From: Isurus oxyrinchus
Taxonomy: Eukaryota
NCBI GenBank assembly: GCA_026770705.1
Contig: JANJGN010000038.1
Span: 10,292,001 to 10,356,000 of the forward strand
Length of the DNA: 64,000 nt
Direction of reading: 5' to 3'
Position numbers and translations under genes: made by a program
Part shown: positions 1 through 64,000 of the stretch, in pieces
How positions within the stretch are numbered: the stretch's first letter is position 1
How the letters are laid out: every line of letters starts with the position of its first letter
The notes under the pieces: generated by a model
Told to the model about the DNA's origin: nothing
Seen by the model: the letters and a program-made list of their open reading frames with translations, nothing else
Databases searched by the model: none

Positions 1-339
1 GATGGTTGGATACGCTTCGAAATGGATGCACATACTATCCTCAGGAATTGTTCTCCACTGACCAAGCACCGCTTTACAGCAACCACCTGAGCCCCTAAAT
101 ATACAAACAGCGGACTGTGGGATTGCTATGGCAAAACAGCATCAATTCATCTTCTGCACTTTCCGTTGGCCAATTGGAAAGAGTCCCATCTCTAAAGGGG
201 CCCAAAAATGACCAACAAAATCATTTTTTAAGAAGTTAGAAAACTGCATAAGGACATTATCTTCATTTATCATTTATAAATCTTCAGCCGATTTCGTTTC
301 CTGCTGTCCTGTTAGCCACGTTGATAAAGGTAGAAGGGA

Positions 340-577
340 TTTTTTTATTCGTTCAATCGCTAAATGCGGTTTCCTGCAGGAAATAATTAAACCAAATGGG
401 CTTTTACAGCAATTAGCAATGGTTTCATGATCATCATCAGACGCTTAATTAAAGATTTTTATTAAATTCAAATTGCCCAACCTTCCATGGTGGGATGTGA
501 ACTTAGGTCCCCAGAGAATTAGGTTGGGCCTTATGCAATGTTAACCTGGTCATAATGCTGCTACACCACCACCTCCC
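340..577 (-). mobile_element. HE1-like tRNA-derived SINE fragment
   Basis: Starts with ttttttattcgttc (inverted tail) and contains gtttcatgatcatcatcagac...ggtgggatgtgaac...cccag...ctacaccaccacctccc. The same motifs recur at 11.9, 28.9 and 40.3 kb. Family name from recalled shark SINE consensus. Confidence 0.55.
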
Positions 578-1989
578 ATCAGTAGTTAGCTGGTCCTACC
601 AATTTATCTTTAACAGTTATTCGACAACAGGCCCAGACGTGATCAACTAAAATATCAGTGGATAGCTTCAATATTCGGGGCGTGAACTTACTTGCAGCAG
701 TGGTACCGAGGTTTAGCTGTGGTTTGCTGAGACACCCTCTACCATGACCCAGAATTCCATTTGTGAAAGAGGCCTGTGGGAGTATGCCCCGTATTTGCCT
801 GAAAGAAATGAATCGATGTTACACTGAAGTCACACATCCTGACGACTGAGGTGATGGCAGTATACCGAATGTGGACTAGAAAACGCATTAATACATCATT
901 CGGCAAACAGAAGCTCCAGTTCTGCAAAACTGACACTCCACCAGTGTTTCACAATGGGCTTGGTACCTTAATATCATGGAATTTAATTTGGAGGAGGTCT
1001 CCTGTCACAAACTATTTGGTGTTATTAAGGCTTGTTTTTGGCGGCCTTGTGGTTGGTTTCTGGATTTCCCAGATGACTGTTCTGCAGCCTGTAAGGAGAG
1101 GCAGCAGATCTGATGATGTGTCCAAGGGGCCAGCGATGCCTCTGGACCAGCAACGTTACAGCTGAAATGCAGTGTCGGCTATGAAGAGACAAAGCTCTGG
1201 CAAATGCAATCTGTTGAATTGGAGCCAGACTCTTTAATGCTCCTTGACAGCGGCAGGAGTTGCCATTGCATTGTATGAACCAATACTAACAATCTCACTC
1301 TATCTTCTGACAATACTCAATAGAACCATTTATCAATGATCTGGTGGGCAGGATTTTGGGGTGTGCATAGCGTGAAATGCAATCGAGTTTAGTTGACACT
1401 TAATGGATTCCAGAGAATAACAGGATGTTGGTGCTGCAGTGTTGCTTTGTAATGCAGTAGGGGCCTACAACTCGGCAATTTGGTCTGATTGGCGAGACGT
1501 TCCATTCGTTTTCATTTTGGGCGGATGCTGGATGACACTGACACTGCTCAGGAGCACATTCGTCTTTCGAAAGGCAGGTACAGAAAGAATTTGACGAATT
1601 TATTAGTCTGGTTGTCTCGTTATTTCTGTAGCATCAATTAATCCATTGTAATTCCCAATAGGATCAGTCGTTATTTTTTTCATGTTCTCCTTTACAAATT
1701 AGATTTTTTAAAAACTTATTCAACAGGAAACATTACCCCCATGATATCTTACAATATTTTTAAAAGTTGCACTTTTCTCACGTTATGATGTTGAATGTTA
1801 ATGAAGCATGTTGACATTGAATGTCACATGACAATCTAGAAGCACCCATACAAATTCACCACAGAGACATTTCCTATCCTGTGTGAAAATCATTGCTGCA
1901 TTACAATCAGTCAGCCTAACATTGCTGCCAGGTGAACGTACAGTGGGCAGAATCGGGGCAATTTTAATGGTGAATTTGAAGATTTTCGG

Positions 1990-2400
1990 TTAATAACCGA
2001 CAGCTAACATGGATTTGTAATAAGGCAAAATAGACAAACTTGACGGAACTTTTCTCTGAAGTAATAGACGGGATGGTATTCGTGGGTCCCAATGGTTTTG
2101 CATCGTGAAGCAAGTTAACACAGTGTCCCACAAGTATCGGTGTCAATTGTCATTTGTGATATCTGTTAGTCATATGGACACGGGAACAAAGGGTAAAAAT
2201 TTAAGCTTTGCCGATAGCACAAGGCATGGATATGGAGAAAACTGTGTGCAGGCTAGTTGACATAATTCAGGAAAGACAGCTGGAATGCCAGGCGCATGAG
2301 ATATGGAATTTACTGCAAAAAATATGATTTGGAATGCTTTAATTGGAAATAAATCGAGTTGGGAAGCAACATAACCCAACAGGCTAGAACCTTCGGTGAT
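1990..2400 (+). mobile_element. Highly degraded CR1-type LINE reverse-transcriptase fragment
   Basis: Remnants resembling VPQGSV (gtgtcccacaagtatcggtg), SKFADDTK (aagctttgccgatagcacaagg) and WQMEFN (gatatggaatttact) in the expected order. Confidence 0.4.
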
Positions 2401-2554
2401 GCCAGTACAGTGGTGTATATTCTGGAAGGAGGGCCTTGGGAGTTCTCAACATCTGCTGCAGAATCCATCAAGTCTCATGACATCAGAGAACATCAAATCA
2501 AACATGGATAAGGAAAACTACTGCTATTAGATATCAGACATCCAGAATCCAATT

Positions 2555-4060
2555 TTCCAGGATTGGGGATGGAGGTGATTGGCCGCTGGGGGTGAGGGTG
2601 GGGGGCAGTGTTGGAATCATCGGGTGTGTCCAGGATGGATGCATTTGGATACCAGGAGAGAATTCGGCGTGGTTGGGATGGTTGTCGAGGTGTTAGAGTG
2701 ATACCCTGGGCTGTACAGGGGGCTGGAAGGCTTATGGGGTAATGAGGGGTCTGCAGGGTGTTTGGGGAATCGGGGGAGATTGTCGATGTCATGCTTGGCG
2801 AGTACTCGATGTGTTGGGAGGGTGTTTGGAAGGTTATCAGGAGTATTCGCGAGGTTGGTTGGGTCCTAACTGGGTGAGGGTGCAGTCGGGTGCTTGTGGA
2901 TTGTCGATTGTTGGGAGGGCAGCCTGGGGGTGGGAGGGTTGTCAGGGGTTGGGGAAGGTAATGGGGCGTAGTCAGGGGCGGGTTGAGAGGATAGGCAGGG
3001 TAGTTTCAGCAGTCGGGGAGGTGGGAGATATAGTTGAGGTTTCCAGTGGGGGGTCGGGGTTCTCATTTCTATCGTGACCCAGGAGTTAGAAGCGATTTTC
3101 GTTCTTCTCACTCCTCCTGGGAAACTATTCTGCCGGGACAGGCATAACGAACTGAAGTTTCCCATTTAAATCCACGTGTCGGACGGTTCCTGATGTTCTT
3201 CAGAAGTTTGAATTTTACGGTCAATACCCGTGCAGCCCTCATATGGGGGCTTCCGGACCGGGGGCGGATGGTGGAGGTTGTGCTTCTCCCAGAGCATCTT
3301 TGGGGTGCCTCATGGCTGCGGCCCTACGGAGATCAGAATGTATTTTCAACATGTCCCAGATCTGACCAGTGGATGGCCTGACCCCGAGGTACCAGAGAGA
3401 TGCAGTGTTCGATCCCTTGTAAGTCCCCACTTCAGGACTGCCCGGCAACTTCCCCCGGATTTTCCGCATCCTTTGGGCAATTAGTACTGCATCTGGAACA
3501 TTCCAGAACCCTGGGTTAGATTTGGAGGAGTTGGATTGTCCCGGCATACTTAGCAGAATAGGTACCCAGGAAACGTGAGAAGGATTAATACCAGTTCCAG
3601 CTCCTGGGGAACCAGAATTCAGATCTCCAACTCTGAAATGGACACCCCAATTACTGTCCAGACAGGCCGAGTGTGCCCCAGGTCCCCGACTACCATCCAA
3701 AATCCAATTACCCATACCCTGACTAATACATTGTAACTTCAACTGCCGCCGAGACGACGGGGACAACCCCCATCCCCAAACTAATCCCCCACATTCCCAT
3801 TGCACCCAACCCCCGACTACCCTCCCGAACACCCGAATCTCCCCCTACCCCAGACAACCCTCCAGATAACCCAAACGCTACCCACACTCCCACCACACAC
3901 TGCCTACTCAGCACCTGAACACCCATCCGCTAACAACCCCCCCCCGTCCAATTGCCTAGCCCCCTTCCCCCACTAAATGTCGACAACCTCGAACTCCCTG
4001 ATATCCCTCGAACTACCCTATTCCCTCACCCCTTTACTTGCCACCCGACTACCTGACCCT
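2555..4060. repeat. Foldback/MITE-like element: G-rich left arm, inverted-repeat core, C-rich right arm
   Basis: 3078-3140 (cccaggagttagaagcg...cttctcactcctcctgggaaactattctgccgggaca) is the imperfect reverse complement of 3537-3608 (tgtcccggca...gcagaataggtacccaggaaacgtgagaagg...ccagctcctggg). G-rich 2555-3060 mirrors C-rich 3720-4060. Confidence 0.7.
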
Positions 4061-4354
4061 GCTGTCTTGCACACTGACCTTCTGTCTGCGCTGTGCCATT
4101 CTGGTTTTGGAATCAGTAAAGCTACTGTTAAACGGTAGCTAGAGCTACAGAAATGCTCTGGCTCAGCTTTCCCCGACATTCCTGTACGAGGAAGGAGGAC
4201 TTTACACCCCACTGATCCCTTGAAACCCTGTTCTGAAATGCAGGTGAGAAATGTGGAGCTGCGGGGCAGGGAACCTTGAAAATGGCGGAATGGCTATCCA
4301 AAGCTGATTACCACTTCTCGGCCATCGTGTTTCATATTCCGCAGCTGATGAAAG

Positions 4355-4605
4355 CTTCCTTTATAAATCTTCAAACCATCAACATGAATATCATTAGTTT
4401 TTGGTGAGACAGGATTCCCCTGTCAGATCCACCCTGTCAGCCCAGAATCTAACATGCACCCATTCTGTCCTTGAAAGAGCTGGGATCAGAGAAATCATTG
4501 TCTACCTCTTTCTGGAATGTGCTTTTGGGAGAAGGTCTGGAAAATGATGGTCCAGCTTCATCCTAATCAGCTCCATAAAACAGGACTTTGTTCTCTCCGG
4601 GCCGA
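4355..4605 (+). mobile_element. L1/Tx1-clade LINE ORF2 C-terminal zinc-knuckle remnant
   Basis: Translates with frameshifts to ..LVR..PVRS...CP....EIIVYLFLECAFGR.VW, matching the CCHC (C..C...E...HLFLEC.FA..VW) region of L1/Tx1 ORF2. Confidence 0.55.
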
Positions 4606-5163
4606 GATTATAATCCTTTGTTTGTACTTAACAGTTGTATCCTCCAATAATACTTCCAATAACATGCACGCCCTGCAAATACATTGAAACAACGCTCTCA
4701 CTTAGAAACTGAGTTAAGTGAATGATTTTCCAAGCATTTCCATCACAAATTATGAAAGAAGATGAGATTCCCCAACTCATCACATAAGTGATAACACCCA
4801 GAGCCTGCAATTAGTAGCCATAAGTACCTGTCGTTAAAATAACCGTTTTGAACTACTAATTTTCCTGCGTAATCCAGTAATAGGTCATATGAAATTGATC
4901 CAAAACACACTGGCACTGAATCTTTAAAAATACAATGTACTGATACGGACAGCATGTGGAATGTAAAGCAAGAACGGCTCTGTTGTTAGTAACAGACAAA
5001 GATTACTGAGAGCCACTAATGTAATAAGAGGCATGCATGAAAATTTAATTCGAAACTAAGCCAAAAGCTTGAGGAAGATACAACAGAATATATGTGCAAA
5101 AGATAATGGGACGTCCTGGATTAATATGCATATTAAAACATTTCCTCGGATATATCCCTCTAG

Positions 5164-5291
5164 ATTCCACGGGCCACATCTGGATTAAGGACTCTGAGGA
5201 CAATAACGGGAACATCTGGACCACTGCTTCCACATTCATCGCCCTGTTCTTCTTGAGCATTTTCTATGGCGCTGCCGTCACTCTGGTGATG
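5164..5291 (+). CDS. Immunoglobulin heavy-chain transmembrane exon TM1 (IgM/IgW/IgNAR type), copy A
   Basis: Acceptor ccctctag|A, 128 nt, phase 1, donor |gtgaga. Encodes (D)STGHIWIKDSEDNNGNIWTTASTFIALFFLSIFYGAAVTLVM, homologous to the mu membrane segment [23 protein letters not shown] (CART motif) with an acidic spacer. Isotype and functionality not determinable. Confidence 0.9.
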
Positions 5292-5431
5292 GTGAGAAGA
5301 TTCAATCCACTCACACATCAATATGACAGGAGCGGTTTGAAAAATCTCCAAATATTTCACTGATTGAAAACTCCAACATAAATGTCCCAGGTCATTAATA
5401 TCTGCTGCAATATTTTCTCCCTCTTTTACAG

Positions 5432-5440
5432 TTTAAGTGA
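5432..5440 (+). CDS. Ig heavy-chain TM2 exon coding part (FK-stop), copy A
   Basis: Polypyrimidine acceptor ttttctccctcttttacag|TTT AAG TGA, 140 nt after the TM1 donor. Matches copy B (ATC AAA TGA) and the canonical 2-codon TM2 (VK-stop). Confidence 0.8.
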   Translation, partial: FK

Positions 5441-5880
5441 TCGGTTGATTTTCGGACCTCCTTGGCTGTTCCTCAGTTGTTTATTGAGATCTCTATATTG
5501 TGACTTTAAAATATGTTCTTCTGGTGACGCTAACAGTGAAATGTCTTCATTTTATGATTCTGAATGTGTAATTGAGACATTCGTGGACAGTATTTCCGCC
5601 TTTCTGTCTGAAATGCGCGAGATAATTATTATTTTAAAATAACTGTAACTTATAATTTCACTATAGCTTGAATTGCATTTGTAAATATGACTTTTCTTTC
5701 GCTGTTGTCCCCTTCCCTTTATGCCAAATTTCTGTTTTCTTTTTCTGGCCTATGTTACACTTCTACTTACAGTTGGCAGCTCAGAGCATATGGGGTTGTC
5801 TCAATGTGACACTCAAACGATAAATTCACTTTTGTGACCTTTACATGAACCATTTCTATAAAACATGCTCTGAAATTGTT

Positions 5881-5886
5881 AATAAA
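5881..5886 (+). terminator. Putative polyadenylation signal of IgH membrane form, copy A
   Basis: AATAAA about 440 nt after the TM2 stop; AATAAA sits at the homologous position in copy B (47942). Confidence 0.6.
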
Positions 5887-8265
5887 TCTTGAATGATAAT
5901 TGCACCAAGTATGACTTTGCTGAATTCATTTCTCCTCGCTTCATCGACATGGCTGCATTTTCCCTATTTCACGTTTTCCTCCTTTCCCGAGTGGTATTTA
6001 TCACGATTCCTGTCTGCAAAGTGTTTGAACTCGAGGCCCTTCAGTCAAAGAGCGATTCACCACACAACGCCACACCCGTGTAAAGAAATGTTTACCCCTT
6101 CCCTTTTATGGTGAAAACCAGAAGCAGAATGATGGAATGGCGAAGAGCAACTCAGTGACGTCTCTGATCTGTCACAGTCAGCGTCTGGTCGTTCTAAATA
6201 ATAAAGGCACTCTTCCTCAGAGGTTAATGCAGCACAATGTTTGTTGAAGAATACGTTCTTTACATATCACATAAAATATTCCCAGGCCTCTACAGCACTG
6301 GTTAGGTGCGGAGTAAAGTGCCCCCCCCACGCCACCACCACCCCCCCTTCCCCCTCACCCCACCCCCGCACTGTCCGGCTAAACACTTACAAAGCAGAGC
6401 AGTTGCAGAGCCGATATATAACACTGATATTGCCGTTGGCACAACCATAGGCTAATTCCTAGAGGCCGGGAAATATATGGCACATAAACACCATCGAGAC
6501 AAAATCTTGTCGGCCTTCTTATGCTGAACCGGGCAAAAAACATGAGAACGATTCTGAGAGATTGGGACCAATGCAGATCTGATATAGACATACTATTGAA
6601 CAGAAATTCTACAAGCTTTCGCTAGAATTTGTATTCCCTCAGGCTTGAGAGGGAGCAGAACCCGTTGGACATTGGGGCCTCGATGACACAAAAAGGAAAT
6701 CAGCCTAAACAAAGTGATGTGGTCCAAAAACCGGGGCCTCTCTAATACACAAACCCTAATGCCTTCTCTGGCACTTTTAGTTTCTTTGATCTGGAAGCTG
6801 CATGACTACTTGAACCCCTTATGAAGACAACTGCAGATAGTACGTCCACACCATGAAAAGCTGCCTATTCTTTAAGGATTTCACACTGGCAGATCTGGCC
6901 TCTTTATGCAGACATGGACTATCCAGTGAATTGTAATTATTGTTTACTCACTACACAAATCCATGCTTCCCCACATCAATTATTATTACTAAAACTAAAA
7001 GAAAACACGAGTTACCAGATTGGCTAGTCACAACACTTGACATCATGCGAATTGTCAAAACTAGCATGAATTACGTCTTGATTGAAAGAATAAAACGAGG
7101 GCTGAGAGTTAAAATTTCGCATCAGGTTTTGGAAAATTCACTTGTCCACTGGTCGAGAACAGCTATAGAGGCGGAGATTAGAAGTGAAGGAAAGGGGTGA
7201 GATGGGCTGTGCTAATGCACAATGCACAAAAAGTTAACTGACTAAAGATGGTGGTGTAAGGCTGAATATGGGTTGCAATGGGACAGATGTTTCTGCTTGC
7301 TGTTTACACAGATACACACATTACTCCTGATCAACCGATCACAACTGACCTTTGAAAACAGCACTCCAGGCCAGAGTTGTTTCTTCGCTGCAACAAATGG
7401 TGCAACTCCCCCAGGTTTACAACTCGTTTTGTGTTGCAAAGTGGAGAGTGCCTAATTTCAAAATGAGAATACAAATATTACAGCTTTGATTTTAAACATT
7501 GAATCATGGAACAGATACTGAGTATAGTTGTTTGAATTTGCATGGTATTACTAATGATTGAGTAAAAGTAGTTATACATTTGGATATTTGCTGCACATTG
7601 ACTCTAACATCCTGAAATTCATTTCAAGCTGAGGCACCAGGCGGAAACCAACAGTTGTCCTGCTGTAATAACTGGCATGGTGCCTGAGTCTAAATATTAA
7701 AACCTTCCAAGCATTCTGGTAGATCAGTGCCGGCCTGCTTCTAGACCATGTTTATCATTTCTAATGTTTCGTTCCCAGAACTATACAAGTAATCCAGCAT
7801 GTAATCTAACCAGGGATTTGTACAGCTGTAGCAAAGCTTTTCTCCTTTTCTGTTACAGCCTCAGTTCACGGTACAGTAAATAGATTTACATTGTGCATAT
7901 CCATTCAGAGTAATGAAAACCATCTTGATCAGTAAAAACGACTTTTGGTTCTTTGGTATGAATTCAATTGCACGCTTAAACACTGCATATGTCAAAAACT
8001 GTATAAGAATCACAAGCCCAACTCTTCGTGTCTTTCCATCAGGAAAGTTTGTTTATTCAGGCAATCTGTGCGAGCACACCGCAGAAAATCCTTCAAAATT
8101 GGTCAATTACTTACAAGAGGATATGGAGCCCAACACATGTGGCCATTCAACGTATTTGACCAAACATTTACTCCGTCAATGTTAGAGTCGGATATCAATA
8201 CTTCGTCACAATTAGGCACAATATCAATTAAAAAGTCAAAGGGTAAAGTGATGCTTCTGTAACAG

Positions 8266-8905
8266 TTTTTTTATTCATTCATGGATGTGGGTGTCCCAGG
8301 TCCAGTCAGCATTTAATGCCCACCCGTAATTGCCCTTGAGAACATGGTGTTACTGAGCTGCTTTCTTGAACTGCTGTGATCCATGTAGTGTAGATACACC
8401 TATGTTTCTGTTAGGGAGGGAGTTCCAGGATATCGACCCAGAGACATTGAAGGAACAGCGACATATTTCCAAGTCAGTATGATGAGTGACTTGGAGGGGA
8501 AATTCCAGTTGTTGGAGTTCCCATATATCTGCTGCCCTTGTCATTCAAGAAGGCAGTGGCCGTAAGTTTGGAAGGTGCTGTCTAAGGTGAATTCCTGCAG
8601 TGCATCTTGTAGATGGCAAATAGTGCTGCCACTGTGCACCGGTGGTGGAGGGAGTGAATATTTGTGGATCAATCCCGCGGGTTGCTTTGTCCTGGATGGT
8701 GTCAAGCTTCGTGAGCGTTGTTGGAGCAACACTCATCCAGGCAAGTGGGAAGTATTTAATTACACTCTTGACTTGTAACTTGTAGGTGGTGGGCAGGCTT
8801 TGGAGAATCAGGAGGTGAGTTAATCGACGCAGGATACTTAGCCTCTTACCTACTCTTGTAGCCACAGTATTTAGATGGCTAGCCCAGTTCAGTTTCTAGT
8901 CAATG
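8266..8905 (-). mobile_element. HER1-like (CR1-superfamily) LINE 3' end
   Basis: ORF remnant ATRVGKRLSILRRLTHLL..LPTTYKLQVKSVIKYFPLAWMS..TTLTKLDTIQDKA, followed by the tail ..cagcagttcaagaaagcagctca..ctcaagggcaatt..gaatgaataaaaaa on the minus strand. Homologous to 54990-56130. Confidence 0.8.
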
Positions 8906-9009
8906 GATGTGTCAGGGGAAGAGTAGATCAGGATTCGAAAAGCCGGCATGAGGTAGGATGCTTTGAACTGACAGAATGTGTAAGGTGTTGTGAAGAGTTG
9001 ACGTAGTGT

Positions 9010-10050
9010 AACTTGTGTCAGGAATAGGTTTCGTTGGCAGTTGAGGAATGGTCGGGCTTGTAGTCCAGTTCAAGTGGGGCAGGATTGCTCGGGGCAGAAA
9101 TGTTTGGACGGGTTGGCTGGCAGAGGCTGTCTGTTGGGTCGGGGAGGTAGAGTGGGTAGTATAGGTCCAGTGGGTTAGAATAGTCCAGACTGTAGGATAG
9201 TTCTTGGAGGCAGGATGTGTTGAGGGGGGTAGGTTGGGCTAGGAGAATCGGGTGCTTCAGGGTATGATACTTGGAGTGCTGTATGATGGGTTGGAGGTAG
9301 GACGGGGTGAGTGGGGTTGGGTGTGCCATTCGGGATGGATGGATCAGGGGTAGAATGGTGAAGTATGGTAGGATGATTCAGTGATGTAATCTGTGGCTGG
9401 CTGGTTGGATGAGTTGAGTGGGGCAGTATGGGTCAGGGGCATAGGATGGTCCCGGGTTTAGTGTAGGTGGAATGGGATAGGAAGGGTAGGGTGGTAGCAT
9501 CGTTCAGGGGAATAGGATACGTTGGGATTAGGATAGGTGGAGTAGGTAGGATGGGTCGGAGGGGGTAGAATTAGTCCAGGGGTATTTTGTGTCTGCGGGT
9601 GTCAGTCGAGGCATGGGTGAGACGATTTGTGGAGGGAGGAATAATCGGGTGGTTTTTTTTAGTCGGGTTATTCACGGGGGTGGGGTAGGAAGGTAGTCGG
9701 GCTGTCAGGAGGATAATCAGGGCAACCGAGTGAGGAATGGTGGAGGGGAATATTCGGGGTCAAGTGGGGAATCGGGAAGTAGGAAATTATTTCAAATCCC
9801 CTAACTTTTCCTGGATACCTATTCTGCTAAGACTGGTGGAGCTACGTATGTTCTGCAATTTAAATTTGATTTCCAGATGATTCCAAGGCACCAGGATAAT
9901 TTCCCATCGGAAGTTTGAAGTTCCTGCGCAATATCTGTGTAATGTTTACATGAGAAATTCCTGTGGGTGCCCGGGTGCATCTTCTGGGGTACTTACTGCG
10001 CACAACCCCTCCCACCCCCACGTACCGAATTCGGAAGTTCGGTGCGAATG
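9010..10050. repeat. Second member (G-rich arm + core) of the 2.5-4.0 kb foldback family
   Basis: About 780 nt G-rich tract followed by ttttcctggatacctattctgctaag (9807-9830), matching the reverse complement of cttagcagaataggtacccaggaaa at 3549-3573. Confidence 0.6.
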
Positions 10051-10074
10051 ACAATGGTTCCCTGAATATAGTCT

Positions 10075-10330
10075 GCTCTGACGCTAAATACAATGCTCTC
10101 TGCCCTGTAACTGGAATGATCTCTGTCCCCTAATACAATTTTCACTGTCCCCTAAAACAATGACCACTGTCCCATAACCATAATGATCACTAGCTGCTAA
10201 ATACAATCTTTAAATGTCCCCTAACTACAATGATCATCTTCTCCTAAATTCAATCATTAATGTCCCCTGAATGCAATATTCATTGTCCCCTAAAAATAAT
10301 GTTGATTCCCCCGTAAATGGAACAATGCTC
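10075..10330. repeat. Degenerate minisatellite, 22-23 bp unit
   Basis: About 10 copies of tgtcccctaaatacaatgatcac-like units. Confidence 0.8.
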
Positions 10331-11859
10331 TCTCTGCAGGGAACATTTGTCAGAGCTCCGCAAGGGATTATTTAGACGTTTACTAGAAAAGCATCATATC
10401 ACCGCTGCTTTAAATGTTATTTATGGATAATTATTTTAAAATAGACTCGGCACAGTCACAGGGCCCTGTGTATTGTACCCAGTTCGGTGAGTCTGCTTTT
10501 ATCAGGGAGCTGGTGATGCTGGTGATAACTTCCAATGTTTTTTCTTTTTGTTTCTTTATGAGATTTTCAGATTTATTTCCATGTTTCATAGTTGCCTTTG
10601 AATTACTTTCATCTTTTTCAGCTTGTGATTACTGGCTCTAATGGCTTAATTACAGTATCACTTTTTACAACCTATACTTTGTTCAAATACCTTAAGTGTA
10701 AAAATTAAAGTAATCAGGGATTCAAGCATATCATTAAACCGAGATGAGATACGGACCAAGTTGTGGCCTAAAACAGAGCAATTCTATTTCATTGATTTAT
10801 TAACCTGTGTTTGCTTTTCTACATATAATTTCCAATCCCTGTGTTGTAGATTCCAGCCGATCATAGAAAACACACTAATTTAAATCATGAAGTCTTCTTA
10901 ATTTCACAAAGCTCAAATTAACATGTAATTAAGAAAATACTTTGAAATGGAAGTCGATCTGTAAGTTTACTAAGCTAGATATCGGGCATTGTTGTTTTCG
11001 TGTCGTCTCAGAGGTGAAACACAATTGTTACATGTAACTGCTAACCAGACCTCCACTTTAATAGCAATTTCTCAAAATGCACAAATCCAACCAAGAGGAT
11101 AATTACTTTTTATTTTAAGTTTCAGCTTCTTGTTCCGTCGCCAGAACTCTCCTTTTTAAAAAATTCTTATATATTTGTAACAAAGTGTGACACATGTTTT
11201 GTGATGGGTGTCCTGCAACATAAATGCATTGGCTCCAAGACTAACTGCAAATATGCAAACGGAAATGGTAGGTTGTTTGATAGTGACAGAGAAACTAACC
11301 AATCAATAGAGACATTCATTTTGAGTGGAAAGGTTCGGCTCTTTTAAAGATAACAAGTTTACTTAATGTCAGGAGACCTAATTGTTCTAAATAAACATCA
11401 AAGAGGTATTTGAACTTAATCATTATTTAATTGTCATTGGGCCAGTTTGGTGCAGGACACTTTCTAGTTGTGGACAAAAACGCCCAACACTGTAAGATTT
11501 TTTTTTCGCGTTATGGCCGAACCTAACTCTGAATGGTGATAGAAACCTGGAATATTGGCGGAACGGTATGATTCGAAATATGATTATGTCAGCCTGTTGC
11601 CTGACTGCTCTCTGGGGCAGATCTCATGCATCCACATGTGTGTGAAAAAGACTTTACAGGATCGACAGAGCTGACTGTCATTTTGTTTTTTCTGGTGCTT
11701 AGCTCGATGCCGGGTGTTCCATCGCTTCTATTTTCAAACATTTGCTCCCGCTTGCTAGGCCAGTTAAGGGGGCAGTTGTCACTCCACAGCATCTCCCTGG
11801 GCATAGCGTCACATAGAGGCCAAACTTCGGAAAGACAACTGAATTCCTTCACGAAAGTA

Positions 11860-12070
11860 TATGAATGAAACGGATTGTGCTAATTCATGAGAGTGCTGTA
11901 GTTTCATGGTCATCATTCATGATTGCTCTTTTTTTAATTTTCAGCTTACTTTCGTGAACTGAACTTATGTTCATCAATTGACGTGGTGGGATGTACATTT
12001 TCGTCCCTGAATCACTAACCTTGCCTTCAGATTTACTAGACCATGAACATGACCACTATTCCAATATACA
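11860..12070 (-). mobile_element. HE1-like SINE fragment
   Basis: gtttcatggtcatc...gtggtgggat...ttactagaccatgaacatgaccactat; same family as 340-577. Confidence 0.45.
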
Positions 12071-14011
12071 TCAAGGTAATTGTCTACCAACGAGATATAG
12101 AGACTAGGGTTCAATTGAAAATATCAAAACTGAGATTGATAGGATTCGGTACCAACTGCTTTAAACTAAGGTGTCCAAATGGAGACATTCTGCATATTAT
12201 CAATGCACTAATTGAAGGACAGGGAAGATTCCAGGACCAGAATATCCTTCTCCATTTGCTATGGGTCAACAACTTCGGGATAGGATCCAAAATTGCACTG
12301 GTAAATGCATAACTGAAACCAGAAACCAGCTATAGTCAGCAATTTCTGCAAAGCAGCGAGAAGGGAACAAGGAGGTATAGAACAGCACCAAGCAGATTGG
12401 AAAAATGGTCGCCAGTATAGTAAGTATGACTATATTTCAATAGTCAGTGTGACAGCAAAAAGAATGTGATGCACACTGGACAGAGAGTGCTCCAATGTAA
12501 TGGATGTGGACAACGTTTTAGCTAGTTAGCACAGCATGAATAAATAAACGCATCGCACCATTCACAGTGGGGAGAGGTCTTGCACGTTTTCAATAACTGG
12601 ACGAAGTTTCAACAAATCATCCAACCTCAGTAGCACAAGGATGCGGTATACTGCAAAACATTGCAAATGAGGACACTGTAGGACGGGACTCGCTTCCTCA
12701 GCCTGCCTGCAAATTTATCGATATATTCCCACTGAGAAGAAGTCGTTCACATGCTGCATGGAATAGGGAAGATGTTAACAGTTGTTTCTTCTTCTCGCAG
12801 TCCGTTATGTTCAAGAGGTAGACGTAGGAAAAACCTTTCAAATGATATGTAGTTGGCGAGTGACTCAGTAGTGCATTTCAATTGCTGACAGATGAGTGAG
12901 GTTTCAAGTAGTAGCAGAATTTCAATTATGTTCTTACTAATGATGTTAATCACATCTGGGGTTATTTAATAATCTGGACAAAGGGCATATAAAGCGAAGG
13001 CTAATGGATCAGTTTCGGCCTGACATTGAAAGTTCTATCGAGGTATAACAAATAATTACTTCCTTACTCACGATCTTCCGCTGGCAACAGTGACAAATAT
13101 TGAGACCTGTGCCGCATTTTGCATTTGGGGAGCAGGAGAACTGCCATACCCCAAGCGCATGTGCAGTACTCACCCGAGATTGGGATAATGATTTGTTGCA
13201 ATGAGTACCCCATAATATCTCTGGCGTGACATTTTGTGGCTATCAAGATGGCAAGAAATGTGTTTGTGCATGGTCAGTGGGGAGCGGCAGTGCTGTAAAA
13301 TGTGGCGAGTCATTCAAAAGCTCATTGGCATTTGCAGAACCAAAAAATCTCGCCGCCGAGAGGGGCCATTAAATTCTGAATTTGCCATTACATTAGATGA
13401 GTTATTTTTAATAATTCTGTTTTTCATGATTGATGCCCATTGACATTAATACACTGTTGTTAGACTCGATTTATGCTGTTTGATAACACTGGAAATGTCA
13501 TCATAATTGTCCGATTGAAAGTGTAGAAGGCGAATTACTGTTGTTCATTTTTTCCTGCCCCTTATTCCTATGTTCAATGACAAGGGATAGCGAGTGTGAA
13601 GCGGTGACTAGTGAGTTGAGAACAATGCATGGGAGCAGCATTTGTTACCATTTCAGAACGCCTTTTACCTCCAAGGTATAAACTACACAAAGCAATAACA
13701 TTGAGGTTCCTACCTTAAATTGTTAAATTTTGGTATCCAATATCAGATCTAAGTCGGACTTTCTGTCTCCCACATGGATTTACAAGGCCCTGGGGGCTGG
13801 TAGGGATGTACCAGGCCCCTGCTAGCACGAGGAAGACAACTAAAAGTTAACTGGGAGCAGGCAACGTTCTTTATACATTGTTAAATTCACACAGAGGAAA
13901 AGGGACTCAAAGCATTTGACGCTGCTTCCGGGAGACTAGACTTGGTGTGAGATAAACAAAAGCAGCAATGGATGGAACACTCATTATGACTCATGTTGGA
14001 TTTTATTGTTA

Positions 14012-14922
14012 TCATCTTTTAAATAATTTAACAAGCAGATTCAGTGGGAATTTCACACCATTCTTTAACTCTTCTCTGAATTTACTCTGGGTCCCTGCAT
14101 AAATAAATGGATTGACGCAAGAACTCAGGAGCTGAAGCATACGTGCGATTTCCTCCATAAGAAAATTTGATTCATTGAAATTGGAAGAGTCTACATAGCT
14201 AAGATTCGCAATTCGGACATAGAGGAAGTTTATAAGTTTTAACAAATATAACAGGATGAAACTGCCTGAGATACAGAAGAGCAAAACCATGGACTTCCTT
14301 CTTTTCTGCATCTCTGGGTCACTTTGATTCTCTCCATTGCTCTGGATCCGGAGTCTCCTGCGGGCTCGACTGGCCGTTACAATGTGTCTGATGGTCAGAG
14401 CATTGAGTAGTAAAATAAGGACGAATGAGAGGCAGAGGATTAACACGGCGATTATGCTTTCATAAGCGACCCATGCAGGTGATGTATAAAATGTTGATTT
14501 TGCCTTGCATTGCCAGGGTATATTGTCAATTATAAAGGCAGGCTCACACATAAAATACAAGGGGATGCTTTTAACACAGTTCAGTGCACAGACAGTTCCT
14601 ATCACCACAGCCGCCATTTTCTCAGTGCAATATTTAGTTTTCAGCTTCTGGCAGCAAATGGCTACAAATCGGTCAAAGGTGAAAGCCACTGTTACACAGA
14701 CAGAAGAATCGATGACACAATAAATTAGCACAAGTCTGAGGCTGAAGACCGGAGTGATGGACAAGAGACTGAATGGGAAATAAATACCTATAACCCGGTT
14801 TAATAACACAACTGTGATCCCGACAAGGAGATCCGTCACGGCCATGGACATCAGGTAGTAAGTGATACATTTTGCGAGACCGCATCTTCCTCGAGGCAGT
14901 ATCAGAATCACTGCCAGATTAG
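14012..14922 (-). CDS. GPR139/GPR142-like class A GPCR, gene 1, exon 2 (intact)
   Basis: Acceptor gtcacag|CT AAT CTG (phase 1); open to TGA at 14014-14012. Motifs NL..ILIL.RGRCGL, MAVTDLLV (TM2), FTFDRFVAICC (DRY), LLLNALTI (TM5), KSMVLLF (TM6), SSCVNPFIY (NPxxY), QSKFREEL (helix 8). With exon 1 gives 981 nt / 326 aa. Confidence 0.92.
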
Positions 14923-15399
14923 CTGTGACAGCGAAACGCAGCCAGTGAATATCAGATGTTGAGAAAGAAATTTATAACATAAAATGTTGGAAATTCTCAT
15001 TCAAGCAGCAGTTGAAAAGAGAGGAACAAGTTAGCATGTCAGAGAAATGATCTAGAGGAAAATAACCTAAAACACAGCAATCTGTTCTGTACTGTCAGCA
15101 ACACTAAGGGCTCACCCAAGGTGAACATTGAACGTCCTGGATTGTGACTCTGAAATACAATCAATGTTGTTCTCATCTAATGTTTAGCGACGGGAAAATA
15201 TAAGAATACTCTGAAACATTGGAAAATCGAAGGTTAACAAATACTTTACAGAGCTTGAAAAAAGTTCAGCAAAAAAAAAGCTAGTACTTAACTGAAAAGA
15301 AGATGAAGGAGATCTGATGCATCTTAGCTGCAACAATTCGAAGTTAAAGGAACAAGGCTTCACAGCCACGAGTAAAGCAGATCATGCTTACTCTGGATC

Positions 15400-15720
15400 A
15401 GGTGTGGCTCAATTTGTAGCAATCTCACTTTTGATTCAAAAGGTTTAGCATTCAAGCCCAACTGATGGACTTCAGCAACGTTGCACTGCCGGATATGCTA
15501 TATTTCAGCTAAAACAAAAGACTGAGGAACGATCCAATAACTCGTGAATACCAAATCTAACTTAAGAAATAGCTGTTATTCACATTCCAGCGCAAGGAGC
15601 AATATATGCACATGGCAAAGTGAGGTAATTCAATAGCTGTGAAAATAACACAATAGAGCTACATTTACAGCGTAATAAATCATCCATGGTGACAGTGCCA
15701 ATAATACAATTGATCTACAT
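15400..15720 (+). mobile_element. tRNA-headed SINE in intron of gene 1
   Basis: A/B-box-like gtggctcaatttgtagc...ttcaagccc followed by ..gcactgccggatatgc..gactgagg. Inverted relatives at about 21.1 and 23.0 kb. Confidence 0.45.
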
Positions 15721-16182
15721 TGCACTGTGATATTAGTGTGCTAAATACTTCGCCCACATTAATAATGACAATAACAACATCTAATTTCACTTAGACTGAG
15801 AGACCGCACTGCTAAGTGGGAGAAAATTTTTAATTAAAGAGATAAAAAGGCATTGGTGAAGCAAACATAGTAATCCCTGAAATGGAAGTAAGTATACTGG
15901 CAATGGGAAGAAACTGTTCTCGTGAAGGGGAGAAATGATACCCTTAAAGTGGAGAAAAGAGACCAGTAATGAGCAGTAATATTGCGAGGAAAGGGAAGGT
16001 TTAATATCAATTAAAAGAAGAATGCACTAAACGTAGAGATAAGGATACTGCAAAAAAGGGAAAACATTATAAATAACAAATTATCCTGTTAATGGGGTGA
16101 ACCATAGAGAAGCAATACAGCTAAATTAAAGAAGTGATAGAAAAATGATTCTGGTAACTGGTAACTAACCCTAATACTTTAC

Positions 16183-16252
16183 CTGGAATACCGATAGCTG
16201 CAAGAACGGGATAGTAAATGGCAAACACCAGACCTTCTGGTATCCCATGCAT
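16183..16252 (-). CDS. GPR139/GPR142-like GPCR gene 1, exon 1
   Basis: ATG at 16252 encodes MHGIPEGLVFAIYYPVLAAIGIP + G|gtaaag (70 nt, phase 1), joining exon 2 in frame to give TM1 ..GIPANL (GxxxN motif). Confidence 0.9.
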
Positions 16253-16303
16253 TTCTCTCAAAAGCTCCGAGTGTGCTCTGTGCTACACCGAAAGACTGTT
16301 ACA

Positions 16304-16400
16304 TTTATACATGATGTCGGCCTCTAGGGAGACAAAGGGAAGGTTTGGCCTTTTACATTAATTACACTAACTGAAAAAAAACATTTTAGTGCAGCTGCTG
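16304..16400 (-). promoter_or_regulatory. Proximal promoter of gene 1: TATA, EBF/Olf-like site, homeodomain site, E-box
   Basis: TATAAA (16309-16304) about 52 nt before the ATG; cctctagggaga 16321-16332; TAATTA 16359-16364; CAGCTG 16392-16397. Positionally conserved in the paralogs. Confidence 0.6.
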
Positions 16401-16739
16401 CCGCGCTCACATTTATGTTTTTGATGGAATAGAATCTGTTTTCAAGCACACTGGCGCGGCTCCAAATTGAAATAATCTGATAGGAGAGTACGGTCCAAGT
16501 TGCATTTTTTCCTAAAATTTAAATAACAAGCCAAACAAGCCATTGTAATTGTGAAAGTGAGCACTGTGCACGAGCATCCATGGCTTTAAACTCCGCAGGA
16601 AAACATTACAATGTTCTCACTCTTGATCATTTTTCAGGCCGTGTGAACACGGATCACGTGTAATGTGGCTCCCTTTCCCTTCTGGAATGAGGAACCAATC
16701 AGTAGCCATCCACCCTCAGCCTCTCTGCCTGCTTGGACG

Positions 16740-18240
16740 TCAACTCACGACGAAAAGCTTCTCAATTAACTCTGTAAATGAAACTCCAATGCTATGGGTG
16801 TTGGCATGTGTCCTATTTCTGTTTGGCTTTTAGATGGATTTGCAGCAGAATCATTGTTCCAGGCCCACTCAGGCACCTCCATCACACTTCTTCCTGGTAT
16901 ATTCATGACCAGATCAGTGTTGATCTCGTTCAACCCCTGAACTGGAAAATGAGGTTACGTTTGCTTTGGAATGTAACCCTCCCCATGCCCTTATTTGTTC
17001 CATGTTTGAAATTTATATTTCCTTCTGCAGCTTTGATGTGGACACATCGGGGAATTGGCTATGGCCCAATATTCAACAGAAGCTCACCAACACCCAGTTA
17101 TCTTGAATACACATCCATGCACATCTCTTACTGGAAAGGAACTTTTCTGTTCTCTCAGAATCTCAGTTTCTGCTGAATATGTTCGATTATCCCTTCTAGC
17201 TTTCTCCAATAGAGCTTCCAATTACTTCAGCCGAGTATTTCCAGCGCACCGTGGTTGACAGAACCCAGCGCCATGCATGTATCATGTCTCACACTTCTGC
17301 TTTCACACCTTCTCCCCCTCCAAGATCCACAATAGGCTTCTCCTTGCCCTTGCCTACCATTCAACACACCTCCAGTATCATTTGGTCCACCTCTGCATTT
17401 TCAAACACATCCGGCATGTTGTCACTGCCCAATATGTCCAAATCACCTCTACACCTTAATATTGAGAATGGGTCATTTGCTCCACTCCGCACTTGTCTCC
17501 TCCTCAAGCAATCCAACCCTTCCTTTTCTGAAGAACGTTCCCATGCACGCAATGAACATGCAACGCCTGCCCCTGCCTCCCTGCCCTTCTCTCTGTCCTA
17601 CGTCCCAAACAATGCTTCCAAATGGAAAATCGAATTGTTTGAACTTCTGTCCATTGAGTATACCCTGTTCACTGCTCAATATGCAGCCTGCTCTACATTC
17701 TGGAGGTTAAGTGTAGATTGGTGATCATTTCTCAGATACATCCGTTCAGTCCACAAGTGTGATCTTCTGGTCACTTGTCACCCTAATTATCTGTTCTGCT
17801 CTCACTTTAACATGGAGCATATGCTCCAGGAGTAAAATTTCATAGTTCCTTAAGGCACTTTCTAGGCTTTTGTATTTTCCATAAATTTCAACAATCGTGA
17901 TCACAACCACTGCATTCTTCTTCCTTCTTTGCTCTTTGTTGTTCCGTTGGGAAAACATTTGTTGATTTCGATTCTGTTATAGACAGTTTGCCGTCTTTTA
18001 GACATTCTGCTTCTGCTTTTCCTTGTTCCACTTTGACCTCCACCATCACTGCTTTTGTCATTTGAATTCTGCTGTTTTCCCCTTTGCCAGAAGCATCTCC
18101 TTTTGATCTTGCTTCCCCACATTCGTTTTTTGCCTCTATACTTGCATGAAAACTGTTCCGTCTGTTACTTTTGCCTGCTCTGATAAAAGGTCACATGCTG
18201 CCGGATATCTTGAGTATTTCCATCGTTTCCTGTTTAATTC
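16740..18240 (+). mobile_element. Penelope-like retroelement remnant (RT + GIY-YIG endonuclease + terminal repeat)
   Basis: Degenerate AMGxxMxP (16790s), YIxD (16898), LAYH, TFPC..TCNACP, CSICSLLYI.E..RLGDxF motifs; 3' ..ctctgataaaaggtcac..gctgcc..ttgagtatttcc. Confidence 0.75.
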
Positions 18241-18254
18241 CATTTAGGGTATTT

Positions 18255-19200
18255 ATATTCAGTGTAGAAATGTGCAGCTCGGCATGGTTATATTCACAGT
18301 GTGCACACCTAGTTTGGCATGGTTACTTCCATTTGGACTAGTTCAATTCAGTTAGTGTAGCCATGTCAATCCCGGCAATAACGAATGTGCACAGGTGTCT
18401 GAATGTACATTTTGTGTGGCAACATCCAGTTCAGGACGTGTGTGCTTCGTGCTTTCAGGCTAAGCTCAGTGCACTCACATTCAGAGAAGATAACCTCCTG
18501 TTGAGCACGATTAAATTAATGGTGGAGCACTCCAGATTGACATGGTTATGTGCCATGTAAAGAGTCCCGTCCAGCCCGCTTGCAATCACTGTTTAGTGGA
18601 AAACCAGTTTAGGGGTAAATCACGCTATTGTGACTGTCCAGTTCAGTAAATTGCATTAACTGAATTCAGGTTAATTTGCACACAGCTGCACTCAGTACGA
18701 ACAGGCCAATTTCTATCTTGTTACACTGAATGTACATAGATGACTATTAGCCCTGTTATTGTCAAGTTTGTCCGGTGGAACACAACAATGTACGATGTGC
18801 ACAGCCCCGGCTGTGAACAGTTTCTTTCTTGCTGTGGAAAATTTCACTTCAGCATGATTACTTTCCATGTAGAATACTCAATTTCATTACTGCTGTATTC
18901 GATAGAGAGAGGACCGGCTGGGCATGGTTATGTTTTGTGTAGACGTATTGAAGTCTGCTTGGTGCTAATGAATGTGTACATGGACATTTGCATTCAGAAT
19001 GGATTGGTTTAGTTCTGCATTCTTACTTTTAATATGAGCTTCTGTGGTGGACAGTCCCAACTGGTCACTGTTACTGTCAGCGTGAACATTTTAACTTCCT
19101 AGTGGCTATGCTTCGTGTGCAGATGGCTTGATCAATGAGCTTACATTCAATTTGCACAATTACAGTTCTGCAGCATGATTTTCAGTGCAGACTGATCTGG
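18255..19200. repeat. Degenerate ~33-35 bp tandem array upstream of gene 1
   Basis: Recurrent cagtgtgcaca..cagtt.ggcatggtta.attc units; reverse complement of the arrays at 29.2-29.6 and 31.9-32.35 kb. Confidence 0.55.
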
Positions 19201-19269
19201 GCCGGAGAGATTTTATTTATTGTGATTTTCCATGACAAAATCCAGGTCTATTTTTAATGATAAAGGAAG

Positions 19270-19530
19270 GCTCTTAGGCAAAGTACTAGGGGATGAGGAG
19301 GTTCTGGAGAATTTGGAATTGTCTTCTCCAGAAAACAAGACACGGCAGGGGCACTAAATATATTTAAGGCATAGTTATACAAATTATTGATCGACAAGAG
19401 ATCCAATGGTTACTCAGTCTGGCAGGAAAATGGAGTTAAGGCCAGGATCACATCAGTCATGAACTTACTGTATGTTGGAGCTGGATTGTTGGGTCGAAAC
19501 GCTTACAATGACTTTCATCTCTTTTGATCT
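19270..19530 (+). mobile_element. CR1 LINE 3' end remnant
   Basis: ..tggaattgtcttctcca..aatatatttaaggc..ggcaggaaaatggagttaagg..catcagtcatgaactt.. resembles the CR1 3' ends at 31.6-31.85 kb. Confidence 0.5.
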
Positions 19531-19559
19531 CAATGACTTCAAATAAATATCCAGCCATT

Positions 19560-20461
19560 GTCACTGTTTATGCCATTTGGCAATAGATTGAAAGAGTATT
19601 TAAACGCCCTTTTCAGCTCCGCTTTGTATTTAGTCTGGGTCCCTGCATATATAAATGTATTCTTACAGGATCTAAGGAGTTAAAAACACTGTCGGATTTG
19701 CTGCAGAATAAATTTTGTGTCAATGGAAATGGAACTGATAGATCAGCTATTTCCCATACTTTGTGCAAACAGGAAACGTACAATATGCGTCAAGGCCAGC
19801 TGGAGGAAACTGCCTGAAATGGAGAAGAGTACAAAAATAGACTTGCTGTGGCTCTTCATCTCTGAGTCACTCTGATTCTCTCCATTCCTGTGGGATCAGA
19901 GTCTGCTGCAGGATTTACTTACCAGTAGAATATTTCAGGATGTCTCAATATCGAGCAGCAAAGTCAGGAGAAAGGAGAGACAAGGGGTTAGAATACAGTC
20001 CAGCCAGTCAAACATTCTCCATGGAAATAAAATATAAAATGCATCATCTATGATAGAGTTACGTTGTTAACGATATAAATAAGTTCATACATGAAATAAA
20101 AAGGGGTGGCTATCAAAGAGGACTGCACACAGATCATTCTTAAATTTCCAGCTGCTGTTTTCTAACTGCAGTATTTCATTTTCAGCTCCTGGTGACAAAT
20201 GGCTAGGGAACAGTAAAAGGTGAACTTGAGGGTTGACCAGAGAGTACAACCTTTCGAACCAGAGTTTAAAGCAACAAGGACGACATAGAGGAATGGTGGA
20301 CAGAAAACTGACTGGAAAATAAACAGCCGGAAATGGGCTTAATGTCACGGTAATGCTAATGACAAGGAGATCTGTCACCACCATGGATACCAGATACTGC
20401 GTGATACATCAGGAGAAACCACAAATTGCTCGGGAGAAGATCACAATCATTAGAAAGTTAG
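19560..20461 (-). pseudogene. GPR139/GPR142-like GPCR pseudogene, exon 2
   Basis: Acceptor ttacag|CT AAC TTT; (A)NFLMIVIFSRAICGFS*CITQYLVSMVVTDLLV... with an in-frame TGA and several frameshifts; C-terminal SCKNTFIYAGTQTKYKAELK. No matching exon 1 found. Confidence 0.85.
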
Positions 20462-23400
20462 CTGTAAGGCAGAGAGCGAGAGAGAGAAAGAGGAGAGAGA
20501 GAGGAACAGAATTAGTGCTGAAACTCTCAGCTACACCTGCAGTTTGGTGGGAGAGGGTATGGAATTTATATCATGAATACTTGATTCAACGCTGGAACTG
20601 ATTAATTTAGTAACGTAGTGTGTTTTTTTTTATTAATATTGTCCCAAATACATTGGAAATTGGAACATGAAATAACACAAAACACTTATTTTCTGATTTC
20701 TGTAAAGTTTATGCAATCTAGAAGTAGCAGGAATTGAACAGGATTAACGTATTAAATAGACAAAAGGACAGCCTGAAGATGGCATAACGGACAGATAATA
20801 AATCAATACATTTAGTCGTTTAAATTCCGGTAAATAATAACGTTATGAAATGTTAAACCGCTATAATACTTAGAGCAATCGAATGACAGGAAATAAGATA
20901 TGGGTAATAACTTATTCCTAAGAAATAAATGAGGGAACCACGGGACGATGGAAAATAAAGTTGAACGAACGCCATTGATTCAATTCGGGTTTAGTTCCTG
21001 TGGAAACAGGTCAAACAGCATCAGCGGGTTTTTTTGCAGCTCAATGATTGCTGTAGTGGGAGATTAGGTCTCGTATTTTAGTGAAGATTTGTAATTGAAG
21101 AAGCAGAAAGTCCTCCGTTTAGAGTCTCATCAAACGAGCGACAGAGCAGGTAGTGCTGTCCTTCCTCAGGAGTATGCAGCTAGGTTAGGGACTCGAGATC
21201 GGGAGTAGGGCTCAAACCCAGGGCTTGAACACTGATATTTCAAAATGTAGATCCCCGAAATAAAGTGGCTGTGAGCATAATACATACTGGTTCCGATGAG
21301 TATCACACAGCCTTGACAACAAAATGCATCTTAGGAGAATTGAATGGGGCAGTTAACATTAGCAACAGAGTTAAAAAAAAAGTCTTCGTAACTGTTCATC
21401 GATTGCAACTATTTGATAAATTTACGAATAAACATGTGGAGGGTAAACAAAAATATGGAAAAATACATACCACTATCATTTATAGTTTCGCGCCAATTAG
21501 AACATATGCTGATCTGTAATGGTTAAGCTCAAAGCACCACAAAAAAAAACTCCCTCCCACAAATTATATTCCTTCTTCCACAGTTTGCTCATTCAGTTAT
21601 GCAACAACAACCCTTCGCAATGTCCTCTTCTTATCTAAAATATTTACTGTGCCACATGGCTTATTTTCAGCAGCAATTTGGATACGAAACTTACTATTGC
21701 TTAATTTCGAACCTTTAAATGCGGTGAAAAGCTGAGACCCAAATACAAATCTTGCGAATCAGCTGTCACACCCTGTCAATTGAAATGAATTCACTTTATC
21801 CATCAACAAATTAAATGAGCTTTGTACACACCACAGCCATCGCTATTTAAATTTATGTCGATATCAATATAAATTAACATCTAGGCATGTAAAATAAACG
21901 ACCTGTTTGACTAAGAAATTCAGGTGTTAATGACATTATTGAAGTAACAATTAAACTACATTTTGCAGCATTTGTATCATTGCCAAAAATTCCTTGAATA
22001 CAAGACACAGAAATCGTGGGAACACATAAAGCAACCTTGAATTCTTTGCTGTTGGAGGACAGCCAAACATCCGGAGAAGCTAAACAGTAGACATTTGACC
22101 CTCAAGGCTTCACAGTTAAAAAAAAGATGGAAAAGATTTAATTCCGGAAAAATTACGTAGAATACAATGAATTCAGATTCAGAATGTTTCTGTTTCCTAT
22201 TTTGAGTGATTCAGAAAACTGACTGTAAAAAAACAGCCGTAAACCGGCTTAATACCATTGTAATGAAAATACAAAGGAAATCTATCACCGCCATGGACAC
22301 TGCGTATCTAGAAAGACCACATCTTCCTCGGGAACGTTTCACGATAGTCAGAAAGTTAGCTCTAAGCTAGAGAGAGAGAGAGAGAGAGAGGAGAGAGTAG
22401 GGAAGAATTAGTGTTGAATTTCCCAGCTCCAACATCCGTTTTGCGGAAGAATGGTATGGCATCTGGACCATCAATACTTTATTCAACGCTGGAACTGATT
22501 AGTTTACCAATGTATAAATGCTGGTCCATTTTTTATTTATATTGTCCCAGATAAAGTGGAAGTCGGAATATAAAATGACACAAAGCACTTACTTTCCGAT
22601 TCCTGTAAATTTTATGTAATCTAGAAGTAGAAGGAATTGATCTTCACTAACGTATTAAATTGACAAAAGGACAACCTGAAAATGGCATAAAATACATATA
22701 AAATCTCAATTCATTTATTCATTTAAAAATAAGTAAATAATAACGTTATGAAACTTTAAACCACTATAATAATGAAACCAATCTAATGACAGGAAATAAG
22801 GTATGGGTGATAACGAATTCCTAATAAGTATCAGAAGGAACCAAGGTACGATGAAAAAAAAAATGAGCGAACACCTTTGACTAAATTTGGGTTTTGCCCC
22901 CGTGGAAACAAGTCAAAGCGCATCAAGGTCTTTTTTTTCAGTTCAGTGACTGCTGTAGTGGGAGATGAGGTCTCGCAGCTGTAGTGAGGATTTTCAACTG
23001 ATAAAGCAGAAAGACCTCGGTTTACAGCCTCGTCAGAAGGACGACAGAGTAGAAAGTGCTGGACTATCTCAGCGGCATGGAGCTGGGCTACAGACACGCG
23101 ATCGGAAGTAGGGAACAAACCCAGGGCTTTCCGAACGAACACTGAAATTTCAAAATTTAGCTCAGTTAAATAAAATGGCTACGAGTATAATGAATTCCGG
23201 CTCCGAAGCGTATCACACAGGCTGGACAACGAAGTGCACTACTAAGGAGAATTGAATGCAGCTGTTAACCGCAGCAACGGAGTTAAAAATGGTGATCATC
23301 ACAGTTCAGCGACTGCAATGATTGATGTTAAATTTACGCATTGTTAGTTGAACACCAATAAACATGTGGCGGGTAAACAAAAACATGGAAAATACTTACC

Positions 23401-24095
23401 ACTATCATTTATAGTTTCACCCTAATTAGAAAATATGGTGACGTGCAATGGTTAAGCTTAAAGCGCCAGAGAAAAACAGCCTTCCCCAAATGGTATTCCT
23501 TCTCCTACAGTTTGCTCATTCAGTTATCCAACGACAGCCCTTCGCAATGTTCTGTTCTTCTCTAAACTATTTAGTGTACCACATGGCTTATTTTCGGCAG
23601 CAATTTGGATACGAAACTTACTGCTGCTTCATTTTGATCCTTCTAAATGCGATGAAAAACAGGCCCACATACAAATCCTGTGAATCAGCTGGCACCGCCT
23701 GTCAATTGCACTGTATTCACATTATCCATCAACAAATTAGATGAGCTTTGTACACACCGCAGGCATCGTGACTTAAATTTACATCGATATCAATGTAAAT
23801 TAACATCTATGCATGTAAAATAAATGACCCGTTTAATGAAACAATTGAGGTGTAAATTACAATATTGAAGTACAAATTAAACTATATTATACATCATCTG
23901 TATCATTGTCAAAATTCCTGTCAACACAAGAAACAGCGCGCCTTGGAACATATAAATCAATCTTGAATGTCTTGCCCTTGGAGCGCAGCCAAAAACCGGT
24001 AGAAGCTAATAGTAAACATTTGACCCTCAAGGATTCACAGTTAAGCAAATGTTGATAAGAACTAGTTTTGTAAAAAAATATAGAATACAATGAAC
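20295..24095. repeat. Direct tandem duplication of ~1.9 kb (about 20295-22171 and 22205-24091)
   Basis: Colinear matches throughout, e.g. attcaacgctggaactgatt, caatttggatacgaaacttact, catcaacaaatta.atgagctttgtacacacc, catttgaccctcaagg, gaatacaatgaa. Confidence 0.9.
22205..22359 (-). pseudogene. Truncated GPCR exon-2 stub (5' ~155 nt) in second duplicate unit
   Basis: ttagag|CT AAC TTT CTG ACT ATC GTG..TCC CGA GGA AGA TGT GGT CTT TCT ..TCC ATG GCG GTG ATA GAT; ends abruptly at the duplication junction. Confidence 0.75.
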
Positions 24096-24679
24096 AATGC
24101 CAGATAGTACAGTAAGCTACAGAGACAAGACGCATGTCCCTGTAAAAGCCATTACCCAGACACATAACTACAGAGACATAGCTCAGCCATCTTTAGGATA
24201 CAAAGGATTGAGTTATGAGAGAATTCCGTTGAAAAGGTAAGACAAATGTACACTCTACGATTAAGAAATTATACTGGATTTTAAGAATAACTTCTTCAAA
24301 TCAATATTTGTTTGACTATCCAGATTGTTGAATAAAGTGGATTTATAATCTTATGCTTTCTTGCATAGCATTGCTAGGTTATATTCGGTGATATAGTAGT
24401 GATATACATATGAGTTGTAGCCTCATACTGAAAACCTCACGAACCCACATATAAGTAACAATATCGTAGAAATCGTAAGTTTGCTTTCTAAGTGCGGATA
24501 GTGGTAAACTGTTAAAGAGTTTTTTCTTACTGTAGTATACCTGTAGTAATATTCTACCCTGGCAGAATTTTGCTGGTTCGACAACTCCGAGTAGCTGTCT
24601 GAGTTGTTTTGAATTCGTACAGAGCAGTTGTTGGGGGCGGGGAGTGGCGGTGGGGGAGTAAAGCAGTCGGATCAATGTT

Positions 24680-25260
24680 ACATTTCGAAAAGGCCATAGG
24701 GAGTAATAATTGATTAGGATCGATACATGGATTTAATGAGAGAGCAGGGTCATGGGAATATTTTTGAATGAATACTGTGCTGCAATGCGAATGACGGGCA
24801 GTGCCAATTATTTTGGATTGATATTAGCCTATAGTAAGAAGAAAGAAAATGGTGAACTATTTTGGATTGGTACAGTCTTATTGTGAGGAAAAAAAAAGAT
24901 CAGTGTGAGATATTTCGGATTGCCGGAGGCTTACACTTAGAAAAAAGGGTAGAGTGAATTGTTCCAGGTTCGTACCATGTTGAAGCGAATTGCTAGGCAA
25001 TGTGAAATGTTTTGATCTGAGACAGGCATGTAATTAGAGAGCTGAGCTGTATGAATGCCCGTTGGATTTATACAGGGCTGGAGTGAAAAGGCAGCAATGT
25101 GTGAATTTCAAGGATTCTTTTACCATAGGGACATGGACGAAACAGTGAATGATTTTCGATGCATTCAGGCCTGTAGTGAGAGGGTAGGGCCGACAAAATT
25201 GTTTTGGGATGATACAGGGCCACGGTGATAGAGTAACGCACTGTGAACAATTTGGCTTTC
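24680..25260. repeat. Degenerate ~45-50 bp minisatellite
   Basis: Recurrent gtgaa.t.ttttggattgatacag..ctgtagtgagag.. units. Confidence 0.55.
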
Positions 25261-25339
25261 TGCATTCGTATGTTCACATTGGGTAATCATATCATAACGT
25301 TACCAAGACATTTGGAGACAGAAGGAATTCATTCAATCC

Positions 25340-26200
25340 TTCACAAACATTCAGGATCTCTGAAGCACAATTCAGTCAGTCTCCTCCTCCCCATTTTATC
25401 TCAGTGGTCCTTCACGTTTATTTCCGTTAAGTAGCTATCACATTACCATTTGAAATCACGAGTCATCTCCGTTTCCACCACAATTGTAGGCAGCACTTTG
25501 AGGTCGTGACCACTCGCTGCATAAACACTTTTGTTCATCACGTGCTGCCAGCACATTTTGCACGGTCCTTAAAACGTTGCACCCAAGCAACTTTACGATC
25601 GGTAACTGGGAACATATTTTCTGCTATCTACCTTATCTCAACCCGTTTAATCTAGGAAGTTTCTACCAAACATCTCGTCAATTCCCTTTCCTCCGATGAA
25701 AACAACCCAAGCTCCACTCACTGAACATTGCTGCCAAGGCGCCGCATCCCTGTTAACATTCGAGTAAATCTCCTCTACACTGCATAAAGTACACACACAT
25801 TTTATCTGGTGCATGGTGACCAGAAACGGACACAGCAATTTAATTGTGGTCTAACCAGAGTGTAAATTGTTTCAGCACAGCTTCCTCGTATTTATGCTCA
25901 ATTTCTCGATTTATGTATTCGAAAATTCCAAAGCCTGTTGTAACAATACTTTCAACATGTCATGGCACCTTCGAATATCAATTCACATGGACCGTCAGGT
26001 CCCTCTGTCCTTGCGCACTGTTTAGAACCTTAACATTAAATGGATATTGTTCCTCACTGGCCATTTTACTAAATCTAGCATTTCCTGGGTTAGGTCCCAT
26101 CTGCCACTTTGATTCAGCTGCTGTCGACTTTTGAAATTGGAACTCCTCTTCCTACCTCTTTCCAACATTCTGGTATGTCAGAGTCCTCGTAGTATTGCCT
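25340..26200 (-). mobile_element. Degraded CR1 LINE 3' part
   Basis: Inverted CR1 3' motifs (..ccattttgaaatc..tctcc.tttccaccac..gaccactcgctgc..gaccagaaacggacacag..gtggtctaacc..ccatctgccac). Confidence 0.5.
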
Positions 26201-26419
26201 ATGAAATAGGTTAAATGTTGGGTTTCTAGTTTGATCTAAAACTAGCATTGCCTTCTTCATGTTGTTTCTCGCTTTTATTCCAGTAATTGGGTGAGCACAG
26301 GCTTGGCCAATTTAGTTTAAATTATTCGCAACTACACTAGCTGTGCAACAATACTGGTCACAGCTCTGTTGTTTTGCATATCGTCCCTACTGAACAAGTG
26401 CCTAAAACTGATTCGCCCA

Positions 26420-27640
26420 CCCCCCCCCCCACCCCACATGACCACCCGCTCCGCTTCCCACACTTCTCTGATGAATCTGTACTGCTCCATGTTGAGCGCC
26501 ACTTGTAAGAAAGACTAAGAGTTGCAAGGTCCCAGATTGAACTCAGGGGGCTTCAGTGTCCATCACCAAGTGTGTCTCCGAAGCAGCAATATATATTGAC
26601 CTGGCTGCATGCCCAAGGGAACACCTACCAGATTTTGCCTGTAGTAGGTGGTGAGAGAGCCAAAAATAGGGAAGAACACAAGTTACCTGATCATAAGTAA
26701 ACTACCTGTAGCGGATGCACCTGTCCACCATAGTATTGGGAGAAGCCTCCAGTACACATCTGTATAAACATGAAAACCATCACACTGTCGTGCTGTGTGG
26801 CGCTACCATTGTGCTAAATCAAATCAAGAAAATCAAAGCCAGATTTCCGTTAGGTGCAGTGAGCCATCAGCAGCAGTAGCATTGTATCAATTCTTAGTTT
26901 GTAAACTCATGGCCCGTTATATCCCTCACTTTGACATTACCAAAAGATGAAGGGATCAATTCTGACAAAGTGAAGGGTGTAGAACAGCATGCCAGGGGCA
27001 CAAGGGACATAAAAACGAGGTGTCGACCTGGTGAAGTAAAAAAAAACCAGAAACCTTGGCATGCCAAGCAACTGAAAAAGCATGTGATTGACAGCACTAA
27101 AATATCCTACCAACAATTGGTCAAACAAAAGATCTGCAATCCTTCCACATCCAATCATGAATAGCGGTGGGCAATAGAAGAATAAAGAGAAACAGGATAT
27201 TCCACAAATATCCCTAACCCTAAAGATGGGTGAGTCCAGCATATCGGGGCAGAAAGAGATGGCTGAAGGACTTTAATTAACTTTCAGCCAGAACTCCCGA
27301 GTGGAAGATCCATCTCAGACTCCACCTGAGGTCTCCATCGTCCTCACCGAATTCGATTGATTCCAGTTAATATTACAGGCAATTGAGTACAACAAATGCC
27401 ACAAAGGCAATGGGCCCGATAAAAGAGCCGGCTGTAGAATTGAAGATTAGTGCTTCAGAACAAGCCGACTCAATTTCCGACTTCAGTACATCTTAGAAAG
27501 CTGGCAATGACTCAAATAATTGGAAGCTGCCCAAATATGACCTGTCCAGAGAAGGAAGGAAAAATCCAGTCCGGTCAACTATCGCCACATTAGTCTACAT
27601 TGCATTACAAGAAAAGTGATGGAAAGTCTCGCCATTTTTG
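26420..27640 (+). mobile_element. HER1-like LINE, endonuclease-to-RT fragments
   Basis: ..ctgatgaatctgtactgctccatgttgagcgccactt.. ggggcttcagtgtccatcaccaag (GDFNVHH-like); later KAMGPD, WKxAQ..PV, KSSPVNYR.ISL motifs at 27.4-27.6 kb. Confidence 0.65.
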
Positions 27641-28404
27641 TTAATGGTTGGTCGAAAGTCATTCATGTGAAAGGCGCTGTGCTTCAAGAAGCGCTTCGTG
27701 GTATCTTTGTAACGTTTTCCCTGTCCTTCCCTGAAACGTTGGCTACTTAAGTGGTGGAAAATTTAGAGAATGTGGTGTGGGGTCGATTTCCTCGAGGCAT
27801 GAGCATAAATTTGAAATGAATAATAGTTCATTGCAGTATTAATGGAGAGATGCGCTGATTGAAGTTCAGCCAGTCGGGTGGCATCTAAAACTTAAGCAAT
27901 TTTCACGATCCCAGGTGGATGCAACAAACATGATGTGGAGCAATTTGGCTTGGAGGTGCTTTATATAAATTAAAAATATTCTATTTTTGCCCATAGCTTC
28001 GGTCGCGTTGAGCAAAACCATGTTGCCATGGACTGTGCATTGACCAAGTAATCTATTAATACTGAAACATACACAAAAGTATCGGAGTGCATGTGTGTAA
28101 AAGTACAAAGATTGGTCAGAGGGGAATATGATATTCTAACGATAATAGAAATCTACCACAATATGTGGCGTGACTGACAGTTTCATATTCCTGTTTGCAA
28201 TGCATTTTGAATCATTCTTTTTAACTCTTTGCAAAGTAAACTCCTCTCACCTTCCCACTGTTCTGCGAGTGATGGAACATCCCAGGTAGTGTGGCAGCTC
28301 AAGTATGATTTATCAGCTCCCAGCAGTTGGGTTATGTGTTTGTTATGAGGAGGAAATTCTTACTAGGACTGAAATATTGTCTCCACTCAATACTGATACC
28401 ACCA

Positions 28405-29030
28405 TTTTTTATTTATCCCTGCGATATAGCCCTGGGTGGCAAGGTCAATCTTTATTGCGAATTGCTAATTTTCTTTAGAATTTCGTGGTGAGCTGCCTTC
28501 TTGAGCCCCTTCAGTCCATGTGCGCTATCTTCATCCATAATGCTAGAAGGCAGGAATTTTCACAGTTTGACCAATTGATGAAAGCTATTTCAAGTTTCGA
28601 GCGTGAGTGAGATGCAGCTGCTCGTGTTTCCACGTGCCTGTTACCTTTGTTTCCCAAGACAGTAAAACCCGAAGTTTCGAAGGTGTAGTTACAGAATACC
28701 TGATAAGTTGATTCTTTTTTTCTTGGAATGTGGGCATCGTGCAGAAGGCCACATTTGTTGTCAATTTGAGCACAGTAAAGAGGCAGACATTTTACTGTGG
28801 GTCTGCAGCCACATATAGGTCAGATCGGGTAAGGACGGCACATTGTCTTCCCTACAGGACATTAGTGAAGCCAATAGGTGTTCGCAACAATCGAAGACCG
28901 TTTTCGTGGGCACAGTTACCGAGACGAGCTTGATACTCCAATCGCATTATTTTAATTAGCTGCCATGTTATGATTTAAAACAATGTCACAAAGGTATGTG
29001 CCTCGGCCTCAGGATCACCCTATCACACTG
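28405..29030 (-). mobile_element. Degraded HER1/HE1-like LINE tail plus SINE body
   Basis: tttattgc..taatt..gtggtgagctgccttcttgagc..cagtccatgtg; then ggtaaggacggcacattgtcttccctacaggacattagtgaa. Confidence 0.5.
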
Positions 29031-29239
29031 CCCCTAATGTTGATGTAGGGTGTTCGACTATCGCAATTACATTAAATTCCAAGGGGAAGATGTTTGACGT
29101 CCTCATCCTGGAATTGGTAAAATTCTGCTGTATCCTTCCTGAATACATTCTGCACACCTGGATCCCTTGTTACAGGTTAGAATCACAAAATACTGTTCAT
29201 TGTCGCTATAAACATATAATACTGCTGAAAAAGACCAGT

Positions 29240-29600
29240 CCAGAGTGGTAGATATTGCGCACAACTGGACCTGCACACACTGAATGTAACCGTACTGAAG
29301 TAGCAATGTGCACTCTAAACCTAACTACGATGATTTTAAGGTGGTCTCATTGCTTGCAATACTGATGAATTGGGATTGTTAACATTGAATCTAATGAGTT
29401 TGAACTGGAGTAGCCCACGCCGGCAGTAACTGTATATAACTGAACCAGTCCCCTTTGAAAATCGGTGTCGAGAAATGACATTTGCACATTGAGAATTACT
29501 GTGCAGACCTGAGTCATTTCACACTCATTATAGACCAGCAGGCCCCGTCTTTGTGGAAAACAATCATACATAAATTGAGCATTTCACACTTGAAGGAAAC
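29240..29600. repeat. Degenerate tandem array (distal half) upstream of gene 2
   Basis: aactggacctgcacacactgaatgtaaccg-type units; same family as 18255-19200 (inverted) and 31890-32350. Confidence 0.45.
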
Positions 29601-29619
29601 CATGTCGATGAAATCAGTG

Positions 29620-31187
29620 CGAGAGTGAGAGAGGGATATTGGCTCAGAAAATCTAGATGTAGATGCAACCTGGGTGGAGCTAAGAAGCAACAATGAGTGG
29701 AAAAGATCACTTATCTTTAGACATCCAGACAGCAGTGTCGACATAGGGGACGGCATAAAACAGGAACTTGGACTTGCATGTAACAAGGGTGCTACAGAAA
29801 TCATGAGTGACTTTTAACTACATATAGAGTGTGCAAACCAAATTAGCAATAATAAAATTGCGAATGGATTCCTGTAGTGTGGACGAAATGTTTTTTTCCG
29901 GACTCGTATGTCGAGGAACGGACTGGGGATCAGGCTAACCTAGATTTGGTATAGTGAAATGAGATGCATTAAATTAATAATCTTGTTGTGTGGGGTCTTT
30001 TGGGGAACATTGACCATAACATGATAGAATTCTTCATTGGAATGGAAAGTGAAGTAGTCTGGTCTGAAACGAGGGTGCTAAATCTTACAAAGGAATCGAC
30101 AAATTTAGGAGCTTTGAGTTGGCTAAGATCGATTGGAGTACTTTATTAAAAGGAAAGATGGTGTGTAGACAAAGACCAATGATTAAGGAACGAGTACATA
30201 CATTTCAAATGTTATACTTTCTTTTCTGGCCCAAAAGAGCAAGACAGTAAAAGCGGCCCAACCATGGGTAAAAAAATAAATTAAGGATAGCTTTAGATCC
30301 AAAGAGGAGTCGTATGAAGTTGCTAGAAAATTTAACAAGCCTAACGATTGGGAACAGTTTAGAACTCAGCAAAGGACGACCAAGAATTCGAATAAGGGGG
30401 GAAAATATTGGATGAGGATAAATTTGCAAATAACATAAAAACGGTCATTAACAGCATCTATAAATATTTTTAAAAAAACCTTACAGTCTGAAACGGGAGA
30501 CTTTATAACAGAACAATTACTTTTGCTCGGTCTTCACGTAGGGAGACATAAATAGCTTCACAGAAATACAATGGAATCTCGGGTCCATTGAGAAGCAAGA
30601 ATTCAACGAAATTAATGTTACTAACACAATTGTGCTGGAGAAATTAATCGGACTGGAAGCCAATCAATCCGCATGCCTGATAATATAGGTCTTGTGGTAC
30701 TAAAGGAGGTGGCCATGTAAATAGTGAGTGTAGTGGTTGTCATCTTCCAAAATTATGTAGATTCTGCAACAGTCCCGGCAGATTGCAGGGTGTTATTTTG
30801 AAAAGGAGTGAGGGAGAAAACAGCGAATTGCAGACCTGTTAGCCGAACTTCAATAGTAGGGAAAATGCTAGAGTCTATTGTAGAGTATGTGATAACAGGA
30901 CTCTTTAAACTTATCAATGGGTTGAGACAAAGCTAACATGTATCTATCAAAGGAAATCATGTTTAACAAACCTACTGGAGTTTTAAAGGACGTAATCTGC
31001 AAAAAGGATAAGGGAGAACCAGTGGCTGTGCTGTAGTTGGATTATCAGAAAGCCTTTGACAAAGACCCAAAGTTAGCGTGTAAAATTAAAGACAGGAAAG
31101 AAAGCAGGAATAATTCGGTCTTTTTTGGAGGGGCAGGCAGTGACGAGTGGACTAACAGGGATCAATGCTTGGGCCCGAGCACTTTAC

Positions 31188-31264
<77 letters not shown>

Positions 31265-31850
31265 CTGCAGCTGTGCATGGTCATTGTGAGATCACACCTG
31301 GAGTAGTGTTTGCAGTTCTGGTCCCCTTACCTAAGAAAGGATATACCTACCGTAGAGGGAGTTCAGGCAAGGTTCATCAGGCTGTTTTCTGGCCTGGCAG
31401 AATTATAGTATGAGGAGAGCTTGGGCCGGCTAGGCCTTTATTCATTGGAGAACAGAAGAATGAGAGGTGATCGCATTGAAACATATGAAACTCTGACAGG
31501 AATGTACAGACTGGATGCGGGGATGATAATTCCTCTGGCTCGGGCGTCTAGAACAAGGGGTCACCGACTCAGGATACGGGTTAGACCATTTAGGACTGAG
31601 ATGAGGAGAAACGTCTTCAATCAGAAGGTGGCGAACATTTGGAATTCTCTAGCACAGAAGGCTTTGGAGGTCAAGTCACTGGATATATTTAAGAAGTAAA
31701 TAAGTAGACCACTAGCCTTCAAACGCATCAAGGGGTGTGGGGAGAGAGCCGGTCTAAGGCGTTCAGATAGAGGATCAGCCATCATCAAACTGAATGGCGG
31801 AGCAAGCTCGAAGGGCTCGAAGGAGTAATCATACTCCTATTTTCAATATT
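29620..31850 (+). mobile_element. CR1 LINE (EN-RT-3'UTR), degraded and internally deleted
   Basis: EN remnants (IMSDF, DHNMIEF), NCRPVS.TSIVGKMLESIV, DYQKAFDK, then LGLYSLENRRMRGDRIETY..TRGHRLRIRVRPFRTEMRRNVFNQKVANIWNSL. Confidence 0.85.
31188..31264. repeat. (TA)n microsatellite
   Basis: Directly visible; lies at an internal deletion point of the CR1 copy. Confidence 0.95.
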
Positions 31851-31889
31851 TTGGTGGACATTTTTTTCCAGACACTGAAAGTAAGCATG

Positions 31890-32350
31890 AGGAATTAACT
31901 ACCTGCACAAGGTTTGTAACACTGCTTCACATGTGCACATTGAAGATAGCAGTTAAAATGGGGCCTGTCCATATTCAATGCAAGATGACTGAACTGGGCC
32001 TTTGCAGACTTAGTGCAGCCGTGCATAATCTCGTCTGGCGCCACGGAAAGCAATTTACGGGAAATGGATGTGCACACTTACCCTTCCTTATCCGTCATGA
32101 ATGAATGTAACGTGGCAGAAATGGAGCCTCGACACATCACATAACCATTCCGAACTGGAGCGGTCCACATTAACTAGAATTGTGCTCAACTGGACCTCCG
32201 TTTACGGAGTTTAAGCGTACTCTCTATAATTATGCATAATTAACGCATAAGCGCTTGATTGCATCTGACCAAATAAAACGTAGCCGTTCACAGCTACACA
32301 GCTATGCACACTCACTAGAGTTGGATTTGACATGTCTGCAATGAACCTAA
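31890..32350. repeat. Degenerate tandem array (proximal half) upstream of gene 2
   Basis: tgtgcacattgaa / aactgggcc / tgtgcacact / taaccattccgaactggagcggtccaca units. Confidence 0.5.
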
Positions 32351-32764
32351 CTGAAGTGGAATAATCCACACTGCAAGAAGCCGGACAGAAGAGGATTTGA
32401 GTACTTTAAAGCTAAAGGTGATGAGTTGAACATTTCCACACCAAATGCAAACAAGCTTATGTGAATGAGACAGAAAATGCTGGAAATACGCAATAGACCA
32501 TTCAGCATCTGTGGAGAGAAAACGGTAAAAGTTCAGATCCATGACTTTACATCGAAGTTGGGGAATAGGGAGCAATGGAAGAGTTTTTGTTTTCACTATA
32601 GCGGCGGGAAACGGTTGTGGTAAAGGGCTGATGATAAAGAAACATCAATGTAGGTTTGTGTTAATGTGGAAGACAGAAGGGCACTTTGTGAGGATGTTCC
32701 GTCAGAACAATGTCAGTGACCTTGAAGAGCTTTCTACTCTGTCAAAATAAAAACAATTTCCTGA

Positions 32765-32860
32765 CAGCTGCAGCACGAGCATCTTTGTTTCAATTTCAAT
32801 TATTGCAAAAGATCAAAGCGTCTAATTGTCTCCCTGGAGGCTGGCCTGACATATATATGT
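32765..32860 (+). promoter_or_regulatory. Proximal promoter of gene 2, homologous to the gene 1 promoter
   Basis: CAGCTG 32765; CAATTA 32797-32802; TAATTG 32823-32828 abutting tctccctggagg 32829-32840; TATA-like atatatat 32851-32858. Confidence 0.55.
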
Positions 32861-32908
32861 GACTGTCTTTAGTTGTGGTGCAGAACACACTCGCAGCTGG
32901 TGACAGAA

Positions 32909-35266
32909 ATGCATGGATTGCCAAAATGTCTGATTTTCATCATATACTATCCCGTCCTTGCAGCGATCAGGATTCCAGGTTAAGGATTTTGGTTTGCTAT
33001 GTTATTGAAATCATTGTTTAATCACTTTTCTTTGGTTTGCTTTCATTTTAGTGAATCGTTGTTCGTATTTAGCAGCTTTGCTTCTGCATGGTACGATATT
33101 CTTTCTCCCAATAAACAGAACAATCTATCAACATTACGCGACATCTTTCCACTTTATCAGCTCGACAATGTCACTTCTTTCCACTTCAAGGGAAATGTTT
33201 AATTTAATTCTCCATTTTAGCAACAAAATTGTTTTCTTTTACTGACATGATTAGTCGTCATCACATGTCGAGTCGCTCAAGTTTTTCCGTGTCATTTCTT
33301 CCCTTGTACATAATTTCTCCCCAACGCCAGAATAATAGTTCAGCAGTAACAATGCACTATCTTCCCTGAGCTAGTAATATTTAGTCAGTTTAATTGGACA
33401 CTTTCATCTGTTTACCTCCACCGTTCGAGGTTTCAGATGTTATTTTATTTTATGCTTGGTGTTTTTAAAAAAGGTTATGTATAACGCTGTTACCACTGAG
33501 GAAATGTTTTTCTGTTGTGTCAATGGCATTCTCATCGTGTGTGAATTATTACAGAGGAACTGTATCTGTATTATCTCATGCATTTCCCTTTCACCTATCG
33601 CTCCGATATGAACAGTATTTATCTGATAAATTTGTGCAGAATATTAAATGACTGGCCGAGAGTTTATTGTCTTAGCGGAAACCTGGCACCCTGGGCGGTG
33701 AAGACTTCTCAGGGAGCTGAAGTTGGTCTTGAATCCAGGATCTTTTGACTCCAAAGCTAGACGACTTTCAACTTAGCAGCAATTGAACCTTTAACTGTGT
33801 GTGGATTTCCTCACTGCTGTGAAAGACAGTTGTGTTCGCTGCAGGTCATCATAACTCAGGAGTTGTAGTTACCCTTTATTTCCATCCAAAGGAGTTTTTT
33901 TTCCCATTTTAGCTGTTTTCATTTGCTGGATTATGCCCACAGCAGCATCACTTTGTATTTAATTCCATTCGAAGCCATCTACTGAGTTTCTGTCAAATTA
34001 TTAGGTCGATTTAACATTGTGTCCCTTCTGTTTTCCAATGTTCTATCCTGTTCTTCTCTAAACAGCAAGCAAGAGGATACTTGATCGTTTTTCAATGAAC
34101 TGAGTAAAAATTCTGCAATTTGAATATTCACTATAGGGCCGAGCCCGCATTCTTCCTGTAAATCAGCACAGTATTGACGATTTGCTGTATTTTGGAATGA
34201 GTCTTTCTTTCTCCACTGGAGCATATAAGTCATAGGACTGAAATGGGAACATTGCTCTCTTTTCATGACCGATGCTGTATTTGTGAGTTTCTCAATATTT
34301 TCTGTTCTATATTCATTTGTCCCCACCGCAAATTTACTGGTTATATTCCTCTGTCACAGCTAATTTGGCAGTAATTGTGATCCTGTCTCGAGGAAGATGC
34401 GGTCTCACTGGATGTATCACATACTATCTGATGTCGTTGGCCGTGACGGATCTCCTGATCATGATCCTTGCTGTGATGTTAAACCGGATTGTAGGTACAT
34501 ATTTCCCATTTAGTTTCCTTTCCATCACTCTGGCCTTTGCTCTCAGTCTTTTGTTCATATATGGCGTCAAGGATTCTTCTGTCTGGGTGACAGTTGCTTT
34601 CACCTTTGATTGATTTGTAGCCATTTGTTGCCAGAAGCTGAAAACCAAATATTGCACCACGAAATCGGCAGCTGTGGTCATAGGAACTGTCTGCGTTGTG
34701 CATTGTGCTAAAAAATACCCTTGTACTTTGCTTGTGAACCTTCTGTTATCACGGACAATACACCCTAGTACTGCAAACTAAAGCCAATATTGTATTCATC
34801 ACCCGGATGGGTGGTACATGACAGCATAAATGCCGTTTTAACCCCTTGTCTCCTATTTGTTCTTATTTTGCTGCTCAATGTTCTGACGGTCAGGCACATT
34901 GTTGTGGCCAGTCGAGCCCGCAGAAGACTCCGAGCCCACAGCAAGAGCGAGAAACAAAGCGACCCAGAGATGGAGAAGAGGAGAAAGTCCATCGTTTTAC
35001 TCTTTGCCATCTCGGGAAATTTCATCCTGTTATATTTCCTCGCTCTTAAAACTTTCCTCTACGCACGAATTGCCAGCGTTAGTTATTTCGATGGCTCGAA
35101 TTTCAATCAATCAAATGTTATACTGGAGGAATGCAGACTTATGCTGCAGCTTTTAAGGTCCTGCATCAACCCGTTTATTTGTGCAGGTACCCAGAGTAAA
35201 TTCAGAGAGGAGTTAAAGAATGGCTTGAAATATCCATTGAGTCTGATTGTTAATTTATTTAAATGA
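32909..35266 (+). pseudogene. GPR139/GPR142-like GPCR gene 2, pseudogene (exon 1 32909-32978; exon 2 34360-35266)
   Basis: Exon 1 MHGLPKCLIFIIYYPVLAAIRIP+G|gttaag; acceptor gtcacag|C at 34360. Lesions: TGA at the DRY arginine (34611-34613), a -1 frameshift near 34710, and TAG for Trp at 34766-34768. Ends SCINPFICAGTQSKFREELKNGLKYPLSLIVNLFK*. Confidence 0.92.
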
Positions 35267-36236
35267 TGAAAGCAGTGAAATCCAACATGAATTCTACACA
35301 ATACCGAACAATTGTTGTTGTTTGTACATGTTCCATATGGCTTCCAGCCGCAGAAAAAGAGTTACCTCCTGCCTGACGTGTGAATTCAGAATAATATAAC
35401 TAACTCTGCATTTTTCCAGTTAGTTTTTATTTTTTGTCCCCTTTCCAGAACGGGCCTGGTACATTCCCAACTGCCCCTAAGGTCTCGGGGTGTCTCGATT
35501 TTCATGCAGGAGACAAAGTGTCCGACAAAAATGTGTAACTTGGCAACAAAGTTTCACCATTAAATGTAGGAACCTCGCTATCCCTCCTTCCTATGTTTTG
35601 GATCTTGATGGTAGATGGCGCCCTGAAATGGAAAGGAACACTGTCCCCATCCATTGTTCTACATTGAGCAGGCTCCGCTTCACACTTGAACTCGTTTTCC
35701 CATAAACATAGGAACAGGGAACTGAAGTGTTACAGACACAGATAAAGTAAACATTTTGTTCACCACTTCCATTTGGCAATGGAGGCGAAATCCGCAGGGT
35801 CATCATACAGTACAAGTCACATTGGCAACAATCTCCCCTTTTAAATGATTACTAATCGCAACTGGCCAGAACAAATAAAAAATGCCAAATTTAATGGAAA
35901 CATTATCTTCACCATCCACAATGCACTATAAGAGTTTATTGCCATCCTGATACAGAAACAGTAATTAGAATGAAATTGTGGGTTATGCTTCGCAATGACC
36001 CCATATCCCAATCGTGGGTAAATACTACACACTTACTATTATTTGAATTTTCCCGTGTCGTGACTTACAACCGCACAGAAAGTCTTAAGATTGAGCATTG
36101 CTCTCAGCAGAAAACCCAATCCAAGGCATTCATGCTGTGTACATATTATCACTCGTTATGTCTTCCAGTGATAGTTGAAACAGACCGATTGCCCTACACT
36201 TTATAAGAGCTTTGCATAAAGAATTATGTAGCCGAA

Positions 36237-36602
36237 AAATGCACATGTTGTAGAAACTTATGGTCTAGCACTCATCAGGACAATTTGCAAGAGTTGTGCC
36301 TATTTCAACTGATCAAAAGACGGGAGAACCAGTCTCTGGCTCATGCCCTCATGAAATGTCTTGACCAATCAGAGTCAACATACTTGATTTGAATGTAAAC
36401 AATGGTTGACAGTTAACTTCCATTCATCAAGTCACTATCGCATTCTCTATTGCAATGCCACAAGTGATCCGTTTTCACTCGCCAATCAATCATCACACTC
36501 TTCTTATGACGTTAAAAGTGTTGTTCCATTTGACTTTTTTCTTACTCTTGCGAATTGTCCTGATGAGTCCAAGATGAAAAGCTTCGAAAGCATGTGTATT
36601 TG
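36237..36602. mobile_element. Penelope-derived inverted-repeat element with hammerhead-like motifs at both ends
   Basis: 36237-36293 is the imperfect reverse complement of 36545-36602; the right arm reads ttgtc-CTGATGA-gtccaagat-GAAA-agct-tc-gaaag. The interior matches 43810-43980 in reverse. Confidence 0.65.
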
Positions 36603-36639
36603 ATCAGCACTCTCACATTCTGTTCTACCAAACAACGAG

Positions 36640-38035
36640 TGAGTCTCACGTCAGTGGTCGGGAAACTATTGGAGAAAATTCTGAAGGAAAGAATCTATCT
36701 TAACTTGGAGAGAGAAGGTTTGATACGAAATATTCAGCATGGATTTTTCCGAGGTAGGTCAAGCCAAAAAAATTTTACTGAGTTTTTGAGGAGATGACCA
36801 GGTGTGTAGATGATGGTAGTGCAGTTGATGTAGTTTATATGGATTTCAGAAAAGCCTTTGACAAGGTCCCAAATGGCAGCCTTATAAATAAGGCAAATGT
36901 GTATGGGATACAGGGTAATTTGATAAAATGGATTATAAATTGGCTTAGTTGTAGGAGACAGAGTGTGATGACAGAAGGCTGCTTTAGTGACTGAAAACTC
37001 GAGACCAGTGGTTTACCATAGGGATCTGTGCTGGGTCCCCTATTGTTCGTTATTTATATAAATGACATAGATGACTATGTGAGGAGTGTGATTAGTAAGT
37101 TTGCGGATGACACAAAGATTGGTTGGTTGGTTTACAGTGAGGTTGAGAGTCTTGGGCTGGAGGAAGATATTGGCGTGGTGGTCAAATGGGCAGATAAGTG
37201 GCAGATGGAATTTAACCCTGGAAAGCGTGAGGTTATACACTTTGGAAGGAGTAATTTGACAAGGAAGTATTCAATGAACAGCATGGCATCAGGAAGATCT
37301 GACGAACAAAGGGACCTTAGTGCCTGTGTCCATAAGTCTCTGAAGGCAGAGCGGCGTGTTAATGGGGTGGTGAAGAAGGCATTTGGGACACTTGCCTTTA
37401 TCAGTCGAGGCACATATTGCAAAAGTAGAGGGGCCATGTTGGAGTTGTACAGAACCTTGGTGAGACCACAGTGGGAGTGCTGTGTGCAGTTTTGATCGCC
37501 AAATGATAGGAAAGATGTGATTGCGCTAGAAGTGGTGTAGAGGAGGTACACCTGGATGCTGCCTGGGCTGAAACATTTAAGTTATAAAGAGAAGTTGCAT
37601 AGACTTGGGTTATTTTCAGCATAGCAGAGAAGACTGAGGGGCGACCAGTTCAAGGTGTACAAGACTGTGAGGCGTATGGACGGGGTGGATAGGGAGCAGC
37701 TGTTCCCCTTAGATGAAGGCTCAGTCACGATGGAACACAAGTTCAAAGTGAGGGGCAGGAGGTTTCGGGAGGATGTGAGGGAAAACCTTTTTTACCCAGG
37801 TGTTGGTGACTGTCTGGAATACACTGCCTGAGAGGGTAATGGAGGCTGGTTGCCTCACATCCTTTATAAAGTGCCTGGATGAATACTTGGCACGTCCTTA
37901 CATTCATGGTTGTGGACCAAGTGCTGGTCAATGGAATTAGTTAGGTAGGTCAGACGTTTCTCACGTGTCAGTGCAGACTCGATGAGCAGAGGGGCCTCTT
38001 CTGCACTGTGCGAACCTGTGATTCTCTGATTCTGT
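36640..38035 (+). mobile_element. CR1 LINE RT + 3' end
   Basis: VSLTSVVGKLLEKIL..QHGF, VDVVYMDFRKAFDKVP, GSVLGPLLFVIYINDID..ISKFADDTK..WQMEFNP, LVRPQWECCVQF; ends in gattct repeats. Confidence 0.9.
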
Positions 38036-38924
38036 GACTGCATATTCAACTCTCCATGAAGTGATTGTCATGATTATAAACAGCAGAATCAAATCTCTAA
38101 ATTCGCTGACCTATCAACAATTAAAGTGAATGAGCAACTCTCTTCTCACCCAAACATTGTTTTAATCATTTGCTTATATGGGTGAATGTACTTGAATTTG
38201 AAAGAATGGGACAACTGGCAATATGCTTCCTCGCCAATGGTGCAACTGAACGATTTCTTACCTGTGGAAACATTTCAATAAATCTCCAGCTGGGGTGGGC
38301 AAACGAATCCCTTTCTATGGTCCACGTATTTCCAAGGTTTGCTTCTGTAGAGTATGTCCTGTCTCTGCCCAGGTTGGGTAATCCGTTGAAACCTAGTCCA
38401 CAGACAGAAGTGTTGCAGGGTCTCTCCCCATTGCAAATGCTGCAACTTCAATTGTAATTCTGTGTAAGTGATTACAGATCATTGGATAGCCATTGCATTG
38501 GAACACTCTCAGTTGGGTGCCTGTTTTCTTGTGCTTCAAGCAACACCGGCCTTTGAAATAAAATTCCACTGATAGTATTGGCAAACATTGATCCTTTTTT
38601 TGTTTTACTTTCTGTTCTCCATTCCCGGGATCCACTCTCGCTGTTGTCTGAAAGAATTGCTTTTGGATGGTTTTAGTTTTGCATTTACCCAGTAGCCTTT
38701 GAGTTCCCCTCCTGAAGATATTGACTCAGAGGAAAAGCAAGATACATACAGCTGCTCTAATATTTCCTACAATTCAATTAGCTCATGGGTAATCTATATA
38801 TAATTTGCATCTACCCACCTTAGTTTTATTCTCTTTCAATGGTTTTCCTGAAAGTAGTCAATCTAATTTTCGCATGTTCGATTGACTCCGATTGTCTTTG
38901 AACCTTTAGGAGAAAATGGTCAAG

Positions 38925-39415
38925 GGGCATGGTAACATAGTAATTATTTTAATGGAATAAAACACGAAATCTATTTTATTGATTCGGGACATAATTTAAG
39001 ATCCCACAGCGATGGCTAAAATAGTTGAGTTAAGTTCTCTAAATACAGCTGAAATTAAGAAGGCAAAGAAAAAGAAAAATGACGCATCACGAATAATTAC
39101 CATGAAAGTATATTCTTATCAAGAAGGAAGAAAATGCGTTCTGTTTCATTAATGCATCTTAGTGGAAGGATTGTGCTTTAGGTCCCCTGCTTAGTGTACA
39201 TGTGATTCCTGACACAAAGAGATGTACTTAAGTGTTAACTGTGGTCTGAAATGGTCGAACAAGCCACTATGAAACAAAAAAAAAAGTAACAGTGTGAGGA
39301 ACACTCGTGATTTTCCTAGGTGCTGGAAGTTACAAAGGTAAAGCCAGCCCAATCGATCCTGCAAAGCCCTCCTCATTCACATATTGGGACATGACAGCTG
39401 ATCCACAAACTAGCC
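38925..39415 (+). mobile_element. HE1-like SINE, degraded
   Basis: ggcatggtaacatagt..atcccac..taattaccatgaaa..ttcattaatg..tacatgtgattcc..cttaagtgttaactg..tctgaaatggtcgaacaagccact. Confidence 0.5.
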
Positions 39416-40149
39416 AATGGAAAGTCTGACATTGTCGGACTCGCCGAATCAAACCATTGAGAAAATGTTCCAAACTCTTCCATCACCAGCTCTGATTATG
39501 TGTTGTCACAATGGCATAATAACAAAATGTATAGTAAAATGTGGCACGCTATTTGGCCACAACAGGATGGAACATTTGTCCTCAAAATCCAAAAGGGCAA
39601 AATGACAATTAAATTTAAACTATGTTCAGATATCTCTTTGAGTTTTGCGAACAGCAATTAGATCTCCTGGCCTTGAAGGAAAAAGCTTTGTAATCCTGAA
39701 TACAACAATATCATTGCAGTAAAAATACTACAATGTGCATTCGTTGGCTAGTAATTATAAAAACGTCTATCTTTCAAATTTGCGCCTACAGTTTTGGAGC
39801 CAATGTAGTTTTTAACCGCCAGGCATCAGAAAGGATAAGAAGTAAAACACACAATTTCAGTTATTGACCTGTTACAGCCATCTTCTTAATTGGGATGATC
39901 CATATAGAAAAGTCGTTTTCAAAGTGGTCATCATATCAGTAGTTGAATGTTGCAATTGTGATCCATCTTTGAAAGTAATAATACCAGGCATCCAGTGTAG
40001 TTATACTACAGATAGAATCCCATGTGAAAGTGTTTTCATAATTATATGCCAATTTGAATTTTGTCTAGTTAGCAAATCTCATGTGAATTTTGATTGCTTC
40101 CTATACTAGGCTGTGCTATTAAAATCAGGGATTTGAATTGTTTATTTCT

Positions 40150-40510
40150 TCTTGATGCTTTCACATGTCCTGGATGTCACTAAGCAGGCCATCATTTGTT
40201 GCCCATCCCTAATGCCTTTGTCCTGAGTGGCTTACTTGGCCATTTCAGAGGGCAGTTAAGAGTCAATCACATTGTTGTGGGACTGGAGTCACAAGTAGAC
40301 CAGGCTAATTAAGTGAACCAGATGGGATTTTACAGCAAACTGTGATAGTTCCATGGTCACTATTGCTGGGGCTAGTTTCATAACTTATGATTCATTCAAC
40401 GAGTTGAAACTCTATCTGCTGCCTTGGTTTGATTTGATCCTCTGTCTCTAAAGTATTAGCCTTGACACCTGGATTATTAGCTTTATGACAGTGCGATGGC
40501 GCCACCATCA
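40150..40510 (-). mobile_element. HE1-like SINE
   Basis: ttgcccatccctaat..gagtggcttacttggccatttcagagggcagttaagagtcaatcacattg..ctggagtcaca..agtgaaccagatggg. Confidence 0.7.
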
Positions 40511-40529
40511 TCCCAATGAAATGGAGAGA

Positions 40530-41390
40530 AAAAACATACCGAGAAACAGAGAATTTAAGAAATCACACATACAATTGCGCTGCTTTAGGTTACACTGGGG
40601 ATACGTATCTCCCTTCAGTTTACTATTGTACTTCAACCAACATATTGGTTTAATTTGTCCAATCCAGATATTTGAAGAAAGTTTATTTCAGTTTTTAACT
40701 ATTGTATCGCAATTAACCAATTATAAGGAACACTAATTCATCGAAATAGATTAAATTATTTGAAAAGCAAGTACACAAAAATATATCTGCAGTCTCTTTG
40801 TCCGCAGTGCTTTAGGCAAACTCGCAAAATGGCCACAGCCTTCCCTTTCGGGCCTGAAAATACCTGGGTATATCTCAAGTTATCCTGGAAGACTCAAGTA
40901 GCCCAAAATTGGAACTCCAGGTTAACAAAAAAAATGTTGTCATGATGCAACAGCGACACGAGTGGTACTGTTCACGAATCAGTTGAAGAGAATAGAACAA
41001 ACCAAGTTTCTACTCATCAGGCAATTGAGTAACGCCATGTATGAATTCCAGCACCAGGCAAGTGAGTCAGAGGTCCCAGCGATTGGTTGGTCGAATCAAA
41101 CAAAATGTCCCTCCACCCGGTTCATAATATACAGAACAAAGATCCAACTGAAGCAGCCCGCGCTTGTAAAACTTGAATCAAAACTCCAACAATTAGAGAC
41201 GATTCCACGATTGGTCAGCATTCGTTGAGCAGTCTTGAGTGCGCTAATTGCGTCACAGTAGCAAGAACTTCAAGGTGATCCGTCAAGTTGGTCACGTGGC
41301 TCATTAAAACTTGTCAGGGGCAACATGCATTCATAAACAAGGACTGGATCTCTGCAAGCTAAATTAATTTTCCAAGGTCTTTCAAAATTT
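40530..41390 (+). mobile_element. Penelope-like element remnant (RT C-terminus/GIY-YIG)
   Basis: FGPE..VYLKLSWK.QV.Q, TRVVLFTN, QLSNAMYEFQ, IGWSNQ (RLADRIKQH-like). Confidence 0.6.
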
Positions 41391-41399
41391 GTGTGCAGA

Positions 41400-41795
41400 A
41401 TTAGGCTTCGCTGGCTAGGTTAACATTTATTGCCAATCACTAATTGTCCTTCGGAAGTTGATGGTGAGCCGCGTTCTTGAACCGCTGCAGTCCATGTAGT
41501 GTACATGCAGGTACAGTGCATTTAGGGAGGAAGTTCAAAGATTTAACCTCCATGACAGTGAAGGAACGATGATCTGATTCAAAGTCTGGATGGTGTGTGG
41601 CTTGGAAGAGAACTTGAAGCCGATGGTGTTCTTATTCATTTCCTGTGCTTGATCTTCCAGGCAGTAGAGATCGTAGGTTGGTAAGATGATGTCTAAGAAG
41701 CCTTGGTAAGATCCTGAAATGCATTATGTAGGTTGTTCACAACTGCTGCCTCTTTGCATCGGTGCTGCAGGGACTGAATGTTTGTCGATGGGGTG
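41400..41795 (-). mobile_element. HER1-like LINE 3' end
   Basis: catttattgccaatcactaattgtcctt..ggtgagccgcgttcttgaaccgctgcagtccatg; homologous to 8266-8640. Confidence 0.7.
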
Positions 41796-41814
41796 GTAAT
41801 AGACAAGTGATAAT

Positions 41815-43000
41815 AAGAAATTGCAACATCAGTAAGCCATTCGGCCGTTCAACCCTCCCCCCCCCCCCATTCAATAACACCATGGCTGATCTGCCCCAGG
41901 CCTCAACTCCTATGTACTGCCAGCTCTCCATGAAGATCAACTCACGATATTTCAATAATCTATCCATCTCTTTTTTAAATACCTTCAGAGATCAAGCCTC
42001 CACAACTCTCTGGGGTAGAGAATTCCAGTCATTCAATACTCTCAGAGAGAAGATATTCCTTCGCAACTCAGTTTTGTATGAGTGGCCCCTTATTATGTAA
42101 CTATGTCCCCTAGCTCGAGATTCCGCCACGAGATCGAACATTTTCTCAATATCCACCTGCCAACAACCCCTCCCCTCAGGATTCTGTTCATCTCAATAAT
42201 ATAATTCCTCATTCCTCTAAACGCTAATAAATAAAGTCCTAGTCTGTTCAGCCATTCCTGATAAGTCAACTCCTTCATCCCAGGAATCAGCCTAACGAAT
42301 CCGCTTTGAACTGCATCTGATGCCAATATATCATTTCTTAAATACGGGGACCGAAACTGTACATAGCACTCCAGGTGTGGCCCCACCGAAGCCAGCACAT
42401 TTGTAAAAAGACCTCCCTATTTTTAAAACTGTAACCCCCTAGCAACACAGGCCAAAATGCCATTTGCCTTCTTAATTACTTGTTACATTTGCATGTTGAC
42501 GTTTTGTGTTTCGTACACAAGAACAATCAGATCCTGCATGTTTTTGGGGTCTCTCTCCATTTTAATAATAGTCTGCCTTTTGATTCTTCCTACAAAAGTG
42601 AATGACCTCACACTTTCTTGCATTAATCTCCATCTGCCAAGTGTTTTTTTTTTTTTTCCCACTCACTCAACCTATCTACAACCCCTTTTATATTCCTTAT
42701 GTCCTTTCACAACATGGCTTCTCACCTATTGTTGTATCTTCAGCAAATTTGGATACATCACACTCTGTCCGCTCCTCCAAGTCATTGCAATAGGTAATAA
42801 ATAGTTGAGGCACCAAGACTGATACTTCTGGCACTCCATTTCTTGCGTCTTTCCAATGCGTCTGAAAAGGACCCATTAATCCAGACTCTCTGTCTCCTGT
42901 GTGTTATCTAATCCTCAGTCCATACTAATACATTTCTCCCAATACTGTGAGCTCTTATCTTGTGCAATAATCTTTTACATGGCACCGTATCGAATGCGCC
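41815..43000 (-). mobile_element. CR1 LINE RT C-terminal half + 3' end
   Basis: Minus-strand ORF LASVGPHLECYVQFRSPYLRNDIL..VQSGFVRLIPGMKELTYQEWLNRLGLY; also SKFAEDT and SGVPEVSVL remnants. Confidence 0.85.
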
Positions 43001-43789
43001 AGTCAAGCGCATTGCTTTGTCCTGGATAGTGCTGAGGTTCTAGACGGTAGGTCATCTTTTGAGTTGCCTAAAATCATGGGGAGCTAACGGCTCTCCATTG
43101 CATTCTCCATGGCTGCGCTCGGCCAATCAGCTTCGAGTTCCTTTGATCGTTTGCAATTCGGGATTCATGATGAGTGCAAGACAATAAGCTTCCATAACTT
43201 ATCCCTCATTTTCAGCAATACACGTAATTCTGTACTACCAAGTGACAACTTGTGACAGATGTTCCTCATCCCTGTCATCATTTCAAAAGCTATAAAATCC
43301 TTGCAAAATGTTCTTCCCAGAACTGGACTCAAATGCTCCAGCTGAGCCAAACCGTTCTTGTGTTTTTATCATAGATTGCTACCTATATAATCAAGCTTCC
43401 TGTATGCCGATTTATAAACATATGGAACATGTATTTAGCTCCTGCAATCCCGTTACAATCATATCCTTTATTCGAGTTTTCTTATCCTTATTCTTCATTC
43501 GAAGGTGATTCACTTGACAGATAGCTACGTTAAAGTTAAGCTGCCAACTTGTATGCCCATGTTATAAATCTGTCCATGGTTTTTGGAAGTTCAGCACCCC
43601 CGTCACATTAGTTTGCAATATTTCCAAGTTTTGTCACATCTGTAAGCTTTGAAATTATGTCACGTACACTCAAGTCAAAGCAATTATATATATCCAGAAA
43701 AAGGGTGCTGACACCAACTCCTGGCGAAATCTTCCTCCAATTTGAAACATTTTTTGACTCGTCAGGTCACTTTTTAAGAATACCGATGT

Positions 43790-44220
43790 AAGGGGAAAAC
43801 AACAATTTATACTGCATGTGAAGAGAGTGCTGATTGCTTGGCAAGTGGACTCCGGCAGAGGAATTATCATAGAGAATGCACGAATTATGGCGACTGAAAG
43901 TTAACTCCTAAGCTTTGTTTGAAATTTTAGCTAGGCAGCTTGGCCTTGATTAGTCAATGCATTGCCTTGAGGAATGAGTCAGCGAATGGCTGTCACTTTT
44001 TGTATTTAGCTGAACCAGGCACAATGTGTGTGCATGTCTTTTCTGCTTGCAAAGAACAGGGCCCTGTGTATTAAAATATGCAGCGTCCAAATACATGCAA
44101 ATGCACCACTCTGCAAGCCCAACTGATAATCTGAGTTGGTTGTCAGCGTTATTCCTAGCGCAATTAATTTTATTTAGCAAATGTTCTCGAGTTCCGAATC
44201 GCATCCAATGTTGAACACTG
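43790..44220 (-). mobile_element. Penelope-like GIY-YIG C-terminus plus terminal sequence
   Basis: ORF remnant EHLLNKINCARNNADNQL...YLDAAYFNTQGPVLCKQK; adjacent sequence matches the interior of 36237-36602. Confidence 0.6.
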
Positions 44221-44334
44221 TAATTTGAGCTTTACCAGCACTGGCTCATTGGATATGTTCTGTATTTTGCCCGTTTCGAGGTTCAGCCAGCATCAACATT
44301 TGCATGATTTACGTCATTTAGAAACATTGTGTTT

Positions 44335-44760
44335 CACTTTCTTACCGCTAAATTGCACGACTTCACATTTCTGCACTTTGTACTCCGATAGAAATTCCAC
44401 TCCCTTAACCTTTCGACATCAATTTTCAGCCTCCTTGCGATCTCCTCACAGCTTGCACCCGCACCAAGCCTTGAATCGTCAGCAACTCTGTTATTTTCCA
44501 GGTCTTTTCCTAAGTGATTAAAGCAAATTGTAGCAGAGGCCATCATTGAAAGTTGTGGCACTCCACTAGTGACAGCCTGCCAGCCTGCCACCCTGAAAAT
44601 GCCCGGTAGCCATATTATTTGCTTCCTCGACATTGACCGATCTTCTACCCATGCTAATGTATTCGCTTCAAACCCATGATTCATCATCTTGTGAACTAAC
44701 CTTTGTGTGGAATCTCAAGGGATTTAAGTTCGAAATCCAAGTGTACGGCATCAACTGGTG
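44335..44760 (-). mobile_element. CR1 RT fragment
   Basis: HGFEANTLAWVED..KQ..GWQAVTSGVPQ..ADDSRLG. Confidence 0.7.
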
Positions 44761-47226
44761 TCAAAATGTGTCAAAAACGATGTCACTATCATAACCCATG
44801 AAGATTTCCTCCAATCATAGCATAAATATCTTAATGAATTGTTCAGAATTCTAAACAATCGATTCCCACAGTTCCTAGCGACCGAAGAAAGGCTCATTGC
44901 AATTCTGGTCTACATGTGGCATTTATTTTTTACCATTCCTATCTGTTGAAGTGCAAATACTGTCTGTCTCTCCTATTCGAAACATCTTCCTGGAGCTAAT
45001 CTTTATCAGGTTTTGCAGTCGTCCATCTTCAACAGCTTTGTTCCCTCCACAAATTCAGCCATTGTTGTTGTGTCTTTGAGCTTCGGGTCATTATCAACTG
45101 CATTTAAAAAATAGGTTCAAATAAGGAGACTCTAGGATATCCACTTTAGGCCAATTCATCTCTGTATCCATGCCGTATAGGCACTATGCATCAACATGCT
45201 AGTAACACCTTGTGAAATATATCCACCAATTCAAGCAACTGATTCCTAGATGAACTACGTGCAAGGACTGAAAAAGCCAAGTGTATCGCATCCATTAAAT
45301 GGATCCTACCTGGTGAAGTTTAATGGCACAGACTCCCTTTCATGGACATATATCCACTATATATTGAGATTACTTTGCATCCATCTGTTCCGTGGCTTTA
45401 TTTGCAGCAACGGTTGCTCAGGAGTACACACTCTGAACATCAACTCAATACTTTGTACTTTCCTGGATCAAATTGGCATCTGCTTTCCTGGAGAACCAGC
45501 CACTCTTTAATGGTCAGGACTTTCTCTTTAATTTGTGTGCGGCACCCTGCAATGTGCTTACGTATTTGCATAAGGAAGCTCGATTAAAGTTAACTGGCCA
45601 CTTAGGTCGACGAATCAGAATTGAATATTGGACAGCTGTTCATTAACCATGTTGATCGCAATGTGACCTGAGTCACAACGATTCTCTGACACACTCTAAA
45701 ACAAGTCATTTTTTTATCCATTAAATGCGTGGAGGTGTTTTAAATATCTGCACGAAATTCGCCTATTCCCACGTCTCTATACCTATAAATGTATGTATTT
45801 CTGAGTCCCAATTACTGATCATTGAAAATTTGTCTGTCTCAATATCCCACTCCAATAACATGAAAAAAAATACAATATTAATTTATTGTGCTCCCTTCGG
45901 AGACTGTTTATATATGCGAGAGAAAATGCTGGACACATTTCGTTGACTGGATAACATCTCTGGATTGAGAACAAAAAAACAGGTAACCGTTTCAGGTTGA
46001 TGAGCTATCAACGGAACTGCAAAAGTGTTAGGGGTGTTTTATGGACGTGCTAATTGGACATCAGTCAACATGCGTGGACTCTTCAGTGGACATATTCGTG
46101 AAAAATTCTTCTTGAACATTTAATCACTTGAAATTTCCCAATCATCTGCAAATGTTGCGGCATCTATCTCAATGGGCATTCCTTGATTTGTGGAGCATTA
46201 CCATTCTGGATGACCCGGAGTCTTAATCTCATTTAAGATCATAATTTCCAACCAATAGTTTGCCTCGGCTTAATCTTCCTACCACATTACAGCACTTCAA
46301 TCTTGGTCTGAATTAAGTTACTTTGCCATTTATCCTCATGTTTTTCTGATATTCTTGTATTTGGTCACATTCATCCTTAGCATTAGCAAAACCTCAACCC
46401 TTCCTAAGTTAGCATGGTACGCAACTTTTTTTATACTATACTTCCCAGCACTGAGATCAGCTCATTCAAGTCCCCGGTCGAAAATGGGGGCTAAAGTTTC
46501 TATCCCCATGGATTATTACTGCTACTTGGCACCCGTAGTAATAACTATATTCAATTCCTGCTCTCTGTATTTCTTTTCTGTTTGTTTTACTTTGGTAGTA
46601 GTGGTTAAAAAACCAATGGGAATATCTGGACATTTTAAATAAGTTATTCATGGTGACCTGTGTATGCACAAGCTGAACACGTGGTAGAAGCAGAATGGAT
46701 AATATTTCTTCCAAAAATGAATCACTATTCAGAAAGGAAAATAAATTACTATGAGAAAGAGCATTGGAACCGGACAAATGGATTAGCACTTTCAGGACAA
46801 GGAATAATTGGTGTACTGGCCTCCATCTGTGCAGTGCAATGCTATGCTTTGTTATCCATTCAGCTACCGCAAAGCTGAAATAAAATGTTAGCAATTTTAT
46901 CCTCAAATAAATAAACGGCAATAAAATGGTAGGCAAACGTACACAAGTCAAAAAAGCAACAGCGTAAACGTAACAAAAGACACTGGATGCTGAAGACCTG
47001 AATGTTCTGATGAAATGGCGTCGACGTGACACCTTGGCTTTCCATCTTTCTCCTCGTGAGTGTTATCTGTTTCTATCTAATAACAGATACTTTCATATGG
47101 ATAAATTCCAGCTTCATTCCGACATCGCATGATTTTAAATGTATTACATGATTTGTTGTTGTTATTTTTTTTTGCTGAGATTAATTGAGGTTCCCATTGG
47201 CCAACCCCTCGGTAATATCCGTGTAG

Positions 47227-47354
47227 ATTCGATAGACCGCATCTGGATTGAAGGCTATGAGGACGATAACGGGAACATCTGGACAATAGCTCCAACATTC
47301 ATTGCCCTGTTCTTCCTGAGAATTTTCGACAGCGCTGCCGTCACTCTGGTAAAG
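47227..47354 (+). pseudogene. Immunoglobulin heavy-chain TM1 exon, copy B (orphan, probably degenerate)
   Basis: Acceptor gtgtag|A, 128 nt, donor AAG|gtgaga. Encodes (D)SIDRIWIEGYEDDNGNIWTIAPTFIALFFLRIFDSAAVTLVK, with S>P, S>R and Y>D changes in the CART helix. No C exon seen in the preceding 12 kb. Confidence 0.85.
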
Positions 47355-47501
47355 GTGAGAATATTCAATCCTAGTGGATTGAACACTACAATCTGACAGA
47401 AGCGGTTTGAAAACTTTCTAAACATCTCAACAATTAAAAACTATAATATGAATGCACCAGATCATAAACATCTGCTTCATTATTTTCTGCCTCTTTTACA
47501 G

Positions 47502-47510
47502 ATCAAATGA
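47502..47510 (+). pseudogene. Ig heavy-chain TM2 exon coding part (IK-stop), copy B
   Basis: ctcttttacag|ATC AAA TGA; gives cytoplasmic tail KIK. Confidence 0.8.
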
Positions 47511-47941
47511 TCGGTTGAATTTGGACCCTGTAGCTTTTCCTCAGCTGTGTATTCCAATATAAAATATGTTGTCTTGGTGATTCTAAAAGTGAAATGTCTT
47601 CAATTTGTGATCCCAAATCTGTAACCGAACCTGTAGCAGTATTTCCTTTTTCATGTATGAAATGTGCGAGATGATAATGGTTGTAATGTAATTGTAGCAT
47701 CTAATTTCCCTAGAGTTAGGATTTCAATTGTAATTAAGTAACGTTTTCATTCGTTATTCATTATTGCCCGCTTCCCTTTCCTTTGAGCCACAGTTTTCTC
47801 TTTCTGATCTATGTTCCAGTGGTACATACAATTTACCAACTCAGCGTGCATGTGTTCTGTTCCCAACGTGACCTCAGACATTATATTCACTTCTGTTAAC
47901 TTTAAAATAAACTTTCTTGTGAAATATTCTCTTATATTACT

Positions 47942-47947
47942 AATAAA
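47942..47947 (+). terminator. Putative polyA signal, IgH TM copy B
   Basis: AATAAA at the position homologous to 5881. Confidence 0.55.
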
Positions 47948-48899
47948 ATAGAATGAAAAGTGGACTAACTGTGACTTTGCTGGATTCCTTTCTCCAAGGC
48001 CCATTCACACCGCTCCATTTTCCCTATTACACATTTCTCCCAGTTTTACCAGTCTTGTCTGGGATCTGTTTGCACCGAAGACCCCATTGGGCCACCCATC
48101 GTCCCATCCGTATAAGGAGACCTTTACCTCTGCCTGTTTCTGGCAATTGACTGAGGCGGAATGATTGAACAGGGAAGGTCACCTCGGTGATTTCACTCTG
48201 GGTGGTCACAGTCACGTGTCTGGTAATTCTAAACTATAGTGTTCGGCTTCATTGGAGGCTGATATAGGACAGGGAATTGGAGCAGAAAACTTCCTTTAAA
48301 ATACCCCATCAAACACTCCCACCGTTGGTGCAATCAGGGTCAGAAAAAGGGTAAAGATCCCTCTGCATTGTCCGTTTAAACACTTTGAAGTTGGGATGCC
48401 ACAAGCTAGATATATAACACAGGCAGAATATGGAGCACAAACCAAGGGATGTTTCCAGGGACTGGGGCGTGTCTGGCACTGATATATTATTAAGTACACA
48501 TCCTGCAAATTATTACAGAGCTTTAGGTCTATTCGACATACTGGGGGTCAAAACCGTGAAAATATTCAAAGGTGGGGTCAAACTTTATGCTGTAAGTAAC
48601 CATAAACATGGGGCTTGTTCACAGATCCTGGGGCCGATCGGATACTGAGACACTGGCTTTGCATTTTCTCTTAAATAAACAAACAGACGTAGCCCGCACC
48701 TCGCCCTGGCCCACCCCTTTCCGTTTAGCATATACATGGTCCTTATTCGGGTAAACACAGGCCGACTCTCCACTTCCACCTTTTCTGTTAAATCCATTAG
48801 GGCTGTCATTCGCCCTTCTGCTGTGATAATGAACTGTATTCCTGATCAGCTCATTCCTACTAATACCATCTCCCTGAACTCGCTGAACATCACCCCAGG

Positions 48900-49110
48900 G
48901 GTAAACACAGAAAACGCTGAAATTATCAGCAGGTCTGATAGAATCTGTGGAGACAGAAACAGAGTGGTCTTCTCGAGTCGTTATGACCCTTCTTCAGATG
49001 GACTCGAAACATCAACTCTGTTTCTCTCTCCTCAGATGCTGTTAGGCCTGATGAGTTTTTCCAGCAATTTTTGTTTTTGTTTCAGATTTCCAGCATCCGT
49101 GGTATTTTGC
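48900..49110. mobile_element. Head-to-head Penelope terminal-repeat pair (palindromic)
   Basis: aaacacagaaaacgctg..tcagcaggtctg..atctgtggagacagaaacagagt..cgagtc versus gactcgaaacatcaactctgtttctctctcctcagatgctg..cctgatgagtttttccagcaatttttgttt. A second similar pair at about 49455-49695. Confidence 0.7.
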
Positions 49111-49749
49111 ATTTATCACCACAGGGATTTCGTTCTACCTGCTTCATCGTTTCGTCAGACGATACTTCAGAGCCTCCCGATCACGGGAATAACAGCAGAA
49201 GTTTTTCTTCATATCCCACTATCTTCCAATGTTTTCCTTCTGAAACAGAGCCACTTTTATCTAATGCCCCAGAGTTCAGGCACGAGGTTCGTTGTTGTTG
49301 AATATAGGAAGGGTTCGGCAGAGAAAAATTACCAACACATCTTCAAGACTCGGAATGATATTTATGAATGAGTGAAGTTAATGCTTAAACCCTTTCTCTC
49401 TCCCAATCTCTCTCCCTTCCTCTACTGCAATGGCATTCAGGGCATCTGAATCAACAACAGAAAAGGTTCCAAAAACTCAAAGGTTCTTAAAGCATCTGTG
49501 GAGAAAAATATAGAGTTAACATTTTGAGCCTGCATGATTCTACTTCAGAGTCTTCTTATCTAAATAAAAGTCGGACAGACTCGAAACGTTAATCCTATCT
49601 TTCTCTCCAAAGGTGCTGTTGGACTTGCTGTGTTTTTCCAGCATTTTCTGTTTTAGTTTTAGATTTCCAGAAACTGAAGCAATATTTTGCTTTTTCCATT
49701 CAGGACTTCCCTCGTCTGGTGGCTGCATTTTTCTTTCACCGCTGCCATT

Positions 49750-50180
49750 GCACATGGGATTGGGGATGATGTATTGAGATGGATAGAAAACTGGTTGTCA
49801 GACAGGAAATAAAGAGTAGGAAGAAACTGTTCTTTTTCTGAATGGCAGGCAGTGACTAGTGGGCTACCGCAGTGATCGGTGCTGGGACTACAGCTATTCA
49901 CAATATATATTAATCAATTAGATGCGGGAGCTAAATGTAATATCTCCAAATTTGCAGATGACACAAAGCTGGGTGGGAGGGTGAGCACTGAAGAGGATGC
50001 AGACATGCGTCAGTGTGATTTGGACAAGCTGAGTGAGTAGGCAAATGCATGGCAGATGCAATATAACGTGGATTATTGTGGGGTTATCCGTTTTGGTAGC
50101 AAAAACAGTAAGGCGGATTATTTTCTGAATGACTATAAATTGAGAGAGGGGAATGTGCAACGGGACCTGGGTGTCCTTGT
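49750..50180 (+). mobile_element. CR1 RT fragment
   Basis: HGIGDDVLRWIENWLSDRK..WQAVTSGLPQ.SVLGLQLFTIYIN..ISKFADDTKLGG..WQMQYNV. Confidence 0.9.
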
Positions 50181-50384
50181 TGTTTCAGCAGAATGGATGT
50201 GTGAGTGAATCACTTGTAGCCACCGGAGCAACTGAACAACTGCTTCCCAGTGGGAACAGACAATTAGAGTTTCGGCGGATCCATTCTTTCTTCTGTTGTT
50301 CGTCCAGTGCTGTAAACATCATCCCAGGCATTTTCTGCTATGCCCCCGCCCCCTCCACACCGACAGGGAGATCCTGGTGTATTG

Positions 50385-50750
50385 GTAATGTCACGATGCG
50401 GATAAGCTAAAAAGACTGAAGAAATGTTCAAACCCCGTTACAGCAACTGGCTGAATTTCCGTCAAAAAATCAGGAGTTGAAACCCTTTCACGAATGGGGA
50501 TGATTTCGGTCTAAATATGAAATCTCCGGTAATCTCCAAGAATTCCACACATTCTGGCTGCTCCACGAGATTCCATACTCACAGCAATGTGGCTGGTCCT
50601 GAAATAGTCTGGACACCGTGAGTTATATCAAACCGCTGCAGTCAAGCCAGACCGGATGGAGCACTTCTCTTCAAGAACGTCCCCACCAACAACTTATCCA
50701 GGGAAATGAGGGATGGCAATAAACACTGGCTTTGTCCACAATGCTCCCTT
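50385..50750 (+). mobile_element. HE1-like SINE, degraded
   Basis: ggtaatgtcac..gttcaaacccc..cacagcaatgtggctg..ctgaaat..agggaaatgagggatggcaataaac. Confidence 0.55.
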
Positions 50751-50784
50751 CAAATAAACAATGCAAAAAAAATCCAAACCTATT

Positions 50785-51800
50785 GCATGGAAACAGAGGA
50801 ACAGGAGAATGCCATTCAGCCCATCGAACCTGTCCCGCCTTTCATTGTGATCATGGATGACCTTCCACTTCAACATCTTTTTCCCGCACTATCCCCATAC
50901 CTTTTATATCTTTGGTATTTAGAAATCTGCCATTATCTGCTTTAAACAAAATCAATGATAGAACTTCCACAGCTCTCTGGGATGCAGAATTCCAAAGGTT
51001 CGCAAACTTCTGAGTAAAAAAGCAATTCTCCTCATGTCAGTCGTAGTGGCTTTCCACTTATTTTGAAATTGTGTCCCCTGGTTCTAGAATCCCCAACCAG
51101 GGGAAATATCTGACCTGCGTTTACAATTTCTTCCATTCAGGTGTTTTGTTTGTGTTAATGAGATATTTTTGCTCATTTTTCGAAACTCTAGAGAATACAG
51201 GTCCAGTGTCCCCAATCCTTCTTCACAGGATAGTCACGCCATCCCTGAGGCAAGTCTGGTGAGCCTTCGATTCACTCCCTCAATGACAATTACAGCCTTC
51301 CGAAGGTAAGGGGGCCACACCTGCACATTGTACCCCAGGGGTGGCCTAACCAAGATTATATACAAAGGAAACGAGACTTCGCTGCTGTATCCAAATCCTC
51401 TTGTGATAAAGACTGACATTCCATTCGCCTTCCTAAGTGCTTCATATGTATGTGAAGTTTCAGAGACTTATTGATGGGGGCACCCAGGTCCCCTTGCACA
51501 GCTACATTTTCTCGGATCTCACGTTTTATGAAATAATCTGCACATCTGCTGATCTTACCAAACTGGTTAACCTCACATTCTTCCAGGTTAAATTTAATCT
51601 TTTCTGTTCTGTCCCCATCACTAAGTCAGTCCAAATCGCCTTGAAACTGCTTTTCACCTTCCTCACAACACACGTTCCCATCAAGCTTTGTGTCATCCTC
51701 GAACTTGGAAATATTACATTTGACGCACACATCCAAATCATTGCTACGTTGTGAACAGCTGGCTCTCAAGTGGTGTTCCTTGCAGTACCCCACTGGTGAC
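50785..51800 (-). mobile_element. CR1 LINE RT C-terminal half + 3' end
   Basis: Minus strand: LYIILVRPPLGYNVQVWPPYLRK..IEGVNRRLTRL; SKFEDDTKL; 3' UTR inverted at 50785-51000. Confidence 0.85.
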
Positions 51801-52703
51801 ATGCTGACAAAGTTTGATATTTCACTCTAAACACCTCCCCCCACCCCAGCACCACAAACCCCACAACAAAAAAACCCCACTTAGGCCGCCAGCCCCCCTC
51901 ACCCCACACCTCACACTTTGAAATGACATGCTTCAGTTACTGCTGCAGCAGGAGGAAGCCTTTGGATTTCTTAGAGTATCACAACACTGATGGAAGCCCT
52001 TGAAGCATTCGTCTGTTTCTCGCTACACAAAGGTAGCGAGGGCTGCTGATTATTCCCAGCCTTTCTGTTTTTTTTTTCAGATCCGAGCACATTGGCCCCC
52101 CCTCTCTCTCCTCTCCTGAACATCCTTTTTCAGGCTGGGTTCAGAGTGACATTTGAATTGACGAATTTCACTGGAACATAACTTATGCATTGGAAATACA
52201 CCATTATTTGAAACGAGGAGACTTGCCGCTCCGAGGTTCTGTAACTGTTCAGCTCTAATAACACTGGAATAAAATCACAGAAAGAATTTGAAAAGCTAAA
52301 ATCACTGACCTTCGAACCTCTAGAAACCACCCTCCCATCTGCAGATTGGTCCGAAATGTTTTGAACAAGGTTTCCCTGTGATACTGCAGCATGTCCGCCC
52401 ATGGACTGTAACCTGCCTGAGTGGCCTTCTCCTCCAAAACCCCTTTGCGTAATGACATGAAACTCGAGCCTGGTGGGTGGGAATTTCACACACCATGCCC
52501 AAGGACAGCAGGAGAGTTGGAATAGCCTGAAAACCAGCAGGACAAACAGGACTGAGGTAAATTACTTCCCAAATGCACCGCTTCTGTTAGTCATTGAATC
52601 CTGGCGGTGAAAGATGAAAACTGGCCTCACCCTGTGCTCATCACCGAGGTGAAGAGATTGGGAATAAAACAGGGTCAACTCGTGTTGATAATGGATATTC
52701 TTG

Positions 52704-53600
52704 TCACTGTTTAATAAATTTAACAATTACAGAAAAGGAATATTTCACCACATTCTTCAATTGCTGAATTGAGTCTGGGTCACTGCATAAATGGCCGTGT
52801 TAGTGCAACAACTCAGGAGCTGAAATATAAATCCCAGTTCCTGCACAAACCTAGGAAGGTATACAGGAATAGCATCTAACAAATATGGCCTATTACAAAC
52901 AAAATGTATCATAAAACTACCCACAACAGGATAAAATTCCCCGATAAAGCAAACAGTAAAATGATGGATTTCCTGCGTTTTTCCATCTGTGGGTCCCTGG
53001 GTCTCTCCCCACTGCAGTGAGCCCAGAGTCTCCTGCGGCCTCTGCTCAACACTAAACTATATCTGACAGTTAAAGCGTTCAACATCAAAATCAAAACAAA
53101 TGGCGCAAATGGTGTTAAAATATAATGAAGACATTCGATTGATGCCCACATTGATGAGAATTCAGCATCCGTCACTAATGTGCAAAACCAAGGAGCATTG
53201 GAAAGTGAATATTGACCTACATACATAAAGTACCAGAATGTGTCCTTCACACAGAATAGCAGACTGACTGTTCCGAGAACCACAGCTGCCGTATGCTCGG
53301 TGCAATATTTTGTTTTCAACTTCTGGGAACAAATAGCCAGAAATCTATCAAAGGTGAAAGAGACTGTGAACCAGACAGAACAATCTGTGGCTGCATAAAG
53401 CAGGACTGCATGGATATTACACACTTTAAACCTCGACAAGAACTGAAACTGAGCCCAGTAAAGAATAGCAATTTGCCTGAATATGAGATCAAGGATAACG
53501 ACCAGTAGATCCGCGGTTGCCATGGACACCAGGTAAAGGGAAAGACATTTTGAGAGACCGCACCTTCCCGGAGACAGGGTCACAATAGTCAGTATGTTCA
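52704..53600 (-). pseudogene. GPR139/GPR142-like GPCR gene 3 (divergent subfamily), exon 2, frameshifted
   Basis: Acceptor ttacag|TG AAC ATA; TM1-TM6 open (MATADLLV, KVC, DCSVWFTVSFTFDRF, PWFC, TPFAPF). A frameshift in TM6 gives TGA at 52911-52909; the shifted frame continues FIFQLLSCCTNTAIYAVTQTQF, then a second shift to QLKNVVKYSF..KQ* (52706-52704). Confidence 0.88.
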
Positions 53601-54989
53601 CTGTAAGGAAGAGAAAGGCATGATAGTTATTGTTTAACTTAGAGCAACGGTTACAGACTGATGGAGTGACATTTGAACAGAGTTATCCAAGGTCAGAATC
53701 TAATTACTTTACCAGTGCTTCAGCTTTATGCTGGAGGGAGTGTTTCGAGTTAAACACCATCCTGTTGTAGCAGGAAACCAAATCCTGCAGCAGGTCCCAT
53801 CGCCACTTCCCTAAATTATTCATGGAATTCGGAGTGAAAATCACTCACCCCATTACTAGTCCTGCTCAATATCCCATGAACATGCTGCAAACTGCATCAC
53901 AACGATATGTAAGATGGGCTGTGATTTGTACTGAAGGGAAATTGTTCATTTATTTTTGAGAAGACATTTGAGTGGAACATTAAGGTTGTGTAAAGAAGTA
54001 AATACAGATTTGATTTCAGAAATTGTATTTCAAATCAGGATGTCCAAATGTGCCTTCCTGATAATTATTGCCTTCGCCAAAAGGCACAATGAACGCTTAG
54101 ACTTTATCCCAGTAACAAATAGACTCTCGAAAAGAAATAAAGAACAGGGAGGTAAATGGATCGCTAGACTGAAGAAAATAAATTAGAGATTGAATCAGAG
54201 CTGGATATTGGCCAACACGAAGGAACAGCAGAGAGTGGCAGCACCCAAACTTCAGGCTGGCAAGCAGGAGATAATTTACCAATGGATCGGATATCTGTGT
54301 TTTGGGCCAGGAATTAAATGGGCCAGTGGTTGGGAAATGAAGTTGTTACATAAGAATGCAAGAACTAGGAGCAAGAGCAAGCCATATTTCCCTTTGGTCA
54401 ACTCTAATATTCACTAAGCCCATGGCCATTCTTCGACATCTACTTTCCAAAACTATCCCCATTTATCTTAATGGCCTTAGAGCAGAAAGATCTACCGACC
54501 AACAGCCCTCGAGAGTTGATAATTCCGAAATTTCTCCACTTGCTAAGTAAAGAAGATTCTCTTCATCTCAATTCCAAATGGCCGACATCTTATCTCAGGG
54601 ATCGAGTTCTCGACTCCCCACCTAAGGGAAACATTCTCTCAGCATCGATGCTATGAGGACACTGAATGATTTTCTATGACACGATGCGATAATCACACAT
54701 CCTCTAAATTTAAGAAAATGCATGTCAAATTTGATTGATTGATTAATTACTTAAGTATATTTTTCCTTAGGCCAGGAGGCCAAAACTGTACACATTAATC
54801 GATATGTTTTCTCACCAATCACATGCATAATTCTATCAAAAGTTCCTTACTCGAATACAGGGAACACTGTCATTTATTATCCTATTCACTTGCTATATTG
54901 TTGTATCCTAACCTCATTACAGCTTTGTTTCAAACATGGAAAAAAGAGCGGAACTCCCGGAGGAAGGTGAGACATCAGGGCAACATTTG

Positions 54990-56130
54990 GCAGAGTGTAG
55001 CATCAAGGGCCCCTAGCAAACCTGGAGTCAATGGGAATCAGGGGGAAATCTCTGCTGCTTCTAACCATACCTAGCAGAAAGGAAGATGGTTGTGTTTGTT
55101 GGGGGTCGATCACTCAGCTGTAGGATTTCACTGCAGCATTCCTTCAGGGTACTGTCCTCGGCCCAACCATCTTCAGCTGCTTCATCAATGACCTTCCTTC
55201 CATCACACAGTCAGAAGTGGGATGTTCGCTACTGATTTCACAATGTTCAGCGCCATTAACGACTCCTCAGGTACTGAAGTAGCCCATGCTCAAATGCAGC
55301 AAGAGCTGGACAATTACCAGGCTTGCGCTGACATGTGGCAAGTATCTTGTGCACCGCTGAAGTGTCAGGCAATGATCATCTCCAACAAGGGAGAAACCAA
55401 CAATCGCTCTTTGTCATTCAATGGCATTAACATCACTGAATCCCCCACTATCAAATCCTGGGGTTTACCATTGACCAGAAACGGAACTGAACAGAAACGG
55501 AACTGAACGAGCCATATAAATACTATGGCAACAAGAGCAGATCAGAGGCAAGGAATAGTGCGACGTGTAACTCACCTCCTCACCGCCAAAGCCTGTCCAC
55601 CATCTGCAAGGCACAAGTCAGGAGTGTAGTGAAATGCTCCTCCCTTGCTTGGATGGGTGTAGCTCCCAGAACGCTCAAGAAGCTTGGCACCATTCAGGGC
55701 AATGCACCTCGCTGGATTGGTAGCACATCCAAAAATATTTACACACTCCACCACTGTTGCATAGTAGCACCAGTGGTGCCATCTACAAGATGCACTGCAG
55801 GAACTCATCAAGGCTCTTTCAGCTGCACGTTCAAACCCCGACCACTACCATCTAGAAGGAGAAGGGGAGCAGACAGATGTGAACGCCACCAAACGGAAGT
55901 TCCCCTTCAAGTCACTCACCATTTTGACTTGGAAATATATCGGCGTTCCTTCACTGTCGCTGGGCCAAAATCCTGGAATTCCCTTCAGAACAGCACTCTG
56001 GGTGCGCCTACACCCCGAAGACTGTAACAGTTCAAGAAGGCAGCTCAGCACCACATTCACAAGGGCAACTAGTGATGGGTAATAAATTCTGACCCAGCCA
56101 ACGAAGCCCATTTCCCAAGAATGGATAATA
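54990..56130 (+). mobile_element. HER1-like LINE RT + 3' tail inserted in the gene 3 intron
   Basis: IPQGTVLGPTIFSCFINDLPSI..MFATDFTMF..LAWMGVAPRTLKKLGTIQ..; tail cagttcaagaaggcagctcagcaccac..aagggcaactagtgatgggtaataaat. Confidence 0.9.
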
Positions 56131-56459
56131 ATAACACATATTGCATGTTCGCTTTCTCTAGATTGTGTACCCGAGCACACAAATTATGAAAATTTACAAT
56201 TTTTACCAGTTTCTCGCCTGTTTAAACGCTGGCTGAGGATAGAATGAAACTCGTCTGTGTTATTATCTCAGGGAATCTGAAGGTTCTGGTGCAATATTAA
56301 CACAGGGCTTTGATGCGTGTGTAAATTAATACGTGAGATAATTCATAAAATTAATGGTCCTGGCCTCCCATTTAGTGGCGATACTCGGATAATCAGTGCT
56401 GATTGTAAATGTAATTAAAGCCCTATCTTTTTCCACCCTTGCAGCTTGTTTTTCTTGCC

Positions 56460-56960
56460 TACGTAGCGGGGTGGGGGAGATGAGGTGTGCATGAGGTGCG
56501 TAGATGGCGGGTGGTCAGCAGTTGGGATAGGGATGGGTGAGTAGTTAACGTGCTTTGCAGTCGGTTGGGGGTTGAATGGACGGGCGATGGCTAGTGAGAG
56601 CTGTGCAAGTGGATCGAGAGGAAGGCAATCGAGTCAGATTAGGTATTCTGGGGTCAGTAGTTGGGGGTGTTGTGGGTTGTTGTGTGTGAGATTAATGTGG
56701 GAGGTCTGTAGGTGGGGGTTGGGCGTGCATGGGCTTCGCTTGAAAGTTATACACTGACACATGCTAGAAATTAATAGCGGGAAAATACTAGGGCAAGCAT
56801 CTGTCACACAACAGGCACAACAGTCCAAAACTGAAGTCAGTGTTGGAGTCATTGTTAGAGGGGCCTGGGCAATACAAATCTACCCATCTGAAGTTTAAAG
56901 TTCATGGGAAATTACCATGCATGCTCCTGGATCAAGACTTCAGATGGGTCCTGATATGCA
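56460..56960. repeat. Third, more degraded member of the G-rich-arm repeat family
   Basis: G-rich tract, then cccatctgaagtttaaagttc (about 56883), matching cccatcggaagtttgaagttc (about 9903). Confidence 0.45.
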
Positions 56961-58870
56961 GTGCGGCAGACATTTCAATATTCACCACTGTTGGCATCAG
57001 GAGCTCCGGTTAATGATACAGTCAGTATTAATTTCACGGCAATGGACTCCAGACACCAGCTGCAGATAGAGGGAAATTACGCAAGAGCGGAATGGAGATC
57101 AGGTCAAAGAAGGCTGGCTTAGGGCGAATAACAATAAAGAACACATTTTAAGAATTATCTTAAAGGATGATAAGTTTGTAGCGAGGACAAAGGATTTAGG
57201 AGGAAATTCAGAACATGAAACTCTTAATATTTCATTGTGGTCACGCATGCCAAAGGCTGCAGACATGTCGAGAAAAGGGAAGAGAGGCAGCTCGACATTA
57301 GCAGAGTCACATCAGATATAATTTGTGCCTTTGTTAAGGACGGTGTAAGAGTTGTAATAAGGGAGAAAAATGGTTAGAAGGATTTAAGCATGGTGTCCCT
57401 GGAAGATGGGGCAGAAACGTGGGGGGTAGCAGCAGGGACAAGGAATTTGTAGAGGAAAGAGAGGTTAGAGATGGAGTGTTTGCTTACAAGGACGGAGGCA
57501 TAAGGGGTTGTTTATTTACAAGGTCAGGGGTGATGACTACAGAATGGAGCAGCAGAAGAACAGTGGCTAAGCAGAAGGAACTATTAACTATATCACCAAC
57601 TGAGGAACATGAGAAGGAAGTTCGGTGTTCAGCTGTTTGGTGGCAGTGCGGTGAACCAGTCCCCACCAGCAGCCGCCCCTCCGCCCACACCCTACACCAT
57701 GCCTACCACCAAACCAATCAAACGCCTGGAAATCTCACACCTGAAACATAATGGAACGCTCACTACTCATCAGTATGGTTATCAGAGCAACACCCAATAA
57801 GCAGAATCACCTTCAATAATGGAATAGATTTTCCATCAGTGTCCGTCCATCATTAAACTTGCTATTTCTCCACCTCCACCTCTGTGGATGGAGAAGAATG
57901 TCTACTGAATCAACAACAACAACACACCGGGGCTACTTCGACAGCACGTACCAGGACAGCAAAATGCAGAAGGTGTGCAATGCCGTGAGATTCACCTTCT
58001 CTAACGCACCATCCTGACTTGGAACGGTAACATCTCCCTTCATCAGCGTTCCGGAATTCCCTAACAGCAGGTAGGAGAACAGTCAGCAGAGGGAATACTT
58101 CAGCTCAGCAAGAAGACTCAGCACCAACTTCTCAGTTCACTTCCGGATGGGTAATAAATGGAAGTTTGTCACAAGCATCCATTTCCCAAGGACACATTTT
58201 GAAAATAGAAAAAACTTTGGGAGGGGGATAATGACTTGCAGCTCTAAATATCGTCATGCAGAGACAAGGGAAGGAAATTAGGTCTGTGGACAGAAATGGG
58301 AACGGAGCCAATTGTTGGTGAGGGGAGCAAGTATTGTTGAACAATTATTACATTTTAAATTCTCTCCTAAATATCTAAATTTGGTTATTGTTAGGCAAAG
58401 TGGGAGATGGTGGAATGGAATTTGCCTGGAGCTGAATCATTATGTGAGATCTTCCCTCGTTCCTGTCTGCCCTAATTTCCGCAGATCAGTGCAAATTACT
58501 ATCTGCATCACACTGCAAAACCAATACCTGCGCAACATATTCTGCTCAGATATTGGGGTTCAGTTTAAACAGCCGACTGCAGTTGTTCAATAGCTTTAAT
58601 TCTTCACTAATATTTATTGCGTAAAATATTTAACCAGCCAAATTCTGAAGAAAAAAAAAATACTTGAAGCAAGTCTTGAGATGTACAAACGGTCCAATGA
58701 ACTGTGAACAGTGAATCAGCAACTGCTGAAATGCTACTTCACAGAAGCACAGGCATGTCACAGGCCACAAGAATTACAGAGAATAAAATTAATTAACTCA
58801 TATTAAGGACAAGGACAACAAATATGGTGAAAGATGTTTTATAAAATAAGTTTCTAAAATAATCTTTCAC

Positions 58871-58967
58871 CAGGAATGCCAACAGCAGCGAGGAGCGGAT
58901 AGTAAATACTTTGCAAATCATAAATCATCCAGAAAATTCGAAGTTCTGTTGGTATTTCAAAGAACAT
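58871..58967 (-). pseudogene. GPCR gene 3, exon 1
   Basis: MFFEIPTELRIFWMIYDLQSIYYPLLAAVGIP+G|gtgaaa (97 nt, phase 1) joins 53600 in frame (GIPVNIL); intron about 5.3 kb. Confidence 0.85.
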
Positions 58968-59072
58968 GATCTCATTTTCTGTGAGGTCCAATGATCGCTG
59001 TTTTTATTGGAGACTGCACTCTGTCGAACACTGATACACATTGAAAACATTGCCTAGATGTAGGCGGAGTAG

Positions 59073-59120
59073 AGCCTCTGGTGATTCAATTAAACAATAC
59101 ACTAGCTGATATTAATTACA
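59073..59120 (-). promoter_or_regulatory. Conserved promoter module of gene 3
   Basis: cctctggtgatt-caatta (59075-59092) and attaattaca (59111-59120), at the same offsets as in genes 1 and 2. Confidence 0.5.
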
Positions 59121-59689
59121 GTCACTTAACAAACAAGATGCCTTAACCCTTTCATCCCATCAATTTGTATGGAAAAAATATACTAAAAACTACACGGCAT
59201 TCCTGTCAAGATAATTCATTCAAAGCGAGCACGTGACGTCAGCCACTTTTGTGATAAACAGGTTATGGAATTCTGCAGGCTTACAACACAGATAAGAAAA
59301 GAAAAACAGACTCAAATCCAGAGCTTTGATTATTCCGAAGATAAAATGCTGCCAAACAATTTCATGGTTTCAATTAATTTCTTAGGGTATGAACATTACA
59401 CAAGTGCCAGAGTATGGACAGAAGCAGTAACAGTCCAAAAGGATACATAGTTGATCATTGTCTAGTGATCAGAAAGGGAAATTGTAGACTGATGTTTTGA
59501 AGCTGCTTGGTTTAACAGTAAACGTAAAACTGATGCTATGGATCAACAATTACCATGGAAATGATATGAGAGTTTAACTTTAAAGCTGACCTGGAAAATG
59601 ATGCCCCGGTGTAACTTAACCCTGCAATTGAAATCCATGAAATATGAGTGTCCATATAAATGACGCTAGACAATCTAAAATGATTTTGT

Positions 59690-60110
59690 ACCTGACACCA
59701 CGGAGTTACAGTGACCATGCAACTAATTTCTGGTCGCACAGTGCTCATTTAAATTATGCATAGGTCCACCAGTTGGATTCCTACAGATACTGTCGTCAAA
59801 CGGTGACCATGGGACTGAAATATGGTATCCTAATCGCTTTGTACCCGAAAATTCGCTCTAACAGCCACCTTGTAACTCATAATCCAGTATAACAGTGACG
59901 TTGCAACTGATATCCCGATCTAACATTGACCATGTACATGACATTCCAGTCCAGCAGTGCCATTATAACTGATAATTCAGCCTAACAGTGGCTTTGTACC
60001 AGATACCCCAATTTGAACATAATCTTGTACCTGACGCCCTTGTCTAACTGTAACCATGGAACTGGTATACCAGTTCAATAGTAAATTTGTACCTGATACT
60101 GCGGTGAAAA
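59690..60110. repeat. Degenerate 31-bp minisatellite upstream of gene 3
   Basis: ctgatatcccgatctaacattgaccatgtac-like units, about 13 copies. Confidence 0.7.
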
Positions 60111-60759
60111 ATTCACCTTCTGTTACGTATGGCTAGTGTCATAGTTCAGCTGATTTTCAATCCAATTGTTAGTTTTAGGAATTAAAGATTTAACTATAGG
60201 CAGTGGGGATATCTGGTGGCAAAAACTGGTAAAAGCATCCGTAAATTAAATGCAATTTAACCAACCGAGGAGTTTATTATTCTTATAAGTTTGGAGCTAT
60301 CTTGACTTAAGAGGTTAACAGCAAGAAAGCCAAGATCATGATAATGTGAGCGCTTTTAATTAACGAAGAAACAGGAGAAGTTTAAAGTTATTACAGTAAA
60401 TTAAAAGTTTTTACGTGGTTTCCAGGGAATAAGGAAAGTTTTGGAACTAACAGGTAGTTAAATTGCATTTCTACGTGGTAACAGAATCACGTGTATCACG
60501 TGAGGATCGGTGGAGCTCAGTTGAGATTTTAGAACAAGGTGGAGTGAAGGACACAAATTTGTCATCAGAATTCGGTTCAAATTCTGGGCGTTTGCTCAAA
60601 GAATTAAAACTTTTATCATCTGTAGGGTTTTCTCAACAGTGAGTTGAATATCTGGTATGGCCAAGCTAAGGGGGCAGAGAGAGAGAAAGATTTATAGATA
60701 CAAGCTTCCATAGTCAGAGAAGATCACAGCAAGGGGAGTTGTCACCCGAGGGCACTCCA

Positions 60760-61673
60760 TTTACGTCGCCAGGGAGAGCGATGTTGAAAGTTGTGGGGGT
60801 CCTCTGCCAGTCCGTGGCCTCTCAATGATTTTATGGGCTGCCTTCTCCTGAAAGCACAAAGGAGCATTGATTATTCTACTCCCTACCTGCAGTTTCATTG
60901 CTGCCTGGCCAGCCCCAGCTTAGGAATGCCCTGCAAGACACATACAGATCATGGCCTGTGCACCACACAGCATCTCAGTTAAAGCGGCCAAGGCTCAGCA
61001 CCTTGGCCAGTGCCGGAGTGATTGACGTTTGAAGCTCAAGTTCTGACACCCTTGAACAATTCAACACCCTGACTCATGCCCACACGGTGCACACCCATCC
61101 TGAGTGCAGAAGGTCATTGAAATGATTCTCGCACTGCCCCCAGGTGTACCGCGCCACTGTGTGGCTGTTCACCCAGGTTGCCACCTCCTCCCAAGGCTTC
61201 TTTGTGAGGTTTGGTGGCTTCCTCCTCCCATTGCTGGGGACAAGGGTGTCCCTTCTGGCAGCCACCTCCTCCAGGAGGGCAGCGAGAAACTCGTCGGAAA
61301 AACTGGGGGGGCGAGCGCCCAAACAGCATGCCTTCCTGCCTGGCGTTTGCTGCCTCACTCGAGTGCATCTTTCAAAAGGCAGACAGAGCCCTTCTCTAGC
61401 CACTTTTCTGGAGCTGCCTGGGCCGTTTTCAAACTGGCCACCGGATCGCCATTGGATCCGGCGGCCGAGAGGCCCCAGTCCCCGCACGGACCCTCTGATG
61501 GTTGCACCTGGGGCGGCCTTAATTGATCTGCCAGAGTGAAATTGCGTTCGGATCCCGATCGCGGGCTGGTGGTCAGCTTCCTTAGTGCTCCTGTCCAAGG
61601 CAAGGTGCCGTGACTACGCGGTGAGGGCAAAACTCTGCCCTTTGACCCAATGGCCACTGGTAAAACCCCCGTC
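60760..61673 (-). mobile_element. PIF/Harbinger DNA transposon end with Myb/SANT-like ORF remnant
   Basis: RPPSFSDEFLAALLEEV..RRDTL..WEEVA.WVN..RYTWGQCENHFNDL (ends 61095, donor gtgtgc), then acceptor ttcag|EKAAHK..ER.RTGRGPP (from 60847). TIR-like ggtaaaacccccg at 61659-61671. Confidence 0.75.
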
Positions 61674-62349
61674 TCTTTCATCATAAACTGCCCCCTCCAT
61701 AGGGTGATGGATAATGGAGAGTTTGATTTGCATCCATTTTATTTTGGGAATAGGTTCAGACTTTGTGACCTGCTGAGAAGCCTATAAGTCCACAGTGGGG
61801 TGGCGTAATTCACCTGTCAAGTGTGCGGAAGGGAATTCACCTGCCCTCCAACCTGCTGAGGATCTAGTGGTTCTATGCAAACCAGGAGATGTGGCAAAAT
61901 TGGTTAATCACCATTTAGATCCAAGTTCACTCACAAGTTCCACCGACAGAGGCAGAATGGCATTCAGGCACAGTAAGAGCAGGAAGAGATCTACTGCCCC
62001 TCCTCATTACTGTCTCATACATAAAACCATACCGGTGAGTAGCTGTCACCTGCTCCCAGTGCAGCAAAGACTTCAATCTTTCATTTCACTTGGTGACTCA
62101 TTGACACAGCGATACCAAGGATTCGACCTTCAAGTGCCCGTGCTGCAGCCAGGCATTAGCTTGCTTCTACTTTCTGCTTATGCACCAGAGTATTCACATT
62201 CTTGCGAAGTCAAATATCTGTTTGGCGTTTCTGTGGAATTTCAGCCAGCAAACACCATTGTAATAAGGAGATCATTTAATTGTTCCAACTCCGAGATGGG
62301 CTGTGCATAGTTGCCCTTCACAATGAGACACGAATGTCCTTGAGTCATT

Positions 62350-62428
62350 GGTGGTGGTGGTGGTGGTGGTGCGGGGGGGGGGGGGGGGGGGGGGAGACGG
62401 TGGGGGGTGGGAGGTGGGGGGTGGGGGG
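62350..62428. repeat. (GGT)n / poly-G tract
   Basis: Directly visible. Confidence 0.9.
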
Positions 62429-62950
62429 ACATTGTAAAATATAGATAATTTTTTTCAGAATATCTCTTGGAGAAAAAATAATTTCTGAGCTATAATTTAC
62501 ATTCTTATATGACTTTAGACAAAGAGGATATGGAACGTTTTCAAAATTGATTCAAGGGATTTTGAAGTCGTTCCTGTGCTGTAAATTCACTCTTGGGTCA
62601 TATAGTTTGAGTTATCTAACTCTTAAAGCAATGTGGGACCTCAATTAGCTGTACATCGAAAATATTCGAAAAGCTTCTGCAAAGAAACTGAATTTGCGTT
62701 TGTTACTTAATAATCATAGTTAATTTCTTTAAACTTGTGTTCCTTTAATACATTAACAGATGCAAATCATTTCTCCACCAGATCGATCACTTAGGAATAA
62801 TTAATTAATTGGTCATCACCCGCTCTATCCAAATAATCTTTGATTGGCCCATCGAACGTTTTGGCTAAATACTTAATAATTAATGATCCTATCTCGTATT
62901 CTAGGTGTTCAATAAATTATTCCAAATCGATCAGTAATAATTCTGGGCTT

Positions 62951-63335
62951 ATCCAGCAGAGGGTAGATCAGTAAATGTGAATGTGTGTGATTCTGACAGC
63001 ATCCAGCAGAGGGTGGATCAGTGAAGGTGAGTGCGTGTAATTCTAAGAGCCTCCAGCAGAGGGTAGATTAGTAAAGGTGTGTGTGTGTAATTCCAAGAAC
63101 ATCCAGCNNNNNNNNNNNNNNNNNNNNNNNNNNNNNNNNNNNNNNNNNNNNNNNNNNNNNNNNNNNNNNNNNNNNNNNNNNNNNNNNNNNNNNNNNNNNN
63201 NNNNNNNNNNNNNNNNNNNNNNNNNNNNNNNNNNNNNNNNNNNNNNNNNNNNNNCCAGCAGAGGTTGGATCAGTAAAGGTGTGTGTGTGTAATTCTGAGA
63301 ACCTCCAGCAGAGGGGAGATCAGTAAAGGTGTGTG

Positions 63336-63390
<55 letters not shown>

Positions 63391-63680
63391 TATTCTGAGA
63401 GCATCCAGCCGAGGGTGGGACAGTAAAGCTGTGTGTGCATGTACTTCCGAGAGAATCCAGGAGAGGGTGGATCAGTAAAGGTATGTGTGCGTGTAATTTC
63501 GAGAGCATCCAGCAGAGGGTGTATAAGTAAAACAAAAACAGAATTACCTGGAAAAACTCAGCAGGTCTGGCAGCATCAGCGGAGAAGAAAAGAGTTGATG
63601 TTTCGAGTCCTCATGACCCTTCAACAGAACTAGGTGTGCGTGTAATTCCGAGCGCATTCAGCAGGGGGTAGATCAACAAA
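62951..63680. repeat. 50-bp tandem satellite containing an assembly gap (N 63108-63254), a (GT)n(GA)n expansion and a Penelope-terminus insertion (about 63527-63632)
   Basis: Unit ccagcagagggtggatcagtaaaggtgtgtgtgtgtaattctgagagcat starts at 62953, 63003, 63053 and 63103. Confidence 0.9.
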
Positions 63681-63684
63681 GGTG

Positions 63685-64000
63685 CTGGAAAAGGTGATAT
63701 CCCTTTTAACTTTTCCGAAAAGGGCACTTGCCATGTTCTCACAGCAATCGATTTTTGTGATAAAAGTTGACTGTCCCACTTTCTCGATACAACCCTCTAA
63801 TCGTGGAATGGGATATGAATCTGTTTTTGTAACTGCATGCACTTTTTGACAATCAATTCTTCGTGATCCACCTGTTTTCTGAAACATTACAATTACTGTG
63901 GCTGGGCTCTATGGTATCATTTTGAAGTATAAATTCAATTTCTTTCCGCAATTGGGCTAATTCCATTGGATTTATTCGAAATGGGTGTCGCCTTATTGAC
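63685..64000 (-). mobile_element. Ty3/Gypsy LTR-retrotransposon RT fragment
   Basis: IDCQKVHAVTKTDSYPIPRLEGCIEKVGQSTFITKID, then after a frameshift WQVPFSEK.K.IS; typical Gypsy RT. Confidence 0.85.

Follow-up and report, generated by a model that had tools for sequence, protein, structure and literature searches.

A large cartilaginous-fish family of class A receptor loci as a candidate sensor repertoire near antibody genes

A 64,000-nucleotide stretch of the Isurus oxyrinchus genome (hereafter the window) carries a cluster of related, mostly broken GPCR loci, which raises the question of what these receptors are, how far the family extends and what it might sense. Five loci in both orientations with a common phase-1 acceptor had been described in the original prediction, and all of this was verified, including the position: an AG acceptor precedes an ANxx/VNxx codon in all five, and exon 1 ends in phase 1 in all three loci possessing one. 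A sixth family locus, also broken, lies directly upstream of the window.

Gene 1 is encoded on the minus strand. Its exon 1 (16183-16252, ATG at 16252) comprises 70 nt, i.e., 23 codons plus 1 nt, encodes a short N-terminus and the start of TM1, and ends at a GT donor that is kept in 30/30 copies. After an intron with an AG acceptor, exon 2 (14012-14922) completes an open reading frame with a predicted spliced product of 326 amino acids, matching Pfam 7tm_1 with E=2e-21 (77 bits versus a curated cut-off of 30.5). At the top of TM3 it carries Phe in place of the Cys present in 121 of 124 family proteins; this cysteine is missing from all 28 copies of the gene 1 lineage, which may be impaired. 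A TATA-like box of putative function (16304-16309, minus strand) lies about 55 nt 5′ of the gene 1 ATG, and a similar presumptive box also precedes locus 4.

The remaining loci are damaged in the window. Locus 2 (exon 2, 19575-20461, minus strand) is a strongly decayed pseudogene with 7 stops and 6 indels when read in the gene 1 frame, and no exon 1 was found for it. Locus 3 (22203-22359, minus strand) is an exon-2 stub inside a 1.9-kb tandem duplicate (20301-22171 versus 22212-24094, 78% alike) that overlaps the start of locus 2, and therefore does not represent a separate birth. On the plus strand, locus 4 (exon 1, 32909-32978; exon 2, 34360-35266) is a pseudogene with one frameshifting 1-nt deletion and two internal stops, while among roughly 25 entries taken as its cassette copies from their position and frame length, 6 are stop-free over the full length. 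Locus 5, on the minus strand, represents a divergent subfamily, an open copy of which shares 46% identity with gene 1; its exon 1 (58871-58967) holds 32 codons plus 1 nt, and its exon 2 (52704-53600) is frameshifted by 1-nt and 4-nt deletions relative to an open copy. Among 26 copies of locus 5, 18 are open and 8 broken, 5 of the latter sharing the 895-nt length seen in the window. The proposal of one intact gene, three independent pseudogenes and a stub holds for the open gene 1 and the broken loci 2, 4 and 5, with the qualifications that the broken form of locus 5 recurs elsewhere and the stub was not born independently. Nor is the very short N-terminus it described for the three loci with an exon 1 shared across the family: in the subfamily with the greatest amplification, exon 1 has a long frame carrying a varying number of ~14-residue repeats.

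Judged by their sequences, the family members are class A (rhodopsin) GPCRs. D2.50 is found in 100% of them and DR(F/Y/C) is present, with NPxxY in 86/124, NTxxY in 31/124 and the P6.50 pattern in only 11/124; 7tm_1 is the only Pfam model to pass its cut-off. A structure model was of low confidence (pLDDT 58), its helix limits being used solely for partitioning residues, and Foldseek matched it to many class A receptors without ranking among them. The 13 pocket positions show an identity of 0.29 versus a helix mean of 0.51 among 36 diverse members (P=0.0006), while the same positions reach 0.80 and 0.96 in two single-copy control clades. Identity is also lower on the extracellular than on the intracellular side (0.34 versus 0.59; single-copy controls 0.59/0.58 and 0.82/0.69), and the intracellular motifs recur across the 124 proteins (RGRCGL in 79, KL(K/R)x(K/R)YCT in 87, DPxMxxRR(K/R)S in 71, TQxxF in 110), as anticipated by the earlier claim that these motifs are conserved and ligand-facing residues diverge.

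The family extends far beyond the window. Two family DNA motifs gave 1,693 and 1,869 exact matches genome-wide (controls 0 and 4), which widely exceeds a few copies, and 6/6 single motif matches inspected were true members. In sampled regions, the main exon was open in 24 of 49 loci and broken in 25; scaling from motif-positive loci (21/35 and 18/26 open) yielded estimates of about 1,020 (740-1,260) and 1,290 (930-1,560) open loci, one figure per motif. In this genome the family comprises roughly two to three thousand orphan receptor loci, an estimated thousand of them open, and these counts bear out the suggestion of a lineage-expanded birth-and-death family. Many loci are, however, cassette copies 89-99% identical, so that distinct specificities are fewer than loci, and 10 of 30 gene-1 copies have a neighbor less than 0.5% away, possibly including uncollapsed alleles. 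Named cartilaginous members come from sharks, skates, a stingray and the chimaera Callorhinchus; 83 of the top 120 clusters (90% identity) belong to one horn shark species, and other shark species also hold many distinct paralogs. No description of the family was found in the literature, including shark genome and chemoreceptor papers, though unseen supplements, subscription journals or theses may mention it; in databases it is masked by the automatic label "probable GPR139".

The window lies among IgM clusters and is itself one copy of a ~50 kb cassette repeated at least 24 times; gene numbers are inflated by this copying. A constant distance to gene 1 is kept by 24/24 copies of an orphan IgM heavy-chain transmembrane (TM) exon and by 25/27 copies of locus 5, orphan Ig exons and dead loci being copied together with live genes. 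The TM exons, part of the repeated cassette, lie at 5164-5440 on the plus strand (TM1 5164-5291, TM2 from 5432), and a second orphan pair at 47227-47510, also on the plus strand, comes with 1.7 kb showing 84% similarity to the 3′ portion of an IgM cluster that is intact. Both the cassette and these exons had been overlooked by the original prediction. No accompanying V or C domain was found within 264 kb, which rules out an intact Ig gene around the TM exons of the window. For every one of the 24 close copies of the orphan exon, a gene-1 copy is present no more than 10.5 kb away. The contig of the window also harbors an IgM cluster that has V, C and TM exons (C38:9.52-9.54 Mb); the nearest family locus found is ~89 kb away, and an arrangement of one receptor per Ig cluster was rejected on this ground. 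Ig C1-set matches occur on contigs C20, C21, C26, C38, C42, C100, C126 and C146, and family members on all eight; a 740-kb sample from C21, C34, C47, C51, C70, C93 and C110 yielded no Ig domain, and neither family motif list includes the C1-rich contigs C13 and C16.

That these loci are additional GPR139/GPR142 copies sensing tryptophan and phenylalanine appears highly improbable and is already largely refuted. GPR139 is the best PDB match of the family profile (E=1e-13) and the nearest human receptor by profile, NCBI names read "probable GPR139", and the phase-1 intron falls at the same TM1 codon as in GPR139 of this genome, a feature of the wider GPR139/142-related group. In the tree, however, the family forms a clade with an amphibian/sturgeon gene (support 100/100) and GPR139 plus GPR142 are placed apart. 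True GPR139 and GPR142 exist in one copy each, on contigs C15 and C22, are only 21-22% identical to gene 1, and retain all six core Trp/Phe pocket residues listed in PMC7318219 (E108, F109, H187, W241, R244 and N271). Most family members carry replacements at four of these six positions: F109 is kept in 15%, N271 in 10%, W241 in 35% and H187 in 44%, and E108 and R244 are absent from the four commonest residues at their positions. Direct orthology is therefore rejected, the earlier link to Trp/Phe sensing is not supported, and on phylogenetic and residue-level grounds the family is a lineage separate from GPR139/142 despite its label.

Two other explanations deserve more weight. A modest number of functional subfamilies could exist among thousands of loci that were mostly carried along by segmental amplification, in regions prone to duplication where Ig clusters also reside; this is unlikely, although the cassette structure with its co-copied orphan exons and dead loci, the broken half of the sampled loci and a pN/pS climbing to 0.49-0.58 in young sets all speak for it. 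Against it, all pooled sets have a pN/pS of less than 1, e.g., 0.35 (0.24-0.49) for 28 gene-1 copies and 0.58 (0.40-0.89) for 18 locus-5 copies, 35 of 39 gene-1 copies are open, distinct paralogs are numerous in other shark species, and sharks and skates have subfamilies in common in the tree. The pN/pS sets are top-scoring open copies, a choice that biases the ratio downwards, and the results come from pairwise and distinct-variant counting without a codon model. Recent copies are under purifying selection; positive selection on them was rejected by these counts, with no extracellular excess of nonsynonymous change in one set (0.37 versus 0.34) or in the pooled copies (0.56 versus 0.55, Fisher P=0.64). 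Absence of such an excess had been named as refuting the original prediction, and this partly holds: recent copies lack it extracellularly, pocket diversity being a feature between older subfamilies. Alternatively, though we consider this unlikely, the family could be an unrecognized chemosensory repertoire whose members are sparsely expressed, one per neuron, in nose, taste buds or skin. It is large and clustered, with pseudogenes and a variable pocket, in the manner of odorant-receptor-like families, and it has a weak, sub-cut-off Pfam match to nematode Srw chemoreceptors (E=0.0014), with Srw-bearing clusters in the Atlas. As far as the accessible text of PMC10869828 goes, cartilaginous fishes have the smallest vertebrate olfactory receptor repertoires reported (mean 43.8 complete genes) and own only 20-62 complete known genes despite many olfactory neurons. 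On the other hand, family-like contigs come from unlabelled runs of four studies, presumably not all olfactory, and V2Rs are already expressed by catshark olfactory neurons according to the part of PMC11979771 consulted. It is doubtful, in particular, that sharks and rays have in this family their missing main repertoire and vertebrates a seventh family of chemoreceptors, with about a thousand receptors (20-30x the olfactory set known for these fishes) derived from a gene still single in amphibians and sturgeon. If sensory, it would change the account of shark chemoreception.

Our preferred reading, with a probability of about 0.4, is that this class A family is a sensor repertoire for diverse peptides or small metabolites, acting through one common G-protein pathway and residing most probably in leukocytes or barrier tissues. 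A single ancestral gene, still one per species in amphibians and sturgeon, would have given rise to subfamilies with differing pockets prior to the shark/ray split, and multi-gene cassettes would later have been copied many times, with copies dying randomly. Each subfamily would bind its own ligand and all would signal via a common transducer, perhaps Gq/11, as for GPR139. Of these steps the immune setting is the weakest, being suggested by the genomic neighborhood and by unlabelled RNA-like runs. Family-like contigs occur in five of six runs guessed to be RNA, which have no tissue label and may include multicopy DNA carry-over. Contigs covering exon 2 are paralogs only, no exon1-exon2 splice joint was seen in these contigs, and run X10 gave no family-like contig on the gene-1 stretch. 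For gene 1 itself a search of the runs listed none of RNA type, an outcome not counted as evidence. One high-depth contig continues from exon 1 into intron-like sequence; a high-depth exon-1 paralog contig found no placement in the genome or loci. If immune, the family would amount to an extensive array for innate sensing, interspersed with antibody clusters.

Among known systems, MRGPR and FPR are expanded immune/sensory peptide GPCR clusters that, like the shark family, form lineage-specific tandem clusters with variable pockets; they are much smaller, and no close sequence relationship was seen. OR, TAAR, V1R, V2R, T1R and T2R, as covered in the available portion of PMC10869828, share clustered birth-and-death, many pseudogenes and a comparable size, and vertebrate chemoreceptors likewise combine a conserved intracellular face with a variable pocket, whereas their ancestry differs and the sensory role of the shark family is that of a candidate only. 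Protostome MIP/proctolin/FMRFamide/RGWamide peptide receptors, given as sister to GPR139/142 in the consulted part of PMC8557429, and nematode Srw chemoreceptors (PMC3963977) belong to the same broad receptor group with independent expansions; they are a distant outgroup in the tree, and their ligands are not transferable to the shark family. GPR139 and GPR142, aromatic amino-acid sensors of which GPR139 couples mainly to Gq/11 (PMC7318219, accessible sections), share the class A fold, two exons and the phase-1 intron, but each is a single gene versus thousands of loci, and GPR139 lacks the TM3 and ECL2 cysteines, both of which the family has. The closest comparison is the amphibian/sturgeon "probable GPR139" gene (P0230, P0416), represented by a single cluster in each species across 21 bony-vertebrate matches and not found in teleosts or amniotes among the matches searched here. 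It may correspond to one of the additional GPR139/142-related sets, some of which bear the name GPR210A/B, that appear in the portion of PMC6504862 consulted. This sister gene has the DPEMxxRRxS motif in common with the shark family but is single with a conserved pocket (0.96), in contrast to the expanded, variable shark set, and the amphibian gene, being single copy, gives a starting point for finding a ligand.

The family to which gene 1 and its neighbors belong is a real and surprisingly large group of orphan receptors of the G-protein-coupled type (GPCRs) with repertoire-like anatomy, and not a set of GPR139 copies. The original prediction of five related GPCR loci in the window was borne out: gene 1 (14012-16252, minus strand) is open, its spliced product being a class A GPCR of 326 aa, and is accompanied by locus 2 (19575-20461, minus), locus 3 (22203-22359, minus), which is a stub within a 1.9-kb tandem duplicate, locus 4 (32909-35266, plus), and locus 5 (52704-58967, minus), with lesions that differ among loci 2, 4, and 5. 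The phase-1 acceptor in TM1, claimed to be common, was likewise found in all five, and is shared with the genome's GPR139 and a related gene on contig C6. The TM3 cysteine is absent from the lineage of gene 1 (window 14012-14922), all 28 copies examined having Phe there; in 13 of these 28 the conserved TM3 Trp is also replaced by Cys, the lineage pN/pS still being 0.35. A weak Myb/SANT-like match at 61077-61613 (minus), below the cut-off with E=0.005, is one we take to be a likely transposon remnant.

The proteins carry the NCBI name "probable G-protein coupled receptor 139", and in a search of the PDB with the family profile GPR139 scored best with 54 bits, a modest lead over the 49 bits of the TRH receptor. 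Orthology with GPR139/142 is nevertheless not supported, as the family stands apart from GPR139/142 in the tree and this genome has its own single GPR139, single GPR142 (so labeled for its place in the tree and because it is 56% identical to GPR139), and one more single relative on C6. In the midpoint-rooted tree of 54 rows, which has three long branches, the 36 family rows form one clade (support 95/88). Its sister (100/100) is a gene of amphibians and sturgeon, found in one copy in each species; GPR139/142 and a further conserved subtype, with members from coelacanth, shark, teleost, amphibian, and reptile, fall outside both. Since one Callorhinchus protein is placed within it, the family is older than the chimaera split; shark and skate members fall in common subclades. 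The C6 gene (L124, G000:C6:157837664-157841515) is single-copy, GPR139-related, and on a long branch, with ERY for DRY, and retains the equivalents of E108, H187, and R244. Two proteins of the conserved single-copy subtype (P0282, P0380) are named "transmembrane protein 183A isoform", which suggests a position for its gene next to or inside TMEM183A in shark and frog.

Far from only a few copies genome-wide, the outcome named as refutation, two independent degenerate motifs gave 1,693 and 1,869 exact matches (reversed controls, 0 and 4). In total, 1,204 kb of contiguous sequence on eight contigs was annotated, excluding matches spanning <600 bases: 804 kb picked for known matches or a known immunoglobulin (Ig) cluster, and another 400 kb taken at blind positions on match-bearing contigs, one of these positions being without a match. 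This sample held 49 loci, with exon 2 open for ≥290 codons in 24 (one with a shortened C-terminus); 29 of the 49 carried motif 1 and 26 carried motif 2; six of six further single motif-1 matches were family members, three of them open. Extrapolation from this non-random sample gives estimates of ~2,900 (2,400-3,700) or 3,500 (2,800-4,700) loci, and ~1,020 (740-1,260) or 1,290 (930-1,560) open motif-positive loci, where open refers to the exon 2 frame, exon 1 and splicing having been checked in some loci only. About a fifth of copies could be allelic duplicates, since 10 of 30 gene-1 copies have a neighbor <0.5% away and 20 do not. Matches in other species (1,883 clusters at 90% identity, E≤1e-10) agree with a large family; the best 120 are all from sharks, 83 from one species, and those beyond may include other receptors. 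In the most amplified subfamily, exon-1 frames (G000:C93:841850, C51:887867, C110:432542, and others, L155-L184) contain ~14-residue repeats in varying number, many with a sequon for N-glycosylation; translation from the first ATG would yield N-termini between ~30 and 180 aa long.

The window (G000:C38:10.29-10.36 Mb) also holds two orphan Ig heavy-chain TM exon pairs, one at 5.2 kb and the other at 47.2 kb, absent from the earlier account. Among 131 matches listed, from a search that scored 130 of 7,927 candidates, at least 39 are gene-1 copies at 87-100% identity, 35 of them open and full length. Every one of the 24 orphan TM exon copies (≥91% identity) has a gene-1 copy no more than 10.5 kb away on the other strand, and 25 of 27 locus-5 copies have one at a distance of 30-42 kb. 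A ~50-kb unit has thus been copied at least 24 times, the window being one such cassette. More distant TM-exon copies (86%) sit ~5.8 kb behind Ig C1 domains, one in a cluster with VH, C domains, secretory tail, and TM; on this ground the orphan exons appear to derive from IgM, a label read from the cluster sequences. The 264 kb surrounding the window showed no Ig V or C domains, and the Ig association holds for part of the family only. The orphan TM region (window 5160-5445) is 99-100% identical between some cassettes whose gene-1 introns differ by ~7%, pointing to gene conversion, cassettes of mosaic origin, or constraint acting on an exon without visible upstream Ig domains. Elsewhere, an open Ig V-type frame (L098, G000:C38:9608249-9608686, plus) lies 66 kb past the IgM cluster, continues straight into a J-like segment, and appears to be joined in the germline, and near-identical Ig C1-set arrays occur among the top 150 matches at C16:85.8-88.5 Mb (~24) and C36:1.5-3.7 Mb (~11), C16 being missing from both family motif lists.

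For recent copies, selection is purifying rather than diversifying, with pN/pS of 0.35 for gene 1 (two broken copies left out, 28 of 30 remaining) and 0.58 for locus 5 (the 18 open of 26 copies); the nonsynonymous excess expected at the ligand side is missing from them, both faces giving 0.55-0.56 in four small cassette sets. Pocket diversity thus goes back to an older stage, and the family has recently grown by cassette copying, which leaves fewer distinct specificities than loci. Passenger amplification as the source of most loci seems rather unlikely to us. Family paralogue contigs occur in five of six presumed RNA runs, which carry no tissue label, and no splice joint was found in those contigs.

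The GPR139 pocket residues, as described in PMC7318219 and PMC12775434, are kept in this genome's GPR139 and GPR142 and mostly replaced in the family, which speaks against the suggested link to Trp/Phe and leaves Trp/Phe sensing very improbable. Across 36 diverse members, 13 pocket positions (W166 omitted because ECL2 aligns poorly) show an identity of 0.29 vs. 0.51 for helix positions (P=0.0006); the same positions are conserved in two single-copy clades, at 0.80 (P=0.07) and 0.96 (P=0.0004). The predicted contrast of a conserved intracellular with a divergent ligand side stands, at 0.59 vs. 0.34 identity for the two halves, and is absent in controls. Such a pattern would be expected if many different ligands fed one common transducer. 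Coupling to Gq/11 may be proposed by analogy with GPR139 alone, and peptide or aromatic ligands by analogy with the wider receptor group, as covered in PMC8557429. As to function, we tentatively favor immune or barrier sensing (probability roughly 0.4), and regard a chemosensory role as unlikely.

The genes are already public under their automatic name; what is new is recognizing that they form a family, how large it is, and where it comes from. The expansion is not described in the accessible parts of the literature searched, including shark-genome and chemoreceptor papers (PMC12294341, PMC10620051, PMC10116579, PMC10115646, PMC7677710, PMC10529500), and PMC6504862, in the portion available, reports additional sets related to GPR139/142 in coelacanth, gar, and fishes, with sharks not covered. 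Among known receptor systems, cartilaginous fishes have 20-62 complete olfactory receptor genes (PMC10869828), and the catshark has 2 canonical ORs and 32 annotated V2Rs (PMC11979771).

What the first reader, a model, noticed from the sequence alone, without database searches (positions are those of the whole stretch)
16304..16400. Homeodomain + EBF/Olf-like promoter module with identical spacing in three divergent GPCR paralogs
Seen, aligned on the antisense strand from the CCTC core: gene 1 cctctagggaga (16321), gene 2 cctccagggaga (reverse of 32840-32829), gene 3 cctctggtgatt (59075). All three have TAATTR starting exactly 38 nt from the first C (16359, 32802 reversed, 59113). Genes 2 and 3 also have CAATTA at offset 12, abutting the core. 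Genes 1 and 2 have a TATA element about 12 nt downstream and a CAGCTG E-box upstream. Gene 3 belongs to a divergent subfamily and the spacer bases differ, which suggests selection. Established: EBF/Olf proteins bind TCCCNNGGGA-like sites; homeodomain (Lhx2/Emx2) plus O/E sites are the signature of vertebrate olfactory-receptor promoters and enhancers; EBF1 plus E2A drive B-cell genes. Inference: the receptors may be under an olfactory-neuron programme or, given the IgH neighbourhood, a B-lineage one. The EBF match is imperfect, and weakest in gene 3.
Basis: partly seen in the sequence, partly recalled or inferred. Interest (0 to 1): 0.75.

Follow-up and report, generated by a model that had tools for sequence, protein, structure and literature searches.

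The report
Smell-type promoter on shark receptor genes
A short control sequence in front of three copies of a very large, unstudied shark receptor gene family is real and old, and it resembles the switches that turn on smell receptors in mammals, but nothing yet shows that these genes work in the nose.

Summary
They form the proximal promoter of two-exon rhodopsin-type GPCR genes of a very large elasmobranch family, annotated 'probable GPR139' but only distantly related to GPR139. Gene 1 is intact; genes 2 and 3 are pseudogenes. Between genes 1 and 2 the equal spacing is plain descent: an indel-free block, 82 of 112 nt identical, motifs no better kept than the spacer. Gene 3, from a separate ancient subfamily, carries the same homeodomain plus O/E-like module beyond chance (p about 0.005-0.015 in 8 of 12 settings, weaker in 4). 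A horn-shark gene model that reads through its own promoter aligns without gaps and fits the abutting homeodomain site, the O/E-like core and the TATA box, but not the +38 site. The O/E match is imperfect, the gap differs from the mouse Lhx2/Ebf composite, and intact gene 1 lacks the abutting site. The B-cell reading has no support. Best reading: a selected family promoter read by homeodomain and EBF/COE factors in sensory neurons (0.45). Expression is untested; olfactory-rosette RNA-seq would decide whether this is an unrecognised shark chemoreceptor family (0.25).

The parts
16359..16364 (-). Gene 1 distal homeodomain-type site TAATTA (-112 from ATG); marks the upstream end of the indel-free gene 1/2 block
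16333..16338 (-). Gene 1 position of the abutting homeodomain site: CCTTTG instead of TAATTG, i.e. lost; leaves a pyrimidine tract (15 of 17) before an AG
16321..16330 (-). Gene 1 O/E-like core TCCCTAGAGG (-78); five pyrimidines then five purines; 1 mismatch to YCCCNNGGGR, 2 to TCCCNNGGGA; also matches an AP-2-like SCC-N4-GGC pattern
16303..16309 (-). Gene 1 TATA box TATAAAT (-57); a CA dinucleotide lies at -28/-27, about 30 nt downstream
16392..16397 (.). Gene 1 E-box CAGCTG (-145), outside the ungapped block
16183..16252 (-). Gene 1 coding exon 1 (23 codons + 1 nt, phase-1 GT donor)
14012..14922 (-). Gene 1 exon 2; open 7TM frame (Pfam 7tm_1); with exon 1 gives the family's usual length of about 325 aa. 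The only intact receptor gene of the window
32797..32802 (+). Gene 2 distal homeodomain-type site CAATTA (TAATTG on the other strand)
32823..32840 (+). Gene 2 abutting homeodomain site TAATTG, 2 nt, then O/E-like core TCCCTGGAGG (32831-32840)
32852..32858 (+). Gene 2 TATA-like TATATAT (-57)
32765..32770 (.). Gene 2 E-box CAGCTG (-144)
32909..32978 (+). Gene 2 coding exon 1
34360..35266 (+). Gene 2 exon 2, pseudogene (in-frame stops and a frameshift near 34710)
59113..59118 (-). Gene 3 distal homeodomain-type site TAATTA (-148)
59075..59092 (-). Gene 3 abutting TAATTG (59087-59092), 2 nt, then weak O/E-like core TCACCAGAGG (59075-59084; 2 mismatches to YCCCNNGGGR)
59002..59008 (-). Gene 3 nearest TATA-like element AATAAAA (-38), about 65 nt from the core, not 11; no TATA at the gene 1/2 position
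58871..58970 (-). Gene 3 coding exon 1 (start codon inferred)
52700..53600 (-). Gene 3 exon 2, pseudogene (stop and frameshifts in the 3' part; left end approximate); separate subfamily, 110 of 227 aa identical to gene 1

Best explanation
The stretch is the proximal promoter of a two-exon elasmobranch GPCR family of the GPR139/GPR142 lineage. The ancestral layout, inferred by parsimony from genes 2, 3 and a horn-shark paralog, is a homeodomain site (TAATTR), 2 bp, an O/E-like pseudo-palindrome, and in the gene 1/2 subfamily a TATA box 11 bp further on with a start site near -27. A second homeodomain site lies 26 bp upstream of the first and can be gained or lost. It spreads by whole-gene duplication and is kept by selection. 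Most likely a homeodomain protein (Lhx2/Emx type) and an EBF/COE dimer bind side by side and, with TBP, switch the gene on in neurons of the olfactory or related placodal sensory lineage, as they do at mammalian odorant-receptor genes. Shown: gene structure, motif positions, conservation. Inferred: promoter function (about 0.85), homeodomain + EBF as the readers (about 0.45), olfactory epithelium as the tissue (about 0.25-0.3).
For: Position directly upstream of exon 1 in all three genes that have a recognisable exon 1. No indel over 112 nt between genes 1 and 2 while their introns give a global score of 2 against 1-7 for shuffles. Horn-shark model XP_067870107.1 (P0067) reads through its promoter: its 44 upstream residues align without gaps to the in-frame translation of genes 1 and 2 (20 and 15 identical); codons 16-29, which cover the abutting homeodomain site, the core and the TATA box, need 13 base changes against 46.6 for shuffles (0 of 5000), and codons 16-21 need only 1 change from gene 2. 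A zebra-shark model keeps the TATA codons (P0136). The gene 3 site is the best non-training match in the window and significant in 8 of 12 unbiased settings, although genes 1 and 3 sit in separate well-supported clades and gene 3's clade holds both shark and skate proteins. O/E (at most 1 mismatch) + upstream homeodomain site + downstream TATA occurs at 2 of 80 oriented O/E-like sites in the window, exactly promoters 1 and 2 (criteria set after seeing them). The mouse Sfaktiria composite probe has the same order, TAATTG then a five-pyrimidine five-purine O/E site with 2 mismatches to TCCCNNGGGA (PMC5608512 supplement 7). An expanded, clustered family rich in pseudogenes (3 of 4 copies here; 1,887 proteins at the 90% level) behaves like chemoreceptor families (own knowledge), and the nearest solved relative, GPR139, responds to L-Trp and L-Phe (PMC12208981 passage).
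Against: No expression or binding data at all. The O/E-like core is not significant alone and is weak in gene 3. Intact gene 1 has lost the abutting homeodomain site while both pseudogenes keep it. The +38 site is incompatible with the horn-shark paralog. Gene 1/2 promoter identity (82 of 112) is no higher than four-fold-site identity (62 of 90, p 0.19), and about 450 bp beyond the stop codon also still align between them, so descent alone explains much of it. The best O/E register leaves a 2-bp gap, not the 1 bp of the mouse composite, and genes 2 and 3 each miss by 1 a degenerate composite pattern that 141 of 127,968 window positions meet exactly. The gene 1/3 spacer (6 of 22) is below four-fold-site identity (22 of 45; p 0.03), which fits turnover at fixed length but also fits a chance match. 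EBF and homeodomain factors act in many neurons and other cells (own knowledge). The catshark top-50 'brain and olfactory epithelium' list holds no GPCR (PMC11979771 section 11); the passage gives no sign that this family was looked for, and sparse one-gene-per-cell expression would not reach such a list.
Confidence: 0.45

Rival explanations
1. It is a selected promoter, but read by other factors or used in another tissue: for example AP-2 (TFAP2) at the core plus a homeodomain protein, in skin, lateral line, ampullary organ, gut or brain.
For: Genes 1 and 2 match SCC-N4-GGC exactly and gene 3 with 1 mismatch; the GAGGC half is the invariant part in all three (the AP-2 pattern is recalled, not from a call). 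GPR139 itself is a brain receptor. All conservation evidence fits any DNA-binding reader.
Against: The horn-shark paralog has Ser where genes 1/2 have Ala, which breaks the GGC half but leaves TCCC-YR-GAG. The abutting TAATTG + five-pyrimidine five-purine layout matches a tested Lhx2/Ebf element in order and orientation.
Confidence: 0.25
2. Plain paralogy plus chance: genes 1 and 2 share the block by descent with no motif-level selection, and the gene 3 match is an AT-rich coincidence.
For: Motif and spacer are equally conserved between genes 1 and 2; promoter identity equals neutral-site identity; in 4 of 12 settings the gene 3 site is not the best match; gene 3 has no TATA at the matching position and its spacer identity is at random level.
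Against: Gene 3's site is the top non-training hit among about 128,000 positions and lies in the right orientation 105 nt from its ATG; the horn-shark paralog is best conserved exactly over the abutting site, core and TATA.
Confidence: 0.12
3. The module is a 3' splice site (branch point TAAT-like, pyrimidine tract, YAG inside the core) of an intron that follows an unseen non-coding first exon; read on the sense strand the 'homeodomain' sites are branch-point-like and the 'O/E' core ends in TAG or CAG.
For: Gene 1 has 15 of 17 pyrimidines before a TAG, as good as the true exon 2 acceptors (11-15 of 17); gene 3 has a CAG at the same column; gene 1/2 homology ends about 40 nt upstream of that AG. 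The zebra-shark model P0136 stops aligning at that column, as if the predictor spliced there (inference).
Against: Gene 2 has no YAG there, gene 3 has only 9 of 17 pyrimidines and two AGs 25-29 nt upstream; the tract in gene 1 looks derived, because genes 2, 3 and the horn-shark paralog have TAATT-type sequence in its place. A conserved TATA with a CA about 30 nt downstream argues for a start site inside the block; an earlier unchecked note from another shark genome also reports a conserved TATA promoter.
Confidence: 0.1
4. B-lineage programme (EBF1 + E2A) shared with neighbouring IgH genes.
For: EBF-like core plus CAGCTG in genes 1 and 2; mu-like IgH transmembrane exons lie in the window (E 3.7e-07; second copy by an 83% repeat).
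Against: No Ig V or C domain in 142 frames of at least 78 aa on both strands or in 127 shorter + strand frames around the two exons; one weak RSS-like match in the window; no octamer near any ATG; gene 3 lacks the E-box; TAAT sites are not part of the B-cell code (own knowledge). A shark lymphocyte single-cell paper has no occurrence of GPR, GPCR or EBF1 in its main text (PMC11372145, term search only), which is weak.
Confidence: 0.08

Closest known systems
Mouse odorant-receptor proximal promoters (homeodomain + O/E + TBP motifs; review PMC12547500, passages seen)
   Same: AT-rich, homeodomain site(s) and an O/E-like site close upstream of the gene, TATA element; clustered multigene GPCR family with many pseudogenes.
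   Different: The genes are not ORs (nearest solved relative GPR139); the promoter abuts the coding exon; the layout is inherited at fixed spacing; binding and olfactory expression are unknown.
Greek Island Lhx2/Ebf composite motif (Monahan et al. 2017, PMC5608512: passages and supplements 2, 6, 7 seen; preprint PMC11643329: passages seen)
   Same: TAATTG directly followed by an imperfect five-pyrimidine five-purine O/E site, same order and orientation (genes 2, 3, inferred in horn shark).
   Different: Best O/E register leaves 2 bp, not 1 bp; 1 mismatch to the published degenerate pattern; it sits in promoters, whereas the mouse motif is enriched in distal enhancers and not in promoters; absent from intact gene 1.
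GPR139 / GPR142 and the extra fish-coelacanth subtypes named GPR210A/B (PMC6504862, passage seen)
   Same: Rhodopsin-class receptor; GPR139 is the best PDB match (E 4.7e-06 for gene 1, 1.8e-18 for the coelacanth relative P0251); coelacanth, salamander and teleost relatives branch outside the expansion.
   Different: Too distant to be GPR139 orthologs; massively expanded in elasmobranchs. Whether they equal GPR210A or B was not tested. That paper's main text has no occurrence of 'shark'.
B-cell EBF1/E2A target promoters and Ig promoters
   Same: EBF-like site with a nearby CAGCTG E-box in genes 1 and 2.
   Different: No octamer, TAAT sites present, E-box missing in gene 3, no intact IgH cluster in the window.

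Membership tests
Odorant-receptor-type promoter | O/E-like site (YCCCNNGGGR, PMC8213819) near the start | tested here: inconclusive
   1 mismatch in genes 1 and 2, 2 in gene 3; 40 such 1-mismatch sites in the window, 48.6 expected
Odorant-receptor-type promoter | Homeodomain TAATNN site(s) near the O/E site | tested here: met
   TAATTR within 40 bp in all three genes
Odorant-receptor-type promoter | Motifs conserved above flanking sequence across paralogs | tested here: inconclusive
   Not between genes 1 and 2; yes against gene 3 and in one horn-shark paralog for the abutting site, core and TATA; not for the +38 site
Odorant-receptor-type promoter | Bound by Lhx2/Emx2 and Ebf | not testable with these tools
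   needs EMSA, ChIP or footprinting
Odorant-receptor-type promoter | Drives sparse expression in olfactory sensory neurons | not testable with these tools
   no tissue-labelled RNA data were available
Greek Island composite motif | Lhx2 and Ebf sites exactly 1 bp apart / published degenerate pattern | tested here: not met
   best O/E register has a 2-bp gap; genes 2 and 3 have 1 mismatch and gene 1 has 4 to the pattern
Greek Island composite motif | Located in an intergenic enhancer | tested here: not met
   lies 78-122 nt upstream of the ATG
Known olfactory receptor families (OR, TAAR, V1R/ORA, V2R) | Protein falls in one of these families | tested here: not met
   Pfam 7tm_1 only; all 120 listed homologs are shark proteins, most named GPR139-like; best PDB match GPR139
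GPR139 orthologs | High similarity to human GPR139 | tested here: not met
   29 bits, E 4.7e-06, level with peptide and amine receptors
B-lineage / Ig promoter | Octamer ATGCAAAT near the start | tested here: not met
   best match 2 mismatches in 150-180 bp upstream of each ATG
B-lineage / Ig promoter | Intact IgH cluster (V, D, J, C) alongside | tested here: not met
   only transmembrane exons; no Ig domain in 142 + 127 frames; sequence outside the window was not available
TATA/Inr core promoter | TATAWAW about 30 nt upstream of a pyrimidine-purine start | tested here: met
   genes 1 and 2: TATA at -57, CA at -28/-27; not at that position in gene 3; start site itself not mapped

The most novel reading that the evidence does not exclude
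The elasmobranch 'GPR139-like' expansion is an unrecognised olfactory receptor family, derived from an amino-acid/peptide receptor lineage and expressed one or a few per neuron under a homeodomain + EBF promoter grammar older than the shark-skate split. Sharks would then not have the small chemoreceptor repertoire now described (65 genes in catshark, PMC6368271), and Lhx2/Ebf control would have been recruited independently by a non-OR family.
Probability: 0.25. Interest if true: 0.9.

Novelty: new variant of a known kind. Interest (0 to 1): 0.55.

Why it matters
Sharks are described as having few olfactory receptors: 65 chemosensory genes in catshark, 8 of them ORs (PMC6368271 passages). A GPCR family with 1,887 distinct proteins at the 90% level (all 120 listed are from sharks, 82 of them from horn shark by hand count) has no described function in the papers my searches reached. 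A promoter with the homeodomain + O/E + TATA layout gives a specific, cheap hypothesis for where it is expressed. If it holds, it enlarges the known shark smell repertoire and shows how old the Lhx2/Ebf grammar is. If it fails, the element is still the mapped core promoter of one of the larger orphan GPCR expansions in vertebrates.

Tried and rejected
No whole genome is held for this window, so the family-wide motif test could not be run. Metagenome scans for exon 1 DNA (0 matches) and for the protein (0 of 96 candidates confirmed) gave no further promoters. Sequencing-run search: no RNA holder listed; this is no evidence on expression. Contigs laid on 15950-16700: a roughly 93%-identical paralog shows listed differences at 16333, 16336, 16338 and 16366 and none in the core, +38 site or TATA, but 45 rows were not shown and the numbers are too small to count; the two contigs from the run guessed to be RNA continue past the exon 1 donor with sequence that is not exon 2, so they show no splicing or expression. 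Two more searches for read-through N-termini returned only P0067 and P0009; among the 281 proteins then held, only P0067 reaches the core and P0136 the TATA. Gene 4 and its duplicated fragment have no recognisable exon 1, so they could not serve as an independent test. The tree is the quick version; the careful search did not finish; rows covering under 215 residues of gene 1 were left out (94 rows kept) and human GPR139/142 were not in it. Paper searches found no paper describing this shark family or its promoter; the library lacks most subscription journals, and searches were too broad to be informative. PMC10620051 has no occurrence of GPR or G protein in its main text. Supplements of PMC11979771 (tissue expression tables, which could bear directly on the tissue question) and PMC11643329 could not be read. 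PMC7804114, PMC7776563 and PMC13113109 were seen as passages or abstract only and add background, not evidence. Earlier-findings look-ups were empty except.

Full report
What the window is. The DNA is elasmobranch. It holds four copies and one fragment of a two-exon rhodopsin-class GPCR gene. The gene 1 protein finds 1,887 proteins among 5,303 candidates; all 120 listed are from sharks, the best at 73% identity, most named 'probable G-protein coupled receptor 139'. The name is loose: human GPR139 is the best solved relative but scores only 29 bits. Relatives in coelacanth, salamanders and a teleost branch outside the expansion. Gene 1 (exon 1 16183-16252, exon 2 14012-14922, minus strand) is intact. 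Genes 2, 3 and 4 carry stops or frameshifts. Two mu-like IgH transmembrane exons lie at about 5190-5295 and 47230-47330, with no Ig V or C domain in the 142 long and 127 shorter frames scanned.

The observation. On the sense strand the element lies directly upstream of coding exon 1 in the three genes that have one: a distal TAATTA-type site, 20 bp, a proximal hexamer (TAATTG in genes 2 and 3, CCTTTG in gene 1), 2 bp, and a ten-base core of five pyrimidines and five purines (one exception in gene 3). Genes 1 and 2 add a TATA box 11 bp further on, at -57, with a CA at -28/-27; gene 3 has only an AATAAAA some 65 bp away.

How much is chance or descent. Genes 1 and 2 are not independent. They share an ungapped block from -112 through exon 1 (82 of 112 upstream bases identical; four-fold sites 62 of 90), and within it motifs (17 of 22) and spacer (16 of 22) are equally conserved. 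Their introns do not align globally (score 2, shuffles 1-7), which suggests constraint on the promoter, but about 450 bp past the stop codon also still align, which weakens that argument. Gene 3 is the real test. It lies in a separate clade with 100% SH-aLRT support that includes shark and skate proteins (quick tree). A profile from genes 1+2 alone ranks its site first among all non-training positions of the window for three of four window choices, and 24th for the fourth. With no hand-picked bounds the site is the best local match in 8 of 12 settings, with 2-6 of 400 shuffles as high; in 4 settings another site wins at 15-34 of 400. I read this as real but moderate evidence.

A second species. 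A horn-shark gene model (P0067, XP_067870107.1) happens to read through its own upstream DNA. Its 44 extra residues align without gaps to the in-frame translation of the gene 1 and 2 promoters. Codons 16-29 need 13 base changes against a shuffled mean of 46.6; codons 16-21, the abutting homeodomain site and core, need a single change from gene 2; the TATA codons are kept. The codons over the +38 site are not compatible with TAATTA. These are lower bounds inferred from protein, since silent changes are invisible. A zebra-shark model keeps the TATA codons but stops aligning at the core.

What binds it. The core has 1 mismatch to the O/E consensus YCCCNNGGGR (PMC8213819 passage) in genes 1 and 2 and 2 in gene 3; such matches are as common as chance in the window (40 found, 48.6 expected). 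The combination with a homeodomain site and a TATA box occurs only at promoters 1 and 2 among 80 oriented sites, but I set those criteria after seeing the promoters. The closest tested element is the mouse Greek Island composite: the Sfaktiria probe has TAATTG followed by an O/E site that is itself 2 mismatches from TCCCNNGGGA. The mouse gap is 1 bp, a 2-bp insertion impairs binding of the engineered fusion protein, and the shark gap is 2 bp in the best register. Genes 2 and 3 miss the published degenerate pattern by one base, and that pattern is met exactly at 141 window positions. So it resembles the composite but is not a member. Mouse OR promoters carry homeodomain, O/E and TBP motifs, which the shark element fits. 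An AP-2-like reading of the core is possible (pattern recalled), though the horn-shark codon change breaks its GGC half. Read on the sense strand, gene 1's core also looks like a splice acceptor (15 of 17 pyrimidines then TAG); genes 2, 3 and the horn-shark paralog do not share the tract, so I rank this low.

Mechanism and odds. Shown: a conserved upstream module on a large orphan GPCR family. Inferred: a TATA promoter (about 0.85) read by a homeodomain protein and an EBF/COE dimer (about 0.45), active in olfactory-type sensory neurons (about 0.25-0.3). The family's birth-and-death pattern (3 of 4 copies here broken) and the amino-acid ligands of GPR139 fit a chemosensory role but do not show it; that amino acids are odorants for fishes is my own knowledge. 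The B-lineage reading has little for it: no octamer, no E-box in gene 3, no intact IgH cluster in the window. No expression evidence of any kind was obtained.

Novelty. The grammar is known from mammalian odorant-receptor genes; its possible use by a non-OR elasmobranch family was not found in nine paper searches of a library that lacks most subscription journals. An earlier unchecked note from another shark genome mentions a conserved TATA promoter and an upstream 26-bp satellite for this family; the TATA agrees, and no such array was found upstream of genes 1 or 2 here. Catshark is credited with 65 chemosensory receptors, so a positive result from rosette RNA-seq would be a real surprise. 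As it stands the finding is a good, directly testable lead on modest evidence: interest 0.55, new variant of a known kind.

Noticed in passing
window 5144-5976 and 47207-48036 (+): Two isolated mu-like IgH transmembrane exons with about 80%-identical downstream flanks, 42 kb apart, with no V or C exon found near them; no clear AG acceptor was checked. They look like orphan or decayed ends of IgH clusters interleaved with the GPCR genes.
   Followed up: partly
window 20461-22170 and 22355-24093 (-): A 1.75-kb, 79%-identical duplication upstream of pseudogene 4 and of a short exon 2 fragment (22214-22360). Neither copy has a family-type exon 1; both keep a TAATT, a TATAAA and a GT donor-like site about 1 kb upstream of the acceptor (near 21470 and 23400), plus CAATTGACAGG and CAGCTG further up.
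   Followed up: partly
window 19223-19294 (-): A further small GPCR fragment (extracellular loop 2 region) downstream of pseudogene 4.
   Followed up: no
window 59857-59990: A 31-bp tandem repeat (4.3 copies, 65% matches) about 780 bp upstream of the gene 3 module; genes 1 and 2 have no such array.
   Followed up: no
window 58871-59092 (-): The gene 3 module lies in the same reading frame relative to the exon 1 donor as in genes 1 and 2 (66 nt further away), and gene 3's subfamily has longer N-termini; its true start codon may be upstream of 58970.
   Followed up: partly
P0240, P0251, P0256, P0271: Coelacanth, salamander and teleost proteins named GPR139 that are far from human GPR139 and branch next to the shark expansion; they may be the subtypes called GPR210A/B.
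   Followed up: partly
window 36782-37492 (+), 31409-31696 (+), 61077-61613 (-): Decayed mobile-element pieces: a reverse transcriptase fragment (Pfam RVT_1), LINE-like tails, and a weak Myb/SANT-like match typical of Harbinger elements.
   Followed up: no
window 62928-63680: A 50-52-bp satellite array around an assembly gap of 147 N.
   Followed up: no
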